From the IMG/VR virus record IMGVR_UViG_3300021963_000037, positions 75,481 through 139,480 of that record: DNA of 64,000 nt; one strand, given 5' to 3'. Origin of the DNA: a virus. Under the pieces are notes generated by a model. That model worked only from the letters and a program-made list of their open reading frames with translations. It made no database searches and was not told the origin of the DNA. Of the stretch, positions 1 through 64,000 are shown in pieces. The translations under genes and the position numbers were made by a program. The first letter of the stretch is position 1. Every line of letters begins with the position of its first letter.

Positions 1-1
1 T

Positions 2-283
2 GCCGCTGCAATCTTCAAATACAAGATAATTACTTCTTTTAGTAATATTGAGAATATTCTTACGGTTGCTCCATCAACAATTAAGAAACATGCTGGAAAA
101 GGAAACATGAATAAAAGGCTTTTGTGGGACGTTTTTACCGAGAATCGTTTGAGTGATCCGAACCTGGAATCCTCAGAGCTCCATAAGCACGTTAAAACCC
201 TTGAAATTGGGAAGTCCGTCCCGAAGCCCTTAGATGATTTAGTGGACGCTTACTTCCTTGCAAGCTATATCTCAGCGCTCTAA
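2..283 (+). CDS. RuvC-like Holliday junction resolvase, C-terminal part (truncated by window start)
   Basis: Frame 2 reads ...VAPSTIKKHAGKGNMNK...PKPLDDLVDAYFLASYISAL*, matching phage RuvC-type PxxxKK..GKGN and DxxDAY motifs; not in ORF track. Confidence 0.75.
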   Translation, partial: AAAIFKYKIITSFSNIENILTVAPSTIKKHAGKGNMNKRLLWDVFTENRLSDPNLESSELHKHVKTLEIGKSVPKPLDDLVDAYFLASYISAL

Positions 284-428
284 GAACCTTATCTTCACCT
301 GAAACCCAAATCTTATATTACACTTGTCACGGTTTGTTTCAAGATTTTAGAACTATTTTTAAAAAAAGTGAAAATAATTTTAGAGATATATAGAATGAGT
401 GAGTAAGACACCTTTTATTTGAAAAAAT

Positions 429-455
429 GAAACAAATCTAATTTACTCGATATAA
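429..455 (+). promoter_or_regulatory. Putative middle promoter GAAAC-N17-TATAA (gp32)
   Basis: One of nine sites with identical 17-nt spacing upstream of replication or metabolism genes. Confidence 0.7.
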
Positions 456-456
456 A

Positions 457-534
457 CCTTAACGTTTTAAAATTTAAAGGGCCCTTAAAGTTTAACGTAT
501 TAAACAATTTAAAGAAAATTAAAGTATTAAAGAC
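457..534 (+). promoter_or_regulatory. TTAAA-repeat leader of the ssDNA-binding protein gene (candidate translational autoregulation operator)
   Basis: About nine TTAA(A/C) units in the 5' UTR, like the T4 gene 32 operator. Confidence 0.5.
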
Positions 535-1461
535 ATGGCAGATTTTGACATTTTCAACCTTAGTGTTGACGCAGTAGACACACATGAAGTACAGAGCACT
601 GGTTCTGGCAACGACATCTACAAACCAACAGCCGATGAAGGCAAAGACGGAACTTACAAAGCACTTATTCGTTTTGTTCCAAACCCAAAGAATCCCCGCA
701 ATTCACTTGTTAAAAAGTACGTACATTGGCTAACTGATGCTAGTGGTGACGGAAAATTAGTTGACTCACCATCTTCTATCGGTGAAAAGTGTCCAATTGC
801 AGAGGCATTCTTCAAATTACGTAAATCAGACTCAGCAGTTGATCGCAAGATTGCAGACAAGTTGAAAAGACGTGAACAGTATTACGCTTTGATTAAAATT
901 ATCAAAGATCCTCAACACCCTGAATTCGAAGGTCAGTACAAAATCTTCAAGTTTGGTTACAAAATCAAAGAGAAAATCGATGAAGAATTGAAACCAGCAT
1001 TTGGAGAACCAACTCAAATTTTCGATCTATTCAATGGTAAAAACTTCGAACTTATTATTACTCGTCAAGGAGAATATAATAACTACGATAAGTCTAAATT
1101 CGCATCTAGCAAATCAGCAATTACTGTTGATGGAGAAGCTGCAGAAAAGACTCAAGAAGTTATGACCAAAATCAAAACTGAATTAGATGCAGCTCCTTCT
1201 TTAGAACCATACGAATACAAAGCATGGGATGATGAAACTCGCGATTTCGTGAACTCATTACTTCGTCAGTATTTGAATCCAGGTTCTTCAATCGATGAGA
1301 TTGTATCAAAACCTAAAGCTAAAGCAGCTCCTAAAGCTGAGCCAAAAGTAGAAGAGTCAAATGATTTTGATTTCGATACAACACCAGCTCCTAAGACAGA
1401 AGCAGCAGCGGTAGATAGTTCTGATGACTTAGATTCGTTTTTGAATGACCTCGACCTCTAA
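535..1461 (+). CDS. Single-stranded DNA-binding protein (T4 gp32-like)
   Basis: ALIRFVP, CPI, KIFKFGYKI, NYDKSKF motifs and acidic tail DDLDSFLNDLDL. Confidence 0.92.
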   Translation: MADFDIFNLSVDAVDTHEVQSTGSGNDIYKPTADEGKDGTYKALIRFVPNPKNPRNSLVKKYVHWLTDASGDGKLVDSPSSIGEKCPIAEAFFKLRKSDSAVDRKIADKLKRREQYYALIKIIKDPQHPEFEGQYKIFKFGYKIKEKIDEELKPAFGEPTQIFDLFNGKNFELIITRQGEYNNYDKSKFASSKSAITVDGEAAEKTQEVMTKIKTELDAAPSLEPYEYKAWDDETRDFVNSLLRQYLNPGSSIDEIVSKPKAKAAPKAEPKVEESNDFDFDTTPAPKTEAAAVDSSDDLDSFLNDLDL

Positions 1462-2524
1462 TATATCAGAAGACTTAAAACACACAATCAAACTCTTAGT
1501 TAAGAAAGTATTAGTTCAAGAACATACGGTCCAAAATAAGACGATGATTAAGGAAATGCCAGGGCGAATAACTCTGGCATGTCCTTATTGTGGTGACTCG
1601 TATTCCGATGACAAAAAGAAACGTGGTAATATCTATTGGGACACTTTACAGTATCATTGTTTTAACTGTTCCCAACATGGAGATGTTTATAGTTTCTTAA
1701 AAGATCACGGTGTCCGTTTTGGTAGTTCTGAAGATTCAGTTCAAGTAATTGAGTGGATTAAAGAAAACAAAGCAGAGTCCCATCATGTTGATGTTTTACA
1801 GTATGGTATATTTGAAAAGATTGGACAATTAGCGCCAACTATCGAAGAATTACGAGTTGCACTTAAGATGACCTACATTTCGGTAGGAGATGCACCTTGG
1901 TTATATCTAAGAAAGAGATTTCTTTCAAACAAATTAGAAAACTTCCTCTATTCCCCCAAAGACAAAAGAATCTATGTTCTAAATTTAGGACCAGACGGAA
2001 AAGTAATTGGAATGCAGTCAAGAACTCTTGTTAAAACTAGCAATTCTAAATACTTAACCTACGATCTTGAAAAGATATTAGAGTGGATGGGAAAGCCTAT
2101 TGAAATAGATGAAGCAGAGAAAATGGCAATTAGTAAAATATCAACCTTATTTGGTATTATGAAAACTGACTTTACTCGACCAGTTACAATATTTGAAGGA
2201 CCATTAGATCGAATGTTTATGAATAATTCATTAGCACTTTCCTCTGTAGGGCGAGACACGACTGAGCTCGACCAGGTTCCAACAATTCGTTATATGTTCG
2301 ATAATGATAAAGCTGGTAAAACAAAAATGATTGAAAAGCTAAAAGCTGGAAAATCAGTCTTTATGTGGTCCAAATTTCTCAAAGATACTAAAATGGATAA
2401 ATATAAAGAACCTATTAAAGATTTAAACGACTTAGTAATGGCCGCTTACATAAACAAAAGTGATTGTTTAACTAAAATAAACGACTACTTTTCAAACTCA
2501 ATGTTAGATGCGTACTACTTATAA
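1445..2524 (+). CDS. DNA primase (T4 gp61-like)
   Basis: Zn ribbon CPYCGDS...YHCFNC; TOPRIM FEGPLD, FDND, KDLND. Confidence 0.92.
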   Translation: MTSTSNISEDLKHTIKLLVKKVLVQEHTVQNKTMIKEMPGRITLACPYCGDSYSDDKKKRGNIYWDTLQYHCFNCSQHGDVYSFLKDHGVRFGSSEDSVQVIEWIKENKAESHHVDVLQYGIFEKIGQLAPTIEELRVALKMTYISVGDAPWLYLRKRFLSNKLENFLYSPKDKRIYVLNLGPDGKVIGMQSRTLVKTSNSKYLTYDLEKILEWMGKPIEIDEAEKMAISKISTLFGIMKTDFTRPVTIFEGPLDRMFMNNSLALSSVGRDTTELDQVPTIRYMFDNDKAGKTKMIEKLKAGKSVFMWSKFLKDTKMDKYKEPIKDLNDLVMAAYINKSDCLTKINDYFSNSMLDAYYL

Positions 2525-2543
2525 AAATAGACAGGTTCTAGCT

Positions 2544-2747
2544 ATGATAGAACAAGAATTTGAAGATTTCGAAAAGGACAGAGAAAACAGCAGCAAAGGA
2601 CTAAAAACCATTGTTGACTTTGGCGTTTCGAAAATTGAATATGATGGTACAACAATTAAAACACAGTTGAAACCTAAGTTCAAAGCAAAGATTAAAAGCA
2701 GTGTTTATATTAAACCTAACTCAGACAGCAAAAACTCGCTGTTTTAA
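2544..2747 (+). CDS. Hypothetical protein ending in KNSLF (clamp-binding-like tail)
   Basis: ORF between primase and UvsY; ATG at 2544 preferred over 2508. Confidence 0.6.
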   Translation: MIEQEFEDFEKDRENSSKGLKTIVDFGVSKIEYDGTTIKTQLKPKFKAKIKSSVYIKPNSDSKNSLF

Positions 2748-2757
2748 AATTAAATAA

Positions 2758-3192
2758 ATGGAAGTTGAAACTAAAGTAAATAAATTGCAGCAGTTAGATG
2801 AGTATCTAGCTACTCAAAGGACTGAATGGACTAGTAAAATTCGAGGTGTTGCAGATGATTTAAAACATGGTAACAATCTCCCAGAAGTCTCATCTTACGC
2901 ATTAAGTTATCGACAAATTTTAGTCGATATGATTGCATCTATTAGTTCTAAAATCAGAACTCAAAAAGCAAAAATAGATCGAGAATATAAATCAGCGTGG
3001 GTAGGATATTATCAATATGATTATAAACTATCTGATGGACAACGCGCTAAATTTATTGAGGCTGACTTGTCAGAAGATTATCAAGTACAACAATTATTAG
3101 AGATGCAAAGAGATTTCTTTAATGGTTCTGTAAAAACTCTTGATAACATTGGATTTGCAATTAAGAATCGAATTGACATGAAACAGTTATAA
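2758..3192 (+). CDS. uvsY: Recombination mediator UvsY-like
   Basis: Helical 144-aa protein with YY..Y, FIEAD and FAIKNRID C-terminus, adjacent to UvsW. Confidence 0.75.
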   Translation: MEVETKVNKLQQLDEYLATQRTEWTSKIRGVADDLKHGNNLPEVSSYALSYRQILVDMIASISSKIRTQKAKIDREYKSAWVGYYQYDYKLSDGQRAKFIEADLSEDYQVQQLLEMQRDFFNGSVKTLDNIGFAIKNRIDMKQL

Positions 3193-3207
3193 AAATATTA
3201 GAATGTT

Positions 3208-4716
3208 TTGGTAATAACATTAACAGACGATAATAGGTTTCTAAGAATCGACGAAGCAAGTGAAATTGAAATTGAACAAATTAATTTAAGTCTCACTAAA
3301 AGAATTGACGGATGGAGATTCAACCCCTTAGTTAAGAGGGGAGTATGGGATGGTTACGTCTCGTATATTAAAGATAACAAATGGATTCCTGTAGGTTTAT
3401 GGAGATATGTCATGGAAACCTGCAAGGAATACAATTTTGATTTAAAACTAAATGGTATTACCAGATTGTTTGATCGAAATATTTCAGCCGAAGGATTTGA
3501 AACTTGGGCAAATGCATTTTTTGATGGCTATCATCTTCAACCGAGAGATTATCAAATTGATGCATCTTATAATATCTTAAAATTTAGAAAGTGTCTTGCT
3601 GAATTGGCAACATCTGCTGGAAAAACGATGATTTCGTTTATGACAGTTGCTTATATGCTAGAGAAACAGAAGGCACAGAAAATCCTTTTTATAGTACCTA
3701 ACGTTTCACTGGTTGTACAAGCTAGCGAAGACTTTGTTGACTATAATTGGAGAAACCAAGTGAAGATACGTATCCAACAAATCTACGCAGGTCAGAAAAT
3801 TAAACCCAATTCAAATGTCGTAATTGGTACATATCAATCCCTAATTAAAAAAGAAAAAGAATATTTTGATGACTTTGATGCTGTTATTGTTGATGAAACA
3901 CATAAAGCAAAATCACAGTCAATTAAAGATATTTTAGCAAAGTGTAGAAATGCACAATATAAATTTGGTTTATCTGGTACAATTCCAAAAGATGGTACAC
4001 TAGATAAACTAACACTAATGTCCCAAACCGGCCCGGTAATTACTGAAGTAAAAGCAGCTTTCTTACAACAAGAAGGGCATATTGCAAAATGCCGAGTTAA
4101 GGTTATTGAAATGGATTACGCTCCCGCTGCAACAAAGCAAGCATTTATGGAGTTAGCACAAAATAGATATGAAAGCAAAGATGTTTTCCAACTCGAACAA
4201 AATTATATCATCAACAACAAAGCACGCCTTGACTTTGTTGTCAACGTTATTTCCAGAATACCAAGGAATTCTCTTGTACTTTTCCACAGAATCGAACATG
4301 GTAAAAAATTATACGATGCTCTTCGCCAAAGAAGCCAAAAGAAGGTTTATTATGTTGACGGAGGGACAGATTCTGATATTCGAGAAGAATACAAAAAGAA
4401 AATGGAAGCTGGTGAAGAGATCGTCATCGTTGCCTCTTATGGCACGTTTTCTACCGGAATCTCAATTAAAAAGATTCATAGCGTATTCTTCACAGAATCA
4501 TTTAAATCAGAAGTCATCATTAGACAATCAATTGGTCGAGGACTTAGACAACATGAGTCCAAAAAAGAGGTAATTATTGTAGATTTCGTTGATAATTTAT
4601 CAACACCTGATTGGGAATGTTACCTATTTAGACATGGTCAAGTTAGACAACAAATCTATAAGCAAGAAAAATTCAATTTCGACATCAAACAGGTCACATT
4701 TGATGGGTCTGAATAA
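3208..4716 (+). CDS. uvsW: SF2 DNA helicase UvsW
   Basis: WDG, RDYQ, ATSAGKT, DETH, GLSGT, QSIGRGLR motifs. Confidence 0.93.
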   Translation: MVITLTDDNRFLRIDEASEIEIEQINLSLTKRIDGWRFNPLVKRGVWDGYVSYIKDNKWIPVGLWRYVMETCKEYNFDLKLNGITRLFDRNISAEGFETWANAFFDGYHLQPRDYQIDASYNILKFRKCLAELATSAGKTMISFMTVAYMLEKQKAQKILFIVPNVSLVVQASEDFVDYNWRNQVKIRIQQIYAGQKIKPNSNVVIGTYQSLIKKEKEYFDDFDAVIVDETHKAKSQSIKDILAKCRNAQYKFGLSGTIPKDGTLDKLTLMSQTGPVITEVKAAFLQQEGHIAKCRVKVIEMDYAPAATKQAFMELAQNRYESKDVFQLEQNYIINNKARLDFVVNVISRIPRNSLVLFHRIEHGKKLYDALRQRSQKKVYYVDGGTDSDIREEYKKKMEAGEEIVIVASYGTFSTGISIKKIHSVFFTESFKSEVIIRQSIGRGLRQHESKKEVIIVDFVDNLSTPDWECYLFRHGQVRQQIYKQEKFNFDIKQVTFDGSE

Positions 4717-4741
4717 TGGACAAAGTTCATTAAATCATACG

Positions 4742-4749
4742 AATATATA
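4742..4749 (+). promoter_or_regulatory. Putative late promoter AATATATA
   Basis: RATATATA box recurring upstream of virion genes. Confidence 0.6.
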
Positions 4750-4778
4750 AGATAAGACTGTAAAAAAATATTAAAACA

Positions 4779-6995
4779 ATGGAACTAAACAAAATTACAT
4801 CGTTTAAGACTTTCTCAGAATTAAAATCTCAAAAGGATGCAGTTAAAACTGAGCAAGAAAATAAGACGAAAAGAGTTAAATCTTTAGAGAAAATCTCTTC
4901 TATTTTAGATGAATTGGAAATCAACGATATGTCTGAATTAGACGAAGAGAAGAAAAAAGCGTTATATGCTAAACTATTTAGTGAAGATCGTGCTGAAGAA
5001 ATTGAAGCAGAAATCGTTGCTAAAGGTAAAGAAAAAGATGAGTCTGACGAAGTTGGAGACCTTATAAATAAAGGTATTGCTGACGAAGTTGAAGAAGATA
5101 AAGCTGAAGATATCGAAGACGATATTAATAAATTAGGAGAACCTAAAGAAGAAGATCCTAAAGATGGTGAAGAATTAGAATCTGAACTTGATGAGGCTAA
5201 AGTTACATTAGATGCAATGGAACCAGACGAAGAAGGTCTTGTTAAATTCTGTAAAAAGAAAGGCATCAAATGGAAAATTGTAAATATGAATGGTCCAGCT
5301 GCTAATTACCCAGAAGTTGAGTACATTGGTAAAAAGAAGGATCTTGAAACAATGATTCAAGATTTTTGGGGTAAAGATAGTGGTTTAGAAGAGTTTATCG
5401 AAGAATCTATTGTTTCTGAAGCTCGTTCTATTAATAAGATCCAAAATGACTGGACCAAAGTAACAGCTGGTATGGCTGAACTTGCTAAACAATGGAAAGC
5501 CGCTGAAGGTGATGCAAAAGCTGCATTACTTGCTAAAATGAAAGAAGAAACTGCTAAGAAAAAAGCTTTAGAAGCTGAATTAGACGATGCAGTTACTGGT
5601 AAAGATAAAGATTTGGAATTAGTAGTTACTGAAGGTAATGCTTTTACTGGAGCCTTATTTGCTGCTAGAAATAAAGGAGAGAAAACATTTGAATTTAACG
5701 GTAAAACTTATAATGTTCGTGGTTCTAAAGTTAATGAAGAAGACGATGAAGTTAAAGAAGCTGTTGAAGTTGAAGAAGGTAATGCTTTTGGAGATGCTGT
5801 TAGAAAAGCTAAAGAAGCTGGAGAGAAAGAATTTGAATTTGATGGTAAAACATACAAAGTAGAAGAAGCTTTAACTGAAGGTTCTCATGGTATGGCTAAA
5901 AGATTACTTCAAGAAATTATTGATGGTAATACTTCAAGAGCAGAAGGTACTAAAATGTCTAAAGAGTTAGCTGCACATTTTCTAACTTGGGTTGAAAGTT
6001 CTCCATTCGGAAAGAAAAACGGAAACTTACCATTAGATATGTTGATTAAAGCATCATTTAACTGGGGTATTGAAAGAGGTTTAGATCCTAAATTAAAAGG
6101 TGAATTATCAAAATTAAAAGAAACTGTTAAAGAATCTAATGAAATCGAAGAAGGTAATGCTTTTGGAGATGCTGTTAGAAAAGCTAAAGAAGCTGGAGAG
6201 AAGGAATTCGAATTTGACGGTAAGAAATATAAAGTTGAAGAGTCTAAACACAATCCATCTGTTAAAGTGGTTGTAGAATCTGTAAATGAAGCAAAGCAAT
6301 TTGATAAAGATTATGCAGATATGGAAACTTCTATTAAAAGAGGTATTGGTTGGATCGATCCTGAATATACAGCAGATACTTGGGAAAATTCATCAGACAC
6401 TATAGATTTTGAATTAGTAAGTTCTGAAATCTATAAAAGATTAATCAAAGCCGGTTTATTATGGACATCTGAAGATGGCGAAACAAAAGATAAACAAATA
6501 AAATCTTTAAAAGAATTAGGTATTAAAGAATCAGTTGTTAATGAAGCTGAAATTAAATCTGAAGACGAATTTAAAGATTATGCAATGACTGTTTTAAAAA
6601 AAGCATTTGGCGACGAATTTGATGAAGCTAAAGCTGGAGAAGTAGTTGATGGTATTCTTAAAAAATGTGATGGTGATTTCGGTGCAGCAGTTGGTATGTT
6701 GACAAGTTCTCTTGGAGAATCTGTTACTAATGAAGCAATAGACACTAAATATTGGGCAGATTACAACACTGATACTTCTGGTCATGGAGATCCAGCAAAC
6801 TCAATTAAATTAAAAGTTTTTGATATTGCTTTTGAAGAAGCCGTAGAATCATGGAATGATGAAGCAGATGGTGAAGAAAATCAAATCAATGACAAACAAG
6901 CTGATAAGATTGAAAGATTAGCAAAAGAATTCTTTAGAAAAGAAAAATGGATTTCAATTAATGTCATTCACGCAATGATTGCACAGGAATCCTAA
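4779..6995 (+). CDS. Acidic modular putative internal head protein (polyprotein-like)
   Basis: N-terminal KITSFKTFSE capsid-targeting-like motif; many (L/I/V/T)xE-(A/G) sites; three NAF...GEKxFEFxGKxY modules. Confidence 0.6.
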   Translation: MELNKITSFKTFSELKSQKDAVKTEQENKTKRVKSLEKISSILDELEINDMSELDEEKKKALYAKLFSEDRAEEIEAEIVAKGKEKDESDEVGDLINKGIADEVEEDKAEDIEDDINKLGEPKEEDPKDGEELESELDEAKVTLDAMEPDEEGLVKFCKKKGIKWKIVNMNGPAANYPEVEYIGKKKDLETMIQDFWGKDSGLEEFIEESIVSEARSINKIQNDWTKVTAGMAELAKQWKAAEGDAKAALLAKMKEETAKKKALEAELDDAVTGKDKDLELVVTEGNAFTGALFAARNKGEKTFEFNGKTYNVRGSKVNEEDDEVKEAVEVEEGNAFGDAVRKAKEAGEKEFEFDGKTYKVEEALTEGSHGMAKRLLQEIIDGNTSRAEGTKMSKELAAHFLTWVESSPFGKKNGNLPLDMLIKASFNWGIERGLDPKLKGELSKLKETVKESNEIEEGNAFGDAVRKAKEAGEKEFEFDGKKYKVEESKHNPSVKVVVESVNEAKQFDKDYADMETSIKRGIGWIDPEYTADTWENSSDTIDFELVSSEIYKRLIKAGLLWTSEDGETKDKQIKSLKELGIKESVVNEAEIKSEDEFKDYAMTVLKKAFGDEFDEAKAGEVVDGILKKCDGDFGAAVGMLTSSLGESVTNEAIDTKYWADYNTDTSGHGDPANSIKLKVFDIAFEEAVESWNDEADGEENQINDKQADKIERLAKEFFRKEKWISINVIHAMIAQES
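5772..6240 (+). repeat. Intragenic duplication: 56-bp identical stretch at 5772-5827 and 6147-6202 (third diverged copy from 5631)
   Basis: GAAGAAGGTAATGCTTTTGGAGATGCTGTTAGAAAAGCTAAAGAAGCTGGAGAGAA occurs twice. Confidence 0.9.
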
Positions 6996-7013
6996 TAAAA
7001 TAGAATAAATATT

Positions 7014-7045
7014 AGACCTGAGTATAAAACACTCGGGTCTTTTTT
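7014..7045 (+). terminator. Intrinsic terminator
   Basis: AGACCTGAGT-loop-ACTCGGGTCT followed by T run. Confidence 0.75.
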
Positions 7046-7052
7046 GAATATT

Positions 7053-8333
7053 ATGAAACTATACAACTACAACGAATTCTTACTAGAAAAATGGAACTCA
7101 AAGTTTCCATCATTGGTAATGGAAGGTGGAGCAGCAGGTCATATGATGCATCCATTTGATGATAACTCATTGACTTTCGGAGATATGAAACATTTAATCG
7201 ATTCTGCTTTGCAAGGTCGTTTAGATTTTGAAGAGGCTCCAACTGAAAAAACTGATGGACAAAACTTATTTGTTACAGTTACTGCAGCAGGTAAAGTTTT
7301 ATTTGCTAGAAATAAAGGTCAAATGGCTAACCCAATTGATTTAAGCTCAATCACTTCGATGTTCAAGGATCACCCTTCAGCTGGAGTAAGAGATACATTC
7401 ACTTATGCAGCAAGTGACTTAGCAAGTGCTTTAGGATCACTAAAGGGTACAGATATAGAAGACTTCAATGACGGTAAATCATTTATGAATATGGAGTTAA
7501 TTTATTCTGGAAATTCAAATGTAATTAATTATGACCGTGACGTTATTCAATTCCATGGTATTGTTCATACTGATGGAGCTGGAAATCAAATAGGTTCTGA
7601 TTCTAGTGTAGCTAGAAAAGTACAAGCTGCTCTTAATAAAGTAACAGCTGACGTACAAAAGACATTTAAAATTATTCCTCCACAAGATTTGCAGATTGGA
7701 AAAACTGTAAACTTTGACGAGAAAAAGAAATACTTTTTAGATAAAGTTATTGCATTACAAAACACTTATAAATTATCTGATTCAGATCCTGTATCTAAAT
7801 ACCATGAAATGTGGTGGACCGAATTAATTGCTAAAACTTTCTCTAATTTAGATACAATCACACAAGCTGGATTGGTACAAAGATGGGCGTTTGATGACAA
7901 GAAAACATTAAACATGAGAGATGTTAGTAAACAAATTGGAGATAGTGAATATAAAAAACTACAAGAATTTGAAAAAACTGATGCTAAAAAGAAATATAAA
8001 GAAAACATCATGCCATTCGAAAATATCTTTCTTGAATTAGGTTCAGTAGTATTAAAGAATGTTTCAAATTTATTAGCAGCAAACCCAGATCAAGAGATGC
8101 AGAGACTTCACAATCAAATTAGAACTGAAGCTGACAAAATCAAACAAAACGGAGACCTTTCACAAATTTCAAAAGTTGAATCAGAATTGGCACGTTTAGA
8201 AAGAATTGGCGGAATCGATTCAATTATTCCAAGTGAAGGTTTAGTTTTTAAATTTAAAGGTAAATTGTACAAATTAACCGGTACATTCGCTGCAATAAAT
8301 CAATTAATGGGTATTATAAAATACGGAAGATAA
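7053..8333 (+). CDS. ATP-dependent ligase-like nucleotidyltransferase (DUF6267-like T4-type phage protein) with capsid-targeting-like N-terminus
   Basis: MKLYNYNEFLLE; EGGAAGHMxHPFD; motif I EKTDGQN, III MELIY, IV SEGLVFK, V LYKLTG. Confidence 0.65.
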   Translation: MKLYNYNEFLLEKWNSKFPSLVMEGGAAGHMMHPFDDNSLTFGDMKHLIDSALQGRLDFEEAPTEKTDGQNLFVTVTAAGKVLFARNKGQMANPIDLSSITSMFKDHPSAGVRDTFTYAASDLASALGSLKGTDIEDFNDGKSFMNMELIYSGNSNVINYDRDVIQFHGIVHTDGAGNQIGSDSSVARKVQAALNKVTADVQKTFKIIPPQDLQIGKTVNFDEKKKYFLDKVIALQNTYKLSDSDPVSKYHEMWWTELIAKTFSNLDTITQAGLVQRWAFDDKKTLNMRDVSKQIGDSEYKKLQEFEKTDAKKKYKENIMPFENIFLELGSVVLKNVSNLLAANPDQEMQRLHNQIRTEADKIKQNGDLSQISKVESELARLERIGGIDSIIPSEGLVFKFKGKLYKLTGTFAAINQLMGIIKYGR

Positions 8334-8334
8334 A

Positions 8335-10188
8335 ATGGCACTACAAAAACTTAGAGATTTCTATCAATCTTCGAACACTGAAGTATTCAATGACTTAATG
8401 AAGAATAAAGTTGTTGTGTCAGAAAAGATAGCAGCACCGTCTCTTTATGTTAGAAGAGGTTTAAATGGTTTTGAATTTTTTAAAAATGGAACCAGCGAAG
8501 AGCTATCGATTGTTGATAGAACTTTAGTATCTTTGTATGAAACTGCAATTAAATATTTCCAAGGACTTTCTCCAGAAATTAAACAATCGATGCCAATTGA
8601 TTGGAAATTTGGATTTGAGTATCTTCCGGAAGCAGATGCATCGCCTTTAAATTATGATTCAGTTCCATTAAACTATTTAATACTTACACATATCCAAGTT
8701 ACTGGAGATAATGGTAAACCTAGAAAGATTATCAATGATACACATGTCCTAAATAAATGGGCAAAAACTTTTGAGGTTCAACAACCACCTGTTCTTTTTG
8801 AAGGAATGTTAGATGTAAATCAACAAACCAGATTAAGAGATTTGGTATCTATGAGTAACGAACAATACCAAAAAGAATTCTCTGACAAATCTTTTACAAG
8901 AGAAGCATTTCATATCTTTAATAGTAATTTATCAAAATCTACATTAAATGATAATTTAGATAAAGAAATTGATGGTTTAATTATCTCATTTGTAGAAGGT
9001 ACAAAAATCAAATCATTTAAAATGGAAGCCTTTGATCGTGTAAATGAATCAAAGGATGATAGAGAGTCTAGCCATATGTATCAGATCACAATGGTTGACT
9101 TATTAGAATTCTTAAATGATTTTAATTTAGACGAAATTGAATTAAACGAGGAGAACTCGGATTTACGATACATTGAATTAGTTTCAGCTGTCTACAATCA
9201 ATATCTAAACAAAAACGCATTTAAATATGTTGGAGCTAAATTTGATTCAGCTAGCTTTGCTACTGCAGAATGCTTCCAACTTAATACACAATATATTAAG
9301 AACGAAACAACATTAAAGTATCTTGAGAACAATGTTCTTGCTGAGCTTTATAAAATTGTTGTTGGTAGTTTAAGAAAGAAACGAGTTAAAGAGAGTTCAA
9401 TTATTACTGGACTTTTATTTACTCAATTAAATGAAATCGTAGAAAAGATCGAACAAAAAATCTTTGTTGAAAATGCTGATGAACATGCAGTATATGATTT
9501 CAAAAATTATATCATTCATGACAGAGTAGCAAACAGTCAAAAAATTACTGAAGCTCTTAAGATTGATTATCCTGCACAAGGAAAAGAGAAAGTAAATATC
9601 TTTGTTGGTAGATTCCAACCTTTTACTTTAGGACATGTTAAAGTTTTAGAAACTCTTTATAAACAAAACGGTTTTCCAGTTATAGTATTCTTAGTTAAAG
9701 CAAAAACTGTTAAGAAAGAGGATGCTGTTAAACGTCCTTATGATGTTGAAACACAAATTGAAATGTTTAACAATGTACAGAGAGAATACAAATTCTTAAA
9801 GCAAGTTATTGTTGTTCCTTCTGCTGCAATTGATGTTATGTTCAATCAACTTAGACCAAATTACGAACCAGTTCTTTGGGGTACCGGAACTGACCGAATG
9901 AAAGCATATGGATATATGGTTAATAATGACAAGTATCGTGATGAACTTGGAGTTTTACCAGAATTTGGTTTATATGAAATCCAAAGAGGAGATGATGATA
10001 TTTCCGCAACAAAAGTTAGACAATCTTTACTTGATAACAACGTTAAAGAATTTAACAAAATGACCCCAAACTCGCTTCACTCTATGTTTAATGACCTTAA
10101 ACAAAAATTAGAGACTTCTATTGCTAATGAATCAGTAGAACATGATGAAGAGTTTTTAACATTCGAACAATTTATAAATAAGATATAA
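8335..10188 (+). CDS. Fusion of an RNA-ligase-like domain and a HIGH-superfamily nucleotidyltransferase (NMNAT/cytidylyltransferase-like)
   Basis: N-half SEKIAAP, FGFEY, PPVLFEG, IDGLII; C-half VGRFQPFTLGH, GTDR, ISATKVR. Confidence 0.7.
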   Translation: MALQKLRDFYQSSNTEVFNDLMKNKVVVSEKIAAPSLYVRRGLNGFEFFKNGTSEELSIVDRTLVSLYETAIKYFQGLSPEIKQSMPIDWKFGFEYLPEADASPLNYDSVPLNYLILTHIQVTGDNGKPRKIINDTHVLNKWAKTFEVQQPPVLFEGMLDVNQQTRLRDLVSMSNEQYQKEFSDKSFTREAFHIFNSNLSKSTLNDNLDKEIDGLIISFVEGTKIKSFKMEAFDRVNESKDDRESSHMYQITMVDLLEFLNDFNLDEIELNEENSDLRYIELVSAVYNQYLNKNAFKYVGAKFDSASFATAECFQLNTQYIKNETTLKYLENNVLAELYKIVVGSLRKKRVKESSIITGLLFTQLNEIVEKIEQKIFVENADEHAVYDFKNYIIHDRVANSQKITEALKIDYPAQGKEKVNIFVGRFQPFTLGHVKVLETLYKQNGFPVIVFLVKAKTVKKEDAVKRPYDVETQIEMFNNVQREYKFLKQVIVVPSAAIDVMFNQLRPNYEPVLWGTGTDRMKAYGYMVNNDKYRDELGVLPEFGLYEIQRGDDDISATKVRQSLLDNNVKEFNKMTPNSLHSMFNDLKQKLETSIANESVEHDEEFLTFEQFINKI

Positions 10189-11297
10189 TGGCACAAACAA
10201 ACGGAGACATTAGAGCAAGATTTGCTGCAGCGTTATCAGCATTAGAAGAACTTAATGAAGGTTCTGAAATTCCAGTTTCTATCGGTAGAGATGTAATTGG
10301 AACAGTAAAACCAAACGATACCGATACTATCGATCATCTTAAAAGTCTAGTAAATTCATCAGCTTCTAAAGAAACAATTATTAATTTTCTTTTAGGAATT
10401 GGTTATCCTGCTGACCAAGCAGAAATATTGTTTACAATTATTTCTAGAAACAATGATTTATCATCGTTTGTTAGTTATATTCAAAATAGAACAGTAACAA
10501 TATCAAGTTTACTTGGTAAAGTCTCAGATTCAAATAGTATTAATTCAAGTATTGGAGTACCCGGAAAAGCATCTGCTGGTTTTTATGGTATGTCATGGAG
10601 AACTTCTCCGCCAATGGGACCTGGTGAAGTATGGTTAAGTACTATATTGGCAGGCGGTAGAAGACCTAATGGATCTGAAAAGGGAGATGTTATTGTTGAT
10701 GGTACCGAATTAGAAGTTAAAGGTCCAAATGGACGTTTAATTGGTCAAAGTGGATATGGCGATGCTAAACAAATGAGAGTTCATTTTTATAATGCAATGA
10801 CCAATGTTGCTGCTAATTTAGGACATACTGATTTTACTGCTATTGATAGTGGTAAAGACAACTTTTGGAATGTTGGTAAAAAATCTGGAGAAGGAATTGA
10901 AATTAATCTAAAAGCAATTTCTAAATTAAATAAAGGTTTCTCTTCTAAAGAAATGTTAATGATTTCTGCTGAAATTATTGGAGCATTTAAAAATTACCTA
11001 CTTAATTTAGATGTTTCTAAATATTCTGGAGTATTAGCAAACTGTATTGGTAAAGATGGTTCTATTAATACTAGTAAATGGCATGCTGAAATACTACCAA
11101 TGTATTTTGAATATTATCAATCTCATGAGCTATTTAATTATATTGCGTTTACCAGAGAAGATGGTAGATTTTTATTAATTGATGCTTCTACATTTAGAGA
11201 TGCTTATAATAAGGGTCTAATTAATTTTACAGCAGCTCCAAGTTTTACTAATGGAGCGGGTTCTCAAGGTGGAACTTATGGCATAACTATAAAATAA
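10188..11297 (+). CDS. Putative PD-(D/E)xK nuclease
   Basis: GPGE...KGDVIVDGTELEVKG; LNE-G site near N-terminus; TATAAATA at 10173-10180. Confidence 0.55.
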   Translation: MAQTNGDIRARFAAALSALEELNEGSEIPVSIGRDVIGTVKPNDTDTIDHLKSLVNSSASKETIINFLLGIGYPADQAEILFTIISRNNDLSSFVSYIQNRTVTISSLLGKVSDSNSINSSIGVPGKASAGFYGMSWRTSPPMGPGEVWLSTILAGGRRPNGSEKGDVIVDGTELEVKGPNGRLIGQSGYGDAKQMRVHFYNAMTNVAANLGHTDFTAIDSGKDNFWNVGKKSGEGIEINLKAISKLNKGFSSKEMLMISAEIIGAFKNYLLNLDVSKYSGVLANCIGKDGSINTSKWHAEILPMYFEYYQSHELFNYIAFTREDGRFLLIDASTFRDAYNKGLINFTAAPSFTNGAGSQGGTYGITIK

Positions 11298-11300
11298 TCT

Positions 11301-11308
11301 GATATATA
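11301..11308 (+). promoter_or_regulatory. Putative late promoter GATATATA
   Basis: Recurring late box. Confidence 0.65.
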
Positions 11309-11332
11309 GAATATAAAAATAAGAATTTAAGA

Positions 11333-12685
11333 ATGAATTTCGACGATTTTTTACAATCACTTAACGAATCTGAATCAGTAAATGAAGCAGGAATTGTCCT
11401 AAAAAGACAATATACTGAAGCTCATCCTGCTAAAACTGCATCTAAAACAGCGGTTATTCGTAATAAAGTTATTGAAGCCATCAAAGATGGTAAATTAACT
11501 AAAGAGGAATTTAACCTAATTTTGACTAAAGTTTCTGAAGACCAAAAAAGATGGTTAAAAAGAAATTCTAGTCTTTTTAATGTTTCTGAAGACGGTGTTA
11601 CATTGTCAAAAGCAGGACTTAAAATATATAATGAGCTTACAAAAGAAAATAAAATACAAAATAAACCTAGATTTGAAATGAAAAGATTAGTTGAATCATT
11701 CTCAGAATTTGTTGAGAATTTAAACAATGACCATATTAATGAGGCATTTGCATCTTCAAAGCTTGCAAGTCTTTTGACTGGCGGCGCAAAAATGCCAAAG
11801 GATCTTCCAGGAGCATTCTATAATATGTCACAATTAGCACTTGATAAAATTCAAGATGTTGATATTATTGAAATGGATCCAGAAACTGCTAAAAAAGAAA
11901 AAAGAGCTAACGCTGTATATTTCTATTTTACAACAAATGAAAAAGAGAATCCATATACTCAACAAGATTGGGGTACAAGAACAATTCCAGCAAATACTCT
12001 ATTAGCTATCACTAATGGTCAAAATGAATGGATGAATGCTGAATGGTCAAGCAGATATGGTAGATCATCAAGCAGAACTTTAAAAGTAACTAAAAGAGAT
12101 GATTCTGCTGGTATTTCAAAATCTTCTGCAAACTCTAGTTACGGTTCTAAAATCTCAAGCTTAAAACAAGTTGTTGAACTTGCTGATAGAGCATATTGTT
12201 TAGATTTAGATATTCTTAGAGCAAGGTATTCTACAAGAGCTTTAAAAGATGAAAGATATGCTGCTAAAAAAGGAGCTGTTGCATTCCAAACTGATAAAGA
12301 TTTTAAAGCAGAAAACTTAAAGAGATACAATGAAATTTTAGCTACTAAAGCAGCTGCATTACCATTAGATTCTCTAGTTGCAAACGCTATTGATACAATC
12401 GCTGGTCAAATCAAAGATGGTTTATCTAAAGGTTTAAAAGGAAGATACGATGAACTTATTGTTGGATTAGATCCAAAAGGAAGAGAAGTTAAAATGAACG
12501 ATGCTGCAAATCTAATGAGAAATATCTTAGATGAATATTCTAGATATTGTGGAGATGCTGCAAATCAAGAAAAAGAAGTAGCTGCAGGTTACGGTGGTTC
12601 TTACTACGAAGGTAGCATGAAACAACGCGCTAAAAATCTTCAAGATTACATGAAGAAAATTGACAACCTAAACTACGCTTGGTAA
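11333..12685 (+). CDS. Putative internal head protein with two tandem targeting-like units
   Basis: MNFDDFLQSLNE...VNE-A and internal MKRLVESFSEFVENL...INE-A. Confidence 0.55.
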   Translation: MNFDDFLQSLNESESVNEAGIVLKRQYTEAHPAKTASKTAVIRNKVIEAIKDGKLTKEEFNLILTKVSEDQKRWLKRNSSLFNVSEDGVTLSKAGLKIYNELTKENKIQNKPRFEMKRLVESFSEFVENLNNDHINEAFASSKLASLLTGGAKMPKDLPGAFYNMSQLALDKIQDVDIIEMDPETAKKEKRANAVYFYFTTNEKENPYTQQDWGTRTIPANTLLAITNGQNEWMNAEWSSRYGRSSSRTLKVTKRDDSAGISKSSANSSYGSKISSLKQVVELADRAYCLDLDILRARYSTRALKDERYAAKKGAVAFQTDKDFKAENLKRYNEILATKAAALPLDSLVANAIDTIAGQIKDGLSKGLKGRYDELIVGLDPKGREVKMNDAANLMRNILDEYSRYCGDAANQEKEVAAGYGGSYYEGSMKQRAKNLQDYMKKIDNLNYAW

Positions 12686-12689
12686 TAAT

Positions 12690-13235
12690 ATGAAACATGT
12701 ACAACTATACGAACAATTCGTAACTGAAAAAGCATACCAATTGACTGGAATTTACGGTGCAAAAGGTATTATTGGAAAAGTTCTATTTGCTTTTAAGAAA
12801 GAAATCGAACGAATTAAATACGAAGGAGATGCTGACTCAACTTTAGCAGAACTTAACGATGTTTGGACCAAATGGGCTGATAAAGACGGCGCAAAAATCA
12901 TCGAACAGGAAGTAATGAAAGTTGTTAAAGACAAGGAAGCTATTGTTTATATAGTTGCAACTTTATCTGAAGCTCAATGGATCGCAGATGTAGTTAATAG
13001 ATTAAACACACCGACTGGTACAGAACTTTTTGTTTCTTTAAATAACGATTTCGTAATTAATGTTGGTTTTGCGGATGATGTTGATGGAGATAAATTCTCT
13101 AGAAAACTTGATGGTATGACAAACACTGCGGTTCCAGTAAGTATAACTGAAATTGTTGGATCTTTCGATTCTGCAGTAGGTTATAATAATGTTGAAATCA
13201 GAAAGAGCATCTTTTTATCAATAGATGCAAAATAA
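12690..13235 (+). CDS. Putative internal head protein
   Basis: Starts MKHVQLYEQFVTE, resembling T4 capsid-targeting sequence MKTYQEFIAE. Confidence 0.6.
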   Translation: MKHVQLYEQFVTEKAYQLTGIYGAKGIIGKVLFAFKKEIERIKYEGDADSTLAELNDVWTKWADKDGAKIIEQEVMKVVKDKEAIVYIVATLSEAQWIADVVNRLNTPTGTELFVSLNNDFVINVGFADDVDGDKFSRKLDGMTNTAVPVSITEIVGSFDSAVGYNNVEIRKSIFLSIDAK

Positions 13236-13243
13236 TTTATAAG

Positions 13244-13711
13244 ATGCCTGCAACAAGCAAATCACAACAAAGACTAATGGGAGCAGCATATGCCGTAAAA
13301 GCCGGATATATGCTGCTTTCTGATGTTTCTGCAGAATACCAAGACAAAGTAAAGGACTTGACACTTTCAATGACTTTAAAACAACTTAAAGATTTTGCAG
13401 AAACTCCACATGAAGGACTTCCTGAGACTGTTGAAGAATCTAGTTTAGGATTTGCAACAAATACTGGTGGACCACAAAGTACTTTTATGCCAGGTGCTGG
13501 AATGGGAGCTATTAAACTTCCAAATATGGGAACTGGAGAAATAGGTTCTGGTGATGTTCCAAAAGGAGCTGGTTGGGCAGAAGACGAATACGAGAAAGAG
13601 AAAAAGAAAAAGAAAAGAAGAGAACAACTTCAAAAGAAAACTGAAAAACCAGTAAAAACATTTGAACAGTTTATTTTCGAAAAACTTAATCCATCTATAA
13701 AGGACAAATAA
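13244..13711 (+). CDS. DUF3008-like protein
   Basis: MPATSKSQQRLMGAA...MTLKQLKDFAETPHEGLP; C-terminal VKTFEQFIFE motif. Confidence 0.6.
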   Translation: MPATSKSQQRLMGAAYAVKAGYMLLSDVSAEYQDKVKDLTLSMTLKQLKDFAETPHEGLPETVEESSLGFATNTGGPQSTFMPGAGMGAIKLPNMGTGEIGSGDVPKGAGWAEDEYEKEKKKKKRREQLQKKTEKPVKTFEQFIFEKLNPSIKDK

Positions 13712-13978
13712 ATGCTAAACATTATTTTACTAGGCGGAGAAAAAGACAAAAATTGGTCAGAAGCAGCAGTTGAAAAAATCATTAATTCAATTAATTCTTG
13801 CCAATCTTTAAAACAACTAATGACATGTCGAGCATTAGTTAATAATTACCTATTTGCTGCAATCATAGCAGGAAACGAGACAGATGATAGCAATCTACGA
13901 TTAGTCTCATCTCTATTACACTTCTTAGTTAAGAGTAAAGAGAATCAACTTATTAAGGAAATGGATCTTATTTCCTAA
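13712..13978 (+). CDS. Hypothetical protein
   Basis: ORF abutting previous gene. Confidence 0.6.
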   Translation: MLNIILLGGEKDKNWSEAAVEKIINSINSCQSLKQLMTCRALVNNYLFAAIIAGNETDDSNLRLVSSLLHFLVKSKENQLIKEMDLIS

Positions 13979-13983
13979 AATAT

Positions 13984-14030
13984 TTCACTAAATATTTTTT
14001 TATGTCATGGAAATTGTTTATATTTACATA
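13984..14030 (+). promoter_or_regulatory. Putative early (host RNAP) promoter ending AATTGTTTATATTTACATA
   Basis: 43/47 identical to 45972-46018; core resembles Bacteroidota -7 TAnnTTTG box. Confidence 0.7.
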
Positions 14031-14051
14031 TAATATTTAAACAATCTCAAC

Positions 14052-14282
14052 ATGATAAAATCAGCTAAAGACAGAAAGAAAGGTCCAATCGAAATCGATC
14101 TTAATGGACCAGAAGGAAATGCATTCTACTTAATGGGAATGGCAATGGACTTTGCTAAAAAGCTCGGTTGGACCAAGGAGCAAAAAGCAAAACTTAGAGT
14201 AGAACTGACATTCTCAGACTACGAAAATCTAATTAACATCTTCGATAAACATTTTGGTGAATTTGTAATTTTATATCGATAA
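14052..14282 (+). CDS. Conserved small phage protein
   Basis: IDLxGPxGNAFxLxG...DYENL...FD..FG pattern seen in many phages. Confidence 0.7.
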   Translation: MIKSAKDRKKGPIEIDLNGPEGNAFYLMGMAMDFAKKLGWTKEQKAKLRVELTFSDYENLINIFDKHFGEFVILYR

Positions 14283-14286
14283 TTTC

Positions 14287-14313
14287 GAAACTTTTTTGAA
14301 CTTACTTATATAA
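14287..14313 (+). promoter_or_regulatory. Putative middle promoter GAAAC-N17-TATAA (start of modification locus)
   Basis: Exact motif and spacing. Confidence 0.7.
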
Positions 14314-14332
14314 TTACTAAACATATCGAGAA

Positions 14333-14626
14333 ATGAGTATTTTAGAAGAAGCAGACAAAATCGTTAATCACAGATCAGAAGAAGCAGATCGTAACTATGG
14401 ACCTTTCTCAGAAGGTATGGATCGTGCAGCAATGATTTTTCAAGGAATGACTGGAATCCCAGTAACTGGAGAACACATGTTTAAAGCACTAGTTGCTTTG
14501 AAATTCTCTAGAGAATCTTATAACCATAAGAAAGACAATTTGCTTGATGCAGTTGCCTATATTCAAGGATTAGAGAATTACCTTAATGAGATTGAAGAAT
14601 CTCGCCCAATCAAATCAAATGACTAG
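14333..14626 (+). CDS. DUF6378-like all-alpha protein (putative nucleotide pyrophosphatase)
   Basis: ILEEA..IV..R...YG...ALKFSRE...KKDNLLDAVAY pattern. Confidence 0.7.
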   Translation: MSILEEADKIVNHRSEEADRNYGPFSEGMDRAAMIFQGMTGIPVTGEHMFKALVALKFSRESYNHKKDNLLDAVAYIQGLENYLNEIEESRPIKSND

Positions 14627-15668
14627 TATCTACGATATTAAAGAAAAGTTAGCTGGTAAAAAGATTGCAATTGATGATGTTGTAACAACTTACAGCTCGA
14701 AAAAAGAATCACATAAATCTGCGTGGGCATATTTACTTATGTCCCAATTAAAAAGTCTAGGATTGGATGTTACTGTTTTAACAAAAGACGGTAACATTCA
14801 TGATTTTGACGTTTGGATGGTAGCCTTACCAATGGAATTCCAAGGTAGTTACAATCTTTTTGGCGGTGCAGGAGATGAACCAGCTGCCAGAATCCAGAGA
14901 TTTATTGATTTTAAAGGAGATGTGTATTGTCTTAATCGAGAAATGCCAGATGTTGGAGCATTTGCTCAATCTCGTATGAATTCTTGTACAGACAATTGGA
15001 AATCATTAGACGTTGCAATCCTGTCATCAAGGTCAAAATCAGTTGAGACAATTGATTTAACCCTTAACTCAGATACCTTTGTACTAGGCGATAGCCATTC
15101 AGTATCTGCTTACGTTCCAGGAGCAAACATTTCCAGAAATGATGGTAAAACATTATTTGGAGTTATTAAAGAAGGAATGCAGAATTATATTCCTGCTGGA
15201 ACAAAACACATAATCACATATTTTGGTAACATTGATGTTAGACACCATTTGTGCCGCCAACCAGATCCAATTGCAGCAACTGAATCTCTAGTTAAAAACT
15301 ATGTTGAACACTTAAAAAGTTTAGGCATGGAAAAGATCAGTGTTATGCAATTACTACCAATCGACCACGAAGAGAGAAGAATTCCAAAGACTGGATTCTA
15401 TAAAGGAACACCTTTTTATGGAAATTTAGAAAAAAGATTGGAAATTTGTCGAATTTTTAACAATAAGCTGAGTATATATCTAAGTGAGGCCGGATACGAA
15501 TTTATCCAATGGCCAAGCGAATGGTACAAGCTAAGCCCAAAAGACTATGCGGACATTTATATGGAGAAACCAGGATCGGTGCACCTTTCACGAAATTATT
15601 ATCAATATGATTTCGAAACTGGCCAAAAGAATCCAGCATTAAAACCAAAAGTCACGAGTTTATTTTGA
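14619..15668 (+). CDS. Chimera of a beta-glucosyltransferase-like N-terminal domain and an SGNH hydrolase/acyltransferase domain
   Basis: N-half KIAI...LGLDVTVL...DFD...NLFGG parallels T4 BGT N-domain; C-half LGDSH, YFGNID, GSVH; ends VTSLF. Confidence 0.6.
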   Translation: MTSIYDIKEKLAGKKIAIDDVVTTYSSKKESHKSAWAYLLMSQLKSLGLDVTVLTKDGNIHDFDVWMVALPMEFQGSYNLFGGAGDEPAARIQRFIDFKGDVYCLNREMPDVGAFAQSRMNSCTDNWKSLDVAILSSRSKSVETIDLTLNSDTFVLGDSHSVSAYVPGANISRNDGKTLFGVIKEGMQNYIPAGTKHIITYFGNIDVRHHLCRQPDPIAATESLVKNYVEHLKSLGMEKISVMQLLPIDHEERRIPKTGFYKGTPFYGNLEKRLEICRIFNNKLSIYLSEAGYEFIQWPSEWYKLSPKDYADIYMEKPGSVHLSRNYYQYDFETGQKNPALKPKVTSLF

Positions 15669-15693
15669 AACCTTTTATAAATTATAAGTATAA
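15667..15693 (+). promoter_or_regulatory. Putative middle promoter GAAAC-N17-TATAA (inositol synthase)
   Basis: Exact motif and spacing. Confidence 0.7.
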
Positions 15694-15716
15694 CTTAAAA
15701 CAAATTACTAAAAATC

Positions 15717-16895
15717 ATGAGTAAAATTAAAGTTGCAATTATTGGTACAGGAAACTGTGCTAAGTCTCTAGTAGAAGGAGTACAATTCTACACGGAAAAT
15801 CAAGCAAATATCGATGGTATGATGCGTAGCGATATCGGTGGATATGGTGCAAAAGACATTGAATTTGTTTGTGCATTTGATATTGATGAGCGTAAAGTGA
15901 ATCAACCATTAGGTGTTGCATTGAAGCAACGTCCAAATTCTGCATGGGATATCGTTCCAACTATCAATTCAACAGCTCCAGTTTATGAAGCTCCAGTTAT
16001 TGATGGTTATGCATTATTAATGGACGCATACCCAGAAGCAAATCGTTTCTTGGTTTCTGAAGAGTTGAGAAATTCAACTGAGACAAATCGTACTGAATGG
16101 ACTGATAAAAAAGACAGACAGTGGAAAGACAAAGTTATTGCTCAATTAAAAGAGCACGAAGTTGAAGTATTGATTAACTACTTACCAGTAGGTTCTCAAG
16201 CAGCAACAGAATTTTGGGCAGAAATCTGCTTAGAAACTGGAATTTCTTTCGTAAACTGTATTCCAGTATTTATTGCATCTGATCCGGCATGGGAGAAACG
16301 TTTTATCGACGCAGGTATTCCATTGATTGGTGATGATATGCGTTCTCAATTTGGTGCATCTATCTTGTCTCAAATGTTACAAGAACTTGCATTCGAAAGA
16401 GGTCACGTAGTAAGAGCACACATTCAACGTAACGTTGGTGGTAACACTGACTTCTTGAATATGGAAGACAAAACTCGTTTGAAATCTAAAAAGATTTCTA
16501 AAGAGAACGTAATCCGCGCTCAAAATGATATTCGTGGAATATCAACAGAAGGTTCATTCTTACATGCAGGTCCTTCAGAGTACATCTCATACTATGGAGA
16601 TAACAAAGTTGCTAACTTCCGTTTAGAACTTGAAGGATTCGGTGGAGCACCAGTTATATTTGATGCTCAACTATCTGTACAAGATAGTCCAAACTCTGCA
16701 GGAGTCGTAATCGACGCTCTTCGTTATCTTAGAGTTGCAAGAGAAATGGGAATTGTTGGTGCTTTAAGAGGACCATCAGCATTTACTCAAAAGACACCAC
16801 CTCAACAAATGATGTTTGTTGATGCTGTTCAAGAATGCGAAGCTTTAGCAAATCGTAAACTTACTAAAGTTACGGAGAAACAAGTTAAAGCTTAA
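15717..16895 (+). CDS. ino1: myo-Inositol-1-phosphate synthase (bacterial/archaeal type)
   Basis: GTGNCAKSLVEG, NYLPVGS, FVNCIPVFIAS, GDDMRSQFGA, NVGGNTDFLN, SKKISK, DSPNSAG. Confidence 0.95.
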   Translation: MSKIKVAIIGTGNCAKSLVEGVQFYTENQANIDGMMRSDIGGYGAKDIEFVCAFDIDERKVNQPLGVALKQRPNSAWDIVPTINSTAPVYEAPVIDGYALLMDAYPEANRFLVSEELRNSTETNRTEWTDKKDRQWKDKVIAQLKEHEVEVLINYLPVGSQAATEFWAEICLETGISFVNCIPVFIASDPAWEKRFIDAGIPLIGDDMRSQFGASILSQMLQELAFERGHVVRAHIQRNVGGNTDFLNMEDKTRLKSKKISKENVIRAQNDIRGISTEGSFLHAGPSEYISYYGDNKVANFRLELEGFGGAPVIFDAQLSVQDSPNSAGVVIDALRYLRVAREMGIVGALRGPSAFTQKTPPQQMMFVDAVQECEALANRKLTKVTEKQVKA

Positions 16896-16905
16896 TTAAT
16901 CCAAC

Positions 16906-16936
16906 AAGATGGAGAGTTTTGCTCTCCATCTTTTTT
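16906..16936 (+). terminator. Intrinsic terminator after ino1
   Basis: AAGATGGAGAG-TTTTG-CTCTCCATCTT followed by T run. Confidence 0.85.
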
Positions 16937-16948
16937 CAATTTAGAAAG

Positions 16949-17326
16949 ATGAAAAATCAAGAAATATTTGCATATGATTTTGATGGTGTAGTTTCATTAG
17001 GAATTAGACCAAGATTTAGTGATGATGTTATTATCACAGGTAGATGTCAAGAAGAGGCGCCACACGTTTTTGAAAAATTAGCAGAAATGGGAATCTCTAC
17101 AAATGTTTACTTTAATCAAATGACCTTACAAGAAAGGGGAAATCATACAGTAGAAGCTAGAATTTTCTCTGGTCGCCATAAAGCTAGAACTATTCATAAC
17201 CTTAAAGAAGAAGGAATTGATGTTGTTCGTTTCTTTGATGATGACGAAGTTCAAATTGCAGTTATTAAACAATGGCATCCTAATTTAGATATTGTTCATG
17301 TTGTATCAACTCTTGTAGAAAAATAA
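16949..17326 (+). CDS. Minimal HAD-superfamily phosphatase
   Basis: DFDGV, IITGR, HK, FFDDD motifs; ATG 16949 lies downstream of terminator. Confidence 0.85.
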   Translation: MKNQEIFAYDFDGVVSLGIRPRFSDDVIITGRCQEEAPHVFEKLAEMGISTNVYFNQMTLQERGNHTVEARIFSGRHKARTIHNLKEEGIDVVRFFDDDEVQIAVIKQWHPNLDIVHVVSTLVEK

Positions 17327-17335
17327 AATTAATCA

Positions 17336-18358
17336 ATGAAATTCGGAATATTAAATATCTACATCAATACATCATGTAATACAAATCGAGCAAATGGATT
17401 AGAAATCTATTATCTTCGAAAAGCATTACTCGAGGCAGGACACGAAGTGTCTATTATTGGACATAAAAATTTAAGAAATGCCGACCAAGAATATTATGTA
17501 GATGCAAATGAAGCCGAATGGGAAACTTATGATGGTATATTCATTCAATTAGCAAAAGATAATTTCTTTGGTGGTGGATTAAAACCTCATACAGTTGCAA
17601 TTGTTGAAGGTATTGCAAAAGCAAAGAACAAAATCTACAATCTTGCAACTGATCCAATGTTTCCACCAATTAATCCAGCTAGATCTTTAGCTAGATTTAA
17701 TTTATGTCAAGATTATGTTGATGTATGGGATGACCTAATCGAGGACTCGATTCAAATCTTTCCAGGAAAAGACATTAAGAAATTTAACGGATGGAAGAAG
17801 GGAAATGTAATGAACTTCAACTTATTCGGATATATTTTTAAGAATCTATTTACTGAAAGAGAATTGGCTAATCCAACCTTATTTCAAGGAGAAGATACTA
17901 AAAAATGGGATGTTATCTATTTCGGTAGAAACAGAAAAAGGTATCGTGAAAGCATGCTACAAAAATATATTCCAAAAGATACTAGAAATTTATTAGTTGG
18001 ATATAAAAGTAAAAATGTACCATCAACTCAAATAAATCCAGTTTCACATGACGAGATGATGTATCTTGTTAATCAATCTAAAGTTAGTCTAATTATTGGA
18101 GACGAAGAACATTTAGATAATGTTGTAACATATCGTTTTTATGAAACTTTAGCTTCTAATTCATTAGCAGCAATTCAAATTGAATACGATCCTAACAAAG
18201 AGCTTATTCAAGACCCTGTACTTAGAAAGGTATTATATGTTAAAAATGCCGAAGATGTTAAAGTACTAACTGAATTATATTCAAAGGATTTAATTGATCG
18301 TCAAAAACGAGAATTGGCCAGAATATTTAGTGAAATTAACAAACCTATAGAATTATAA
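17336..18358 (+). CDS. DNA beta-glucosyltransferase homolog (T4 BGT-like, GT-B fold)
   Basis: NFFGG, LATD, DVIYFG.NR..YRE, LIIGD, TYRFYETLAS align with T4 BGT NFFGG, LFTD, DVIYGG.FR..QRE, LIIGD, TLRVWETMAS. Confidence 0.85.
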   Translation: MKFGILNIYINTSCNTNRANGLEIYYLRKALLEAGHEVSIIGHKNLRNADQEYYVDANEAEWETYDGIFIQLAKDNFFGGGLKPHTVAIVEGIAKAKNKIYNLATDPMFPPINPARSLARFNLCQDYVDVWDDLIEDSIQIFPGKDIKKFNGWKKGNVMNFNLFGYIFKNLFTERELANPTLFQGEDTKKWDVIYFGRNRKRYRESMLQKYIPKDTRNLLVGYKSKNVPSTQINPVSHDEMMYLVNQSKVSLIIGDEEHLDNVVTYRFYETLASNSLAAIQIEYDPNKELIQDPVLRKVLYVKNAEDVKVLTELYSKDLIDRQKRELARIFSEINKPIEL

Positions 18359-18359
18359 T

Positions 18360-19028
18360 ATGCTTACAAAAAGTCAAAGAGAACTAAGAGCAAACTACAT
18401 AAAGTATCTTAATGCAACCGAAAGGATCGACAAAGATATGATTAAAGATTGCGTTATCCATTACATTAAACCCGAAGTAGATTATACTGATAAAGTATGT
18501 CTTGATTTAGGTGGAAACGTTGGTGGATTTACTAAATTAGCAATCGATCACGGTGCAAAACAAGTTATCACGGTAGAATGTGATGTTCGTAATTACACTA
18601 AACTTTCTGAAAGTTTTGCAGAAGAACCAAAGGCTAAAATTTTACATGCTGCAGTTTCAGGTTCTGACGAAAAAACAATTAAAATCTACAAAGGAACCAG
18701 AGGAGGTTCACATTGTTCTACATCAATCATGAAAAGAAGTACTTTCCATGACTATGATGAGGTACAAAATTTGCATATTCAAGAATTGTTAGATACGTAC
18801 AAACCAGATATTATCAAAATTGATGTAGAAGGTGCAGAGTATCAAATCTTAGAATATATCGAAGCTTACTATCCTGAAGTAATTTTTATTGAATTACACA
18901 TGGGAAAAGTAAAAGAGCATGCCCAACCAGCTATTGAAAGATTAACAAATTTATACCCAATTAATGAGGTTAAAAGTTTTGTTGTCTTTAAAGAAATTGG
19001 TGGTTACGATTGTTGGTTTAAAAAATAA
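18360..19028 (+). CDS. FkbM-family SAM-dependent methyltransferase
   Basis: CLDLGGNVGGF, VE, HAAV, IIKIDVEGAE. Confidence 0.88.
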   Translation: MLTKSQRELRANYIKYLNATERIDKDMIKDCVIHYIKPEVDYTDKVCLDLGGNVGGFTKLAIDHGAKQVITVECDVRNYTKLSESFAEEPKAKILHAAVSGSDEKTIKIYKGTRGGSHCSTSIMKRSTFHDYDEVQNLHIQELLDTYKPDIIKIDVEGAEYQILEYIEAYYPEVIFIELHMGKVKEHAQPAIERLTNLYPINEVKSFVVFKEIGGYDCWFKK

Positions 19029-19037
19029 AATAGTAAA

Positions 19038-20087
19038 ATGAGTAATATAATTGAAAGCGTAAATATGGATGTCGTAAAAGACATTGGTCGTTTCTTTAAT
19101 AAAGTAAACGAAAGAGCCCTTTATAATATGGGAGTGCTGGATAGTTATGATAGCGATGGAGACGATGCTCTTGGAGAAACTGTAGAGTATTTCCATCCTC
19201 AAATTACTCTAGATGACCGTATGAGATATATTATGGAGAACATTGTATATGCTCCAATCTCAATGGACAATATTATTTGCAATACAATTATTTCTCACTT
19301 TTATGGAGCTCGTGGAATTCACCAAGTTCTAACAAGAGATCCAAATCCAAAAACAGCATTAATTGATTTTGAAAGACTTTTAGTCGATCGAGATTATGAG
19401 AATAAAATTCGTAAGAATTTAGAAGATGCGGTTTCTTTAGGTTTACCAATTTATGGAAGTACGGAATTACGTACAAGTCTTTTTGGAGCAGCCAATAATT
19501 ATGTTGCTCAGTTAAGAAATCAACCAAGAGATGCTCATAAAATTAATATTCTTTTATGGGTAGCTTCTTTTATACCTCGAGGCATCACAGGAAGGATGGC
19601 CCAGGTTAAATCTCTAAACGAGATGTATGATATTATCTCTTCGCTTGAAGGAGTAGGACAGTACTACGGTTACCACTGTTCAACGTCTAACTCGGTAAAT
19701 CCAAGAATTCCAATCAACCATGACGAAAGATTTTGCGTACCAGGTCCTGGAGCAAGATTCACATTAGACCTAATGTTTGGAGAAGGTTGTAATATTCCTT
19801 ATGGTGATAGAGTTATTTGGTTCCGTGAAAATTACAAAGACCTTATTGGAGATATTCCTCTACATGAATCAACACATAATGTTTATGTTGATGGTAAGAA
19901 GATTTTCCAAGAAGAACAAAACGATCTTAAAACTTATGGTTGTGAAGTTGGTCTTTGTCAGTATGGCGTTTATTATCGCTTAAGAAACAATCCACATTTA
20001 ATTAGTCGTCGAAAAGTAGCAAGAACTGATAATTCAGTTATGGAATACTTTTTTAACAATAATTTTGAACAAAACTCGCTTTTCTAA
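19038..20087 (+). CDS. aGPT-Pplase1 / hmU-DNA-kinase-helical-like HhH-fold DNA base-modification protein
   Basis: LEGVGQYYGY (HhH), FCVPGPGARFTL, CEVGLCQYGVY; ends QNSLF. Confidence 0.65.
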   Translation: MSNIIESVNMDVVKDIGRFFNKVNERALYNMGVLDSYDSDGDDALGETVEYFHPQITLDDRMRYIMENIVYAPISMDNIICNTIISHFYGARGIHQVLTRDPNPKTALIDFERLLVDRDYENKIRKNLEDAVSLGLPIYGSTELRTSLFGAANNYVAQLRNQPRDAHKINILLWVASFIPRGITGRMAQVKSLNEMYDIISSLEGVGQYYGYHCSTSNSVNPRIPINHDERFCVPGPGARFTLDLMFGEGCNIPYGDRVIWFRENYKDLIGDIPLHESTHNVYVDGKKIFQEEQNDLKTYGCEVGLCQYGVYYRLRNNPHLISRRKVARTDNSVMEYFFNNNFEQNSLF

Positions 20088-20092
20088 TATAA
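20066..20092 (+). promoter_or_regulatory. Putative middle promoter TGAAC-N17-TATAA
   Basis: Variant of motif with 17-nt spacer. Confidence 0.55.
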
Positions 20093-20110
20093 TAACCTAA
20101 TAACGTTATT

Positions 20111-20533
20111 ATGAAAGCAACGAGTATCAAAAACCTTTTCTTAGACGATTTCAGACATCCTTATGATTGCATGAGCTACATGCCTTACCGAATCGGTACA
20201 AATGCAGCAATGTATACTCAACAAGAATGGTCAGTTGTTAAAAGCTATGATGAATTTACCAAGTGGATTACTTTAAATGGTCTTCCTAAAATGGTATCAT
20301 TCGATCATGATTTAGCAGATGAGCATTACAGTCCAGCAATGTGCGGAGACGGAGCTGACTATCCAACTGATTTTGATGAGAAAACAGGTTTAGACTGTGC
20401 AAAATGGTTAGTTAATTATTGTATCGACAATAAATTAGAATTTCCATGTTTTGAAGTACATTCAATGAATCCAGTTGGCTCAGAACGAATTAAAAATTAT
20501 ATTCAAGATTACATCAAATTTAGTAAACAATAA
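20111..20533 (+). CDS. Cyclic-phosphate-processing receiver-like domain protein
   Basis: LFLDDFR, VKSYDEF, SFDHDL, TGLDCAKWL, HSMNPVG. Confidence 0.8.
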   Translation: MKATSIKNLFLDDFRHPYDCMSYMPYRIGTNAAMYTQQEWSVVKSYDEFTKWITLNGLPKMVSFDHDLADEHYSPAMCGDGADYPTDFDEKTGLDCAKWLVNYCIDNKLEFPCFEVHSMNPVGSERIKNYIQDYIKFSKQ

Positions 20534-20556
20534 TAAATAAAACTATAGAATAGTAT

Positions 20557-21024
20557 ATGGCAAACATTGATAACGAATGTAAAGATTTAGAAGTAAATGA
20601 CTTCTATGATAAATCCACCACACATCTGGCGGATATAATGAATCACCAAAAAGAAATGCAAGAAAAAACTTATGGATTTGATTTTGACAATATGTCAATC
20701 AAAGACATTATGAATTTCTGGCATGTTAATACACACGCAGTAGTTGATGAAATTCATGAAATGACTGATGCTCTTGGTGGTATTAAAGATGGAGATGGTA
20801 ATGCAGTTTGGAAATATTGGAAAACAGCTCATACTAAATATGAGAACATGAAAATTTCCGATCTTTCAGAAAATGATCGTAAAGAACTTTATATGGAATG
20901 GGTAGATATTCTACACTTCTTTATAAATTATGCTGCTTCTATCGGACTAGACGCCAAAACAGCATACAATTACTACTTTGCAAAAGCAGAAGAGAATAAG
21001 CAACGCCAAAAACGAGGATATTAA
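20557..21024 (+). CDS. All-alpha dUTPase/dCTPase (T4 gp56-like)
   Basis: DEIHEM, WKYWK, EWVDILHF, KAEENKQRQKRGY. Confidence 0.85.
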   Translation: MANIDNECKDLEVNDFYDKSTTHLADIMNHQKEMQEKTYGFDFDNMSIKDIMNFWHVNTHAVVDEIHEMTDALGGIKDGDGNAVWKYWKTAHTKYENMKISDLSENDRKELYMEWVDILHFFINYAASIGLDAKTAYNYYFAKAEENKQRQKRGY

Positions 21025-22433
21025 TGTTATTAGACATCGAACAAAGAGACAAAGAGGTTATGGTTTCCTTTTATAATAAAGAAGGAGAAGTAGCTTTTAA
21101 AAGATACCCAATCAATCAATACCAAAACTGGTTTGTTTGTGATGCTAAAGATCGTGAAGCAAGTACTCAATTTAAAAATTGGGATAATCGTCCCGTTAAA
21201 TTAGGTACATCTAGACAATATAATAAGTTTTCATTGGTGTATTTTATGGATAATCTTCCTGCGAAAGACAAAGAAGAGATTTATGCATACAATATGCCAA
21301 AGACTTATTTTGTCGATATTGAGACTGAAATTGTTGATGGTTTCCCTAAAGCAGAAGAAGCTAAATCTAGAATCTTAACTTTCTCAATTATTACTCCAAA
21401 TAAAAAGACAATTGTTCTAGGATTAGAAGACCTTTCACCAGAACAAATCAGTCAAATTGAAAAAGATACTAATGAGTATTTCAAACAATTAGATTCTGAT
21501 TGGACTTTCCAATATATTAAGTTTAAATCTGAGTATGATATGGTTTATACGTTCTTGTATAAATTCATGCCTAAATTCCCAATGATGTCAGGTTGGAACT
21601 TTATCAACTATGACTGGCAATATATTGTTAATCGTTGTAAAAGATTACAAATTGATATTGCAGATTCAGCATTGACTAAAGCAGTAGATTCTACCGATTC
21701 AAGACCACTTCACATGGGTATTCTTGATTACATGCAGTTATATGACAAATATGATAAATCTGTAAAAGTTAAAGAATCAAATGCTCTTGAATATGTTGCA
21801 GGTCAAGTTCTAGGTTTTGGTAAAATTAAATACAATGGTGGTTTACAAGACCTTTATCGTGATGATTTTAAAAAGTATGTTTATTATAACGTAGTCGATA
21901 GTGTGTTAGTATATTACATTGACCAGAAATTAAAATCAATGGATGTACTTCTAACACTTGCAAATATTACACAAATGCCTCTTTATAAAGCAGCTTCTCC
22001 AGTTGCTGTAACTGAAGCATTAATTGCCCGTAAAATGGCAGAGTCTGGTTTTAGAATCGGAACTGAACAAAGATCCGACGGTAAAAAAGATACTCAATAT
22101 GCTGGAGCATTTGTAAAAGAACCTAAAGTTGGTTTCTATCGTGGAGTAAGTGCATTTGACTTTGCATCTCTATATCCTTCGATTATGAGACAATTTAATA
22201 TTTCTCCAGATGCATTCGTTGAAAAAGTTCCAGCTTCTAAAATCGAAGAACGTAGACAAGATAAAAATGTTATTGTTTGCGAAAATGGTGTTGTTTATCG
22301 AAATGAAGATTCGATGTTAAAAATGATTCTTACAGATTTGTATTCAAAAAGAAAGCAGTACAAATCTACTTCGTATGAATATTATACAAAAGCAGAGCAC
22401 TATAAAAAGCTGTTAGAAAAGAAAAAAGATTAA
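21024..22433 (+). CDS. Family B DNA polymerase, N-terminal subunit (gp43A)
   Basis: ExoI DIETE, ExoII GWNFINYD, ExoIII YNVVD, motif A FDFASLYPS; stops within the fingers. Confidence 0.93.
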   Translation: MLLDIEQRDKEVMVSFYNKEGEVAFKRYPINQYQNWFVCDAKDREASTQFKNWDNRPVKLGTSRQYNKFSLVYFMDNLPAKDKEEIYAYNMPKTYFVDIETEIVDGFPKAEEAKSRILTFSIITPNKKTIVLGLEDLSPEQISQIEKDTNEYFKQLDSDWTFQYIKFKSEYDMVYTFLYKFMPKFPMMSGWNFINYDWQYIVNRCKRLQIDIADSALTKAVDSTDSRPLHMGILDYMQLYDKYDKSVKVKESNALEYVAGQVLGFGKIKYNGGLQDLYRDDFKKYVYYNVVDSVLVYYIDQKLKSMDVLLTLANITQMPLYKAASPVAVTEALIARKMAESGFRIGTEQRSDGKKDTQYAGAFVKEPKVGFYRGVSAFDFASLYPSIMRQFNISPDAFVEKVPASKIEERRQDKNVIVCENGVVYRNEDSMLKMILTDLYSKRKQYKSTSYEYYTKAEHYKKLLEKKKD

Positions 22434-22488
22434 CTCCCGGACTATGCCGACAAGGTTATCTTTAATATATAAAGAAACCCCCAGTACT

Positions 22489-22521
22489 TGGCCTAGAACT
22501 TAAAACTCTAGGCCATTCTAG
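22489..22521 (+). promoter_or_regulatory. Hairpin in nrdB leader
   Basis: TGGCCTAGA-ACTTAAAAC-TCTAGGCCA, no T run; AATATATA box at 22464-22471 upstream. Confidence 0.5.
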
Positions 22522-22551
22522 TCTAAATCAAAAGTAAAAAAAATTAAAAAA

Positions 22552-23568
22552 ATGGAAAATTCAAAATCATCATTATTTGTTGAAAGAGTTGAGTATAAGC
22601 CGTTTGAATATCCAATGTACTATACGGAAGGATGGCTTCCGGTTATGCAAGCACATTGGCTTCATACTGAAATTTCAATGCAAGGCGATCTTAAAGATTG
22701 GAATGAAAATTTAACACCTTCTGAAAAGAATCTTGTAGGAAATATATTGTTAGGGTTTGCTCAAACCGAATGTGCAGTTTCAGATTACTGGACTAATATG
22801 GTAACTAAATGGTTCCCAAAACATGAAATTAGACAAATGGCGATGGCTTTTGGTGCAAATGAAACAGTTCATGCCGTAGCATATTCTTATTTAAATGAAA
22901 CATTAGGCTTAGAAAACTTTGCAGCATTTCTTAAAGAGCCTGCAACATCTCAGAAATTTGAATTCTTAGTTGAAACTAATAATGATTACACTCATTTAGA
23001 TTTGCAACATAATTCAGATGCTAGAAAGGACGTAGCCCGATCACTTGCAATCTTCTCTGCTTTCGCTGAAGGAGTTTCACTATATTCATCATTTGCAGTT
23101 TTATATTCATTCCAGATGCGTAACCTACTTAAAGGTATTGGTCAGCAAATGAAATGGTCAGTTAGAGATGAATCACTACACTCTAAGATGGGTTGTCAAC
23201 TTTTCCGCCACATGTGCGAAGAATATCCTGAATTAAAAGAATCTGTACAATCACAAGTTGAAGAAGCTGCAAAATTAATGGTTGAAATGGAATTTCAATT
23301 CATTGATAAAATGTTTGAAATGGGAGACCTTGAAAACATGCAAGCTACCGACCTTAAAGAATTTATTAAGAAAAGAGCAAATGAAAAACTTAATGAATTA
23401 GGATATGAAAGCATTTTTCATTATAGTGAAGCGATGGCTAGTCAATTAGACTGGTTCTATCACTTAACCGGAGGACATACACATACTGACTTCTTTGCAA
23501 TTCGACCAACCGACTACTCAAAAGCAGGAGAAGATGAGAATTGGGACGAGGATGACATGTTCTCATAA
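22552..23568 (+). CDS. nrdB: Ribonucleotide reductase class Ia beta subunit
   Basis: YKPFEYP, ETVHAVAYS, EGVSLYSSF, RDESLH, DFF. Confidence 0.95.
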   Translation: MENSKSSLFVERVEYKPFEYPMYYTEGWLPVMQAHWLHTEISMQGDLKDWNENLTPSEKNLVGNILLGFAQTECAVSDYWTNMVTKWFPKHEIRQMAMAFGANETVHAVAYSYLNETLGLENFAAFLKEPATSQKFEFLVETNNDYTHLDLQHNSDARKDVARSLAIFSAFAEGVSLYSSFAVLYSFQMRNLLKGIGQQMKWSVRDESLHSKMGCQLFRHMCEEYPELKESVQSQVEEAAKLMVEMEFQFIDKMFEMGDLENMQATDLKEFIKKRANEKLNELGYESIFHYSEAMASQLDWFYHLTGGHTHTDFFAIRPTDYSKAGEDENWDEDDMFS

Positions 23569-23600
23569 GAATAAATAAACAATACAAATTAATATTTTAG

Positions 23601-25418
23601 ATGGATCAAATCAATCACGGAGAACAACAAGGCTGGGAACTAGGAGTAGATTTCCCAGTTTGGGGTAATACAGAAATTTACGTTAAAACGATATCAAAAG
23701 GATATTTGTTAAAAGGTGAAACACCTAAAGATGCTTATTGGAGAGTTTCAACAAGCGTTGCAAAAAGATTAGGAAAGCCTGAATTGGCAAGCAAATTCTT
23801 CGATTATATTTGGAAAGGTTGGTTAAACTTGGCTACTCCAGTTTTATCAAATACCGGTACTGAAAGAGGATTACCAATTTCATGTTTTGGCATTGATGTC
23901 GCTGATTCTATTGCCGATATCGGTGGTAAGAATTTAGAAATGATGTTACTTGCAAAACACGGTGGTGGAGTTGGAATTGGCGTAAATCAAATTCGTCCAG
24001 CTGGAGCAAATATTTCTCAAAACGGTACATCTGATGGTGTAGTTCCTTTCATTAAAATTTACGATAGTTCAGTTCTAGCAACCAATCAAGGGTCAGTTAG
24101 AAGAGGAGCAGCATCAGTAAATATTGATATTGAACATGGTGATTTTTGGGAATGGTTAGAAATTAGAGAACCTAAAGGAGATGTTAATCGTCAATCTTTA
24201 AATATGCACCAATGTGTTGTTGTTTCAGATAGTTTTATGGGAAAATTAGAAGCTGGAGACAAAGAAGCAAGAAAACGTTGGGCTGCAGTTCTTAGAAAAA
24301 GAAAATCAACAGGAGAGCCTTATGTAATGTACAAAGGAAATGTTAATAGAGCAAATCCTGAAGCGTACAAACAAAATGGTTTAAAAGTTTATATGACCAA
24401 TATTTGTTCAGAAATTACTTTACACACTGATGAGAATCACTCATTCGTTTGTTGTTTAAGTTCATTGAACTTGGCTAAATATGATGAGTGGAAAAATACT
24501 GACTTAGTATATACATCAACTCAATTTTTAGATGGAGTTCTTTCTGAATTTATTAGTCGTGCAAAATACATGAGAGGATTTGAAAACTCAGTTCGTTCTG
24601 CTGAAAAAGGTAGAGCATTAGGACTTGGAGTTTTAGGATGGCACACATATTTACAAGATCGTAATATTCCATTTGATTCCCTAATGGCTCAATTTGAAAC
24701 TAGAAAGATTTTTAGTCAAATCAAAATTGAATCTGAAAGAGCAAGTAGAGATATGGCGACAGAATATGGTGAACCACTTTGGTGTGTTGGAACTGGAATG
24801 AGAAATACACATTTACGTGCAATTGCTCCTACAGTTTCTAACTCTAAATTGTCTGGTAATGTTTCTGCAGGTATTGAACCTTGGGCAGCAAACGTATTTA
24901 CTGAACAAACCGCTAAAGGTACTTTTATTAGAAAGAATCCAACATTAGAAAAAGCTCTATCACTTGTTAAAAAGAATAATAAAGATACATGGGATCAAAT
25001 TCTAGCTGATGGCGGATCAGTTCAAGGATTAGACTGGATGGATGAATACTTTGTAAAAATTGGAGAGAAATTAGAAGAGAAAGCAGGACGTCCTATCCAT
25101 ATCAAATTTATGGCTGAAATGTCAGATATGGAAAAATCAGAATTCATTCCAATGAAAGATGCTTATAGAACATTTAAAGAAATTAATCAAATGGAATTAG
25201 TTAAACAGGCAGGTCTTCGTCAACAATATGTCGACCAAGCAGTTTCATTAAACTTAGCATTTCCAAATGAGGCCGAACCTAAATTTATCAATCAAGTGCA
25301 TTTAGAAGCTTATAATCAAGGAATCAAAACGCTTTATTATATGAGAACTGAATCAGTACTTAGAGGAGATATAGCACAAAGAGCAATGGATCCTGATTGC
25401 TTGAGTTGCGATGGATAA
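23601..25418 (+). CDS. nrdA: Ribonucleotide reductase class Ia alpha subunit (no ATP cone)
   Basis: ATPVLSN, ISCF, GGGVG, TNICSEI, AIAPT, KTLYY, C-terminal CLSC. Confidence 0.95.
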   Translation: MDQINHGEQQGWELGVDFPVWGNTEIYVKTISKGYLLKGETPKDAYWRVSTSVAKRLGKPELASKFFDYIWKGWLNLATPVLSNTGTERGLPISCFGIDVADSIADIGGKNLEMMLLAKHGGGVGIGVNQIRPAGANISQNGTSDGVVPFIKIYDSSVLATNQGSVRRGAASVNIDIEHGDFWEWLEIREPKGDVNRQSLNMHQCVVVSDSFMGKLEAGDKEARKRWAAVLRKRKSTGEPYVMYKGNVNRANPEAYKQNGLKVYMTNICSEITLHTDENHSFVCCLSSLNLAKYDEWKNTDLVYTSTQFLDGVLSEFISRAKYMRGFENSVRSAEKGRALGLGVLGWHTYLQDRNIPFDSLMAQFETRKIFSQIKIESERASRDMATEYGEPLWCVGTGMRNTHLRAIAPTVSNSKLSGNVSAGIEPWAANVFTEQTAKGTFIRKNPTLEKALSLVKKNNKDTWDQILADGGSVQGLDWMDEYFVKIGEKLEEKAGRPIHIKFMAEMSDMEKSEFIPMKDAYRTFKEINQMELVKQAGLRQQYVDQAVSLNLAFPNEAEPKFINQVHLEAYNQGIKTLYYMRTESVLRGDIAQRAMDPDCLSCDG

Positions 25419-25425
25419 AATTCCG

Positions 25426-25513
25426 GTGTCTATATTTATATAGACACATTTTAGGACCGTTATAGTTAACGGGTTGGGCAGAGAAACGTTCGCTACTATC
25501 TCTGCCCTTTTTT
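25426..25513 (+). ncRNA. Three-hairpin structured element ending in terminator
   Basis: GTGTCTATA/TATAGACAC, CCGTTA/TAACGG, GGGCAGAGA/TCTCTGCCC followed by T run. Confidence 0.5.
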
Positions 25514-25515
25514 AT

Positions 25516-25542
25516 GAAACAAATACTGATTACTCCATATAA
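25516..25542 (+). promoter_or_regulatory. Putative middle promoter GAAAC-N17-TATAA (clamp operon)
   Basis: Exact motif and spacing. Confidence 0.7.
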
Positions 25543-25577
25543 GTATCATATCAAACGTTTCTAAAAAAAGTTTATTC

Positions 25578-26324
25578 ATGAAATTACACATTGACAAAGT
25601 AGACCAAAACAATTTTATTGGTTTCGTAAACAGATTGAAACTTATTGACTCTTTTATCTATTTTAAGATTAAAGGCGATCAAGTAGTTTCTTCAGCTTAC
25701 TTGCCACAGCGAGATGCTGTGAAGCACAACGCTCTTCCACTAGGAGAGATTTTCGTAACATCAGGCGAAACACCTGAAAAAGAATTAAAAGTTGCATTTT
25801 TCGATGCTGCTAAATTAATCGAAGCATTTAAACAATTCGACTACCAAGGTATTCATGGTGAAATCGAATATATTGAAAATGATGAAGATTGCGTAGCAAC
25901 AAGCTTTAAAATCTTTAATGATGATTTAGAAATCACATTATCATGTTCAGAACCTTCTTTAGGTTACAAAGATTTAACAGAATCTCAATTACAAGGTATC
26001 TTCAATACTGAAGGATCTGATTTCGTATTCGAATTAAGTAATGTAGAAGCTGGAAAAATCAAATCTTTATTCAACTTAGATAAAGATGAAACATTTAGTA
26101 TCTCATCTTCTGATGACGGTGTTAAAATCAGCGGTAAATCATACAACAAATTAGTAAGTACTGAATTTGAAGGTGATAAAGCAAGCGTAACAGTTTATAA
26201 AAAGTATTTGAGTTTACTTGACAAAGAGGACTACAAAGCTTATGTATTCGGTAACCGCGTAGTATTACGTTCTACTGAATCTGCAACTTTATTAACTATT
26301 GCAACTTGCCAATCTGCTGATTAA
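25578..26324 (+). CDS. Probable sliding clamp (gp45-like)
   Basis: 248-aa acidic beta/alpha pattern in two halves; position directly before polymerase C-subunit; clamp loaders encoded in window. Confidence 0.6.
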   Translation: MKLHIDKVDQNNFIGFVNRLKLIDSFIYFKIKGDQVVSSAYLPQRDAVKHNALPLGEIFVTSGETPEKELKVAFFDAAKLIEAFKQFDYQGIHGEIEYIENDEDCVATSFKIFNDDLEITLSCSEPSLGYKDLTESQLQGIFNTEGSDFVFELSNVEAGKIKSLFNLDKDETFSISSSDDGVKISGKSYNKLVSTEFEGDKASVTVYKKYLSLLDKEDYKAYVFGNRVVLRSTESATLLTIATCQSAD

Positions 26325-27520
26325 TGACAATCGAAGAACTACTAAATAAACCTGAAGAGCAACTTACCAGAAACGAGCTTGAAATCTTGGCGACTCATTT
26401 TAAGAATGAGTCTGCCAAGTTTACAGCTTATGAACAAGCCGTTAAAGTAACATTAAACTCTATTTATGGAGCCTTTGGGAACCAGTGGTTCCATTTTTTC
26501 AATATCGATATTGCAGAATCTATCACATTACAAGGACAAAATGCAATCTTATATTCTGCTAAAATTCTAAACAAATATTTCCAAGAATTCTTTATTAAAG
26601 ATAAAGATATTCATCAGAAACTAAACATTAGAGTCAAGAATAGTATTCATAAAGAAGCAGTAATTTATATTGATACAGATTCGAACTATGTTCAGTTTGA
26701 AGAAATGTATGAATCTATTGAATGGCTTGGTGAAAAGATGGATATTGCAACTTTTATTCTAGCAATATACAATCTTAGAATTAAAGAATATATTTCAAAA
26801 TCATTAGATAAGTATGCTCAAAGTAGAAACACAGAAAGTTTCTTACAATTTGAACTAGAATCTATTGCTTATGCCGGAATTTGGATGGCTAAAAAGAAAT
26901 ACATTCAAGATATTGCATGGGAAGATAAGTTAAAAGAACATGAAAGATACCCTTCGCTTAAAAAAGTAAAAGTTATCGGATTTGATTCAATTCAATCATC
27001 AACACCAACTTTTGTTCGTAAAAAATTAACTGAGGCAATTCAAATCTTATTTTCTGAAAAACCAAATGCTGAAACTCTTAGTAAGATGGTTACCTTTCTT
27101 AAGAAAACTAAAAAAGAATTTAAGATGGCAAACATTGATGATATTACATTCAATAAGAGAACAAATAATATTGAAAAATATATTGTTGATGACCATATCG
27201 AATTCCAGTATGGTTCTAAGTGTCCACCTAATGTAAAAGCCGCAGGATTCTACAATTATCTATTGAATAACAATCCAAAGTACAAGAATAAGTACAAATT
27301 AATTGGTAATGGTGAAAAGCTAAGATTGTATCATTGTAACCATAAAACTTGCGAAATGTTCGCATATTTTCCTGGTGACCATCCATACGAAATTGCACCA
27401 CCAATTGATTATGAAGTACAATTTGAAAAGAGTATGATTGATCCATTGAATCGTCTTTTAGAATCAATCGGATTACAAACTCTAAACAGAAACTTAATTT
27501 ACTCGACTTCATTATTTTAA
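26324..27520 (+). CDS. Family B DNA polymerase, C-terminal subunit (gp43B)
   Basis: Motif B QAVKVTLNSIYG, ITLQGQ, motif C YIDTDS, KKKY; ends STSLF. Confidence 0.93.
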   Translation: MTIEELLNKPEEQLTRNELEILATHFKNESAKFTAYEQAVKVTLNSIYGAFGNQWFHFFNIDIAESITLQGQNAILYSAKILNKYFQEFFIKDKDIHQKLNIRVKNSIHKEAVIYIDTDSNYVQFEEMYESIEWLGEKMDIATFILAIYNLRIKEYISKSLDKYAQSRNTESFLQFELESIAYAGIWMAKKKYIQDIAWEDKLKEHERYPSLKKVKVIGFDSIQSSTPTFVRKKLTEAIQILFSEKPNAETLSKMVTFLKKTKKEFKMANIDDITFNKRTNNIEKYIVDDHIEFQYGSKCPPNVKAAGFYNYLLNNNPKYKNKYKLIGNGEKLRLYHCNHKTCEMFAYFPGDHPYEIAPPIDYEVQFEKSMIDPLNRLLESIGLQTLNRNLIYSTSLF

Positions 27521-27526
27521 AATATC

Positions 27527-27679
27527 ATGGAAAACAAAAAAACAATTGAACTCCTTGAGGAATTGACCAAAAATAATCCAAATGATCAGGAACTTGGTAA
27601 AGCAATACGCGCTTTTATTTTAGAATTGCAGAAATCTAAAAAAGAATCAGAAAAATTACAAAATAAGAAAAATGATTGA
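27527..27679 (+). CDS. Small conserved phage protein (PNDxELGxxIR)
   Basis: MENKKTIELLEELTKNNPNDQELGKAIRAFILELQKSKKESEKLQNKKND*; 50 aa, not in ORF track. Confidence 0.7.
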   Translation: MENKKTIELLEELTKNNPNDQELGKAIRAFILELQKSKKESEKLQNKKND

Positions 27680-27875
27680 TACATCAAAACTAAGTCCTGA
27701 ACAATTAGAAGTAATTGAGAAATATAGAGAAATCTACGGTAGAGTAGGTTCTTTAAAAATAAGAATTGAAATGCTAAAACAAGAACTCACTGATTCAATT
27801 AATGAAATCAATGAACTTCGAGTAAAAGAAGCGGACCTTTTTAAAAATATAGAAAACAACATTAACAATGGCTAA
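27672..27875 (+). CDS. Small coiled-coil hypothetical protein
   Basis: Overlapping start/stop with both neighbours. Confidence 0.65.
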   Translation: MIDTSKLSPEQLEVIEKYREIYGRVGSLKIRIEMLKQELTDSINEINELRVKEADLFKNIENNINNG

Positions 27876-28989
27876 AAAACTAACATCATTCACGTTTGAC
27901 GATATCAACGCTGAATTATCAGAATTAAACCCACTAGGATCCATTATGGAAACTTCAGATTTCTCTGAAGTAACTGAATGGCTAGATACTGGAAACTTTC
28001 ATTTAAATGCATGCGTATCTGGTAGTCTTTTTGGTGGATGGCCGAATAACCGATCTTGTTCAGTAGCAGGACCTTCAGGAACTGGTAAAACATTCTTGAT
28101 GTTGAATACTGTACGAGAAGCAATCAACATGGGTTACAGCGTGATTTATTATGACTCTGAGGCAGCAGTTGATAAAGATCTAATGAAGAAATTTAACATT
28201 GATACGACGAAAGTCAGTTATCAACCAGTTAATACAGTGCAGGAGTTTAGAACTTCAGTAACTTCAATCACTAAGAAAATGCAAGAAGCTAAACGAGGTG
28301 GAGCTGAAATTCCAAAAGTTATGATCGTTTTAGACTCTGCTGGTAACTTAGCAACTCAAAAAGAAATCGAAGATGCAGCATCAGGATCTGATAAAGCAGA
28401 TATGACTCGTTCTAAAGTATTAAAATCAATCTTTAGAATTATCATGACTCCAATGGCTGATTTAAAGATTCCTTTCCTATTTACAAACCACACTTACCAA
28501 TCTCAGTCATTTATACCTCAACAAATTGCAGGTGGTGGAACTGGACCTGAGTATGCAGCATCTATTGTGTTAATGTTAAATAAAGCACAATTAAAAGATG
28601 GAGCAGAAAAAGTTGGTATTATTGTAACTGCAAAACCTGCTAAGAATCGTTTTGCCAAACCAACCGCAATTAAATTCCATTTAGATTTTACTAAAGGAAT
28701 GAATCGTTATGTTGGATTAGAGCAATATGCTACTTGGGATATTTGTGGAGTAACAAGAGGAATTATCGATCCTAAGACTAAAGAGAAAATCAAGAAAGAT
28801 ACCGCTAAAACTTGGATTTGCGAACATTTAGATGAAGCAGTTCCAAACAAAGAGTTCTTTACTGAAAAAGTATTTAATCAACAGGTTCTAGAAAGAATTG
28901 AGAAACATATACAACCATTATTTAATTACAACACATCTGGAGATGACGCAGGATTCGACATTGATGATGTTATAGATTCAGAAGATTAA
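27868..28989 (+). CDS. uvsX: RecA-like recombinase UvsX
   Basis: DTG..LN, GPSGTGKT, YDSE, LDS, NHTY, GGG. Confidence 0.93.
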   Translation: MAKKLTSFTFDDINAELSELNPLGSIMETSDFSEVTEWLDTGNFHLNACVSGSLFGGWPNNRSCSVAGPSGTGKTFLMLNTVREAINMGYSVIYYDSEAAVDKDLMKKFNIDTTKVSYQPVNTVQEFRTSVTSITKKMQEAKRGGAEIPKVMIVLDSAGNLATQKEIEDAASGSDKADMTRSKVLKSIFRIIMTPMADLKIPFLFTNHTYQSQSFIPQQIAGGGTGPEYAASIVLMLNKAQLKDGAEKVGIIVTAKPAKNRFAKPTAIKFHLDFTKGMNRYVGLEQYATWDICGVTRGIIDPKTKEKIKKDTAKTWICEHLDEAVPNKEFFTEKVFNQQVLERIEKHIQPLFNYNTSGDDAGFDIDDVIDSED

Positions 28990-28990
28990 T

Positions 28991-29302
28991 ATGCAACCAA
29001 ATGTCTACAAAATAGAGGAAGACAAGTTGCCAATCAAATATATCTTAGGAATTGAACAAGAATTTCCAGATTTCCCAGATGCTTTTGACATTGTCTATGC
29101 TTTTATAAACCGTGCGATCAGAAATCCTGATCGACACGGTGCATCTTTTACCAAGGCAGCATTGATAAATTATCATGCAAAAGGTAAAGAAGAACAATCT
29201 GAAAGAGGATTGAAACATGCAATCGAATTAGGACTTATTGATTGCACTTGTGAAACAGAAGGCAAAGAGTCTTATACAATACTTATAAACCCATTCATAT
29301 GA
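28991..29302 (+). CDS. Hypothetical protein (possible winged helix)
   Basis: ORF packed between uvsX and helicase. Confidence 0.6.
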   Translation: MQPNVYKIEEDKLPIKYILGIEQEFPDFPDAFDIVYAFINRAIRNPDRHGASFTKAALINYHAKGKEEQSERGLKHAIELGLIDCTCETEGKESYTILINPFI

Positions 29303-30606
29303 ATTTCGGACAAGATTTTGAAAAAATATTCTTTAAGCTAGCGCTATCCAAGCCAAAGTATTTAGAAGCAATTAAAAAAGGATTCTATACTTCGGAAGAT
29401 ATTGACAGCTTACACTATCTTGCCAGCAAATTTTATGACAAATTTCATGAAGCTCCAAGTGCTGAGCAAATGAAATTATTAACTCAGAAGATTACAAAGA
29501 AAATCGATCCAGATATGGTCGATATGATTTATGATTCTGATTTAAAACAATATGACGAAGAATGGTTAACATCTACTGCAGAAGCATGGATTAAATGGAG
29601 AAACTTCGATACAACTTTAGTTGATACAATCGAATACATTAAATCTACCAATGTTACTCCAGAAAATGCAGATCAAATCATTTCTAAAGTTAAAACATTA
29701 ATCAATGATAGAAACTCATTAGTATTTAATTCTGATATTGGATTAGATTTCTTTAATCCAGAGCATCACCAATATAACGAGTCTTCTAAGTTTCCAACAC
29801 CTTATGTTTTCTTAGACCGAATTCTTGGTGGTGGTTATGATAAATCTGGTACTTTAACAGTTTATGTTGGAGAACAAAACATTGGTAAATCTATTTTCTT
29901 AGCAAATGACGCAGCTCACTTTGTTAAAATGGGTACAAATACAGCAGTAATTACTGCAGAGATGGCAGCTTACAAATTCATGCGAAGAATTGGTTCTAAT
30001 TTATTAACAATTCCAATGAATGAATATGATGAAAAAGCAAAAGCAACTGATTATATTCGTAGAAGATTAGAAACTGTAGGAGATGGATTAACTCCTCCTG
30101 GTCAGTTATTTGTAAAGCAATTTCCAACATCTCAAGCAACTGTTCCAGATATCGAAGCTTATTTAAAGCAAATCGAAGAAGAACGTAAAATTAAATTAGG
30201 TGCAGTTGTAATTGACTACATCAACATTTTATCAAACTACAGAAATCCAAACTCTGAAAATACATACTTAAAGATTAAGCAAATTGCTGAAGATTTAAGA
30301 GCAATGGGAGTTAGAAATAATTGGTTAATTGTAACAGCAACTCAGATTACAAGAAGTGGTTATAATTCTACCGACATCGGAATGGGAGATGTATCAGAAT
30401 CTGCTGGTCTTTCTCATACTGCCGATGTTATGTTAGGTATTATTCAAGATGATTTAATGAGAGCAAGTTACGAATACTGGCTTAAAGTATTAAAAATTCG
30501 TGATGGAGAAGGAAAAGGTATGAAATGTAAATTGAATATCAATTATACTTATATGCGTTTAACCGAAACAGATGAAACAACAAACTCAAACATACACTCA
30601 ATATGA
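29299..30606 (+). CDS. Replicative DnaB-like helicase (gp41)
   Basis: GEQNIGKS, TAEM, VIDYINI, IAEDLR, TATQ..R, SESAGL. Confidence 0.93.
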   Translation: MNFGQDFEKIFFKLALSKPKYLEAIKKGFYTSEDIDSLHYLASKFYDKFHEAPSAEQMKLLTQKITKKIDPDMVDMIYDSDLKQYDEEWLTSTAEAWIKWRNFDTTLVDTIEYIKSTNVTPENADQIISKVKTLINDRNSLVFNSDIGLDFFNPEHHQYNESSKFPTPYVFLDRILGGGYDKSGTLTVYVGEQNIGKSIFLANDAAHFVKMGTNTAVITAEMAAYKFMRRIGSNLLTIPMNEYDEKAKATDYIRRRLETVGDGLTPPGQLFVKQFPTSQATVPDIEAYLKQIEEERKIKLGAVVIDYINILSNYRNPNSENTYLKIKQIAEDLRAMGVRNNWLIVTATQITRSGYNSTDIGMGDVSESAGLSHTADVMLGIIQDDLMRASYEYWLKVLKIRDGEGKGMKCKLNINYTYMRLTETDETTNSNIHSI

Positions 30607-31046
30607 TGCAAAAAGTAGATAAAATATTCAATAATACTTTTGAAAGTTCTGAGTTTGAACTTAATGGTTCGATCTCCTTCGAGGTTTCAAAGCAGTATTC
30701 TGATGATAGATCTGAAGATGAGAAAATAGAATTAGAAATGATTCGTAGAGACATTCACTCAGCTATTTTAAATTCAAGATTCAAGCACTTCAACGATTTA
30801 GATGATATGCATGATACTAAAAAATTAAAAAAGATTGACATTAATGAAGTTTACGAATTTATCGTTGGTGAACTAGTTAAAAAATATTCATTGATTGAAT
30901 TATTTAGCGAAACATGCGAATACTTTAATGTCCATCCTACTAAGTTCTATTCATCACTTGGAAATAAATTTAAAGAAGATTTAATCCAAGAACTTGATAT
31001 AAGAACTAATATTTTAAAAAGAAAAAAGATAAACCGTTTGTTCTAA
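30603..31046 (+). CDS. Probable late-transcription coactivator (gp33-like)
   Basis: C-half YSLIE...CEYFNV...LGNKFKEDL..E...NIL resembles gp33 core; ends INRLF. Confidence 0.5.
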   Translation: MMQKVDKIFNNTFESSEFELNGSISFEVSKQYSDDRSEDEKIELEMIRRDIHSAILNSRFKHFNDLDDMHDTKKLKKIDINEVYEFIVGELVKKYSLIELFSETCEYFNVHPTKFYSSLGNKFKEDLIQELDIRTNILKRKKINRLF

Positions 31047-32161
31047 TGATCGATGAAAAAACACTAAAACAACCTGTAAAAAGAATTTGGATTCTTGGTG
31101 ATATGCACTTAGGAGTCAGAGCAAATTCTGTGGAATGGCTAGAAATACAACAAGAATATTATGATAATGTTTTTGTTCCAACATTGAAAGCAAATTATCA
31201 AGAAGGAGATGTTCTAGTACAAGTTGGAGATGTGTTTGATAATAGACAAAGTATCAATTTAAAAGTTCTGCATTATGCAGTAGATTTATTTGAACGCCTT
31301 GGTAAAATTATGCCAACTCACGTTATCTGCGGAAATCATGATATTTGGGCTAAAAAGTCAAATGATGTTACTTCAATTGATACTCTTAAATGGATCCCAA
31401 ATGTTGGTATCTATAAGAAATGTAAAACCTTTAATTGGGGTGGAAAGAATATCCTATTGATGCCATGGAGACGCGATGCAAACCATGAAGCAGAAACCCT
31501 AGCTAAGTATTCTAAAATAGACATAGTGTTCTGTCACTCTGAAGTTACCGGAATTAAACTAAATGCTAAGGTTAATAATCAACATGGTAATTCAATTGAA
31601 ACCTACAGTGGTTATACGGCTGTCTATTCTGGACATATTCATTACCGACAAAAGAAGGGTAAATTAAGAATGGTCGGTACTCCATACCAGTTGACTAGAT
31701 CAGATTCAAACAATCCTAAAGGATTTGATTTGGTTGATTTAGCAACAATGGACGAAACATTCTTTGAAAATCAAACCTCACCAAAGTTTGTTAAATATAA
31801 TTTAGCAAATCTTTATAATACTCCATTAGGAGACTTTAAGAAAGAAATTGAAAATAATTTTGTGGATCTATATGTTCCAGCTAAAATTGCATCTTCAAAT
31901 GCTCTTTCTAAATTAATTAATAAAATTCAAAAAATTAGTCGAAAGATCGAACCAAATATTTACGATGAAGAGAACTTCTTAGATAAAGATTTCTACGACC
32001 TAGACGAAATTGAGGACTTGTACAAAAATTATAACATTCTGCACCTATGTAATTTGTATGTTGATGGATTAAACCATGACGATGAAATGAAACAACAGAT
32101 CAAAAGTAGACTAAAACAATTACATGACCAATGTGCATATAACTACGATATCGAACAATGA
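31046..32161 (+). CDS. Mre11/SbcD-like nuclease (gp47)
   Basis: GDMHLG, GDVFDNR, GNHD, SGHIH. Confidence 0.93.
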   Translation: MIDEKTLKQPVKRIWILGDMHLGVRANSVEWLEIQQEYYDNVFVPTLKANYQEGDVLVQVGDVFDNRQSINLKVLHYAVDLFERLGKIMPTHVICGNHDIWAKKSNDVTSIDTLKWIPNVGIYKKCKTFNWGGKNILLMPWRRDANHEAETLAKYSKIDIVFCHSEVTGIKLNAKVNNQHGNSIETYSGYTAVYSGHIHYRQKKGKLRMVGTPYQLTRSDSNNPKGFDLVDLATMDETFFENQTSPKFVKYNLANLYNTPLGDFKKEIENNFVDLYVPAKIASSNALSKLINKIQKISRKIEPNIYDEENFLDKDFYDLDEIEDLYKNYNILHLCNLYVDGLNHDDEMKQQIKSRLKQLHDQCAYNYDIEQ

Positions 32162-33831
32162 AAATAAAATCAATCGAATTCAAGAACTTCGCAAGTTACG
32201 GTAATAAAGTACAAAAACTAATCCTACCCGAAGATTCTTCTGAATTATACTTAACAACTGGTAAAAATGGCGACGGTAAAACTACTGTCGCTAACGCTAT
32301 TATATACGCATTGTATGGTAAATTAGAAGGAATTAAATTAGCTGACTTGCCAAACAGAATTAATAAGAATCTTTGGGTTCGAATTGTTATTCAATGTAAA
32401 AATATCGAAGTAATTGTTGAACGTGGTCTAGCACCTGCAATATTTACAGTTTCTCTTAATGGAGTTGAGTATGATAAAGCCGGTAAAAGATCGGTACAAG
32501 ATTACTTAGAAGAGGAAGTTTACGGCATACCATACCATGTGTTTAAGAACATTATCATTTTGTCTGTGAATGATTTTAAATCATTTTTGACAATGACACC
32601 TGGTGATAAGAAACAGATCATCGATAAAATGTTTGGATTCTCTATCTTAAATGATATGCAACGCGCTATTAAAGAAGAAAGAAAAAACATTAAGAGCGAT
32701 CTAGATGCCTTTGAAAGAGAACTAAAACAAATTAGCGAGAATGTTATCTCAGTTCAAGTTAAATTAAATCAACTATTAGAAGAATCTGATCAAAAAAGTA
32801 AAGATAAAATTGAAGAGTTGAAAGCATCATTAATTAATATGAATGATGACAAAAAGAAACTTGAAGAGGCTATTGGTAAAATTAAGAAATCAATAGGTAC
32901 TAAAGCAACAGATTTAGATACATCAAAATCGTCATACTCAAAATTAAAATATGAGTATGAAGAGCTTCAAAGAAAATTAAAGTTGTATGAGAAAAATGCA
33001 TGTCCAACATGTGAAGCTCCTTTATCAACTGAATTTCATATTGAAAGAAAGAATGAAATTGAACATAAATGTACTGGCATTCCTGATCAAATGAAAGTCC
33101 ATGAAAATGAGATTAGAGATATTGGTGAAGAGATTACGGGTTTGAGAGCTAAAGAACGACAAGTTTTAGATCGAGTTTCTGGTATGAATGTTTCAATTGA
33201 GTCTCTAAAAGCAGAGTTACTTAAAATTAAAAGTAGCCTTAGCGATAATAAAGAATTCGACCATTTAAAACAAATCATTCAAGATTTTGAAGATAAAGAA
33301 GCCGAAAAAGATTCTCAAAAAGCAACATTAAATTCGGATTACAATTTCTTAGAAGCAATTGAATCAGTATTAGGCGAAGATGGTGTTAAAAACCTTGCAG
33401 TTAAAACAATTCTGCCAGGTTTAAATGCAAATATTGCAGCTATGGCAGCAACAATGCACTTACCATTCCATATTCGTTTTGATGAGAAATTTGATTGTAT
33501 TATTAATCATTTAGGAGAGAATATCAATCCAATGACTCTTTCGACTGGAGAGAGAAAGAAAGCAGATTTTATCGTAATTATTGCAATTATCAAGATTCTT
33601 AAATTAAGATTCCCTCAATTAAACTTATTATTTTTAGATGAGTTATTAAGTTCTGTCGATCAAGATGGTATTTATAATATCCTAAAAATCTTGAGTCAGG
33701 TTATTAAAGAGAGTAAAATTAATACGTTTGTAATTAATCACACTGTCCTACCTCACGAAATGTTTGATAAAAAAATACACATATATAAAGAAAACGGGTT
33801 CTCAAGATTTGATATTGAGTCCATCGAATAA
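32158..33831 (+). CDS. Rad50/SbcC-like ATPase (gp46)
   Basis: FKNF.SYGN, GKNGDGKTT, CPTC hook, LSTGE, LFLDE. Confidence 0.93.
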   Translation: MKIKSIEFKNFASYGNKVQKLILPEDSSELYLTTGKNGDGKTTVANAIIYALYGKLEGIKLADLPNRINKNLWVRIVIQCKNIEVIVERGLAPAIFTVSLNGVEYDKAGKRSVQDYLEEEVYGIPYHVFKNIIILSVNDFKSFLTMTPGDKKQIIDKMFGFSILNDMQRAIKEERKNIKSDLDAFERELKQISENVISVQVKLNQLLEESDQKSKDKIEELKASLINMNDDKKKLEEAIGKIKKSIGTKATDLDTSKSSYSKLKYEYEELQRKLKLYEKNACPTCEAPLSTEFHIERKNEIEHKCTGIPDQMKVHENEIRDIGEEITGLRAKERQVLDRVSGMNVSIESLKAELLKIKSSLSDNKEFDHLKQIIQDFEDKEAEKDSQKATLNSDYNFLEAIESVLGEDGVKNLAVKTILPGLNANIAAMAATMHLPFHIRFDEKFDCIINHLGENINPMTLSTGERKKADFIVIIAIIKILKLRFPQLNLLFLDELLSSVDQDGIYNILKILSQVIKESKINTFVINHTVLPHEMFDKKIHIYKENGFSRFDIESIE

Positions 33832-33841
33832 TATATAGAAT

Positions 33842-34732
33842 ATGGCATCATATAACGTAAAATACAATTCTGACGATTCAGTTATCCGACATCTTATTAT
33901 CGGATTCTTGGCTGATTTAAATAACAAAGTTTATTTTTACCGTCAATTAGAAGAGAATAAAAGAGCAGTAATTGATGTTCCTTTTTATTACTCAGTAACC
34001 GGAGACGATGATTTCCTAAGGGATAATTTCTTATTTAGTACAGCAGTCGGTCCTGATTGTGTACCAAATAAAGCTTATGCTGATGGGAACTATGAGACAA
34101 TTCCAAGAGGAGTTGCCAATTTAGAATCTATTCAAATTGATTCAGCTAAATTGGTTAATCGTCGAAACAGAGGAGCATATACTCGTTTAGATGAGAACGG
34201 TTCAATGCAAGGATATACTGCTGAATTTGAAATGATTCCAATTACAATGTCATTTGCTGTTGAAATTTTAGTATCATCTCAACTAGATGCATTAAAGATT
34301 ACAGAAATGCTAATCAAAAAGATGTACAAATCCAACTATTATTATACAGAAGTTGGACACCTTAATGAGGGTACATATAAAATAGCAGCATACTATGCAA
34401 TGCCAGATGATTATAGCCCAGAAAGACCAATCGAATATACTTTTGAAAGTAAGGGTAAATATAAAATTGCATTAACTTTAGAAGTGAATTCGTTCTTACC
34501 AGCCTTTGATTTAGGAGATGGATATGATTTAACAGATGTTTTAGGACTTGATTCAGATGGTTCTATAAATGGACCGAATAGCGTTACAGGTAGAAGACCA
34601 AGATCTGAAGGAAATACTGAAATGCACGTTGGTAACCGAATGTTTGAAATCAGATCAACGGTTGTAACGGAAGACCCTGCTGAATTTAAAAGAGGATTTA
34701 TGAATAGTGATGATGTTAATATTATCAATTAG
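33842..34732 (+). CDS. Tail terminator/sheath stabilizer (gp15-like)
   Basis: IR..I..F...N, VPFYY, PR, PITMSFAVEI...DALKITE; AATATATA box at 33830-33837. Confidence 0.7.
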   Translation: MASYNVKYNSDDSVIRHLIIGFLADLNNKVYFYRQLEENKRAVIDVPFYYSVTGDDDFLRDNFLFSTAVGPDCVPNKAYADGNYETIPRGVANLESIQIDSAKLVNRRNRGAYTRLDENGSMQGYTAEFEMIPITMSFAVEILVSSQLDALKITEMLIKKMYKSNYYYTEVGHLNEGTYKIAAYYAMPDDYSPERPIEYTFESKGKYKIALTLEVNSFLPAFDLGDGYDLTDVLGLDSDGSINGPNSVTGRRPRSEGNTEMHVGNRMFEIRSTVVTEDPAEFKRGFMNSDDVNIIN

Positions 34733-34735
34733 AAC

Positions 34736-34757
34736 GATATATAGAACTAGATATATA
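34736..34757 (+). promoter_or_regulatory. Tandem putative late promoters GATATATA x2
   Basis: 34736-34743 and 34750-34757. Confidence 0.65.
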
Positions 34758-34782
34758 ATAAAAGAAAAAAACCAGAGTAAAA

Positions 34783-35547
34783 ATGACTAAAAACATTCTG
34801 TCTCCAATTAATCAAACCGAAAACGGAGTTCAATTCTATTTGAATGGACGCGTATTTGAGATGGTTGGTTCTGAAATAAAAGAATTAGAACATAACCAAA
34901 TTACGCCTGAATTTGGCAACAAAATCAGAGCTATTCAATCTTTCTCATTTACTAATGAGAATGTTAAATGGTACTACGGTGCTGCAAGATTTAACTACAA
35001 TATTGCCGAAGGTAAATTTACTTGGGGTAACTCAGAAATTTTATCTGAATCATTTGTTAATCATGTTGTTTCTGCCGGAGTTGTTAAATATGAGCACAAA
35101 ATTACTGCTGAATTATTTGAAAGTGTACCATCAATGTTAGATTCTATCATTCAATTAGATTTCGTATCTTGTTTTGAAGGAAATAACAACTCAGTAGATT
35201 TAATGAAAGTTGAAAATAATATTTTCGTTTCTAGATTTAATTCTGAAAATAAAATTGCTAAATTCTTTAAAGCTGAAAATGCAACTTCTGCATTAGAGTA
35301 TGTTAAAGAACAAACTGGTCAAGATGCATCAGCTTTCTTAGTAGAATTCTTAGAGGTTGAAGCAGTAGAAATTGCAGAAAAAGCAAAAACTATTATGGCT
35401 TACGAATCTACAATTGTATTCTTAAAAGAGCAAAGAGAATTATTGGCAAATGCTGATAAAAAGAATCCAGAAATCAAAGCTGCTGATAAATTAATCAGCG
35501 AAGAGATTAAAGGTTGGGAAGCTAAAATTGTTGAGCTAAACGCATAA
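34783..35547 (+). CDS. Hypothetical late/virion protein
   Basis: Double late box upstream, terminator downstream. Confidence 0.6.
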   Translation: MTKNILSPINQTENGVQFYLNGRVFEMVGSEIKELEHNQITPEFGNKIRAIQSFSFTNENVKWYYGAARFNYNIAEGKFTWGNSEILSESFVNHVVSAGVVKYEHKITAELFESVPSMLDSIIQLDFVSCFEGNNNSVDLMKVENNIFVSRFNSENKIAKFFKAENATSALEYVKEQTGQDASAFLVEFLEVEAVEIAEKAKTIMAYESTIVFLKEQRELLANADKKNPEIKAADKLISEEIKGWEAKIVELNA

Positions 35548-35572
35548 TTTTAATTACACTACATAAAAATTG

Positions 35573-35600
35573 AAAGGGGTCGCAAAGCGTCCCCTTTTTT
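35573..35600 (+). terminator. Intrinsic terminator
   Basis: AAAGGGGTCGC-AAA-GCGTCCCCTTT followed by T run. Confidence 0.75.
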
Positions 35601-35607
35601 GAGTTAA

Positions 35608-35634
35608 TAAACAAATCTATTATCGGCTATATAA
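35608..35634 (+). promoter_or_regulatory. Putative middle promoter TAAAC-N17-TATAA (late sigma gene)
   Basis: 17-nt spacer motif. Confidence 0.65.
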
Positions 35635-35657
35635 TACCTAAAAATACAGAAAATATC

Positions 35658-36056
35658 GTGGCTGAAAGAAAACCCAGAGCAAATAAAAACTATTTAAATA
35701 ATAGAGATTTTTATACAGCAATATGCGAATCTAAAGATCAGGATAAACTGACAAGAGACGCTGAAAAAATGCTAATCTTGTTAGCAGAAAAAGCAATTAA
35801 TAGATTACGATTTGTTAATGATGATGATCGAGCAGATTGTTTACAATTTGCAATTTTAGATCTATTAAAGTATTGGAGAAATTTCAATCCAAAATACACA
35901 AATGCTTTCGCATATTTTACCGAAATAGCCAAAAGAGGTTATGCAAAAGGATGGAATAAACTACATCCTTTAAAGTACAAAGGTACCATCTCATTAGACA
36001 GAACCGGTAATGGTGATAGCGACGGAGAAGGTGGCGGCGGAATATATAGTATCTAA
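35658..36056 (+). CDS. Late-transcription sigma factor (gp55-like, short)
   Basis: NYLNNRDF, NFNP...NAFAYFTEIA; GTG start. Confidence 0.88.
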   Translation: MAERKPRANKNYLNNRDFYTAICESKDQDKLTRDAEKMLILLAEKAINRLRFVNDDDRADCLQFAILDLLKYWRNFNPKYTNAFAYFTEIAKRGYAKGWNKLHPLKYKGTISLDRTGNGDSDGEGGGGIYSI

Positions 36057-36541
36057 TGTCAATAAAGAAAGTCAAACCAAGCAAGAATTCAGGATTTGTT
36101 CAAGGATATTATCAGCCCGAGAATCAAAGTAAATATGTTGGACAATCACCGGTAATTTTCCGTTCCTCATGGGAGCGGAAATTCATGATTTGGTGCGATC
36201 GAAATGAAAAAGTTATTTATTGGTCAAGCGAACCAGTAGAGATTAAATACTTCTGGAGATTGGATGGTAGAGAACACAAATACAATCCAGACTTTTTTAT
36301 TAGAGTTCTACAAGATGACGGTAAAACCAAAGACATTCTTATAGAAATTAAACCAGAAGATCAGCTTAAAAAACCACTTCCCCCAAAGAAAAATTCGACT
36401 AAGTCACTTAATAGTTATAAGTACATGGTCGAGCAGTACACTAAAAATTTGGATAAATATATAGCAGCCAAATCATACTGTTCCAATCGAAATTGGAATT
36501 TTCAAATCTTAACAGAAAAGACAATTAATGGGTTACATTAA
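36056..36541 (+). CDS. Head completion nuclease (gp4-like, TnsA fold)
   Basis: QGYY.P.N..KY.G, RSSWE, WSSE, YNPDF, IEIKP, ILTE. Confidence 0.9.
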   Translation: MSIKKVKPSKNSGFVQGYYQPENQSKYVGQSPVIFRSSWERKFMIWCDRNEKVIYWSSEPVEIKYFWRLDGREHKYNPDFFIRVLQDDGKTKDILIEIKPEDQLKKPLPPKKNSTKSLNSYKYMVEQYTKNLDKYIAAKSYCSNRNWNFQILTEKTINGLH

Positions 36542-37208
36542 AGACCAAATAAAGCAAATGTTCAAAGACAATGGCGGATATGCCAAAGCTAAGAGTGTGG
36601 CGACTAATTGGTTTAAAACCTCATTAGATGCTAGAGAGGCAATGGAAGCCAAACCTACTCGAAAAAGATTTGAACCAGGAAAGATATATGTTTTTAAATA
36701 TGAACATCCAATTTCTGAAGATAGATTAAAATGGTTTGATAAAGCACCTGTTGTTCTAGCACTAGATACTAAAGACCATACCGATATTGGTATTAATTTA
36801 AATCTACTTCCTGCAAAATTTAGACAGGAAATGTTGGATGCTCTCTATATGAGAATGCAAGGCAAAATTAAAATGAATGAAAAGGGTGCTAAAGCAAATG
36901 ATGCTAGAAAACAGAGACCTTTACTCGATCTTAAATATGAAAATGCAAAAAGGTTTTTAGATCGTTATGGATTTGGATTTGCAATTAGAAGATATTTGCC
37001 TAATTTAAAGAAAAATCAAGCAGTCGTTAGCTACGAAAGCTGGCCTAAAATAGCAATATGTGAATTTGCAAAGATACACGGAGCTACAGTTACTCAAATT
37101 CGGAATGAGTTTAAACAATATAATATTGATAAAAACAATAAGCCGAAAGTGATTATGCCACCTAAGGATAACACTGGTAAGAATGACAATAAAAATCTTA
37201 ATATATAA
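36528..37208 (+). CDS. DNA end protector (gp2-like)
   Basis: PGKIYVFKY, WFDKAPVV, GINLNLLP..R, IRRYL. Confidence 0.85.
   Translation: MGYIKDQIKQMFKDNGGYAKAKSVATNWFKTSLDAREAMEAKPTRKRFEPGKIYVFKYEHPISEDRLKWFDKAPVVLALDTKDHTDIGINLNLLPAKFRQEMLDALYMRMQGKIKMNEKGAKANDARKQRPLLDLKYENAKRFLDRYGFGFAIRRYLPNLKKNQAVVSYESWPKIAICEFAKIHGATVTQIRNEFKQYNIDKNNKPKVIMPPKDNTGKNDNKNLNI
37200..37207 (+). promoter_or_regulatory. Putative late promoter AATATATA (portal)
   Basis: Recurring late box. Confidence 0.6.
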
Positions 37209-37230
37209 AACAATAAAAAACTAAAGCTAC

Positions 37231-38832
37231 ATGGCGGGATTTGTAAATAAAAATGGACCTTTTAGTGCCAAGAGACCTTTTAATCTAAGTGATGGATTAA
37301 AAAGGCTTTCGTCATTTGGAATGTACTATGACGATCTAGTACTTAGACAATCTCAAGCGATTGGACCTATGGAAGATCAGTTTGGTTACGGCCAAATGAA
37401 CATGATGGGTTCAGACAATGATGATATTTATGGAGCATTTGCTGCTCTATCAATGGCTGATACAAACATGCGTAAGAACATTCCGTTCTTCGACATGAAT
37501 TACAAAACAAAGAGAGAAGAGTTAAGAAGCTTCTCAATGCATGATGAGATTGAGGACATTCTTGATATTCTTTGTGATGAAGCTATTGTATACGACGAGA
37601 AAAACTTCATCGCTAATCCTGATATTATCGGTATGGAGGTTTCTGAGGAGGTTAATAGTTATCTTAATAAAGCATACAGAAACATCTATCAATATTTTGG
37701 TTTTGCAGCTGATCAATCAGCGTGGTTCTATTTCCGCAAATGGCTTGTTGATGGTTATCTATCATTTGAGATTATCTACAATCCAGAAATGACGGAAATC
37801 ATCGGTTTTAAAGAAATCGATCCAGTTACACTAGTACCTGGTTATAATAAAGAAGACGGTAAAAAAGTTTGGATCCAGTTTAAAGATGATCCAATTAAGG
37901 AGAGAAAATTATATGATTCTCAAATCATTTATATTTCTTACTCTTCTATCACAACAGCGTCTAGAATTTCTTATGTTGAACGTTTAATTAGATCGTTTAA
38001 CTTAATGAGAGTTATGGAACACACCCGAGTTATTTGGGCTGTTACCAATGCTTCTTACAGAATGAAATTCATTATCCCTGTTGGAGGTAAATCTAAAACA
38101 CGTGCTAAACAATCGTTGGCACAATTAATGAATAACTATAAAGAAGTTGTAGATTTCGATTGGGATTCAGGTATGCTGAAAACTAATGGTAAACCAATGC
38201 TACAATTTAATAAAGAATATTGGTTACCATCTAAAGATGGAGAACAACCAGAAATTGAAACTCTTGGTGGAGATGGTCCAGAATTATCAGATACTGAAGC
38301 ATTAAAATATTTCACTGATAAATTAAAAGCAGTTTCTAAAATCCCTTACAATAGATTTATGTATGAAGATGGTGGTGGAGATTTCAATCTTGCTGCTGAT
38401 GGTATGATTCGTGATGAGATTAAATTTGCTAAATTTATTAATCGTTTAAGAAGTTCATGGCAAGAGATTCTTGTTAAGCCACTCTATATTCAAATGTGTC
38501 TTAAGTACCCTGAGTTCTCAGATGATCCTGCTTTCAAAACACAAATTTCATTAAGATATAATGAAGAGAACATGTTTGCTGAATTGAAAGAAATGGAGAT
38601 AATGGAGAAACGTCTTGACTTCATCTCTAACATGAATAGTAACCTTATGATTACGAATCCAGTTACAATGGAAGAAGACCACTACTTCGATCTTGAGTTC
38701 TTAGTTGACAGATATTTAAAAATGTCTCCAGACGATAAAGAAGCTAATAAAGCTTATAAAGCAAGAGCTGAAGCTAAAAAAGCTGAAGAACCACCAGCAG
38801 ATCCAATGGGAATGATGGGTGGAGGAATATAA
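37231..38832 (+). CDS. Portal protein (gp20)
   Basis: FRKWLVDG, EYWLP, EIETLGG, RDEIKFAKFINRLR, FAELKEME. Confidence 0.95.
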   Translation: MAGFVNKNGPFSAKRPFNLSDGLKRLSSFGMYYDDLVLRQSQAIGPMEDQFGYGQMNMMGSDNDDIYGAFAALSMADTNMRKNIPFFDMNYKTKREELRSFSMHDEIEDILDILCDEAIVYDEKNFIANPDIIGMEVSEEVNSYLNKAYRNIYQYFGFAADQSAWFYFRKWLVDGYLSFEIIYNPEMTEIIGFKEIDPVTLVPGYNKEDGKKVWIQFKDDPIKERKLYDSQIIYISYSSITTASRISYVERLIRSFNLMRVMEHTRVIWAVTNASYRMKFIIPVGGKSKTRAKQSLAQLMNNYKEVVDFDWDSGMLKTNGKPMLQFNKEYWLPSKDGEQPEIETLGGDGPELSDTEALKYFTDKLKAVSKIPYNRFMYEDGGGDFNLAADGMIRDEIKFAKFINRLRSSWQEILVKPLYIQMCLKYPEFSDDPAFKTQISLRYNEENMFAELKEMEIMEKRLDFISNMNSNLMITNPVTMEEDHYFDLEFLVDRYLKMSPDDKEANKAYKARAEAKKAEEPPADPMGMMGGGI

Positions 38833-38856
38833 TTCTAAAATAAAAAATCAATATAA

Positions 38857-39198
38857 ATGAAAACTATTAAAACATTTGAACAATTCATTTCTGAAGCTGA
38901 AGCTTTAAAAGCTGAAGATTCTAAGGTATATGTTGACGATCTGTCTTTAGATAGCGGAGAAGTTATTAAAGCTGCTGAAATTCTAGGAGCTATTGCAGCA
39001 TCTGCTACTGAAAAAGAATTTGAAGATTATTTCTTTACTCAATATGGTCAAAATGCATTCAAAGACGGTGATATGTCTAAGTTGAAAGAATACTATAATG
39101 AGACTAAAGAAGAGGAAAATAAAGAAGAAACCGAGAAAGAAGGTAAGAAAAAAGATGATGGAGCAAGCGATCCAACAGCAGACCTTGGTGAGTTATAA
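38857..39198 (+). CDS. Small prohead core/internal protein
   Basis: MKTIKTFEQFISE-A targeting-like N-terminus; lies between portal and protease. Confidence 0.6.
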   Translation: MKTIKTFEQFISEAEALKAEDSKVYVDDLSLDSGEVIKAAEILGAIAASATEKEFEDYFFTQYGQNAFKDGDMSKLKEYYNETKEEENKEETEKEGKKKDDGASDPTADLGEL

Positions 39199-39230
39199 TT
39201 TATTTTTTAAAAAATTCAAAAAATCAATCA

Positions 39231-39238
39231 GATATATA
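39231..39238 (+). promoter_or_regulatory. Putative late promoter GATATATA
   Basis: Recurring late box. Confidence 0.65.
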
Positions 39239-39260
39239 AACAAACATACTGTCAATAAAT

Positions 39261-41255
39261 ATGACTACACAAAGTAAATTACTTATTCTAGAAAGATCAG
39301 GGAACACCCTATCTTTTAACAAGGATGAATCTGGAGCCGGATCTTATGTTCTAGAAGGATGCTTTGGTGAAATTGGTGTAAAGAACAGAAACAATCGTAT
39401 TTATACGGAAGCTGAATATGTTCCACAAATTGAATCATTACAAGCAAAAATCCAGTCATCTAAACTATTAGGTGAATTAGATCACCCACAAAATTTTGAC
39501 ATCTCTTTAAAGAATGTTTCACACGTTATCGAAGAACTATCTTACAATAAAGATACTAAACAGGTAATGGGAAAAATCAGATTATTAGATACAGACGCTG
39601 GTAGACAAGCAAAAGCATTAGTTGATGCTGGAGTTCCTCTACATATTTCTTCAAGAGCAGCTGGTACTGTTGAATCTAACGGTCAAGTTAAAATCAAACA
39701 ATTATTTACTTATGATTTAGTTGCAGATCCTGGATTTGCTAATGCTGAATTAAAAAGAGTTAATGAGTCTTTTGGTTTTGAAGACGCTGGCGACATTCTG
39801 ATTTATGAGATAAATAATCCAGAAAACAATCAAACACAAACTATAGAAGAAAACAAAATGGAACAATCAAGATTCGTATCAACTGAGGATTTCAATAAGT
39901 ATTCTAAGTATTTAGCTACTGAAATCAAAGGTTTAAAAGAGTCTCTAACTGAAAAGAACAACGACACTTTTGCTAAAGAAGTTGAGAATCTTAAAGAGTA
40001 CTCTAGTTACCTTGCTGAGAAAATGAATTCAGTTGTTGAATATAACAACTACTTAGCAGAAAAATTAGATGATTCAATTCAACATGGCGATCATATCGCT
40101 GAGAAATTGGATCAATCAATTCAATACAGCGAAAAAATTGGAGAGTCAGTTAATAAAGTAAAAGAATATTCTAATTACTTAGCTGAAGCATTCAATGATG
40201 GTGCTGCAACTCATGAAAACATGATGAAGTATGTAACTTACTTAAAAGAAAACTTAGAGAAAGTTACTGAATACGCTGAGTATATCGCTGAATCAGTTAA
40301 CAAAAACTTAATTGTTGAAGCTGATGGTGAAGAAGCTGGTCTTCCTGCTGAAAAAATCAAGAAAATGTCTGACGACAAAACTCCAGAAGTAGAATTTGAC
40401 GGTAAAAAAGTAGCAACTGGCGAAGATGCTATCGAAGATACTGCTAAAGAACTTGAAAAAGATCTTAAAGATTCTAAAGCTGAAGGAGAAAACGTTGGTA
40501 AAGAAGTTACTGAAGCCGCTGACGGTTTAACCGGTACTCCAGCTACAGAACTTAAAGATGATTCTAAAGATGTTACAACTGCAGTAGTTGACGCTGATGG
40601 TAAGAAATATGCTAAAGCTGAAGACAGAGCTGAAGATGATGCTAAAGAATTAGATAAAGACTTAGAAGCTGCAAAAGCAACTAAAGGAGATAATGTTGGT
40701 AAAGAAGTAACTGAATCAGAAGATCCAATGGATGCTTATAAGAAAGAAATTTCTGAAAAATTACAAGCACTAGTTGAAAAAGCAACTGTAAAAGTAGCTA
40801 CTGAACCTAACTTCTTTAAATTTATTTCTGAATCTAAAGTAGAAGAGTTCAAAACTCTAGCTGAAGAAGATAAAACTAAAGTTATTTCAGTTGTTGAAGG
40901 AAAAGGATTCTTAACTGAATCTCAAATCTATGCTCTATGGAACAACGCGTTGGCTGCAAAATCAACTGATGAACCAATGGTACTTAAAGCAATGCCTACA
41001 GAATACAGAGAAACTTGGAATGGTTTATCTGAATCTAAAAAGAATCAAATCTTGGCACAGTCTAAATATCATAAATTAGAAACTGAATATCAAGTAAGAA
41101 ACTTTTGGCAACAAAGAGACCTTAGAGAGGTTACTCCAGTAATGGAAAAAATCGAAATTGTTAACGAAAGTAACAAAGTTGAAGAAAAAGCAAACACATT
41201 AGGTTATGATTTAACTGATATGAAAGAAGCTTTTGCTAAAAAATTCAAAAAGTAA
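39261..41255 (+). CDS. Prohead protease (gp21) fused to scaffold (gp22-like)
   Basis: KNRNNRIY, GELDHP, VSH, ISSRAAG, DLVADPGF, followed by about 470 aa of coiled-coil and acidic repeats. Confidence 0.9.
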   Translation: MTTQSKLLILERSGNTLSFNKDESGAGSYVLEGCFGEIGVKNRNNRIYTEAEYVPQIESLQAKIQSSKLLGELDHPQNFDISLKNVSHVIEELSYNKDTKQVMGKIRLLDTDAGRQAKALVDAGVPLHISSRAAGTVESNGQVKIKQLFTYDLVADPGFANAELKRVNESFGFEDAGDILIYEINNPENNQTQTIEENKMEQSRFVSTEDFNKYSKYLATEIKGLKESLTEKNNDTFAKEVENLKEYSSYLAEKMNSVVEYNNYLAEKLDDSIQHGDHIAEKLDQSIQYSEKIGESVNKVKEYSNYLAEAFNDGAATHENMMKYVTYLKENLEKVTEYAEYIAESVNKNLIVEADGEEAGLPAEKIKKMSDDKTPEVEFDGKKVATGEDAIEDTAKELEKDLKDSKAEGENVGKEVTEAADGLTGTPATELKDDSKDVTTAVVDADGKKYAKAEDRAEDDAKELDKDLEAAKATKGDNVGKEVTESEDPMDAYKKEISEKLQALVEKATVKVATEPNFFKFISESKVEEFKTLAEEDKTKVISVVEGKGFLTESQIYALWNNALAAKSTDEPMVLKAMPTEYRETWNGLSESKKNQILAQSKYHKLETEYQVRNFWQQRDLREVTPVMEKIEIVNESNKVEEKANTLGYDLTDMKEAFAKKFKK

Positions 41256-41291
41256 ATTTTTGAAAATTTAGAAAATTCGAAAAAAGAATTG

Positions 41292-41299
41292 AATATATA
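41292..41299 (+). promoter_or_regulatory. Putative late promoter AATATATA (major capsid)
   Basis: Recurring late box. Confidence 0.65.
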
Positions 41300-41397
41300 A
41301 TAAAACAATAAAACGACGATAATTAGATAAGAAGCAAAAATCTAAAGTATGTCGAGCATTACGCTAAAAACAAAAACAAAAAAACACATTCTCAAAA

Positions 41398-42930
41398 ATG
41401 GCAAATTTAATTAATGAAGCTGAAATCAGAGAAACTTGGGCACCGATCATCGAATCTGCTACAGGAATCAACGACGCTTCTAAACTAGCTTGGATGTCAG
41501 AGTACTGCCACAATCATAAATTGTATGAAGATGCAAACATGATGGCTTTAGGTAGCGCTGGTAACATCTTTGGTATGGGTGCTGTAACTTTACCTTCTGC
41601 ATTTGGTACAAACGTAACAAACGCACAAAAAGGTTCTGGTGACAAATCTCCTACTTTATTACCTTTAGCAATGCAAGTTGCTGCACAAACAATTGGTCTT
41701 GATTTAGTACCAGTAATCCCTATGGCTGGTCCAATGGGTCTTTTATCTTACTTAGACTTCGTTTACGAAGGCGGTAAATTAGGAGGTACAACTGCACCAA
41801 CTTACGTAAAAGCAAACGGAACTTATGCTGGTGTAGCTGATTTAGCTGCTGCTACTGCTGGTTCTCCTGCTGTTGCTGTATCTGTTGCTTACGATTTCGT
41901 TGGTAAATCTCGTATCGATGGTTATTCAATCTTTAAAGCTGCTGGAAACCCAATTGCTGCAAACGTTGCTGCTGACTTATTGTTAGCTGTAAATGCAGTT
42001 CTTTCTCCAGATGCTACTGCTACTCAACTTGATGTACAGTTAGTAAAAGCTTTAGAAGATCATATCCCAGGATTCGCTGGAGTTCAAAACTCTTCTAACA
42101 TTTCTGAACCTTTCACAAGAGGAGTTGGAGAACAAACTAATGAGAAGATCATGGGTCTTTCATTGTTCTCTAAAGCTGTTGAAGCTAAGACTTTCCAAGT
42201 TGCAGCTGCAGTAACTCGTGAGCAAGTTCAAGATTTAAAACAATTCGGTGTTGATGCTGTTGCACAAGTTGAAGCTGTTTTAGTTAACGAATTAACTCAA
42301 AACATTAATGATTTAATCATTAACAACGTTGGTTCATTAGGTACATTAAACATTACTAGAGCCGCTGCTGCTGGTGAAATCGATGCAGATACGTTGAACG
42401 TACGTTTAAATAGTACTTTAACTGGTGGTAGAACAGAAGGTTCTGAGCACAGAAAAATCTTAACTGGAATTTTAGCAGCTGCTAACTTGATCGCTAACCG
42501 TGGTCGTCGTGGTGCTGGTAACTTCTGTGTTGTAGGTCCACAAGTTGCTACTGTATTGCAAGCTGTTGCTGGTTTCGTACCAAATCCATTTGCTAATACT
42601 ATTTCTCAAGCTGCTGGTGCTATCTACCCTGTAGGTTCTGTAGCTGGAATTCAAGTTTACACTAACCCAAAATGGGCTTGGAACTACCAAACCGTTTTAG
42701 TTGGTCGTAAAGGAGATGGTAATGGTCCTGGATTAGTTTTCATGCCTTACTTAATGGCTGAATCAGTACAAACTATCGCTGAAGGAACTATGGCTCCTAA
42801 AATCGCGGTTAAATCTAGATTCGCTCTAGTTGAAGCTGGTTTCCACCCAGAAACTCAATACGTAACGTTTGAAATCTACAATGGTGCTTCAGGTACTACT
42901 AGATTCTCTAACTTGTTAAACTTGGTTTAA
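41398..42930 (+). CDS. Major capsid protein (gp23)
   Basis: W.PIIE, PMAGPMG, KAVEAKT, EQVQDLK, RRGAGNF, GLVFMPY, PKIAVKSRF. Confidence 0.95.
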   Translation: MANLINEAEIRETWAPIIESATGINDASKLAWMSEYCHNHKLYEDANMMALGSAGNIFGMGAVTLPSAFGTNVTNAQKGSGDKSPTLLPLAMQVAAQTIGLDLVPVIPMAGPMGLLSYLDFVYEGGKLGGTTAPTYVKANGTYAGVADLAAATAGSPAVAVSVAYDFVGKSRIDGYSIFKAAGNPIAANVAADLLLAVNAVLSPDATATQLDVQLVKALEDHIPGFAGVQNSSNISEPFTRGVGEQTNEKIMGLSLFSKAVEAKTFQVAAAVTREQVQDLKQFGVDAVAQVEAVLVNELTQNINDLIINNVGSLGTLNITRAAAAGEIDADTLNVRLNSTLTGGRTEGSEHRKILTGILAAANLIANRGRRGAGNFCVVGPQVATVLQAVAGFVPNPFANTISQAAGAIYPVGSVAGIQVYTNPKWAWNYQTVLVGRKGDGNGPGLVFMPYLMAESVQTIAEGTMAPKIAVKSRFALVEAGFHPETQYVTFEIYNGASGTTRFSNLLNLV

Positions 42931-42961
42931 TCTGTATTGAAAATCTAACTTAGATTTATAT

Positions 42962-42995
42962 AAAAGGCTCTCCAATGGAGAGCCTTTTCTTTTTT
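42962..42995 (+). terminator. Intrinsic terminator after MCP
   Basis: AAAAGGCTCTCC-AAT-GGAGAGCCTTTT followed by T run. Confidence 0.9.
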
Positions 42996-43046
42996 ACCAA
43001 GAAAAGTAAATATATAAACCATATCCAAACATAAACATAAAAGAAT

Positions 43047-44423
43047 ATGGAACAATCAAAATTTAATAGCTGGTATACCAGAGTTCTAGAGGCCGTTAAA
43101 ATGCCTGAACCGACTGCCACTACCGAAACTGAAGTTGATACAAAACCTACAGGATCTGCTGGTCCAGAAACAGGTTCATCGGCTCCATCTTTTTCAAGAG
43201 AAGAAATCATTAATGATATTGATACTATCATGACTCATCTCTCTCAATTAGGTACTCAAGTTAAAGAAGAACTTGAAACCATTGACGCATTAGAACTTAA
43301 TGAAGCTGGTTCAGAAACAGCAATGGACAAAGTTAAAGATTTCTTATTTGCTCCAAAATATCGTTCAATGCAGAAGAAAGTAAATAAAATGAAGATGAAC
43401 GCATTAGATATGCAAATCACAGTTGATAATCTTTCTGGTTCTGCTAATGCTGATAAAAAACAAGCTATTAAAGATAAAAAAGCTACAATCGACAAGCAAA
43501 TTGATAGTTTACAATCTGCTGTTGATGATAAAGCTAAAGATAGAGGATCTTACGTACAAAAGGTTTTAAAATCTGAAAAGATTAAAGGACAAATGGAACT
43601 AGTTAAGCGTGCTTCTGGTATGGAAGACGATCCAAAGAAAAAGAAAGATTTAGCAGATTCTATGGGCGAATTACAGAAAAGATTTGCTGAAGAACAAGAA
43701 GCTGTTAAACAATTAAAGGCTGATGCTGAAGACGCAAATGCTGATGCAAAAGACGGTAAAGGTGGTGATGATGAAAAACTTCAAAAACAAATTCGTACAT
43801 TAAGAGACCAAAGAAAGGATCTTAGAGAAGATGCTGATGTTATTGCCAAAAGTGAAGATCCTAAAGAAGCTATTAAGAAATGGGATCTTTGGATTAAAGC
43901 TGAGCAAATATCTTTAAAAATTGCTGAATTAGAAGAAGATTCTCAAGATAAAGCAGACGCTGAAGAAGATATTAAAAACTATACACAGAAGAAAGAAGAA
44001 GCTCTTAAAGCTTTAGAACCAAAAGAAGAGCCTACTGAAGAGGAACCAAAAGAGGAACCTAAGGAAGAGCCAAAAGAAGAGCCTAAGGAAGAACCTAAGG
44101 AAGAGCCGAAAGAAGAACCAAAAGAGGAACCTAAGGAAGAGCCTAAAAAAGGAGAACCAGAAGATAAAAATTCTAAAGACGGAATGATCGCAAGATATAA
44201 AGAACTCTTAAAGAAAGCTGAAGAATCTGGTGATGAAGAGAAAATCAAGAAAATCAAAGATAAAATTGCCGCAATTTCTGCAAAAGAATCTTGGCAGTTA
44301 GAAGGTACCGAATTAGGTAGAATATTAGAAGCTGAATTAAGATTATTAGAATCTCAAACTAAATTAAACGAAAATAAATTTAGTATGTCAGTTGCTGATA
44401 GAATGAGAGTTCTATTAGGTTAA
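43047..44423 (+). CDS. Charged coiled-coil putative head protein with EPKE repeats
   Basis: AATATATA box at 43009-43016; SKFNSWY..VLE-A N-terminus, LNE-A site. Confidence 0.6.
   Translation: MEQSKFNSWYTRVLEAVKMPEPTATTETEVDTKPTGSAGPETGSSAPSFSREEIINDIDTIMTHLSQLGTQVKEELETIDALELNEAGSETAMDKVKDFLFAPKYRSMQKKVNKMKMNALDMQITVDNLSGSANADKKQAIKDKKATIDKQIDSLQSAVDDKAKDRGSYVQKVLKSEKIKGQMELVKRASGMEDDPKKKKDLADSMGELQKRFAEEQEAVKQLKADAEDANADAKDGKGGDDEKLQKQIRTLRDQRKDLREDADVIAKSEDPKEAIKKWDLWIKAEQISLKIAELEEDSQDKADAEEDIKNYTQKKEEALKALEPKEEPTEEEPKEEPKEEPKEEPKEEPKEEPKEEPKEEPKEEPKKGEPEDKNSKDGMIARYKELLKKAEESGDEEKIKKIKDKIAAISAKESWQLEGTELGRILEAELRLLESQTKLNENKFSMSVADRMRVLLG
44016..44147 (+). repeat. 12-bp coding tandem repeat (EPKE)n, about 10 units
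   Basis: GAA/GAG CCN AAR GAR units with synonymous variation. Confidence 0.9.
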
Positions 44424-44929
44424 TTAACTTTAGAATTCTTTTTAGCCAATTTTAAAAGCTCTTGTTGTTCATTCAACAGGAGCTTTTTCACATATTTACG
44501 GAATTCTACTGAGGATTTAAGAATTCGGCTATCAACCATTGGAGCCTTTAAAATATCATGGTATTCTGGATGGATAAAGTTTTCTATACTAAAGTCATCT
44601 GTTCTGCAAGTGATTGGCTTACCACTGACGGCACAAACCCAAGGGATTGAGTTGTAATTGTCTAAGAGTTCTGATTTCTCTACGATTGATCCCGTTGACC
44701 AGTCGTAATACATACGATCTTTATACTTGAATGGTTGTACCGAGTAGTTTGTAAGTTCTAATAAGATTTGTACAAATTGGTCGTCTTTGGCTCTATCCTT
44801 GATAATCGGATGATCCGCTAAGAATCTTCTCTGTAGCCTCGATAGGTACTTTAATATGATACCATACTTATTAGATGGAAAGGGTCCACCTGTTCGAACA
44901 ATCTTTGGAAATCTAACTCTAAACGCCAT
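44420..44929 (-). CDS. Hypothetical protein on the minus strand
   Basis: 169-aa ORF filling the gap between + genes; AATAAATA box upstream on minus strand. Confidence 0.75.
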   Translation of the reverse strand: MAFRVRFPKIVRTGGPFPSNKYGIILKYLSRLQRRFLADHPIIKDRAKDDQFVQILLELTNYSVQPFKYKDRMYYDWSTGSIVEKSELLDNYNSIPWVCAVSGKPITCRTDDFSIENFIHPEYHDILKAPMVDSRILKSSVEFRKYVKKLLLNEQQELLKLAKKNSKVN

Positions 44930-44946
44930 ATAGTTTATTTATTTTT

Positions 44947-44973
44947 GAAACTAAAAGAGCATTCTTGATATAA
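44947..44973 (+). promoter_or_regulatory. Putative middle promoter GAAAC-N17-TATAA (clamp loader)
   Basis: Exact motif and spacing. Confidence 0.7.
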
Positions 44974-45004
44974 ATTAAACTAAAAGTGTATAAAAAAATA
45001 ATTT

Positions 45005-45955
45005 ATGGTTCACTCTCTTTTTACAGAAAAATATCGTCCGAAGAATCTATCGGAATTAATCTTACCAGATCGTGTAATGTCCAAATTTGAAAATGGAATT
45101 ACACAGAACATGTTATTAGCTGGAAGTCCAGGAACTGGTAAAACATCAACAGCAAAGGCAATTGTTAATCAATTTGGTTTGCCGTACATTTATATTAATG
45201 CATCAACTGATACTTCAGTAGAAGTTATTCGTACCAGAATTACCGATTTTTGTTCAACTATGTCAATCTTAGATGACCAAGGTAAATTCAAAGTAGTTAT
45301 CTTAGATGAGGTTGATGGAGTATCTGACCAGTTCTTTAAAGCATTACGTGCAACCATGGAACAATTTGCAAGTAACTCTCGTTTTATTGCAACTTGTAAT
45401 TATGTTAATAAAATTCCAGATCCAATTCTTTCTCGTTTTGAAGTTATCAATTTTGACTTTGATAAAGCTGAAGAGACTGAGTTAACTAAGAAATATATTA
45501 AGAGAGTTTACGAAATCTGTGGTAAAGAAGAGATGACCATTGAAAAACCAGCCCTGGTTGAATTTGTTAAACGTAACTTCCCAGATTTAAGAAGCACACT
45601 TAATAAGTTACAAGGTTATAAAACACAAGGAACAGGAAATATCACAATTGATGATGTTAAGAAATTTAACTCAGTTTATAAAGATGCATTTGAATTAATC
45701 TTTAATGAAACTGATCCTGCAAAGAACTATAAGATTTTGGTTAGTGACTATTCAAATAGAGTTGATGATATTCTACAATCTCTAGGAAATGACTTTATTG
45801 AATATGTACAAGCTGAAAAGCCGAATAGTATTAAGCATATTCCTCAAATTGCAATCTGTGTTGCCAAACATCAAGCTCAAAGAGTTAATGTTATCGACCC
45901 AATCATTACAATGTTGAGTTGCTTTTATGAATTACAAACGATTGTAAGATCGTAA
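45005..45955 (+). CDS. Clamp loader large subunit (gp44/RFC-like)
   Basis: EKYRP, GSPGTGKT, INAS, ILDEVD, TCN, SRF, FPDLR. Confidence 0.95.
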   Translation: MVHSLFTEKYRPKNLSELILPDRVMSKFENGITQNMLLAGSPGTGKTSTAKAIVNQFGLPYIYINASTDTSVEVIRTRITDFCSTMSILDDQGKFKVVILDEVDGVSDQFFKALRATMEQFASNSRFIATCNYVNKIPDPILSRFEVINFDFDKAEETELTKKYIKRVYEICGKEEMTIEKPALVEFVKRNFPDLRSTLNKLQGYKTQGTGNITIDDVKKFNSVYKDAFELIFNETDPAKNYKILVSDYSNRVDDILQSLGNDFIEYVQAEKPNSIKHIPQIAICVAKHQAQRVNVIDPIITMLSCFYELQTIVRS

Positions 45956-45971
45956 AATAATTTAAAAATAA

Positions 45972-46018
45972 TTCACTAAACAGTTTTTTATGTCAAGAAA
46001 ATTGTTTATATTTACATA
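45972..46018 (+). promoter_or_regulatory. Putative early (host RNAP) promoter
   Basis: 43/47 identical to 13984-14030. Confidence 0.7.
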
Positions 46019-46042
46019 AGAAACAAATTAAAGATACAATAT

Positions 46043-47263
46043 ATGAAGCTCGGAAATCATACACTACTTATCGATGGTAACTATTTCATCCACAGTAGAT
46101 TGTTCGTTCTACCAAGGCCTAAAAGCGGTGCTCTACTTGGTGATGATGCGAGCAAAGGACAGTTCATTCGAAAACTTGCAATCGACTTTGCATCTGAAGT
46201 TCGAAAAATGACTCCTTTTGTTAATCAAATCGTTTTTGCGGTTGATTCAAAATCTTGGCGTAAGGATCTATTTCCTGAAGCGCAATATAAAGGTACTCGT
46301 ACTCAAGATAGTTCAGTTGATTGGTCAGCTGTCTACGAAGTATATGATGAATTTAAATTAATCCTTGCTAAAAAAGGTGTTATTGTAAATCAAGTTAAAG
46401 GTGCAGAAGCAGATGATATTCTATTTGCATGGTCGACTTATTTAAATACACAAGGTAAGAATTGCATTATTTGGACTGGTGACCGTGATATGATTCAATT
46501 AGTTGATTACTCAAAAGCAACTGATGGTTATTCACTATGGTATTATAACACTAAACGTAAATTAATTGCATTCGAAGGATTCAATGATATTTTTAGTGAT
46601 ACAACTGAATTAGAAATCTCAAATGAAGATTTGTTATTCAATATGGACAGCCCTAGTCATTTAAGTGATCGTATCAAAAATGAAATGGTTGATTGGATGA
46701 AAAAGAATTCAATTGAAGTCGAAGAAATCAACTGTGATCGTTTTGTTTTCCAAAAGATTCTAATGGGTGACAAATCTGATAACATCAAATCTGTTGTTAC
46801 GTACCAAAAACCTATGAAAAATGGTAAAGATCGTACATTCTCAATTACTGACAAACAGGCAGAAGCTATCTTAGAACAATACATTAAAGAAGAAGGCGAA
46901 TTTGTTATTGACCACATGTTTAACAAAACACAAGTTGATAAGATTGTTAACCTGATTTACCGTATTATTGGTCATGACACTCAAGTAAATATCCTTAATA
47001 GATTTAATCAAAATCTTGATTTGATGTTACTTCACTACAATACTATACCAGAACCAATCCAACAAGAAATTACAAAGGTAATTGATCGAGATAAAGAAAC
47101 TGAACCAGCAATTATGGTTCTATCTCAAATGGAAAAGATTCTTGAAGGATCTAGTTGGTTGAAAAAAGCTAATCAAACTCCGGTTGATTTTGATGCATTT
47201 GCTGGCTTAGACGAAAATGAAACAAAAGACAAAGATTCATCTACAACTATTAAATTATTTTAA
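46043..47263 (+). CDS. 5'-3' flap exonuclease (T4 RNase H-like)
   Basis: LIDGN, SWRK..F..YKGTR, EADD, GDRDMIQL, GDKSDNI; ends TIKLF. Confidence 0.92.
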   Translation: MKLGNHTLLIDGNYFIHSRLFVLPRPKSGALLGDDASKGQFIRKLAIDFASEVRKMTPFVNQIVFAVDSKSWRKDLFPEAQYKGTRTQDSSVDWSAVYEVYDEFKLILAKKGVIVNQVKGAEADDILFAWSTYLNTQGKNCIIWTGDRDMIQLVDYSKATDGYSLWYYNTKRKLIAFEGFNDIFSDTTELEISNEDLLFNMDSPSHLSDRIKNEMVDWMKKNSIEVEEINCDRFVFQKILMGDKSDNIKSVVTYQKPMKNGKDRTFSITDKQAEAILEQYIKEEGEFVIDHMFNKTQVDKIVNLIYRIIGHDTQVNILNRFNQNLDLMLLHYNTIPEPIQQEITKVIDRDKETEPAIMVLSQMEKILEGSSWLKKANQTPVDFDAFAGLDENETKDKDSSTTIKLF

Positions 47264-47415
47264 TGCCAGAGATCGTAGAAGAAATCTTAAAAGAAGCAAA
47301 AGAATGGGGTCTTGAATATGAGGTTAAGGTATTCGCCGAAAGCCACATGTCTCAAGACCCAAGTCTTTCAATAGAACAAGCCTACACTGAGGCATATAAT
47401 GATTGGATAAAATAA
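47263..47415 (+). CDS. Small hypothetical protein
   Basis: MPEIVEEILKEAKEWGLEYEV...AYTEAYNDWIK*; 50 aa, TAATG coupling; not in ORF track. Confidence 0.65.
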   Translation: MPEIVEEILKEAKEWGLEYEVKVFAESHMSQDPSLSIEQAYTEAYNDWIK

Positions 47416-47419
47416 AATT

Positions 47420-47848
47420 ATGCTAGACGAAACTAAATTATTTGACTTTGTGAAAATCATGTTTACAAAGCCAAAAGACTATAAGAATATTAAGGACTTT
47501 AATAAGAAACGTCACCATTTCATGATTAACCGTTTCTTTTCAATTAAGTTTCCTGCAAATGCACAAGCATTTAATATCAATGGTATTAACGGATTAGCAG
47601 TGATTGATAGTTGGGCTCTAGTTGCCCAACGTTTTTCTGCAGTTCCACCATGGATCTATACGAAAACTAAAAAATCTGAATCGGTTGCTGTCGATAAAAA
47701 AGAATACATACCTAGTCAAGAGGCAATTGAATTCTATATGAAAAAGAACGAGATTGGTAAAAGAGAATACAATGAAGCTCTAAAGTTTTTTAGAAAAGAA
47801 ACTCTTGATGAACTTAAAAGATTAGACGAAAACATAAAAGTTTATTAA
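47420..47848 (+). CDS. Clamp loader small subunit (gp62-like)
   Basis: LFDFV..., FMINRFFS, N; size and context. Confidence 0.7.
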   Translation: MLDETKLFDFVKIMFTKPKDYKNIKDFNKKRHHFMINRFFSIKFPANAQAFNINGINGLAVIDSWALVAQRFSAVPPWIYTKTKKSESVAVDKKEYIPSQEAIEFYMKKNEIGKREYNEALKFFRKETLDELKRLDENIKVY

Positions 47849-48528
47849 TGCAAGATGATTTCTCAATGTATGATGCCGCCGATGTCGTTGATATCGTGCT
47901 TTTTAAATATAATTATAACGATAATAAACTTTGGACTGGAATTAGAAACAAAATAGAGTTTCTCAGTCCGGATAAAAATTCAATAATTGTTACTAAAGAT
48001 CAGCTTCTAGATTTTATTGAAAGAGAATTCCCAAATGAGATTAATTTATTTAATTCAGTTGGGTTTGAAGTTATGCACAAAGAGGTTAATTCAATCTTCT
48101 TTATTACCAAACTTCTTACTCAAATGAAACATCTTAGATGGATTAAATTGACTCTTAATAAGAATAGAACATATAGTCGCTTGACTAAAGACGAAAATGG
48201 ACTAGATTCAATAAAATTTGGATTTAAAATACTTCACTTAACATTAAAGACATTTGAAATCTTTGACGAAGATGAAGTGGTTATTTTTAATAAAGTTCTA
48301 CATGAACAGAGAATTCTAGAAGAAGGCATACCATATAAAAGACTAAAACTAAATGACTTATTAGATCGTCTAGATCGATGGTTAATGGTTGCAGATAAAG
48401 GAAAAGTTAAAGAACTTTCAGACAATGAGATGGATGTTGTAGATACAATTTCTATCATGTTAGATATGATGAGTGATCCAAAACTAGGTGGCGATAATCC
48501 AGAAGTCCTACTAGTCACCGATTACTGA
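47848..48528 (+). CDS. Hypothetical protein
   Basis: TAATG-coupled ORF. Confidence 0.65.
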   Translation: MQDDFSMYDAADVVDIVLFKYNYNDNKLWTGIRNKIEFLSPDKNSIIVTKDQLLDFIEREFPNEINLFNSVGFEVMHKEVNSIFFITKLLTQMKHLRWIKLTLNKNRTYSRLTKDENGLDSIKFGFKILHLTLKTFEIFDEDEVVIFNKVLHEQRILEEGIPYKRLKLNDLLDRLDRWLMVADKGKVKELSDNEMDVVDTISIMLDMMSDPKLGGDNPEVLLVTDY

Positions 48529-48557
48529 GAATATATAAACAAAATTAACTCATTGTA

Positions 48558-50504
48558 ATGGTTACAGGTAGTATTGCAACAGCATACGGCGATTTTCTAA
48601 TTGCATCAATCAAGACCCCATATTTAAACTTAAAGAAAGTTTTATCATGGGACATACTTTCTGGAGTATCAGACGTTTCAACGTTAGGAACCCTTAGTTT
48701 TACTAGTGGTTCTACTATCGTTTATGGCGTAGGAACCGATTTTACCAGACTTTTTCAAAATTCGCATTTTATCATTGTTGGTAATAGAGTTTTAGAAATT
48801 GCAACCGTAACAAATAGTACAACGCTAGTTTTAACTCTTCCAGTTAATTTCTCTGGTTCTGGATTTACTTTCTACAGACCGGTAGATGATAATAATAAAT
48901 TTGATTATACATTCAGATTATCAACAGACGCTGGTAAAACATTTAGTGAATTTTCAGAATTAAATACTAATCAACTTCCAGGCGATCTTAAAGCATATCT
49001 ATGGAATTCAGGTGCTAATGTACTAATTGATTTTGGTGCAGAAGTATCAGCATTAAATACTGGTGCTAAATTAACATTTATTTCAGCAACTTTAACAGTT
49101 GAAACAACTGATGGTACTGTTGAATCATGTCCACAATTTTGTACAACATGTACAGATCCTTTCATTTATTCAGGTTGCGCAACAATTGAAGCAACTTGCT
49201 CAGATGCTAGTGCATTATTTCAACCATACCGTCAATTTAGATCGCAACAAACATATATTCAATTAGCAAATATTGTTAAGAATATCTTTGGTCACCAAGT
49301 TACTTATTTTAGAACTGAACCAGACAAGAGAACAAAGGATGTTATCTTAATGGAATATTCATTACATAATGTTGTTGATCAGGATGTTGTTAAAATCTTG
49401 GTTCCAGATAATGAATTCCCGGCAGATTCAACAACTAATTTCGATATGTTTGGTATGGAATTTGAAGATTTTGAAATCCATATCACTCAACAAGAATTCC
49501 AAACTGTTTTTGGACAAGGTAAAAGACCAAGAGAGCATGATTACATGTTCATTCCAATTATCAATAAAATGTACATGATTAATTCAGTCGCTTTAGGAGA
49601 CCGTTTTAATGAAACTATCACATATTGGAAAGTGATGTTGACGAAATATCAAAATGATACTGCTGTACTTAAAAATAGTTTTGAAAATTTAACAGATTCA
49701 TTAGTCACTGATATCGACGAAGTATTTGGAGTTGAAATTCAAGATGAGTACATCAAGAATACCAAACCAGATATTTTCCAAACAGTTTCTACTGCTTATT
49801 TAGATGGTATTAGAAATTTCATATCAACTGATTTAAAAATAGTAGACAGTGAACTTAAAAATAGATGGACAACCGTTTCTAAAAACTATTACGATCTTGG
49901 ACCTGTTAGTACTGGTTTTGCAGCAATTGAATATACAGCGCCTGTTAAATCATCAACTGGATTTGCTCTAACATGTTGGTTGTCTCCTGAATTTAATTTT
50001 AATTCAACAACAGATTATTGGGTATTTGGAAATACAACAATCAATAAAGGAATTAAAGTTACTATATCTGGACAAAATATAAAAGTATTTGTTAACGCGA
50101 ACACTTATACATTTACACCAAACATTATTATGGGTACTGATAGATGGTATGGTCTGGTTATAAATGGTAACAAACAATTTAATCAATTATCAGTTGCCCT
50201 GTACTCATTAGATCCAAATAATAATAATGGACGTCCACAATCTGCTTCAAATGATTTAGTAAAAATATTTGAGGAGACAAGAAATCAAGTTTATAATATT
50301 TCTTGGGATATTCCTGAATCTAAATATTCACTTAAAGGAGGTTTGTTAAAACTAACAAACTTAAGATTATTCAATACACCAATTGAAGCCGAACAACACA
50401 GCAACGTATTAAATCAATATGTTGTTCATGATAATCAGCTTGGTGTAATTATAGACAATGCTATCCCGTCTCTTGGATTCCAGAAATTCAGAAACTCTCA
50501 ATAA
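48558..50504 (+). CDS. Neck protein (gp14-like core) with N-terminal beta-rich and C-terminal LamG-like domains
   Basis: GHQVTYF, FDMFG, RPREHDYMFIP core; AATATATA box at 48530-48537. Confidence 0.65.
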   Translation: MVTGSIATAYGDFLIASIKTPYLNLKKVLSWDILSGVSDVSTLGTLSFTSGSTIVYGVGTDFTRLFQNSHFIIVGNRVLEIATVTNSTTLVLTLPVNFSGSGFTFYRPVDDNNKFDYTFRLSTDAGKTFSEFSELNTNQLPGDLKAYLWNSGANVLIDFGAEVSALNTGAKLTFISATLTVETTDGTVESCPQFCTTCTDPFIYSGCATIEATCSDASALFQPYRQFRSQQTYIQLANIVKNIFGHQVTYFRTEPDKRTKDVILMEYSLHNVVDQDVVKILVPDNEFPADSTTNFDMFGMEFEDFEIHITQQEFQTVFGQGKRPREHDYMFIPIINKMYMINSVALGDRFNETITYWKVMLTKYQNDTAVLKNSFENLTDSLVTDIDEVFGVEIQDEYIKNTKPDIFQTVSTAYLDGIRNFISTDLKIVDSELKNRWTTVSKNYYDLGPVSTGFAAIEYTAPVKSSTGFALTCWLSPEFNFNSTTDYWVFGNTTINKGIKVTISGQNIKVFVNANTYTFTPNIIMGTDRWYGLVINGNKQFNQLSVALYSLDPNNNNGRPQSASNDLVKIFEETRNQVYNISWDIPESKYSLKGGLLKLTNLRLFNTPIEAEQHSNVLNQYVVHDNQLGVIIDNAIPSLGFQKFRNSQ

Positions 50505-50540
50505 TAATTGGGATAGATATTCTATAAATAATATCATATT

Positions 50541-51221
50541 ATGTCAGAAGAAAAAGATAAGAATAGGCCAATTCGTGACCAGGCAGAGGACATTCGCAAA
50601 GAATTAGAATGGTTAATTGGTGATGAGGAATCTTTAACAGATTTAGTCGAAACAGATACGCCATTGCCTTCTGTTCCACCGGCACATAAAAGCCCAGCAG
50701 TTTCATATACTAATTTAAAATCTAGTGCAGAAACACAGGCTAAGAAAACAATTACAGCATTAATGAAATTCTATCTCGATTCAGATATTATCGAGAACGA
50801 TGAATATGTTAAGGCAAAAAAGAAGATGGACGAAATGACAATGTCTTCTCTGGTTTATCAGCTTCAAGCTGGTGAAAGAGCACTAACATTGTTATTGGAA
50901 ACTATTGAAGATGGAGAGCTATCTCCAAGAATGTTCGAGGTATTGGCAACTTTACAAAAATCAATGCTCGACATTATAAAATCACAAACAATGTATTTGA
51001 TGGCAACTGAAGAATCTAACAAGAGAATTGCTAGAGATATTGAAGTTTACCGCAAAAACACAAACACGACTCAGATTGAGGAAGTTGGAGGAGATTCTAA
51101 AGATCCAAATATCCAAAGAGGTACAAAGGACCTAATGAGAATGATTCAAATGGGAATTAATCAATCTGGCGCAGATGAAGGTCTTGACGTGATTGAAATA
51201 AACCCAGAAGATAATGAGTGA
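50541..51221 (+). CDS. Terminase small subunit (gp16-like)
   Basis: SPRMFEVLATL, GTKDLM; overlaps large terminase; TATAAATA at 50523-50530. Confidence 0.8.
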   Translation: MSEEKDKNRPIRDQAEDIRKELEWLIGDEESLTDLVETDTPLPSVPPAHKSPAVSYTNLKSSAETQAKKTITALMKFYLDSDIIENDEYVKAKKKMDEMTMSSLVYQLQAGERALTLLLETIEDGELSPRMFEVLATLQKSMLDIIKSQTMYLMATEESNKRIARDIEVYRKNTNTTQIEEVGGDSKDPNIQRGTKDLMRMIQMGINQSGADEGLDVIEINPEDNE

Positions 51222-53031
51222 TAATATATGGATTCCTAAGGATTCCGATGAAACACAAGCAGCCAAAGTAGTATGGTCAACTAAAGCAATTAATGATTTA
51301 ACAGTCGCTTTAGATAAAGGTTACCGTCCTCAAGTGTCCATGCCTTTTTATGAAGGTAAACAACATTTAAAAAGAGGTAATATTGTATTTGAGTACACTG
51401 ATGCTGAAATTACAGAAATTGCAAAATGCGCACATGATATTGTGTACTTTGCTGAGAAATATGCGGTTGTAATGACCGATGAGGGGATTCAAAAGGTAAA
51501 ACTTCGTGAATATCAAAAAGATATGTTGAGAAACTTTCAACATAATCGATTCAATATTGTTCTAGCATCCAGACAGATGGGTAAAACCGTAACGGCGTCA
51601 ATTTTTAACGCTTGGTTTATTTGTTTTAATGTGGACAAGAATACCCTACTTTTAGCCAATAAGGGAGAAACTACTAAAGAGATTATTGATAAAGCAAAAG
51701 TTGTAATTGAACATTTGCCGTTCTTTATGAAACCAGGAATTATCAAATATGACGTTATGAACGTTCGATGTGATAATGGTTGTCGTTTAGTAGGACAATC
51801 AACTACCGCTAAAGCAGGTATTGGTTTTACCATTCACAACTTATACTTAGATGAGTTTGCCCACATCCATCCAAATATCGTTGATGTATTCTATGAAAAC
51901 GTTTATCCAACGTTATCATCTTCGAAAATATCGAGGATTAATATCACATCAACTCCGAATGGATTTAATAAATTCTATGAAATTTGGGCTGCTGCTATTG
52001 ACGGAAAGAATGCATATACTCCAATGCGAATCGACTGGTTTCAACATCCAGATCGTGATGACAAATGGTATAAACGAGAATTAGAAAACTTAGGTTCAGA
52101 AGAGGCATTTAACCGACAATATGGTAATGAATTCGTAAGTTCATCATCTCTATTACTTTCACCAGGATCTCTTGGTAAGTTAAGAAAGAACTCAGGTAAA
52201 TTCATTTATCATGAACTTGAAGACTTTGATAATATACATATTGACGTAAAAGGATTCTTAGGATTTAAGAAAGGATTCGACATTGAAACTGTAAAGGATG
52301 AAAGCAAATATTGGTTATTTACTATTGATATTGCAGAAGGTTCAGGTCGAGATTACTCAGTAATTAATGTGTTTGAGGTTGTTGCAATGTCTAAAAAAGA
52401 AATTGAAGCTTCTGAAAATCCAGGAGCAATGTATGATTTCTTTAAATTAGATCAAGTTGCTGTATTTAAAAGCAATGAGCATCCAATTGAAGATTTCTCA
52501 AAAATATTGTATACACTGGCTATTGATGTCTTCAACTCTGAGAACGTTAAAATGCTGATTGAATTTAATACATACGGAACAATCTTATTAAAATACTTAC
52601 AGACGGTATTCCCTCAACGTAATGATTTCGATGAAGATATGATTCTTCGTTTCAAACATCGACATGATTCTAAAGGAGTAAAACCTGGACTTAGATTAAG
52701 ATCTGATAATAAAGCAGTATTTTGTCAAAATTTTAAGAAGTTAATCGAAGGAAATAGAATAAATATTAATGAAGTTGAAACAGTTAACGAAGCTTCATTA
52801 TTTGGTGTTAACAAGAGTGGAAATTATTCAGCACAAATGGGTCACGATGACTTAATTATGTCCGCAATTATTTCAACCGAGTTTTTTGGAACAACCGATT
52901 ACGCCGATTTTATTGAAGAAATCTTAGATGTTATTGACGAAAAACTTCATGATTTCATGGAAGCAACTCTCTACAAGGACAATCAATCACAAGGAGACTT
53001 GCAATATGACATCTATGATTTATTAAGTTAA
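51214..53031 (+). CDS. Terminase large subunit (gp17)
   Basis: LREYQ, SRQMGKT, YLDEFA, STPNG, DIAEG..RDYS, HDDLIMS. Confidence 0.95.
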   Translation: MSDNIWIPKDSDETQAAKVVWSTKAINDLTVALDKGYRPQVSMPFYEGKQHLKRGNIVFEYTDAEITEIAKCAHDIVYFAEKYAVVMTDEGIQKVKLREYQKDMLRNFQHNRFNIVLASRQMGKTVTASIFNAWFICFNVDKNTLLLANKGETTKEIIDKAKVVIEHLPFFMKPGIIKYDVMNVRCDNGCRLVGQSTTAKAGIGFTIHNLYLDEFAHIHPNIVDVFYENVYPTLSSSKISRINITSTPNGFNKFYEIWAAAIDGKNAYTPMRIDWFQHPDRDDKWYKRELENLGSEEAFNRQYGNEFVSSSSLLLSPGSLGKLRKNSGKFIYHELEDFDNIHIDVKGFLGFKKGFDIETVKDESKYWLFTIDIAEGSGRDYSVINVFEVVAMSKKEIEASENPGAMYDFFKLDQVAVFKSNEHPIEDFSKILYTLAIDVFNSENVKMLIEFNTYGTILLKYLQTVFPQRNDFDEDMILRFKHRHDSKGVKPGLRLRSDNKAVFCQNFKKLIEGNRININEVETVNEASLFGVNKSGNYSAQMGHDDLIMSAIISTEFFGTTDYADFIEEILDVIDEKLHDFMEATLYKDNQSQGDLQYDIYDLLS

Positions 53032-53051
53032 TAAAATCAGAGATAGAAACA

Positions 53052-53059
53052 GATATATA
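53052..53059 (+). promoter_or_regulatory. Putative late promoter GATATATA (sheath)
   Basis: Recurring late box. Confidence 0.65.
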
Positions 53060-53086
53060 GAATAAAGAAAAAAAGATCAAAATAAC

Positions 53087-55957
53087 ATGGCACTAAGTCC
53101 TCAATTATTGCAATTCAAGAGTTCAGGTGTTTATCGATTAGAATTCGATAAATCACAAACAACGAACTTTGCTACAGAGACTATCAGATTGGTAGTTGGT
53201 CACTCTAAAAAGGGCCCTTATAATACTCCAGTGTTCATTCAATCAGTTGAAGATTTTAATGCAATCTTCGGCGGTATTGATAGAAACTTAGAGAAAAAGG
53301 GTATCTTCTTCCACAGATCTGCATTTGCAGCTCTTACTAGAGGTCCAATCCTTGCCTTAAATTTAGCAACATTCGAATCTTCTGATGAAATCAGTTATGC
53401 AGCACCAGTTACCAACGGTAGCGATTTTACTGCAATTTCTGAAAAAGGAAGTGATGAATATACTAAGTTCTTCGACACTGATAAATTCTGGTACCCAAGC
53501 GATGAAGCCGTTATCACAACAATTGGTACAGATAACGACCGAATGATTAATTTCATTAACATCAAACAAGAACCAATTACAATTTTTGTAAGAAAGGCAC
53601 AAGACGTTGCTCCATTCGAAACTACCGCTAGAGAGTGGTATGGTGAAGGTAATGTTCCTGCATTCTTAAATGATAAAGATTATTTGTCAGATTTCATGAT
53701 TGACGTTTTTGTTTTCAAAGGCGAATTCGATCCTGCTACTTTGGCAACCGATCCAGTTTACAAAAACTATTTTAACACTGACGGTTTATTAAAAGGTCAA
53801 TTATCTGCTTTCTCTAATTTGAGACAAGTATCTTTAATTGCTCAATACACTGGTTCATTGATTCCTAACTTTAAAGATCTTGAAGGTAGAAACTTATACA
53901 TTGAAACAATCATCAATGGAGAAGCTAGAAGAACAGGTTTATTCTGTGCTGTTGATGAAGACAAAGTACAAGATGAAACAGGAACTAAAGTTGATTTAGT
54001 TGGACACGTTTACGATAAAGATCAAAACTACGAGTTATTATCTTATTTAGTAGACCAAAACTTAAATCCAGCAGCTGGTACAACAGTTTCTCTTACAGGA
54101 TTAGGTCACACTGACCAAGCAGTTACTAGTTTAATTGTAGTTCCTACTTTAACAGCATCTGGAATTACTGCATCTGGTTCAATATTGAAGATTTATTCTA
54201 CAACTAACTTATCTGGTGATTTTACAACTTCAAAATATCTTAAAACAGGTACATCAACTTGGGGTATTATTACTGGATCTGAATATGTTACTACTGATGG
54301 TCCTGAACCATACACTAAATTAACTATAACTGGAACAGTACATGCTGCTTCTTATACTTCATTAACTGCTGGACAAAATATTCCTTACGGAGTATTTAAT
54401 GCTGCTGCAACTGAAGTTGGAACTGGTGGAGATGTTAATAAATTATACGTACACCATGCTGATATTTCATCATCTATTGCTGTTGGTAATTTTGTTGAAG
54501 CTCAGGCATCTGGTGAATATGTTGAAGTAACTGGAGTTTCTTTTGCAAATGATAAAACAACTATCACATGTGATGGAGCTGTTAAACAAGCATTAGGAAG
54601 TTTAACTTCATTCAAAAAATACACAATTACAACACAAAGAGTTATTGCATATACTGGTGTTGAATTAAATACAGCAGGAAATGGTAACGTTACTGGAACT
54701 TATGCAAACTTAGGTGGTGGTATTTTCACTTTCACTTATGCTTCTGGTATTTCAACTGTAACTCTTAAGAAAGGAATGTATGTTCCTTCTGCAACTGCTG
54801 GAAGACTTGCTAAAATTAAATCAGTATCTAAAGCAACTGTAGGTCCAAACACTGTAGTAACAGTAACTTGTGACTCTAACGTTCCTAGTAGTTTTGGTGG
54901 TCAATACATTGTTTCTTTTGAAGAAGCAACTGATGTATATGTACCATTCATTTTATCTAAAGCTTTAGTTGGTGATAAATCAATCGCAGATTGTTTATTA
55001 GCACTTAGTGGAACTAACTTATTTGACGCATTAGCTGACAAAGATTTAATTCTTTACAGATATATCGTTGATACTTTCGGTTCTTATGATACTGTTGAAG
55101 GTTTACAAAATAAGAAAGAACTTTCTTATTTAGCACACGAAAGACAAAATGTTGCAGCTATCTTAAATGCACCAACAATTGCTGATTTCAAAAAATCAAC
55201 TAACCCGTCGTTTACTGATGGAAGTGGAGCATTTGACGCAATGTATTTAAAAGATGGTGGAAACTTGGATAAAAATCCAACTGCATTCTATACACTTCCT
55301 TCAATCAATGATGGAGCTAACTATGGTTTCTATTATGGACCTGGTTTATTAATCAGAGAGAACGGAAAAGATTTAGTTGTACCACCAGCTGCTTACGTAT
55401 CTAATAACTACATCGATAAATATTCAACTGCATTACCTTGGTCAATTATTGCTGGTCCAAGAAGAGGAGTTGTATCTGGAACTGGAGTTGTTGGAGTTGA
55501 ATACGCTTTTGATAAAAACGATAGAGACGTAATCGAACCATTTGGTATCAACCCAATCGTTTTCCAAAGAGGAGTAGGTTTAACTATCCTTGGAAATAAA
55601 ACTGGTCAACAATCAGTTAAATCAGCACTTTCTTCTGCGCACGTAAGAGAAGTATTGATCCACATCCAAGAAGGTTTAGCTAACATTCTTAAAGGTTATG
55701 TTTTTGAATTTAATACAGCACAAACAAGATTGGAAATTAAAACTTTAGCAGATGCCTTTATGGAATCAGTTAAAGCAGACCAAGGTGTTTATGACTTTAA
55801 GAACGTTATCGATCAATCAAATAACACTAATGAAGTTATCGACAACAACATTGGTATCTTAGATACATTTGTTGAACCAGTTAAAGGTTTAGAAATCGTT
55901 GTTCATAGAACTACAGTATTAAATACTGGCGAAATCCAAACTGGAAACTTCAGCTAA
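53087..55957 (+). CDS. Contractile tail sheath protein (gp18) with large insertion
   Basis: SSGVY..E.D, KGP, VPPA, AGPRRG, INPI, GNKT, VRE, F.FE.N. Confidence 0.93.
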   Translation: MALSPQLLQFKSSGVYRLEFDKSQTTNFATETIRLVVGHSKKGPYNTPVFIQSVEDFNAIFGGIDRNLEKKGIFFHRSAFAALTRGPILALNLATFESSDEISYAAPVTNGSDFTAISEKGSDEYTKFFDTDKFWYPSDEAVITTIGTDNDRMINFINIKQEPITIFVRKAQDVAPFETTAREWYGEGNVPAFLNDKDYLSDFMIDVFVFKGEFDPATLATDPVYKNYFNTDGLLKGQLSAFSNLRQVSLIAQYTGSLIPNFKDLEGRNLYIETIINGEARRTGLFCAVDEDKVQDETGTKVDLVGHVYDKDQNYELLSYLVDQNLNPAAGTTVSLTGLGHTDQAVTSLIVVPTLTASGITASGSILKIYSTTNLSGDFTTSKYLKTGTSTWGIITGSEYVTTDGPEPYTKLTITGTVHAASYTSLTAGQNIPYGVFNAAATEVGTGGDVNKLYVHHADISSSIAVGNFVEAQASGEYVEVTGVSFANDKTTITCDGAVKQALGSLTSFKKYTITTQRVIAYTGVELNTAGNGNVTGTYANLGGGIFTFTYASGISTVTLKKGMYVPSATAGRLAKIKSVSKATVGPNTVVTVTCDSNVPSSFGGQYIVSFEEATDVYVPFILSKALVGDKSIADCLLALSGTNLFDALADKDLILYRYIVDTFGSYDTVEGLQNKKELSYLAHERQNVAAILNAPTIADFKKSTNPSFTDGSGAFDAMYLKDGGNLDKNPTAFYTLPSINDGANYGFYYGPGLLIRENGKDLVVPPAAYVSNNYIDKYSTALPWSIIAGPRRGVVSGTGVVGVEYAFDKNDRDVIEPFGINPIVFQRGVGLTILGNKTGQQSVKSALSSAHVREVLIHIQEGLANILKGYVFEFNTAQTRLEIKTLADAFMESVKADQGVYDFKNVIDQSNNTNEVIDNNIGILDTFVEPVKGLEIVVHRTTVLNTGEIQTGNFS

Positions 55958-55962
55958 AATTA

Positions 55963-55970
55963 GATATATA
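55963..55970 (+). promoter_or_regulatory. Putative late promoter GATATATA (tube)
   Basis: Recurring late box. Confidence 0.65.
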
Positions 55971-55990
55971 AAAAAACAATAAAAAACAAG

Positions 55991-56545
55991 ATGGCTTTAC
56001 CACATTATTCACAAGACCAGACAAGCAGAAAAGGTTCTCAATGGGAACCGGTACAAAGTAACCTCTTTGAAGTTACCGTTATTCCACCTGCAGGTGTAAA
56101 AGGTTCTCCATTGTTATTACAACACGTTAATAGCATCGGTGGTTTGGATCTATATAGAGAAGTTTCTGAAGTTCAACAAAAGTACAAATTCGCTACTCGT
56201 TCTTACGCTGGTATGCCGGACAATACTTCATTGGACATCAATATCAATTTCTCTTTGAACTTAAACGATTCAAATCAAGCTTACCTATATAAAACTCTAA
56301 GAGAATGGTATAATTTACAATACGATCCTCAAACAGGTTTAATGGGTTTGAAGAAAGATTACACTGGAACTTTAGTTATCGTTCAGTTCAATAGAGCTGG
56401 AGATATTTACAGAACAATCACTTTAGAAGATTGCTTTATTAAATCAGGATTACCGTTTACTAACGAATTAAGTTATGACTCAACAGATCCTGCTACTATT
56501 GAAGTAACTTGGAAGTGTGATACTTTTAAAGAAGTATTAGCATAA
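55991..56545 (+). CDS. Tail tube protein (gp19)
   Basis: NLFEV, YAG, W.N, KDY, Q.NR.G, LSYD, VTW..D. Confidence 0.88.
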   Translation: MALPHYSQDQTSRKGSQWEPVQSNLFEVTVIPPAGVKGSPLLLQHVNSIGGLDLYREVSEVQQKYKFATRSYAGMPDNTSLDININFSLNLNDSNQAYLYKTLREWYNLQYDPQTGLMGLKKDYTGTLVIVQFNRAGDIYRTITLEDCFIKSGLPFTNELSYDSTDPATIEVTWKCDTFKEVLA

Positions 56546-56559
56546 TTTAAATTTTACAA

Positions 56560-56589
56560 AAGGGATGGCGAGAGTCATCCCTTCTTTTT
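56560..56589 (+). terminator. Intrinsic terminator
   Basis: AAGGGATGGC-GAGA-GTCATCCCTT followed by T-rich tract. Confidence 0.85.
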
Positions 56590-56623
56590 GTAAAGAATAT
56601 ATAATATATTATTAAGATAATCT

Positions 56624-56842
56624 ATGTCAAACAAACTAACTAGGAAACTTCAGGTACTAATTACCGATGAAGAAGTCCAAGCTCTAAATATAATCATTTT
56701 AAATGATGCACTAGAAGCTGAACAAAGACCCATTTCGGTTTCGGCATTTATTAGAGAACTAATAAGAAGAGAAATTGAAAGACGTCCCGAATTAAGTAAA
56801 GAATGGGACAAAACACGCATTAAACACTTAAAATCAAAGTAA
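56624..56842 (+). CDS. Ribbon-helix-helix DNA-binding protein
   Basis: KLQVLITDEE...SVSAFIRELI; AATATATA box at 56596-56603. Confidence 0.7.
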   Translation: MSNKLTRKLQVLITDEEVQALNIIILNDALEAEQRPISVSAFIRELIRREIERRPELSKEWDKTRIKHLKSK

Positions 56843-56843
56843 T

Positions 56844-57809
56844 ATGGCAAACAACAAGAATCAAAACGACGAAACAAACATGGAAGAACAGTACCGTAAA
56901 ATGGTAGAAGCTAAAGAAGCTCAAGAAAATCAAGTAGAAGAAAGAGTTGACTTAGGAAAAGTAAACATGGACCGTTATGCAACACAAACTGCAGCAGATC
57001 CAGATTTACACTTAGGTTATCATTCAATCGATATTACTGGATTACCATCAGGTGGAAGATTCTATCCAAGTGATGCAAAAATGGCAATTAGACCAGCTCA
57101 AGTTGCTGAAGTAAGACATTTCTCAACAATCGACGAAGGTAACTTATTAGATATTGAGGACAAATTAAATCACATTGTAAAAAACTGTGTTAGATTCCAG
57201 TGCGGAGCAAAAGTGTTATCATACAAAGACATTTTAGAAGAGGATAGAATTTATATTCTATTATCAATCAGAGACTTAACATTCCCTGAACCAGAATCTA
57301 AATTAACTATCAAAGCAACAACTAAAGATGGTGAAGAATTCGATGCTGAACTTTCAGCTAGATATTTTCAATTGTCTCAAATTCCAGATGAAATTGCAAA
57401 ATATTATGACGATGAAAAACGCGCATTTGCAATTCAAACTAAAAGCTTTGGTACAATTTACATGAGACCACCTTCAATTGGTGTTATGGAATCAGTAACA
57501 AATTACATTAAAGTTCGTCAAGTTGAGAAAAAAGCTTGGGATCAATCTTATTTACAAATCATTCCTTACCTAACTTTAGATTGGAGAGGATTTAATGATG
57601 AGAAAATCTTTAAAGGTGAAATCGAGTTCCACAGTTGGAACACACAAAAGTATTCATTAATATATAGACTCGCAGAAAAAATGCGAATTGGGGTACAACC
57701 TGAAATGTTGGTGCCACACGAGGATGAGGAGGTCCTTGTAACTATCGGCTTTCGTGACGGGATCAAATCTCTTTTCGTTGTTCAAGATATCGCTGGAGAA
57801 CTTCTTTAA
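56844..57809 (+). CDS. Baseplate hub protein (gp26-like)
   Basis: LPSGGRFY, IRP, DR.YILLSIR, MRPP, GIKSLF. Confidence 0.75.
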   Translation: MANNKNQNDETNMEEQYRKMVEAKEAQENQVEERVDLGKVNMDRYATQTAADPDLHLGYHSIDITGLPSGGRFYPSDAKMAIRPAQVAEVRHFSTIDEGNLLDIEDKLNHIVKNCVRFQCGAKVLSYKDILEEDRIYILLSIRDLTFPEPESKLTIKATTKDGEEFDAELSARYFQLSQIPDEIAKYYDDEKRAFAIQTKSFGTIYMRPPSIGVMESVTNYIKVRQVEKKAWDQSYLQIIPYLTLDWRGFNDEKIFKGEIEFHSWNTQKYSLIYRLAEKMRIGVQPEMLVPHEDEEVLVTIGFRDGIKSLFVVQDIAGELL

Positions 57810-58059
57810 GACGAAGTTCTATCTCATGTATCATCTGCATTTACAACCATCTGAGATCGATAGACTTGACTATTACGAATATTGGTACATCGTTAAAGAC
57901 CTTGCAGACTATATTAAGAGACAGAATGACGGACAAAAAGGTCAAGAAGAAGGTGCAATGGAGAAATATGGAGATCCTCAAAAAATGGCAAAAGCAAAAA
58001 TGCCTAATATGAAAGCTCCATCATTCAAAACACCAAGTTTCAAGACTCCTAAGTTCTAA
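57754..58059 (+). CDS. Baseplate hub assembly chaperone (gp51-like); start uncertain
   Basis: SLENFFKTKFYLMYH...SEIDRL.YYE. Confidence 0.7.
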   Translation: MTGSNLFSLFKISLENFFKTKFYLMYHLHLQPSEIDRLDYYEYWYIVKDLADYIKRQNDGQKGQEEGAMEKYGDPQKMAKAKMPNMKAPSFKTPSFKTPKF

Positions 58060-58094
58060 GCTTGATATATAGTAAAAAATAAGATTCATAGATT

Positions 58095-61000
58095 TTGAGT
58101 ATCTTTAAAAGTCCATTTGAACGACTATCAGTCGATAATCTTACATATATTAGTACATCCACCCAGATTACTGCAGAAGCAGTTAGTCCGGGTGGAATAC
58201 TATTTGGTAAGGTTGAAGAGATGGTTCGATTATTAAAAACCATTGCTAAAAATACCGCAAACTCTGGTAAACAATCCGGTGGAAATTCTGGCGGTGGAGG
58301 AGGAATGGGTATTGGAAATGCAATTGCCCTAAAAATAGTTGGTGGTAAAGGACTTGAAGGTATCGGTAAAGGATTAGCAGCAATCGTTGATGCCATCGAA
58401 TCTATGAAATCGAATAGTAAAGAATTTAAAGCAAAAGCAGAAGCTTTAGTTTTAACAATTGATGCTATTTCAAAAATTGGACCAGCAATTCTTAAATTTG
58501 CCGGTTATTTATTCTTAGCAACACCTCTATTAATAGTTGGTATGATAGCTGCTCCATTATTTGGATTGGCATTATTCATTATAGCAAAAGTTTTACAATT
58601 TGCATCAAAACCTTTATCAGATCCAAAAACACAACAGGCATTAATTGCAATGGGTGATGTTGCAAAAGCAATCTTATTATTTGGAGTTGCTTTAGTTCTA
58701 GCATCGGTAATTTATCCAGCTGGAATGTCTGCATTACCATATATTGTAATTTCATTATTAGCAATTGGAGGACTCTTCTTTTTGTTAGATAAAATGGGAA
58801 TTGATAAATCTATGAAACGAATCAGTATTGGATTAATGTTCGCTGCTGGAGCAATCGTTTTATTAGGACTTGCATTCTTATTAGTAGATACAATGTATCA
58901 AGCAATGGACGATCCCGCAATGACAATGTTAATGATTGCTGGAATGGTTGTTGGTGTTGCTGTAGTATTCTGGTTAGCTGGTAAATTTGCTAAAGAGATA
59001 CTTTTAGGTTCTCTTGTTATGATATTTGCTGCAATCCCAATTATATTATTAGGAGTTGCAGTTTCTATATTTGCAGCATCTATTACTCCAGATGAAGCTG
59101 GTTGGATTACAATTGGTCAAATTGGAGCATTAGTTACTGGAGTTGGTCTTGTTATGGGACTTGCTGGAGCTGCAGCACCTTTTATACTTGCAGGAGCTGC
59201 AGCAATGATTGTTGCTGGACTTGCATTAGTATTTGTTTCTTTAGGAGCAGCAGCAATGGCTAAGTTATTTAGTACAGCTGATATGAGCAAAATGCTCGGA
59301 GATTCAGGACATGAAACTGAAGGATTTATGGGATTTGGTGGTGGAAGAATGATGAGTAATATGGAGTGGTTGATGTTATCAATCGCACGTTCATTTACTC
59401 TTAATCCTCTTTCAATTGCTTCAATGTACGCTACTGCACCTGCAATGGTTCTAGTAGGAGTTGCATTAGCAACAGTCGCTTATGGAATTAAAAAAGTTCA
59501 AGATTTAAATATTGATTATGACGCTTTACCAAATCAAATTGGTAAATTAGTTACTGTTTTAGCTGGAGCCTTTGGTGCAATTGGTGAACAATTTCCTGGA
59601 GGTAGAAAAAGCGTATTAAGCCGTATTTTCGGTGGAGGTTCTCAATCTGCGGTTGCAGATGGTATCGATGCTGTAATGGGAATGGGAGATGCTTTATCTT
59701 CTATTGCTCAAGGTGTACAAGCAATGGCTGACTTAAAGTTCCCAGTTTATACAGGAACTAAGATTACAAGTTACTTTACACTATCTAGTGACACATTCAA
59801 AAAGGTTAATGATAATATCAATTTAATTGTTGGTTCACTAAGTAATACATTTGGTGAATTAGGAGCTAAATATCCAGGTGGTCGTAATGGTTTAATGAGT
59901 AGAATCTTCGGTGGAGGAGGTCCTCAATCTGCAGTAGCTGATGGTATTTCATCAGTTATGGGAATGGGAGAGGTATTAACTTCAATCGCCGGAGGAGTTC
60001 AAGCAATGGCTAATCTAAAGTTCCCAATTTACACAGGAACTAAAATTACTGGATATACAACAATTAGTACAGATACTTTCCCTAAGTTAGATGCTAATAT
60101 TAAAATGATCGTTGACTCTTTAAGTAGAACATTTGGTGAAATTGGACTTCAATATCCCGGTGGTCAAAAGAGTTTAATGAATATGATTTTTGGTGGAGGT
60201 GGTAATGCTGTAACCGATGGTATTGGAGCTGTTATGGGAATGGGAGATGCTCTTGCTGAAATTGCAAAAGGAGTACAAGCATTTGCTGACTTAAAGATTC
60301 CAATCTATAAAAATGGTAAAATTTCAGGATATGAATCAATGTCTCCTGAAACATTTGTTAAAGTTGAACAGAACATTAGAATGATGGTTCTTGGTTTAAC
60401 TAAAACAATGGGAGAGATTGGTAATAACCCAGATGCTCAAAGTGATTGGGGTTGGTTTGGTTCTTCTAAAATTGAAGATGGTGTTGAAGTTGTAACAAGT
60501 TTTGCAGATCCAATTAAGAAAATTGCCGATGCTGCTAAAACATTTATGGAAACTAACGTTGATCCAGCTGCATTAAATACTAAAATCCAAGGAGTTATTA
60601 GTGGAATGACTGGTGCTCTTTCAAGTGCTGGTAATGATACTGCACAAATAGGATTTTCAATAGCATTAGGAAATGTTGCAGATAAAATGAAGGTAATTGC
60701 AGAGAATATTGATCCATGGGTTAAATTTGTAGATAACTTCAAGAAGTACGTTGATGATATGGGTAGACTTAAAGATACCTTAAATTCATTTGACAAAGTT
60801 AACTTGAAATTCACAAGTGATATGTTCCAAGGACTTGCATATCTTTCTGGTTATAAAGGAGCTGGTTCAATTAATCAAATGAGTTCCGCACTTAACGATT
60901 CAATCAAACAATTAACATTGATGATCGAAGAATTTAAGAAATCTGTTGTTACTCCTCCTGCACCTGTAACATCAACTGTACCAGATACAAGTCCAGTTAA

Positions 61001-61133
61001 AAAACCTGGAGGCGCAGTTGCTGCACCGGCTGGAAAACCAAATCCAGCAGATTCGAAACCTTCAATTACAATTGCTCAACTAGAATCTATGTTGAATAGA
61101 ATTGTTTTAAAGGTAGATACCGAAATGCAATAA
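58095..61133 (+). CDS. Tape measure protein
   Basis: 1012 aa, Ala/Gly-rich, hydrophobic N-half, internal repeats; follows hub genes; GATATATA at 58064-58071; TTG start. Confidence 0.75.
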   Translation: MSIFKSPFERLSVDNLTYISTSTQITAEAVSPGGILFGKVEEMVRLLKTIAKNTANSGKQSGGNSGGGGGMGIGNAIALKIVGGKGLEGIGKGLAAIVDAIESMKSNSKEFKAKAEALVLTIDAISKIGPAILKFAGYLFLATPLLIVGMIAAPLFGLALFIIAKVLQFASKPLSDPKTQQALIAMGDVAKAILLFGVALVLASVIYPAGMSALPYIVISLLAIGGLFFLLDKMGIDKSMKRISIGLMFAAGAIVLLGLAFLLVDTMYQAMDDPAMTMLMIAGMVVGVAVVFWLAGKFAKEILLGSLVMIFAAIPIILLGVAVSIFAASITPDEAGWITIGQIGALVTGVGLVMGLAGAAAPFILAGAAAMIVAGLALVFVSLGAAAMAKLFSTADMSKMLGDSGHETEGFMGFGGGRMMSNMEWLMLSIARSFTLNPLSIASMYATAPAMVLVGVALATVAYGIKKVQDLNIDYDALPNQIGKLVTVLAGAFGAIGEQFPGGRKSVLSRIFGGGSQSAVADGIDAVMGMGDALSSIAQGVQAMADLKFPVYTGTKITSYFTLSSDTFKKVNDNINLIVGSLSNTFGELGAKYPGGRNGLMSRIFGGGGPQSAVADGISSVMGMGEVLTSIAGGVQAMANLKFPIYTGTKITGYTTISTDTFPKLDANIKMIVDSLSRTFGEIGLQYPGGQKSLMNMIFGGGGNAVTDGIGAVMGMGDALAEIAKGVQAFADLKIPIYKNGKISGYESMSPETFVKVEQNIRMMVLGLTKTMGEIGNNPDAQSDWGWFGSSKIEDGVEVVTSFADPIKKIADAAKTFMETNVDPAALNTKIQGVISGMTGALSSAGNDTAQIGFSIALGNVADKMKVIAENIDPWVKFVDNFKKYVDDMGRLKDTLNSFDKVNLKFTSDMFQGLAYLSGYKGAGSINQMSSALNDSIKQLTLMIEEFKKSVVTPPAPVTSTVPDTSPVKKPGGAVAAPAGKPNPADSKPSITIAQLESMLNRIVLKVDTEMQ
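59572..60350 (+). repeat. Three roughly 93-aa coding repeats in tape measure
   Basis: FG.(I/L)G..(F/Y)PGG....IFGGG...AV.DGI..VMGMG..L..IA.GVQA.A.LK.P.Y occurs three times. Confidence 0.85.
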
Positions 61134-61135
61134 TT

Positions 61136-61162
61136 TAAACAATTTCTGAAAAGGTTATATAA
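61136..61162 (+). promoter_or_regulatory. Putative middle promoter TAAAC-N17-TATAA (tRNA)
   Basis: 17-nt spacer motif ending 9 nt before tRNA. Confidence 0.65.
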
Positions 61163-61171
61163 GAAATATTA

Positions 61172-61256
61172 GGAAGATTGGCAGAGTGGTCGATCGCGGC
61201 AGTCTTGAAAACTGTTGTACTGCAAGGTACCGTAGGTTCGAATCCTACATCTTCCG
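61172..61256 (+). tRNA. tRNA-Ser(UGA), CCA not encoded
   Basis: Acceptor GGAAGAT/ATCTTCC, anticodon arm GCAGT-CTTGAAA-ACTGT, long variable arm, T arm GTAGG-TTCGAAT-CCTAC, discriminator G. Confidence 0.95.
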
Positions 61257-61259
61257 CAA

Positions 61260-62126
61260 AAGTGGTGCCAAACACTTGAGGCCCTGAGTCAATAATGGCT
61301 TTGGAACTATCATAAAGGTAGTAAAAGGGTTTTAAACAAAAAGGAAAATCACATGAGTACACAAAAAATGGCAGCTATTGCTGTCAAAAACAACCGACTA
61401 AAAGCCTATAAAGGCAACAGCGAAGACGTATTTTATCTTAAAGATGAAGACGAATTCCAAATCGAATTATTTAATCCAAAACAATATCCAGTTCTTGCAA
61501 AGATTTGGATGAATGGTAAAGTAATTTCAAACAGTGGTCTAGTTCTTAGACCAGGTCAACACTTCTTTTTAGAACGTTATATTGACACTAACAACAAATT
61601 CGTTTTTAGAACTTATGATGTTGACGGTGAAAACAAAGAAGTTTTAAAAGCAATTGAAGACAATGGATCTGTAAAGGTTATTTTCTACAGAGAAAAAATC
61701 AAACAAATCCCAAGTTACCCAATTCCTCGCGGACCTTTTATCACAACAACACAGTACCCTTATTTTGGTACTACAGGAAATCCAATTACTTACAGTACAA
61801 ATACTGCATTTTTTAGTTCAACTGGATCAGCACCAATTGCTGGATCGGTATCTTATACTAACAATGCAAGTTTAAAAAGTTTTGAAACTGGAAGAGTTGA
61901 AATGGGAGAAAGTTCCAATCAAGATTTTGGAACCATAGATATGGATTTTGAAAATTATCCATGCGAAACTGTTACAATGAAAATTATGGCAGAATCTAAT
62001 AAACCAATCGAAGTTTCAGATATTAGAAATTATTGTTCTGATTGTGGAACTAGAATGAAGAAACAAACTTGGAAATTCTGTCCAAACTGCGGAAGCAAAA
62101 TAGATTAAAATTAACTGGCACCACTT
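61260..62126. repeat. 11-bp inverted repeat bracketing one gene
   Basis: AAGTGGTGCCA (61260-61270) and TGGCACCACTT (62116-62126). Confidence 0.75.
61353..62108 (+). CDS. Hypothetical beta-rich protein with C-terminal zinc ribbon
   Basis: C-terminal CSDCG...FCPNCG; low-complexity T/S/P linker. Confidence 0.75.
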   Translation: MSTQKMAAIAVKNNRLKAYKGNSEDVFYLKDEDEFQIELFNPKQYPVLAKIWMNGKVISNSGLVLRPGQHFFLERYIDTNNKFVFRTYDVDGENKEVLKAIEDNGSVKVIFYREKIKQIPSYPIPRGPFITTTQYPYFGTTGNPITYSTNTAFFSSTGSAPIAGSVSYTNNASLKSFETGRVEMGESSNQDFGTIDMDFENYPCETVTMKIMAESNKPIEVSDIRNYCSDCGTRMKKQTWKFCPNCGSKID

Positions 62127-62130
62127 GATA

Positions 62131-62159
62131 AAAAAAGCTCTTCTTAGAAGAGCTTTTTT
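62131..62159. terminator. Bidirectional intrinsic terminator
   Basis: AAAAAAGCTCTTC-TTA-GAAGAGCTTTTTT between convergent genes. Confidence 0.85.
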
Positions 62160-62164
62160 AATTT

Positions 62165-62299
62165 TTAGCGACCTTGTCCACGGTACTTACTAACTTTTCG
62201 GGCATGTTTATTTTTACCTTTAGAAGCTTTACCGCTTTTTCTTTTTCCAAATTGAACTTTCATTGAATTTGAACCACCGCCTTTAGAACCTTTTGCCAT
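62165..62299 (-). CDS. Small highly basic protein ending YRGQGR
   Basis: MAKGSKGGGSNSMKVQFGKRKSGKASKGKNKHARKVSKYRGQGR*; 44 aa, not in ORF track. Confidence 0.75.
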   Translation of the reverse strand: MAKGSKGGGSNSMKVQFGKRKSGKASKGKNKHARKVSKYRGQGR

Positions 62300-62385
62300 G
62301 ATGATAGAAAGTATTTTTAAGGGTTTTGTTATTTATTTTCGTTGATTCAAAAAAATATCACAAAAAAGTTTTACCGTTTGAAAAT

Positions 62386-62404
62386 AATTGTTTATATTTA
62401 CATA
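62386..62404 (+). promoter_or_regulatory. Putative early (host RNAP) promoter AATTGTTTATATTTACATA
   Basis: 19-bp exact match to the other two copies. Confidence 0.7.
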
Positions 62405-62417
62405 TCAAATTAGAATT

Positions 62418-62666
62418 ATGGGAGCAACATCATTAATAGTAGGACAAAGATTAAAAAGTACAATCGGACAATTTGCAGTTTTAGCACTGTACAATGGACA
62501 TATTGATCCATTGATGCATCTTTCTGAGATAATGGGAATCACTCCTGTCAATGAAGATACTGAAGTACATGATATTATAGACCATTTACTTAAGGTTGCT
62601 GATAGTGAAGACGATACATACTTTCACACTATAGCACCAAAGTTGATTGAATTTTGTTATATTTAA
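62418..62666 (+). CDS. Hypothetical early protein
   Basis: ATG at 62418 downstream of promoter. Confidence 0.6.
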   Translation: MGATSLIVGQRLKSTIGQFAVLALYNGHIDPLMHLSEIMGITPVNEDTEVHDIIDHLLKVADSEDDTYFHTIAPKLIEFCYI

Positions 62667-62690
62667 ACTTTTTTGGAAAGCTACATATAA
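62664..62690 (+). promoter_or_regulatory. Putative middle promoter TAAAC-N17-TATAA
   Basis: 17-nt spacer motif. Confidence 0.65.
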
Positions 62691-62709
62691 CTAAAATATA
62701 AGTATAATT

Positions 62710-63435
62710 ATGAGAATAACTTTAATATCAGATACTCACACTAAGCATGATGAACTTATGTGGGATAAAACAGATCTTCCAGGTGGAGACTTGTTGATTC
62801 ATGCTGGAGACTTTATGAATTCAGGATATAATTCAAATGACATTACCAGTTTTTGTAAATGGTTTAATGAATTAGAACAATATGACTATAAAGTCTTTAT
62901 TGCTGGAAATCACGATAGAAAATTTGAAGATAAGCCAGAACAAGCAATGGAAATCGTTAATTCATATAAGTGGATTGATTATTTACAAGATGATTGGATT
63001 ATAGTTGGAGATGACGATCCACATGCTGCAAATGTAAAAACTGCTAAAATCTACGGTAGTCCTTGGCAACCAGAATTCTACAATTGGGCATTTAACTTAC
63101 CAAAAGGCGGACCTGGTCTAATGTCAAAATGGGAAGCAATTCCAAAGGACACTGATATTTTAATCACACATGGTCCAGCACAAGGTCACTTAGATATGAG
63201 TGGACCTCCATATAATGAACCAAATTTAGGCTGTGCCTTATTAAGAGAAAAATTAGATGAACAACCTCCGAAAATACATGTATGCGGACATATTCATGGT
63301 GGATATGGTTACAAGTTCCATAATGGAACTCATTACTTTAATGCTTCCATTCTAAATGAACGATACGAATACGTAAATAAACCAGTTACATTTGATTGGG
63401 ACCCAGAAACAAATGAAATAACATTTTTAAACTAA
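62710..63435 (+). CDS. Calcineurin-like metallophosphoesterase (MPPED/239FB-like)
   Basis: SDTH, HAGD, AGNHD, YGSPWQP, THGP, GHIH. Confidence 0.92.
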   Translation: MRITLISDTHTKHDELMWDKTDLPGGDLLIHAGDFMNSGYNSNDITSFCKWFNELEQYDYKVFIAGNHDRKFEDKPEQAMEIVNSYKWIDYLQDDWIIVGDDDPHAANVKTAKIYGSPWQPEFYNWAFNLPKGGPGLMSKWEAIPKDTDILITHGPAQGHLDMSGPPYNEPNLGCALLREKLDEQPPKIHVCGHIHGGYGYKFHNGTHYFNASILNERYEYVNKPVTFDWDPETNEITFLN

Positions 63436-63440
63436 AAATT

Positions 63441-64000
63441 ATGGAAGTTAGCTTTGCAGATACATTTAGTAAGAGTCTTAAACGATTGATTTGGCATGAA
63501 AGCCGAATCTATAAGTTTTATGCATTTTTTAGATATGACATCAAACGTTTTATTAAAAATGTTTGGCGTTTTAGAAAAGCTTTAGCTAATTATTATTGGT
63601 GGGATCATCATGGAACTTTAATGTTTATGGAGATTGGATTAACTCACATGGCCGAAAATCTTGAAAAACATGGAATGGAGATTGAATTGCCAAGAATGAA
63701 AAAGGTTGCTGCAATGAAAAGAGCTGTTGAAATCATTAAGACATATAATCAAAGCAATTATATTGAAATGGCTGAAGCAGAATTAGGAGAGATTGTTCAT
63801 CATGAATGGGAATTTGAAGATGTACCAGACAAACCTGGCTATTCTCGACTTGTTGACCATGATACTCCAGCCGAAAAGAAACATAACCGTAAAGTTTATG
63901 ATCGTGCTCGTCAAATTGAAGAACAAGAATGGAAAGAACTTTTTAGACTTTTACACGGTCAAAATCATAAAGATTATAAGAAGTACGAGAAAACTTTAAC
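63441..64000 (+). CDS. Hypothetical protein (truncated by window end)
   Basis: Open frame MEVSFADTFSKSLKRLIWHES...YYWWDHH... running off the end. Confidence 0.7.
   Translation, partial: MEVSFADTFSKSLKRLIWHESRIYKFYAFFRYDIKRFIKNVWRFRKALANYYWWDHHGTLMFMEIGLTHMAENLEKHGMEIELPRMKKVAAMKRAVEIIKTYNQSNYIEMAEAELGEIVHHEWEFEDVPDKPGYSRLVDHDTPAEKKHNRKVYDRARQIEEQEWKELFRLLHGQNHKDYKKYEKTL

What the first reader, a model, noticed from the sequence alone, without database searches (positions are those of the whole stretch)
2544..47263. Shared C-terminal xSLF/xxLF tail links DNA-modification enzymes to the replisome clamp
Seen: six proteins end in a near-identical tail: polymerase C-subunit STSLF (27520), gp33-like INRLF (31046), RNase H TIKLF (47263), small ORF KNSLF (2747), the BGT-N/SGNH chimera VTSLF (15668) and the aGPT-Pplase-like protein QNSLF (20087). 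The BGT homolog has PTLF in its interdomain linker. Known: T4 gp43, gp33 and gp55 dock on gp45 through hydrophobic C-terminal peptides, and bacterial beta-clamp ligands use QL(S/D)LF. Inference: the modification enzymes ride the sliding clamp and act co-replicationally. This is independent evidence that the inositol locus modifies DNA rather than a cell-surface glycan.
Basis: partly seen in the sequence, partly recalled or inferred. Interest (0 to 1): 0.8.

Follow-up and report, generated by a model that had tools for sequence, protein, structure and literature searches.

The report
Shared clamp-docking tail on phage enzymes
A T4-like phage puts the same short "...LF" tail on its DNA polymerase, on two primer-removal nucleases and on two enzymes of a DNA-modification gene island, which most likely tethers them all to the phage's sliding clamp so that new DNA is modified at the replication fork.

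Summary
All six proteins end in LF at the stated coordinates. A seventh, RNase HII, lies elsewhere in the same 139-kb virus record. That is 7 of 150 ORFs against 0.6 expected (p=3e-6).

The terminal LF is kept in every homolog of these families found in related viral contigs:
- PolB-C 49/49
- p147 43/43
- PF18723 protein 25/25
- SGNH-fold enzyme 11/11
- RNase HII 80/80
- FEN 13/13
- p79 6/6

It is absent from 49 other gene families. NrdB is the one exception, with an acidic ...DDLF tail.

The 25578-26324 protein has a PCNA fold, and a gp44-like clamp loader lies at 45005-45955. Sister phages carry alpha-glucosyltransferase homologs with the same tail, and T4 alpha-GT is known to bind gp45.

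In cultured Aeromonas T4-like phages the homologous modification enzymes carry those phages' own clamp-type tails. One ends ...LFDI like its polymerase; another ends SLDGLFAI, resembling its gp33 tail TLDFLM.

Clamp docking of the modification enzymes is therefore well supported by inference, but binding itself is not shown. The label "gp33-like" and the internal PTLF claim are not supported. I rate this a new variant of a known principle.

Other first-stage readers of this scan noted the same tail on overlapping windows of this genome.

The parts
25578..26324 (+). Sliding clamp (PCNA fold, 248 aa), the proposed receptor of the LF tails
   Evidence: AF2 model on 12-row alignment A1: pLDDT 76.8, pTM 0.70. 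The best-ranked Foldseek PDB hits listed are PCNA chains (2ix2_B E 8.9e-11, TM 0.65). There is no sequence-level hit in Pfam, PHROGs, PDB or NCBIfam, nor to T4 gp45. 49 homologs were found in viral contigs and none ends in LF.
26324..27520 (+). DNA polymerase B, C-terminal subunit, tail ...YSTSLF
   Evidence: PF00136 E 6e-18 and phrog_1918 E 3e-70. 49 of 49 homologs end in LF (48 STSLF, 1 ASALF) at 63-98% identity. The PolB of huge phages LR756500 and LR756504 also ends in SLF.
21024..22433 (+). DNA polymerase B, N-terminal (exonuclease) subunit, no LF tail
   Evidence: PF03104 and PF00136 N-terminal part. 0 of 38 homologs end in LF.
46043..47263 (+). 5'-3' exonuclease / T4 RNase H-type flap nuclease, tail ...TTIKLF
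   Evidence: PF02739 E 5e-15 and phrog_107. 13 of 13 homologs end in LF (INNLF, TIKLF, LNNLF, TNTLF) at 55-99% identity.
45005..45955 (+). Clamp loader (gp44-like AAA+), no LF tail
   Evidence: phrog_168 'clamp loader of DNA polymerase' E 1.5e-73, PF00004, Walker A GSPGTGKT. 0 of 11 homologs end in LF.
19038..20087 (+). PF18723-family protein (5-hmdU DNA kinase helical domain, no Walker A), tail ...EQNSLF
   Evidence: PF18723 E 3.6e-12, 46.7 bits against cut-off 25. 25 of 25 homologs in related loci end in LF, including 12 that are only 27-28% identical (SSCLF). 67 of the 120 best database homologs end in LF. In Aeromonas phage 31 it is fused to the SGNH enzyme and ends SLDGLFAI.
14586..15668 (+). 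Two-domain enzyme with a C-terminal SGNH/GDSL-hydrolase fold (phrog_13881), tail ...KVTSLF; the true start is probably 14619
   Evidence: phrog_13881 E 1e-57. AF2 pLDDT 90.4, with the last 9 residues at low confidence. Foldseek hits to SGNH esterases and acyltransferases at probability 1.0. GDSH is invariant. 11 of 11 homologs in related loci and 87 of the 120 best database homologs end in LF. The Aeromonas phage 25 homolog ends ...LFDI, like its polymerase.
30603..31046 (+). 147-aa protein of unknown family, basic tail ...KRKKINRLF, between the gp41 helicase and gp47
   Evidence: 43 of 43 homologs end in LF. The homolog in LR756500 (42% identical) ends KKIKKLF. No family match and no similarity to T4 gp55 or gp33.
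2508..2747 (+). 79-aa protein of unknown family, tail ...SKNSLF, directly after the primase gene
   Evidence: 6 of 6 homologs end in LF. Three positional 71-aa equivalents in more distant loci end GKLF. No family match and no similarity to T4 gp33.
17336..18358 (+). T4 beta-glucosyltransferase-like protein WITHOUT the tail (internal control)
   Evidence: PF09198 E 3.6e-7. It ends ...KPIEL, and 0 of 3 homologs end in LF. T4 beta-GT does not pull down gp45 (PMC13216743, passages).

Best explanation
The extreme C-terminal ...x-[S/x]-L-F-COOH is this phage lineage's docking peptide for its own PCNA-fold sliding clamp (25578-26324). A gp44-like loader (45005-45955) loads that clamp.

The peptide sits at the end of a variable, probably disordered linker. 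It is carried by:
- the polymerase catalytic C-subunit;
- the flap nuclease and RNase HII;
- two small proteins of unknown family (p79, p147);
- two enzymes of the DNA-modification island, a PF18723 (5-hmdU-DNA-kinase-family) protein and an SGNH-fold enzyme.

Docking concentrates the modification enzymes on freshly replicated DNA, so hypermodification is coupled to the replisome.

Shown here: the tails, their enrichment, their strict conservation, the fold of the clamp, and the switch of tail type between phage lineages. Inferred: that the tail binds the clamp, and that this makes modification co-replicational.
For: (1) Enrichment. 7 of 150 ORFs end in LF against 0.60 expected, p=3e-6.

(2) Family-specific invariance. 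PolB-C 49/49, p147 43/43, PF18723 protein 25/25, SGNH enzyme 11/11; RNase HII 80/80, FEN 13/13, p79 6/6. In contrast, 18 other families with at least 5 homologs and 31 further families have 0. In alignment A2, L348 and F349 are invariant across sequences only 28% identical, while the preceding ~15 residues vary.

(3) The carriers are classical clamp clients. The PolB C-terminus is where T4 gp43 carries its clamp-binding epitope; the C-terminal motifs of gp43, gp33 and gp55 are interchangeable (PMC2988020, passages). Solved PCNA complexes with the FEN-1 C-terminus, RNase HII and PolB appear among the fold hits (1rxm, 3p83, 3a2f).

(4) A receptor and its loader exist: a PCNA fold and phrog_168.

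(5) Sister phages carry AGT homologs with TNSLF or TTSLF tails in the island. Two of the 10 such ORFs were tested and both match PF11440. T4 alpha-GT co-purifies with gp45 and beta-GT does not (PMC13216743, passages). Here the BGT-like protein lacks the tail.

(6) Co-variation. In Aeromonas phage 25 the SGNH homolog ends ...LELFDI and gp43B ends ...LFDMFDI. Of 4 places in 161 kb that encode F-D-I-stop, only these two lie at annotated CDS ends. In Aeromonas phage 31 the SGNH+PF18723 fusion ends SLDGLFAI, while its gp33 ends TLDFLM and T4 gp43, gp55 and gp33 carry SLDFLF, SLDFLY and TLDFLL.

(7) The tail of the SGNH enzyme model has low pLDDT, as expected of a flexible linear motif.
Against: p79 and p147 have no recognisable family, so two of the seven carriers add nothing to the 'clamp client' argument.

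In 22 of 36 related loci NrdB ends in an acidic ...EDDLF. A terminal LF can therefore serve another partner. By recall this is the R1-binding tail of R2 subunits.

The motif is neither the T4 consensus nor a canonical PIP box. Its last three residues resemble the bacterial beta-clamp motif, so the receptor could be a different clamp.

The record is only about 50% complete by CheckV, so a second clamp or other carriers may be unseen.

33 of 120 SGNH-family and 53 of 120 PF18723-family database homologs do not end in LF. Many of these do carry other short hydrophobic tails.

In T4 the alpha-GT/gp45 contact was reported not to be the main determinant of the modification level (PMC13216743), so docking need not mean obligatory co-replicational action.
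Confidence: 0.7

Rival explanations
1. The LF tail is a docking peptide, but for a different hub than the phage PCNA-like clamp. The candidates are the host beta clamp (DnaN), whose ligands use a QL[S/D]LF-type pentapeptide, or another replisome protein such as the ssDNA-binding protein or the clamp loader.
For: The tail is unlike the T4 SLDFLF motif. No binding partner was demonstrated.
Against: The phage encodes its own clamp and loader next to the polymerase halves. The tail sits exactly where gp43-family polymerases carry their own-clamp epitope. Only 1 of 7 tails has the Q and none has L at position -4. In Aeromonas phages the homologous enzymes carry T4-type tails that match gp33 and gp43, which are known ligands of gp45 (PMC2988020).
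Confidence: 0.15
2. The tail is a turnover or localisation signal, for example a C-terminal degron read by the phage's own Clp-type protease, shared by early and replication proteins so that they are cleared late in infection.
For: An earlier first-reader note (e1-6155822, unchecked) reports ClpC/ClpP genes in the same record. C-terminal hydrophobic dipeptides are used as degrons in bacteria (recalled). All carriers are non-virion proteins.
Against: Other replication proteins (gp41, UvsX, gp32, primase, clamp, loader, PolB-N, gp46/47) lack it in all homologs. The co-variation with gp33- and gp43-type clamp motifs in Aeromonas phages is not expected of a degron. The Clp genes were not examined here.
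Confidence: 0.05
3. The shared tail is coincidence, or a by-product of AT-rich codon usage before stop codons, with no common function.
For: Unchosen ORFs end in LF at 1.3% (9 of 700), above the 0.4% dipeptide expectation.
Against: 7 of 150 remains well above either background. Five different Leu codons are used. Conservation is 100% in seven families over 227 homologs, against 0 in 49 other families.
Confidence: 0.01

Closest known systems
T4 gp43 / gp33 / gp55 C-terminal sliding-clamp-binding epitopes (ligands of gp45)
   Same: A short hydrophobic peptide at the extreme C-terminus behind a variable linker, shared by the polymerase and by non-polymerase clamp clients of one phage. It is interchangeable in T4 (PMC2988020, passages). 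Tails read from the T4 record: gp43 ...SLDFLFG, gp55 ...SLDFLYEAND, gp33 ...TLDFLL.
   Different: The motif here is x-S/x-L-F-COOH with no acidic residue, and it always ends the chain. The clamp shows no sequence similarity to gp45 and is PCNA-sized at 248 aa. The carriers include RNase HII, a PF18723 protein and an SGNH-fold enzyme, which have no T4 counterparts.
T4 alpha-glucosyltransferase binding to gp45 (Sommer et al. 2004, seen only as reference 20 of PMC13216743; confirmed by pull-down in PMC13216743, passages read)
   Same: A DNA-base-modifying enzyme is tethered to the phage sliding clamp, while the beta-GT is not. Here AGT homologs of sister phages carry the tail and the BGT-like protein does not.
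   Different: T4 alpha-GT ends ...QFDIITK without the gp43-type motif, and its contact site is not defined in what I read. Here the modification enzymes carry the very same terminal peptide as the polymerase, and the enzymes belong to other families.
PCNA-interacting peptides of archaeal and eukaryotic FEN1, RNase HII and PolB (PIP box, Qxx[LIM]xx[FY][FY]; consensus recalled)
   Same: The same set of clients (PolB, flap nuclease, RNase HII) on a PCNA-fold ring through C-terminal peptides. Solved examples are among the fold hits (1rxm, 3p83, 3a2f).
   Different: No canonical PIP spacing. There is a single aromatic residue, and it is the last residue of the chain.
Bacterial beta-clamp-binding motif QL[S/D]LF
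   Same: It ends in S-L-F. One tail reads QNSLF.
   Different: The resident clamp has a two-domain PCNA-type fold, not DnaN. L at position -4 is absent in 7 of 7 tails and Q at -5 is present in 1 of 7.

Membership tests
Phage sliding-clamp docking peptide (T4 gp43/gp33/gp55 type) | Short hydrophobic peptide at the extreme C-terminus, behind a variable or flexible linker | tested here: met
   L and F are invariant while the preceding ~15 residues vary in A2, A3 and A4. The last residues of the SGNH enzyme model have pLDDT below 62.
Phage sliding-clamp docking peptide (T4 gp43/gp33/gp55 type) | The same peptide on the replicative polymerase and on other clients in one genome | tested here: met
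   PolB-C plus six other proteins in the record.
Phage sliding-clamp docking peptide (T4 gp43/gp33/gp55 type) | T4 consensus [S/T]LDFL[F/Y] | tested here: not met
   Tails here are STSLF, QNSLF, VTSLF, KNSLF, TESLF, INRLF and TIKLF, against the T4 tails. This is a variant motif. Cyanophage S-SRM01 PolB (...SLDSFFI) is intermediate.
Phage sliding-clamp docking peptide (T4 gp43/gp33/gp55 type) | Physical binding of the peptide to the clamp | not testable with these tools
   Needs peptide pull-down, ITC or a co-structure with the 25578-26324 protein.
Phage sliding-clamp docking peptide (T4 gp43/gp33/gp55 type) | Tail type tracks the resident clamp system across lineages | tested here: met
   Aeromonas phage 25: SGNH homolog ...LFDI and gp43B ...MFDI are the only two annotated CDS ending F-D-I. 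Aeromonas phage 31: the fusion ends SLDGLFAI and gp33 ends TLDFLM. Only two cultured phages were examined.
PCNA/gp45-type sliding clamp (for 25578-26324) | Two topologically repeated beta-alpha-beta domains in about 230-260 residues | tested here: met
   AF2 model. The best-ranked Foldseek PDB hits listed are PCNA, with E down to 8.9e-11 and TM 0.6-0.69.
PCNA/gp45-type sliding clamp (for 25578-26324) | Sequence membership in Pfam gp45 or PCNA families | tested here: not met
   No hit for PF02916 or PF09116 in the record. No Pfam hit for the protein. hhalign against T4 gp45 gives probability 0.1.
PCNA/gp45-type sliding clamp (for 25578-26324) | Cognate AAA+ clamp loader and polymerase in the same genome | tested here: met
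   phrog_168 clamp loader at 45005-45955. The gene abuts PolB-C.
PCNA/gp45-type sliding clamp (for 25578-26324) | Closed trimeric ring | not tested
   No oligomer model was made.
[quoted passage not shown] | Match to the family's helical domain PF18723 above the gathering score | tested here: met
   46.7 bits against 25, residues 59-316. All but one of the 120 listed homologs carry PF18723 as a precomputed domain.
[quoted passage not shown] | Nucleotide-binding (Walker A) kinase module | tested here: not met
   No [AG]xxxxGK[ST] in the protein, whereas the clamp loader control has one. I therefore file it as a PF18723-family protein, not as a proven kinase.
SGNH/GDSL hydrolase (for 14586-15668, C-terminal half) | SGNH fold with a GDS(x) block | tested here: met
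   Foldseek probability 1.0 to 7bxc, 5tic, 7tog, 2hsj and others. G157-D158-S159-H160 are invariant in 33 sequences. The Pfam GDSL hit is only E 0.12.
T4 gp33 / gp55 (for 30603-31046 and 2508-2747) | Detectable homology to gp33 or gp55 / sigma region 2 | tested here: not met
   hhalign probability 0.2 or less. PF04542 is absent from the record. No PDB profile hit.

The most novel reading that the evidence does not exclude
Clamp-docking tails may be a general feature of phage DNA-hypermodification enzymes that co-evolves with each lineage. The enzymes concerned are PF18723 proteins, the phrog_13881 SGNH enzymes and alpha-glucosyltransferases. On this reading hypermodification is physically built into the replisome. 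A polymerase-matched C-terminal peptide could then be used as a genome-mining marker for new DNA-modifying enzymes and other clamp clients, such as p79, p147 and the 364-aa phrog_14998 protein that ends QSALF or QNALF in sister phages.
Probability: 0.45. Interest if true: 0.75.

Novelty: new variant of a known kind. Interest (0 to 1): 0.62.

Why it matters
Thymidine and cytosine hypermodification is described as post-replicative. How the enzymes find nascent DNA before host nucleases do is largely open. The two key thymidine-hypermodification papers I searched do not mention a clamp at all (0 occurrences of 'clamp' in PMC5889632 and PMC8989533). No paper in the library holds both '5-hmdU DNA kinase' and 'sliding clamp'.

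A polymerase-type docking peptide on two unrelated modification enzymes extends the single T4 alpha-GT/gp45 case to a principle. The peptide is conserved, it is swapped for the local motif in other phage lineages, and it is present on AGT homologs in sister phages.

This gives:
- a cheap sequence marker for finding DNA-acting enzymes in phage 'dark matter';
- a testable system in cultured Aeromonas phages 25, 31 and 44RR;
- supporting evidence that the inositol-synthase island acts on DNA.

It also defines a new SLF-COOH ligand motif for a divergent PCNA-like phage clamp that is shared with very large uncultured phages.

Tried and rejected
Complex prediction. I sent the clamp (A1) with residues 310-349 of the PF18723 protein (A2), collected. 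The tool's verdict was 'no answer': score 0.28 against the mark of 0.32, and the controls were not run. This is neither support nor evidence against.

Sequence-level identification of the clamp failed everywhere: Pfam, PHROGs, NCBIfam, a PDB profile search, PF02916/PF09116 against the record, and hhalign against T4 gp45. Only the fold search identified it.

The identity of p147 and p79 stays unknown. Pfam, PHROGs, NCBIfam, PDB profile searches, the ESM Atlas (p147 only), tblastn against phages, and hhalign against T4 gp55 and gp33 gave nothing usable. I rejected the labels gp33 and gp55 for lack of evidence. A functional analogy remains possible.

An SGNH-family profile search against PDB by sequence gave nothing. 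The N-terminal domain of that enzyme ('BGT-N') was not tested.

Co-variation in the '...LF[LF]D[VI]T...' clade of SGNH homologs could not be tested. The two long records reached (L160, L162) hold no PolB-C match. A 280-aa neighbour there ends ...LFLA...LFLS or ...LFLT, which I left unexplained.

I considered the NrdB ...DDLF tails of relatives as members of the set and rejected them. Their context is acidic, and this phage's own NrdB ends ...DDMFS.

Supplementary files of papers were not opened. They may hold the T4 alpha-GT/gp45 gels.

Full report
WHAT THE WINDOW IS

The window is the second half of a 139,480-bp linear virus record that CheckV puts at about 50% complete. Almost all genes lie on the + strand and G+C is about 33%. 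It is a T4-like replication and morphogenesis region.

Replication and recombination genes:
- gp32-type SSB, 535-1461
- primase, 1445-2524
- UvsW-like helicase, 3208-4716
- split family-B polymerase: N-half 21024-22433, C-half 26324-27520
- nrdB, nrdA and a 248-aa gene lying between the two polymerase halves
- UvsX, gp41 helicase, gp47 and gp46
- gp44-like clamp loader, 45005-45955 (phrog_168, E 1.5e-73)
- T4 RNase H-type 5'-3' exonuclease, 46043-47263

Virion and packaging genes: portal, prohead protease, major head protein, large terminase, tail sheath, gp15-like protein and a DNA end protector.

Upstream of the polymerase lies a modification island:
- a phrog_13881 protein, 14586-15668
- myo-inositol-1-phosphate synthase, 15717-16895
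- a T4 beta-glucosyltransferase-like protein, 17336-18358
- an FkbM methyltransferase, 18360-19028
- a PF18723 (5-hmdU DNA kinase helical domain) protein, 19038-20087
- an NTP pyrophosphohydrolase, 20557-21024

THE OBSERVATION

In the whole record 7 of 150 non-overlapping ORFs of at least 40 aa end in LF, against 0.60 expected from the proteome's LF dipeptide frequency (p=3e-6). Five end in SLF against 0.067 expected (p=1e-8). The next most common terminal dipeptides reach 4 of 150 at most.

As a control for AT-rich DNA, 9 of 700 unchosen ORFs end in LF (1.3%). The seven tails use five different leucine codons.

The seventh carrier lies outside the window at G000:C1:29117-29746. It is an RNase HII (PF01351, E 7e-34). 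None of the seven virion or packaging proteins identified ends in LF.

CONSERVATION

I fetched four sets of related viral contigs: 49 around the 248-aa gene, 13 around the exonuclease, 10 around the primase and 80 around RNase HII. I called ORFs on them and matched these to the record's proteins by BLASTP.

Every homolog of the seven families ends in LF:
- PolB-C: 49 of 49 at 63-98% identity (48 STSLF, 1 ASALF)
- p147: 43 of 43
- PF18723 protein: 25 of 25, including 12 that are only 27-28% identical and end SSCLF
- phrog_13881 enzyme: 11 of 11
- RNase HII: 80 of 80, with six or more different residues before the LF
- exonuclease: 13 of 13
- p79: 6 of 6

Three positional 71-aa equivalents of p79 in more distant loci end GKLF.

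By contrast, 18 other families with at least 5 homologs in the first set and 31 further families in the other sets have no homolog ending in LF. The one exception is NrdB. It ends in an acidic ...EDDLF in 22 of 36 relatives, but ...DDMFS here. I treat that as a different tail; by recall it is the R1-binding peptide of R2 subunits. It is a caution that a terminal LF alone is not diagnostic.

In alignment A2 the last two residues are invariant while about 15 residues before them vary freely. In the large protein database, 87 of the best 120 phrog_13881-family hits (599 in all) and 67 of the best 120 PF18723-family hits (452 in all) end in LF. Thirteen of the former carry ...LF[LF]D[VI]T... a few residues from the end, and many of the latter carry other short hydrophobic tails such as ...MFDIIDELI...LFDLI or ...LLEF.

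The PolB of two very large uncultured phages ends ...SSSLF and ...TLSLF, and a p147 homolog in one of them ends ...KKLF. A cyanophage PolB ends ...SLDSFFI.

THE RECEPTOR

The 25578-26324 protein has no sequence-level match anywhere. An AlphaFold2 model on 12 homologs gave pLDDT 76.8 and pTM 0.70. The best-ranked Foldseek matches listed from the PDB are PCNA chains (E down to 8.9e-11, TM 0.6-0.69).

Together with the gp44-like loader and its position between the polymerase halves, this makes it the phage's sliding clamp.

WHY THE TAIL IS MOST LIKELY A CLAMP-DOCKING PEPTIDE

1. It sits at the C-terminus of the polymerase's catalytic fragment. T4 gp43 carries its gp45-binding epitope at that position. 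In T4 the C-terminal motifs of gp43, gp33 and gp55 are 'highly similar' and interchangeable, and the RB69 clamp was crystallised with the polymerase's last 11 residues (PMC2988020, passages read). The T4 record shows ...SLDFLFG...SLDFLYEAND and ...TLDFLL.

2. Three of the seven carriers (PolB, flap nuclease, RNase HII) are the classical PCNA clients. Solved complexes of exactly these with PCNA are among the fold hits (3a2f, 1rxm, 3p83).

3. In sister phages the island holds other genes with the same tail. Ten 380-408-aa ORFs end TNSLF or TTSLF; the two I tested match the DNA alpha-glucosyltransferase family (PF11440, phrog_2888). Four 364-aa ORFs end QSALF or QNALF; the one I tested matches phrog_14998, of unknown function. 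T4 alpha-GT co-purifies with gp45 whereas beta-GT does not (PMC13216743, passages; it cites Sommer et al. 2004, which I did not see). Here, too, the BGT-like protein has no tail.

4. The tail type follows the lineage.
- Cultured T4-like Aeromonas phages encode homologs of both island enzymes, fused in phages 31 and avDM9-HANS (795 and 805 aa).
- The fusion ends ...SLDGLFAI. The same phage's gp33 ends ...TLDFLM, its gp55 ends ...NLDNFYEDEPET and its gp43B ends ...NLFDMFDI.
- In Aeromonas phage 25 the stand-alone SGNH homolog ends ...TLELFDI and gp43B ends ...NLFDMFDI.
- A scan of that 161-kb genome for F-D-I-stop finds 4 places. Only two lie at annotated CDS ends: the polymerase and this enzyme. 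By my own rough estimate from typical residue frequencies, not from a call, about 0.04 such coincidences are expected.

WHAT THE TWO ISLAND ENZYMES ARE

The 19038-20087 protein matches PF18723 above threshold but has no Walker A motif. I file it as a PF18723-family DNA-hypermodification protein, not as a proven kinase. Members of the 5-HMUDK family act on 5-hmdU already in DNA (PMC5889632, passages).

The 14586-15668 protein probably starts at 14619, because its homologs are 349 aa. It folds with high confidence (pLDDT 90.4) into an N-terminal alpha/beta domain and a C-terminal SGNH/GDSL-hydrolase domain with an invariant GDSH. Its last residues are modelled with low confidence.

Three observations tie this enzyme to pyrimidine hypermodification:
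- its fusion to the PF18723 protein in Aeromonas phages;
- a thymidylate-synthase-family gene directly downstream of it in another clade;
- its constant position next to the inositol-phosphate synthase.

WHAT REMAINS OPEN

- Binding was not shown.
- p79 and p147 are conserved, tail-bearing proteins of unknown family. They could be functional analogues of gp33 and gp55, but no test supports homology.
- The receptor could in principle be another hub, such as the host DnaN.
- Docking need not make modification strictly co-replicational. In T4 the alpha-GT/gp45 contact was found not to be the main determinant of modification levels (PMC13216743).
- The record is half a genome.

COMPARISON AND NOVELTY

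The principle is known: C-terminal clamp-binding peptides, and one modification enzyme (T4 alpha-GT) that binds the clamp. Four things are new here:
- a distinct SLF-COOH motif for a highly divergent PCNA-like phage clamp;
- its presence on RNase HII and on two further families of modification enzymes;
- the same polymerase-type peptide on AGT homologs;
- cross-lineage switching of the enzymes' tails to the local clamp motif.

In the library searched, no paper combines '5-hmdU DNA kinase' with 'sliding clamp'. The two main thymidine-hypermodification papers contain no 'clamp'. A search for hypermodification + sliding clamp + phage + C-terminal returned only the T4 GT work and unrelated papers. 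Papers outside the library could still describe it.

Other first readers of this scan noted the same tail on overlapping windows (e1-6155848). That is repetition, not independent evidence.

VERDICT

I rate it a new variant of a known kind, interest 0.62.

Noticed in passing
window 21024-27520: The family-B polymerase is split into two genes about 3.9 kb apart. nrdB, nrdA and the clamp gene lie between the halves. This differs from the adjacent 43A/43B split of Aeromonas phages 25 and 31.
   Followed up: partly
window 22552-23568 and homologs in L001-L049: NrdB ends in an acidic ...EDDLF in 22 of 36 related loci...DDLFS or ...DDMFS in 13, and ...DDIF in 1. This is a second, unrelated kind of terminal LF.
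   Followed up: partly
L039:3813-5033, L011:5625-6851, L013:809-1903 (sister phages): The modification island is modular. Some relatives carry an alpha-glucosyltransferase homolog, others a 364-aa phrog_14998 protein. Each has the same LF tail, in the place where this phage has other genes.
   Followed up: partly
L170:1684-4071 (Aeromonas phage 31 ORF233c) and L171:1831-4248 (avDM9-HANS): Cultured T4-like Aeromonas phages encode a fusion of the SGNH-fold enzyme and the PF18723 protein, annotated as hypothetical. This suggests these well-known phages carry an uncharacterised DNA modification.
   Followed up: partly
G000:C1:5121-6017 (outside the window); L160:11083-11943, L162:11098-11946, L163:907-1752: A thymidylate-synthase-family gene (PF00303, E 7e-20) lies in the record. 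Its 45-47% identical homolog sits directly downstream of the SGNH enzyme in another phage clade.
   Followed up: no
L159:3644-4486, L160:3636-4478, L161:211-1032, L162:3548-4402: In the clade whose SGNH enzymes end ...LF[LF]D[VI]T..., a 273-284-aa protein of unknown function ends ...LFLA...LFLS or ...LFLT. This may be that clade's version of the tail.
   Followed up: no
window 8335-10188 and 15717-16895: A 617-aa protein with a C-terminal cytidylyltransferase domain (phrog_3041/395) lies 5.5 kb upstream of the inositol-1-phosphate synthase. Together they could make a CDP-activated inositol donor. Neither carries the tail.
   Followed up: no
P0176, P0179, P0184, P0186, P0191-P0193, P0200, P0226, P0227, P0235: PF18723 homologs of 519-567 aa carry an extra C-terminal domain (ending around ...GRKY...) and have no LF tail.
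   Followed up: no
window 14586 versus 14619: The longest ORF of the SGNH enzyme starts 11 codons upstream of where nearly all homologs (349 aa) start. It overlaps the preceding 97-aa gene, so 14619 is the likelier start.
   Followed up: partly

What the first reader, a model, noticed from the sequence alone, without database searches (positions are those of the whole stretch)
14619..15668. BGT acceptor domain grafted onto an SGNH domain: possible DNA acyltransferase or esterase
Seen: the N-half follows the T4 BGT N-domain (KIAI, YL, GLxVxVL, D(F/Y)D, N(L/F)FGG) but lacks the xTD catalytic Asp. The UDP-sugar domain is replaced by SGNH blocks (GDSH, GNID, SVH), and the protein ends in VTSLF. 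Known: SGNH domains act as sugar O-acetyltransferases (OatA, PatB) or esterases. Inference: a base-flipping reader coupled to an acyl-transfer active site that tailors the sugar or cyclitol on DNA.
Basis: inference. Interest (0 to 1): 0.7.

Follow-up and report, generated by a model that had tools for sequence, protein, structure and literature searches.

The report
Hybrid phage enzyme for hydroxymethylcytosine DNA
This phage gene joins the DNA-facing half of phage T4's DNA glucosyltransferase to a serine esterase/acyltransferase-type half, and it is the constant member of widespread phage gene sets that probably build undescribed decorations (here most likely inositol) on hydroxymethylcytosine in phage DNA.

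Summary
The ORF (14619-15668, +) folds with high confidence into two domains. Residues 14-149 have T4 beta-glucosyltransferase (BGT) as best match in three tests, all weak to moderate. Residues 150-338 are a clear SGNH fold with invariant GDSH and conserved GNID and SxH. BGT's Asp100 and its UDP-glucose domain are absent.

The family is large and viral: 395 representative clusters and at least 591 viral contigs. It lies in a hydroxymethylcytosine context, with a gp42-like hydroxymethylase carrying the cytosine-specifying Asp and a gp56-like dCTPase. In 47 of 48 loci with enough flank it is paired with one of two partner families. One is an aGPT-Pplase clade-1 (PF18723) protein with inositol-phosphate synthase and a HAD-like gene. 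The other is an unknown 405-aa family, usually with a PLP enzyme. It is also found fused to either partner. I found no 5-hmdU-type DNA kinase.

The target, its partner, the DNA polymerase, FEN and RNase HII all end in a shared "LF" tail, which I read as a sliding-clamp tag.

Best reading (about 0.4): a kinase-free priming enzyme that acylates hmC in DNA so that the partner can attach inositol. This scan reached the same reading for the family on other genomes. My literature searches found no description.

The parts
14619..15668 (+). Target gene, 349 aa: BGT-like N-domain plus SGNH-fold domain. An in-frame ATG at 14586 would add 11 residues.
   Evidence: ORF and start; model, pLDDT 97.1; 395 representative relatives; phrog_13881, 1.1e-57
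14658..15065 (+). N-domain, residues 14-149: Rossmann-like, distant homologue of the T4 BGT acceptor/DNA domain. Conserved S31-H32 and NLFGG (79-83). No BGT Asp100 equivalent.
   Evidence: hhalign 2.4e-6 and 2.2e-5; T4 BGT top structural hit, Z 6.8; column counts
15066..15632 (+). SGNH-fold domain, residues 150-338. GDSH at 15087-15098, GNID at 15225-15236, SVH at 15576-15584. Invariant E316, R253 and R273.
   Evidence: Z 12.4; PatB Z 10.6, OatA Z 10.1; conservation
15654..15665 (+). C-terminal tail TSLF. The DNA polymerase, FEN, RNase HII and the partner enzyme carry the same kind of tail. Candidate sliding-clamp-binding motif.
   Evidence: 7 of 141 ORFs end in LF, 0.52 expected; 63 of 79 related loci; tails co-vary with the partner; T4 gp43 tail ASLDFLFG
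14333..14626 (+). DUF6378 gene, immediately upstream. Syntenic in 67 of 80 related loci. Role unknown.
   Evidence: absent from the Aeromonas phages, PTm5 and T4 (a search in which nothing matched anywhere)
15717..16895 (+). Inositol-3-phosphate synthase family gene.
   Evidence: PF01658, 3.5e-22; TIGR03450, 287 bits, under the 638 cut-off; PDB 1gr0 at 2.3e-79; 6k96 five-membered-cyclitol-phosphate synthase at 4.1e-47; next to the target in 43 of 80 loci
16949..17326 (+). HAD-like small phosphatase candidate (the listed ORF starts at TTG 16919). Invariant DxDGV, TGR, K and DD motifs.
   Evidence: motif conservation in 14 orthologues; no library or PDB hit, so the assignment rests on recalled motifs only; present in 41 of 80 loci
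17336..18358 (+). Full-length BGT-like glycosyltransferase, an accessory member found in only 2 of the 80 related loci.
   Evidence: PF09198, 3.6e-7; phrog_7922, 2.4e-16
18360..19028 (+). FkbM-family methyltransferase.
   Evidence: in 29 of 80 loci; fused with the partner domain and the target in P0031
19038..20087 (+). Partner: aGPT-Pplase clade-1 / PF18723 (HMUDK_hel) family protein, ending in NSLF.
   Evidence: 3.6e-12; family labelled aGPT-Pplase, clade 1, in phage records; fused to the target in the Aeromonas phage 795-aa proteins
20111..20533 (+). cREC_REC domain gene, an occasional member (5 of 80 loci).
20557..21024 (+). gp56-like dCTPase/dUTPase (MazG-like).
   Evidence: 31% identity over 108 aa to T4 gp56, E 5e-20; in 39 of 80 loci

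Best explanation
**Proposed role.** The protein is a DNA-directed serine enzyme that acts on 5-hydroxymethylcytosine (hmC) in newly replicated phage DNA. It is the constant, kinase-free priming step of a modular hypermodification pathway.

**Proposed mechanism, all inferred.** The BGT-derived N-domain holds the DNA and the flipped-out hmC. The SGNH domain (Ser159, His322, Glu316, with Gly and Asn204 as oxyanion hole) takes an acyl group from a host acyl donor, probably an acyl-CoA. It then puts that group on the 5-CH2OH, making an acyloxymethyl leaving group.

**Next step.** A partner enzyme displaces the leaving group with the final substituent. Here the partner is the aGPT-Pplase clade-1 protein at 19038-20087. 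The substituent is myo-inositol, or a related cyclitol, made by the adjacent synthase and HAD-like phosphatase. The FkbM methyltransferase and the BGT-like glycosyltransferase would then decorate it.

**Where it acts.** Both the target and its partner are probably held at the replication fork by a C-terminal clamp-binding tail.

**What is shown.** The two folds, the conserved catalytic blocks, the gene associations and fusions, the cytosine-type hydroxymethylase, and the shared tail are shown. The substrate, the acyl donor, the acyl transfer, the order of steps and the product are inferred.
For: 1. **Architecture.** An SGNH fold with invariant G-D-S-H, His322 in 104 of 105 and invariant Glu316. 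The N-domain's best match is T4 BGT in three independent comparisons.

2. **The base is hmC.**
- The record's only thymidylate-synthase homologue scores 67 bits.
- It aligns with T4 gp42 at E 2e-20, with its Cys on C148 and an Asp on D179.
- All five target-linked viral-contig homologues that I aligned, and both Aeromonas homologues, carry Asp there. The two known dUMP hydroxymethylases and the two true thymidylate synthases in the same alignment carry Asn.
- The downstream gene is a gp56 homologue.
- The hydroxymethylase sits beside the target cassette in 5 loci, as b-gt sits beside gene 42 in T4.

3. **Constant member of variable cassettes.** Of 48 loci with at least 5 kb downstream, 26 have MIPS, HAD and PF18723, 18 have X405 with a PLP enzyme, 3 have X405 alone and 1 has neither. 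On a quick tree the cassette type needs at least 4 switches.

4. **Fusions.** The target is fused N-terminally to PF18723 in P0058 and 44RR ORF233c. It is fused to X405 in P0007, P0010, P0022, P0023 and P0055. P0031 joins FkbM, PF18723 and the target. SP10 gp186 is the known kinase fused N-terminally to aGPT-Pplase1 (Lee 2018, Table 3, passage read). The target therefore fills the kinase's architectural slot.

5. **No 5-HMUDK found.**
- Using M6 gp54 as query, there was no hit in the window's own record.
- There was also no hit in the complete genomes of 44RR2.8t, phage 25 and PTm5, whereas M6 and Serratia 3M matched as controls.
- Adding the Serratia 3M kinase as a second query gave 0 hits at E<=10 against all ORFs of the record and of the 80 loci, and the cassette unknowns have no Walker A motif.

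6. **Group-2 cassettes mirror the M6 scheme.** The known scheme is activator, then transferase, then PLP decarboxylase (Lee 2021 passages). The 298-aa PLP enzyme matches phrog_7093 'threonine dehydratase' at 2e-41, the label M6 gp52 carries.

7. **Replisome tail.** Seven of 141 ORFs end in LF against 0.52 expected. They include the polymerase, FEN, RNase HII, the target and its partner. Target and partner tails co-vary across lineages.

8. **General biochemistry (recalled).** O-acetyl, O-succinyl and O-phospho activation of serine and homoserine are interchangeable strategies in nature.
Against: - No result shows acyl transfer, an acyl donor or CoA binding. No acyl-donor-supplying gene lies in the cassette.
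- The canonical Asp of the SGNH DxxH block is absent: position 319 is Q, K, R or G. Pfam GDSL models do not reach significance (E 0.065).
- The BGT likeness is weak structurally. Z 6.8 is within the range that the tool says chance best hits reach, and Foldseek E is only 3e-3.
- The absence of a kinase was tested with two queries only, and the window's record is about 50% complete.
- The roles could be reversed, with the partner priming and the target transferring.
- One representative (P0106) carries a weak glycosyltransferase-like stretch after the target. The window itself holds a full BGT-like gene. A sugar-related role is therefore not excluded.
- The clamp-tail reading rests on analogy with T4 gp43, which is recalled knowledge.
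Confidence: 0.4

Rival explanations
1. Tailoring enzyme. The protein O-acylates or de-acylates the sugar, cyclitol or other group after it has been attached to the base. This would parallel SGNH O-acetyltransferases and esterases that act on glycans.
For: The SGNH fold resembles PatB (Z 10.6), OatA (Z 10.1) and carbohydrate and sialate esterases. A BGT-like glycosyltransferase and an FkbM methyltransferase, which are typical tailoring enzymes, lie in the same cassette. P0106 has a weak glycosyltransferase-like stretch fused to the target.
Against: The gene stays constant while the attached group must differ chemically between cassettes: inositol genes, a PLP enzyme with X405, a UDP-galactopyranose mutase, or a symporter. 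In 44RR2.8t the only candidate enzymes are the target::PF18723 fusion and a symporter, so nothing else would prime or attach the group. The BGT-like gene is present in only 2 of 80 loci.
Confidence: 0.2
2. The target is itself the group transferase. The SGNH pocket binds the polyol or amino acid and, with the flipped hmC in the BGT-like cleft, catalyses the substitution. The partner (PF18723 or X405) would then prime, flip or process the base.
For: BGT-type enzymes are transferases onto hmC. The SGNH pocket has many invariant polar and basic residues unusual for lipases: H160, D206, R208, H210, R213, R253 and R273. These could bind a polyol phosphate. The two partner families are unrelated to each other by hhalign, so the shared chemistry may lie in the target.
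Against: PF18723's sister clade, AADT, is the proven transferase of the thymidine pathways (Lee 2021 passages). An invariant Ser-His nucleophile is not needed for a direct displacement. No leaving group would exist on hmC without some priming enzyme.
Confidence: 0.2
3. The protein is not a DNA enzyme. It acts on a small molecule, a nucleotide or a cell-envelope glycan, as many SGNH proteins do, and lies in the cluster by synteny only.
For: No DNA binding is shown. SGNH proteins mostly act on lipids and glycans. The record also encodes several family-2 glycosyltransferases elsewhere.
Against: The protein is fused to a DNA-base-modification family, PF18723. It shares N-domain homology with BGT. 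It is linked with gp42- and gp56-type genes. Its C-terminal tail is shared with the DNA polymerase, FEN and RNase HII and co-varies with the partner's tail.
Confidence: 0.05

Closest known systems
T4 DNA beta-glucosyltransferase (b-gt; GT-B fold; Pfam PF09198; PDB 1c3j, 1qkj, 1j39)
   Same: The N-terminal Rossmann-like domain aligns with BGT residues 1-98 or 1-139, including MKIAI, YD and NFFGG. The gene lies in a phage hmC context next to a gp42-type hydroxymethylase.
   Different: There is no UDP-glucose-binding second Rossmann domain; an SGNH domain stands in its place. Asp100 is not conserved. PF09198 does not match. It is therefore not a glycosyltransferase.
SGNH/GDSL O-acyltransferases and esterases (OatA and PatB peptidoglycan O-acetyltransferases, TesA, sialate and xylan esterases)
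   Same: The fold matches at Z 10-12.4. The Block I GDS serine, Block III G-N-x-D and Block V His are present.
   Different: It is fused to a DNA-enzyme domain. There is no Asp three residues before the His; an invariant Glu lies six residues before it. It has extra invariant Arg and His residues. It is cytoplasmic and phage-encoded, with no membrane acyl-donor partner among the cassette genes I scanned. Sequence models of the family do not reach significance.
[quoted passage not shown]
   Same: The logic is post-replicative: prime a 5-hydroxymethylpyrimidine in DNA, then substitute it. The same PF18723 family, the same type of PLP enzyme and a neighbouring MazG-type gene occur. The kinase::aGPT-Pplase1 fusion of SP10 parallels the target::PF18723 fusion.
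   Different: The base is cytosine-derived, shown by the Asp179 signature and gp56. No P-loop kinase was found. The presumed primer is an SGNH-type enzyme, and the donor genes point to a cyclitol and not an amino acid.
T4-type hmC pathway (gp42, gp56, alpha/beta-glucosyltransferases) and arabinosyl-hmC of RB69
   Same: gp42- and gp56-type genes supply hmC. Modification of hmC follows replication.
   Different: Aeromonas phages 44RR, 31 and 25 have genes 42 and 56 but no glucosyltransferase (Petrov 2010, passages read; PF09198 absent in 44RR2.8t and phage 25). 44RR2.8t, 31 and 25 carry this family instead.

Membership tests
T4 beta-glucosyltransferase family (PF09198, GT-B) | N-terminal acceptor/DNA Rossmann domain homologous to BGT | tested here: met
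   hhalign E 2.2e-5 to T4 BGT residues 1-98 and 2.4e-6 to the window's BGT-like ORF. T4 BGT is the top structural hit (Foldseek E 3e-3; VIA Z 6.8). The support is weak to moderate.
T4 beta-glucosyltransferase family (PF09198, GT-B) | Match to the Pfam model above its gathering score | tested here: not met
   Zero Pfam families matched at E<=0.01. PF09198 was not listed even at E<=10 for the N-half.
T4 beta-glucosyltransferase family (PF09198, GT-B) | Second Rossmann domain that binds UDP-glucose | tested here: not met
   Residues 150-338 are an SGNH fold. The hhalign match to BGT ends at BGT residue 98.
T4 beta-glucosyltransferase family (PF09198, GT-B) | Catalytic base Asp100 (its role is recalled from the BGT literature) | tested here: not met
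   The aligned column 108 reads P 34, D 20, E 18 and K 9 among its commonest residues, of 105. The window protein has Glu there, within CLNREMPD.
SGNH/GDSL hydrolase superfamily | Three-layer alpha/beta/alpha SGNH fold | tested here: met
   Z 12.4 to 4rsh and to 3p94, with all 50 listed entries at Z 9.0 or more. 59 Foldseek hits at E<=0.001.
SGNH/GDSL hydrolase superfamily | Block I GDS with the nucleophilic Ser at the end of strand 1 | tested here: met
   G157, D158 and S159 are present in 105 of 105, after strand 153-157.
SGNH/GDSL hydrolase superfamily | Block II Gly and Block III GxND Asn (oxyanion hole) | tested here: inconclusive
   G203 is in 102 of 105; N204 is Asn in 88 and Ser in 15; D206 is in 105. 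The candidate Block II residue G176 is in only 78 of 105. No residue-level structural superposition was available.
SGNH/GDSL hydrolase superfamily | Block V DxxH (His plus Asp) | tested here: inconclusive
   H322 is in 104 of 105. The position three residues before it is Q, K, R or G. Invariant E316 might serve as the acid.
SGNH/GDSL hydrolase superfamily | Significant match to family sequence models | tested here: not met
   Pfam Lipase_GDSL scored E 0.065, 13.8 bits against a 23.6 cut-off. The Atlas gives a lead only: a cluster with Lipase_GDSL on 41% of its members, score 0.90.
SGNH/GDSL hydrolase superfamily | Esterase or acyltransferase activity | not testable with these tools
   This needs an enzyme assay.
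[quoted passage not shown] | Walker A P-loop and homology to M6 gp54 | tested here: not met
   The target has no Walker A motif and gave no phmmer hit. It is proposed only as a functional analogue, not as a member.
OatA/PatB-type O-acetyltransferases | SGNH domain served by a membrane acyltransferase (AT3 or MBOAT) partner | tested here: not met
   No such Pfam family was found among the cassette genes of the window or of the related loci that I scanned. Only neighbouring genes were examined.

The most novel reading that the evidence does not exclude
Phages use O-acylation of a DNA base as a leaving-group strategy. A clamp-tethered BGT/SGNH hybrid acylates 5-hydroxymethylcytosine in nascent DNA. 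Modular partner enzymes then replace the ester with myo-inositol, giving an ether-linked, sometimes methylated, cyclitol-cytosine that is isobaric with glucosyl-hmC. In other cassettes the replacing group is amino-acid-derived. This would be a kinase-free counterpart, on cytosine, of the thymidine hypermodification pathways. It would also identify the unknown hmC modification of Aeromonas phages 44RR, 31 and 25.
Probability: 0.3. Interest if true: 0.85.

Novelty: new variant of a known kind. Interest (0 to 1): 0.72.

Why it matters
- **New enzymology.** If the reading holds, an SGNH serine enzyme works on a nucleobase in polymeric DNA. That would give a second, kinase-free way to prime 5-hydroxymethylpyrimidines for hypermodification, and a cyclitol-bearing DNA base that nobody has reported.
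- **Scale.** The family is abundant in environmental T4-like phages: 395 clusters at 50% identity and at least 591 viral contigs.
- **An open question becomes testable.** The family occurs in cultured Aeromonas phages. Their genomes have genes 42 and 56 but no glucosyltransferase, a puzzle stated in 2010 (PMC2993671).
- **A practical warning.** An inositol adduct would have the same mass as glucosyl-hmC, so mass-only surveys could mistake it for a hexose.
- **Applications.** New DNA modifications matter for restriction evasion, phage therapy design and DNA-labelling tools.

Tried and rejected
- **Complex prediction.** The target with the window's PF18723 partner gave no verdict (score 0.00). 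This counts neither for nor against binding. Six earlier hand-ins met a full queue.
- **Sequence searches of solved structures.** The target profile, the partner, the X405 profile and the HAD-like gene (single sequence and profile) gave nothing meaningful. The only hits were antibody light chains and designer repeat proteins.
- **Target in Pfam and NCBIfam.** No family matched.
- **X405 family.**
  - There was no Pfam, PHROG or PDB hit.
  - A first hhalign result seemed to link X405 to PF18723 through the fusion proteins. It came from a mixed alignment.
  - Taken singly, 5 fusion C-termini are X405-like and 1 is PF18723-like. The two partner families show no detectable relation.
- **Phage 25 neighbour X358.** It is unrelated to either partner by hhalign and matches only its own PHROG.
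- **HAD-like gene.** No library supports the assignment. It rests on conserved motifs.
- **DUF6378.** The search of T4, 44RR, phage 25, PTm5 and Serratia 3M matched nothing anywhere, so it shows nothing.
- **5-hmdU as the base.** This was my first idea, from the PF18723 name. I dropped it after the Asp179 and gp56 results.
- **The 617-aa cytidylyltransferase-like gene (8335-10188).** I considered it as a CDP-inositol enzyme. It looks like an NMN adenylyltransferase and belongs to the general synteny, so I rejected the idea.
- **Promoter scan.** It was no better than shuffles, 40 sites against 37.8.
- **Literature.**
  - Searches on SGNH with hydroxymethylcytosine, and on inositol-1-phosphate synthase with phage and DNA modification, found nothing.
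  - The search on bacteriophage, inositol and DNA hypermodification listed two papers. In both, the inositol mentions concern glycosyltransferase structure matches only.
  - The supplements of Lee 2018 and 2021 and of the glycosyltransferase papers could not be read. They may list metagenomic gene families that include this one.
Full report
**1. The observation**

The ORF runs from 14586 to 15668 on the + strand. From the ATG at 14619 it encodes 349 residues, MTSIYD...KVTSLF. That start overlaps the stop of the upstream DUF6378 gene by eight bases. Most relatives begin near residue 14, where 43 of 105 have Met.

They are family features. In an alignment with 104 representative relatives, G157-D158-S159-H160, D206, R253, R273 and E316 are invariant. 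H322, N79, S31 and H32 are nearly so.

**2. Folds**

The AlphaFold2 model is very confident, with pLDDT 97.1 and pTM 0.93.

*C-terminal domain.* Residues 150-338 are an SGNH fold.
- VIA-align gives Z 12.4 to two GDSL proteins.
- It gives Z 10.6 to PatB, Z 10.1 to OatA and Z 10.2 to the Oskar OSK domain.
- Foldseek gives 59 hits at E<=0.001, topped by GDSL/SGNH-family proteins.
- The GDS serine follows strand 1, GNID follows strand 3, and SxH lies near the C-terminus, as in the family.
- The Asp normally three residues before the His is missing. An invariant Glu lies six residues before it.

*N-terminal domain.* I folded the N-half alone (pLDDT 96.8).
- Its best match in both structure searches is T4 beta-glucosyltransferase: Foldseek 1qkj at E 3e-3 and VIA 1c3j at Z 6.8, rmsd 3.2 over 107 residues.
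- These values are weak by themselves.
- Profile comparison adds support. The family aligns to T4 BGT residues 1-98 at E 2.2e-5 and to the window's own BGT-like ORF at E 2.4e-6.
- The match stops just before BGT's T99-D100, and that column is not conserved.

The protein is a member of neither family by their sequence models.

**3. The base is probably hydroxymethylcytosine**

The window is the last 64 kb of a 139-kb viral record rated about 50% complete. It is a distant T4-like phage, with gp32, UvsW, gp20, gp23, a terminase and a split family-B polymerase.
- Its only thymidylate-synthase homologue scores 67 bits, far below NCBI's thymidylate-synthase cut-offs.
- That homologue aligns with T4 gp42 at E 2e-20. 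Its Cys falls on C148 and an Asp falls on D179.
- The role of D179 as the cytosine-specifying residue is recalled from the TS and dCMP-hydroxymethylase literature.
- I aligned five target-linked homologues from viral contigs, plus those of Aeromonas phages 44RR2.8t and 25. All carry Asp at this position.
- In the same alignment the dUMP hydroxymethylases of M6 and Serratia 3M, and the two true thymidylate synthases, carry Asn.
- The gene after the cassette is a gp56 homologue, with 31% identity and E 5e-20.

**4. What travels with the gene**

The family has 395 representative clusters and at least 591 viral contigs. It occurs in 43 phage records: 38 Aeromonas, 3 Tenacibaculum and 2 Stenotrophomonas.

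I examined the best 80 loci, so the sample leans towards close relatives. Of the 48 loci with at least 5 kb downstream:
- 26 carry the inositol-phosphate synthase, the HAD-like gene and a PF18723 protein;
- 18 carry an unknown, very conserved 405-aa protein (X405) plus a PLP enzyme;
- 3 carry X405 alone;
- 1 carries neither.

The PLP enzyme matches phrog_7093, the 'threonine dehydratase' label that M6 gp52 also carries.

Accessory genes vary between loci. They include FkbM (29 of 80), a TET-associated glycosyltransferase, other methyltransferases, a UDP-galactopyranose mutase with a family-2 glycosyltransferase, a LOG-like gene and a CitG-like gene. The BGT-like gene occurs in only 2 of 80. 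The hydroxymethylase lies beside the cassette in 5 loci.

PF18723, now named HMUDK_hel, is the family that phage records label aGPT-Pplase clade 1. The Atlas links it to PF18724, ADDT.

The target is found fused to both partner families.
- It is fused to PF18723 in P0058 and in Aeromonas 44RR2.8t ORF233c.
- It is fused to X405 in P0007, P0010, P0022, P0023 and P0055.
- P0031 joins FkbM, PF18723 and the target in one protein.

On a quick tree of 81 target proteins the cassette type is clustered but needs at least 4 switches. The careful tree search did not finish. The target thus persists while its partners are exchanged.

**5. No kinase, no glucosyltransferase**

The known thymidine pathways prime 5-hmdU with a P-loop kinase and then substitute it with AADT (Lee 2021, passages read).
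- With M6 gp54 as query, I found no kinase in the window's record.
- With the same query, none was found in the complete genomes of 44RR2.8t, phage 25 and PTm5. M6 and Serratia 3M matched as controls.
- Adding the Serratia 3M kinase as a second query gave no hit among all ORFs of the record and of the 80 loci.
- PF09198 is absent from 44RR2.8t, phage 25, avDM9-HANS and PTm5, and present in T4.
- Petrov et al. 2010 noted that Aeromonas phages 44RR, 31 and 25 have genes 42 and 56 but no glucosyltransferase. They left open whether hmC is further modified (passages read).
- In 44RR2.8t the target::PF18723 fusion lies next to a sodium:solute symporter. In phage 25 the target follows a UDP-galactopyranose mutase and an unknown gene.

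**6. A replisome tail**

In the whole record, 7 of 141 non-nested + strand ORFs of 60 aa or more end in LF, against 0.52 expected from composition. None of 91 minus-strand ORFs does. The seven are:
- the C-terminal half of the DNA polymerase (..STSLF);
- the FEN-type exonuclease (..IKLF);
- RNase HII (..ESLF);
- the target;
- its PF18723 partner (..NSLF);
- two small unknown ORFs.

T4 gp43 ends in ASLDFLFG. I recall that this tail binds the gp45 clamp.

In the related loci the target ends in LF in 63 of 79. Where PF18723 is present (32 loci), both proteins end in LF in 24. In at least five of the others the two tails change together, for example SSLESFFE with ATLxDF... I read this as a lineage-specific clamp-binding tag. 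It is indirect evidence that both enzymes work on DNA at the fork.

**7. Mechanism**

The constant position of the target stands out, and so does its fusion to the N-terminal side of PF18723. The SP10 kinase is fused to aGPT-Pplase1 in exactly that way (Lee 2018, Table 3, passage read). No kinase was found, and the serine-histidine apparatus is intact.

Together these suggest that the target primes hmC and the partner substitutes it. For an SGNH enzyme the natural priming chemistry is acyl transfer through an acyl-serine, giving 5-acyloxymethylcytosine. The partner would then install inositol, made by the synthase and the HAD-like gene, or imported in the Aeromonas phages.

All of this is inference. 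My confidence is about 0.4 for this specific scheme. It is about 0.8 for the general statement that the protein is a catalytic hmC-DNA modification enzyme.

The rivals are tailoring of the attached group (0.2), the target acting as the transferase itself (0.2), and a non-DNA role (0.05).

**8. Novelty and earlier notes**

My searches of the held literature found no description of this family or of an inositol-bearing DNA base. Supplements were closed.

This scan's own notes show the same family and the same reading on at least 12 other genomes. Those are unchecked AI notes. I read them after I had formed my reading. They agree with it but are not independent evidence.

Noticed in passing
window 26324-27520, 46043-47263, 2508-2747, 30603-31046; record G000:C1:29117-29746: Beside the target and its partner, five more proteins end in LF: the DNA polymerase C-part, the FEN-type exonuclease, RNase HII, and small ORFs of 79 aa and 147 aa. 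In all, 7 of 141 ORFs do, against 0.52 expected. The tail is probably this phage's sliding-clamp-binding motif, and the two small ORFs may be unrecognised replisome proteins.
   Followed up: partly
loci L048-L083, e.g. L056:11197-12426: X405 is an unknown 400-410-aa family with mean column identity 78% over 12 sequences. It has no Pfam, PHROG or PDB match. It lies directly after the target in 21 of 48 loci and is fused to it in 5 representative proteins. It is a second, unrelated partner family.
   Followed up: partly
window 16906-16932: A strong terminator-like hairpin (12-bp stem followed by a T run) lies right after the inositol-phosphate synthase gene. It overlaps the listed TTG start of the next ORF. 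The HAD-like gene therefore more likely starts at ATG 16949.
   Followed up: no
window 21024-22433 and 26324-27520: The family-B DNA polymerase is split into two genes about 3.9 kb apart. Both ribonucleotide reductase subunits and a 248-aa ORF lie between them.
   Followed up: no
window 20111-20533: A cREC_REC (cyclic-phosphate processing receiver) domain gene sits between the partner and the gp56-like gene. It is present in only 5 of the 80 related loci.
   Followed up: no
L001 (Aeromonas phage 44RR2.8t) 4369-5892; L087 (Aeromonas phage 25) 3773-5954: The genes next to the target family differ between cultured Aeromonas phages. 44RR2.8t has a sodium:solute symporter. Phage 25 has a UDP-galactopyranose mutase plus an unknown 358-aa protein. 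This suggests different attached groups.
   Followed up: partly
record G000:C1:3077-6956; L065:15497-18427: In the window's record the gp42-like hydroxymethylase is flanked by a ClpB-like double AAA+ ATPase and a ClpP protease. In locus L065 a ClpB-like gene likewise lies just upstream of the hydroxymethylase. The record also encodes DnaJ and Hsp20.
   Followed up: no
window 8335-10188: A 617-aa protein has a C-terminal NMN-adenylyltransferase-like domain and an unassigned N-terminal 400 residues. It is syntenic upstream in 28 of the 80 loci.
   Followed up: no
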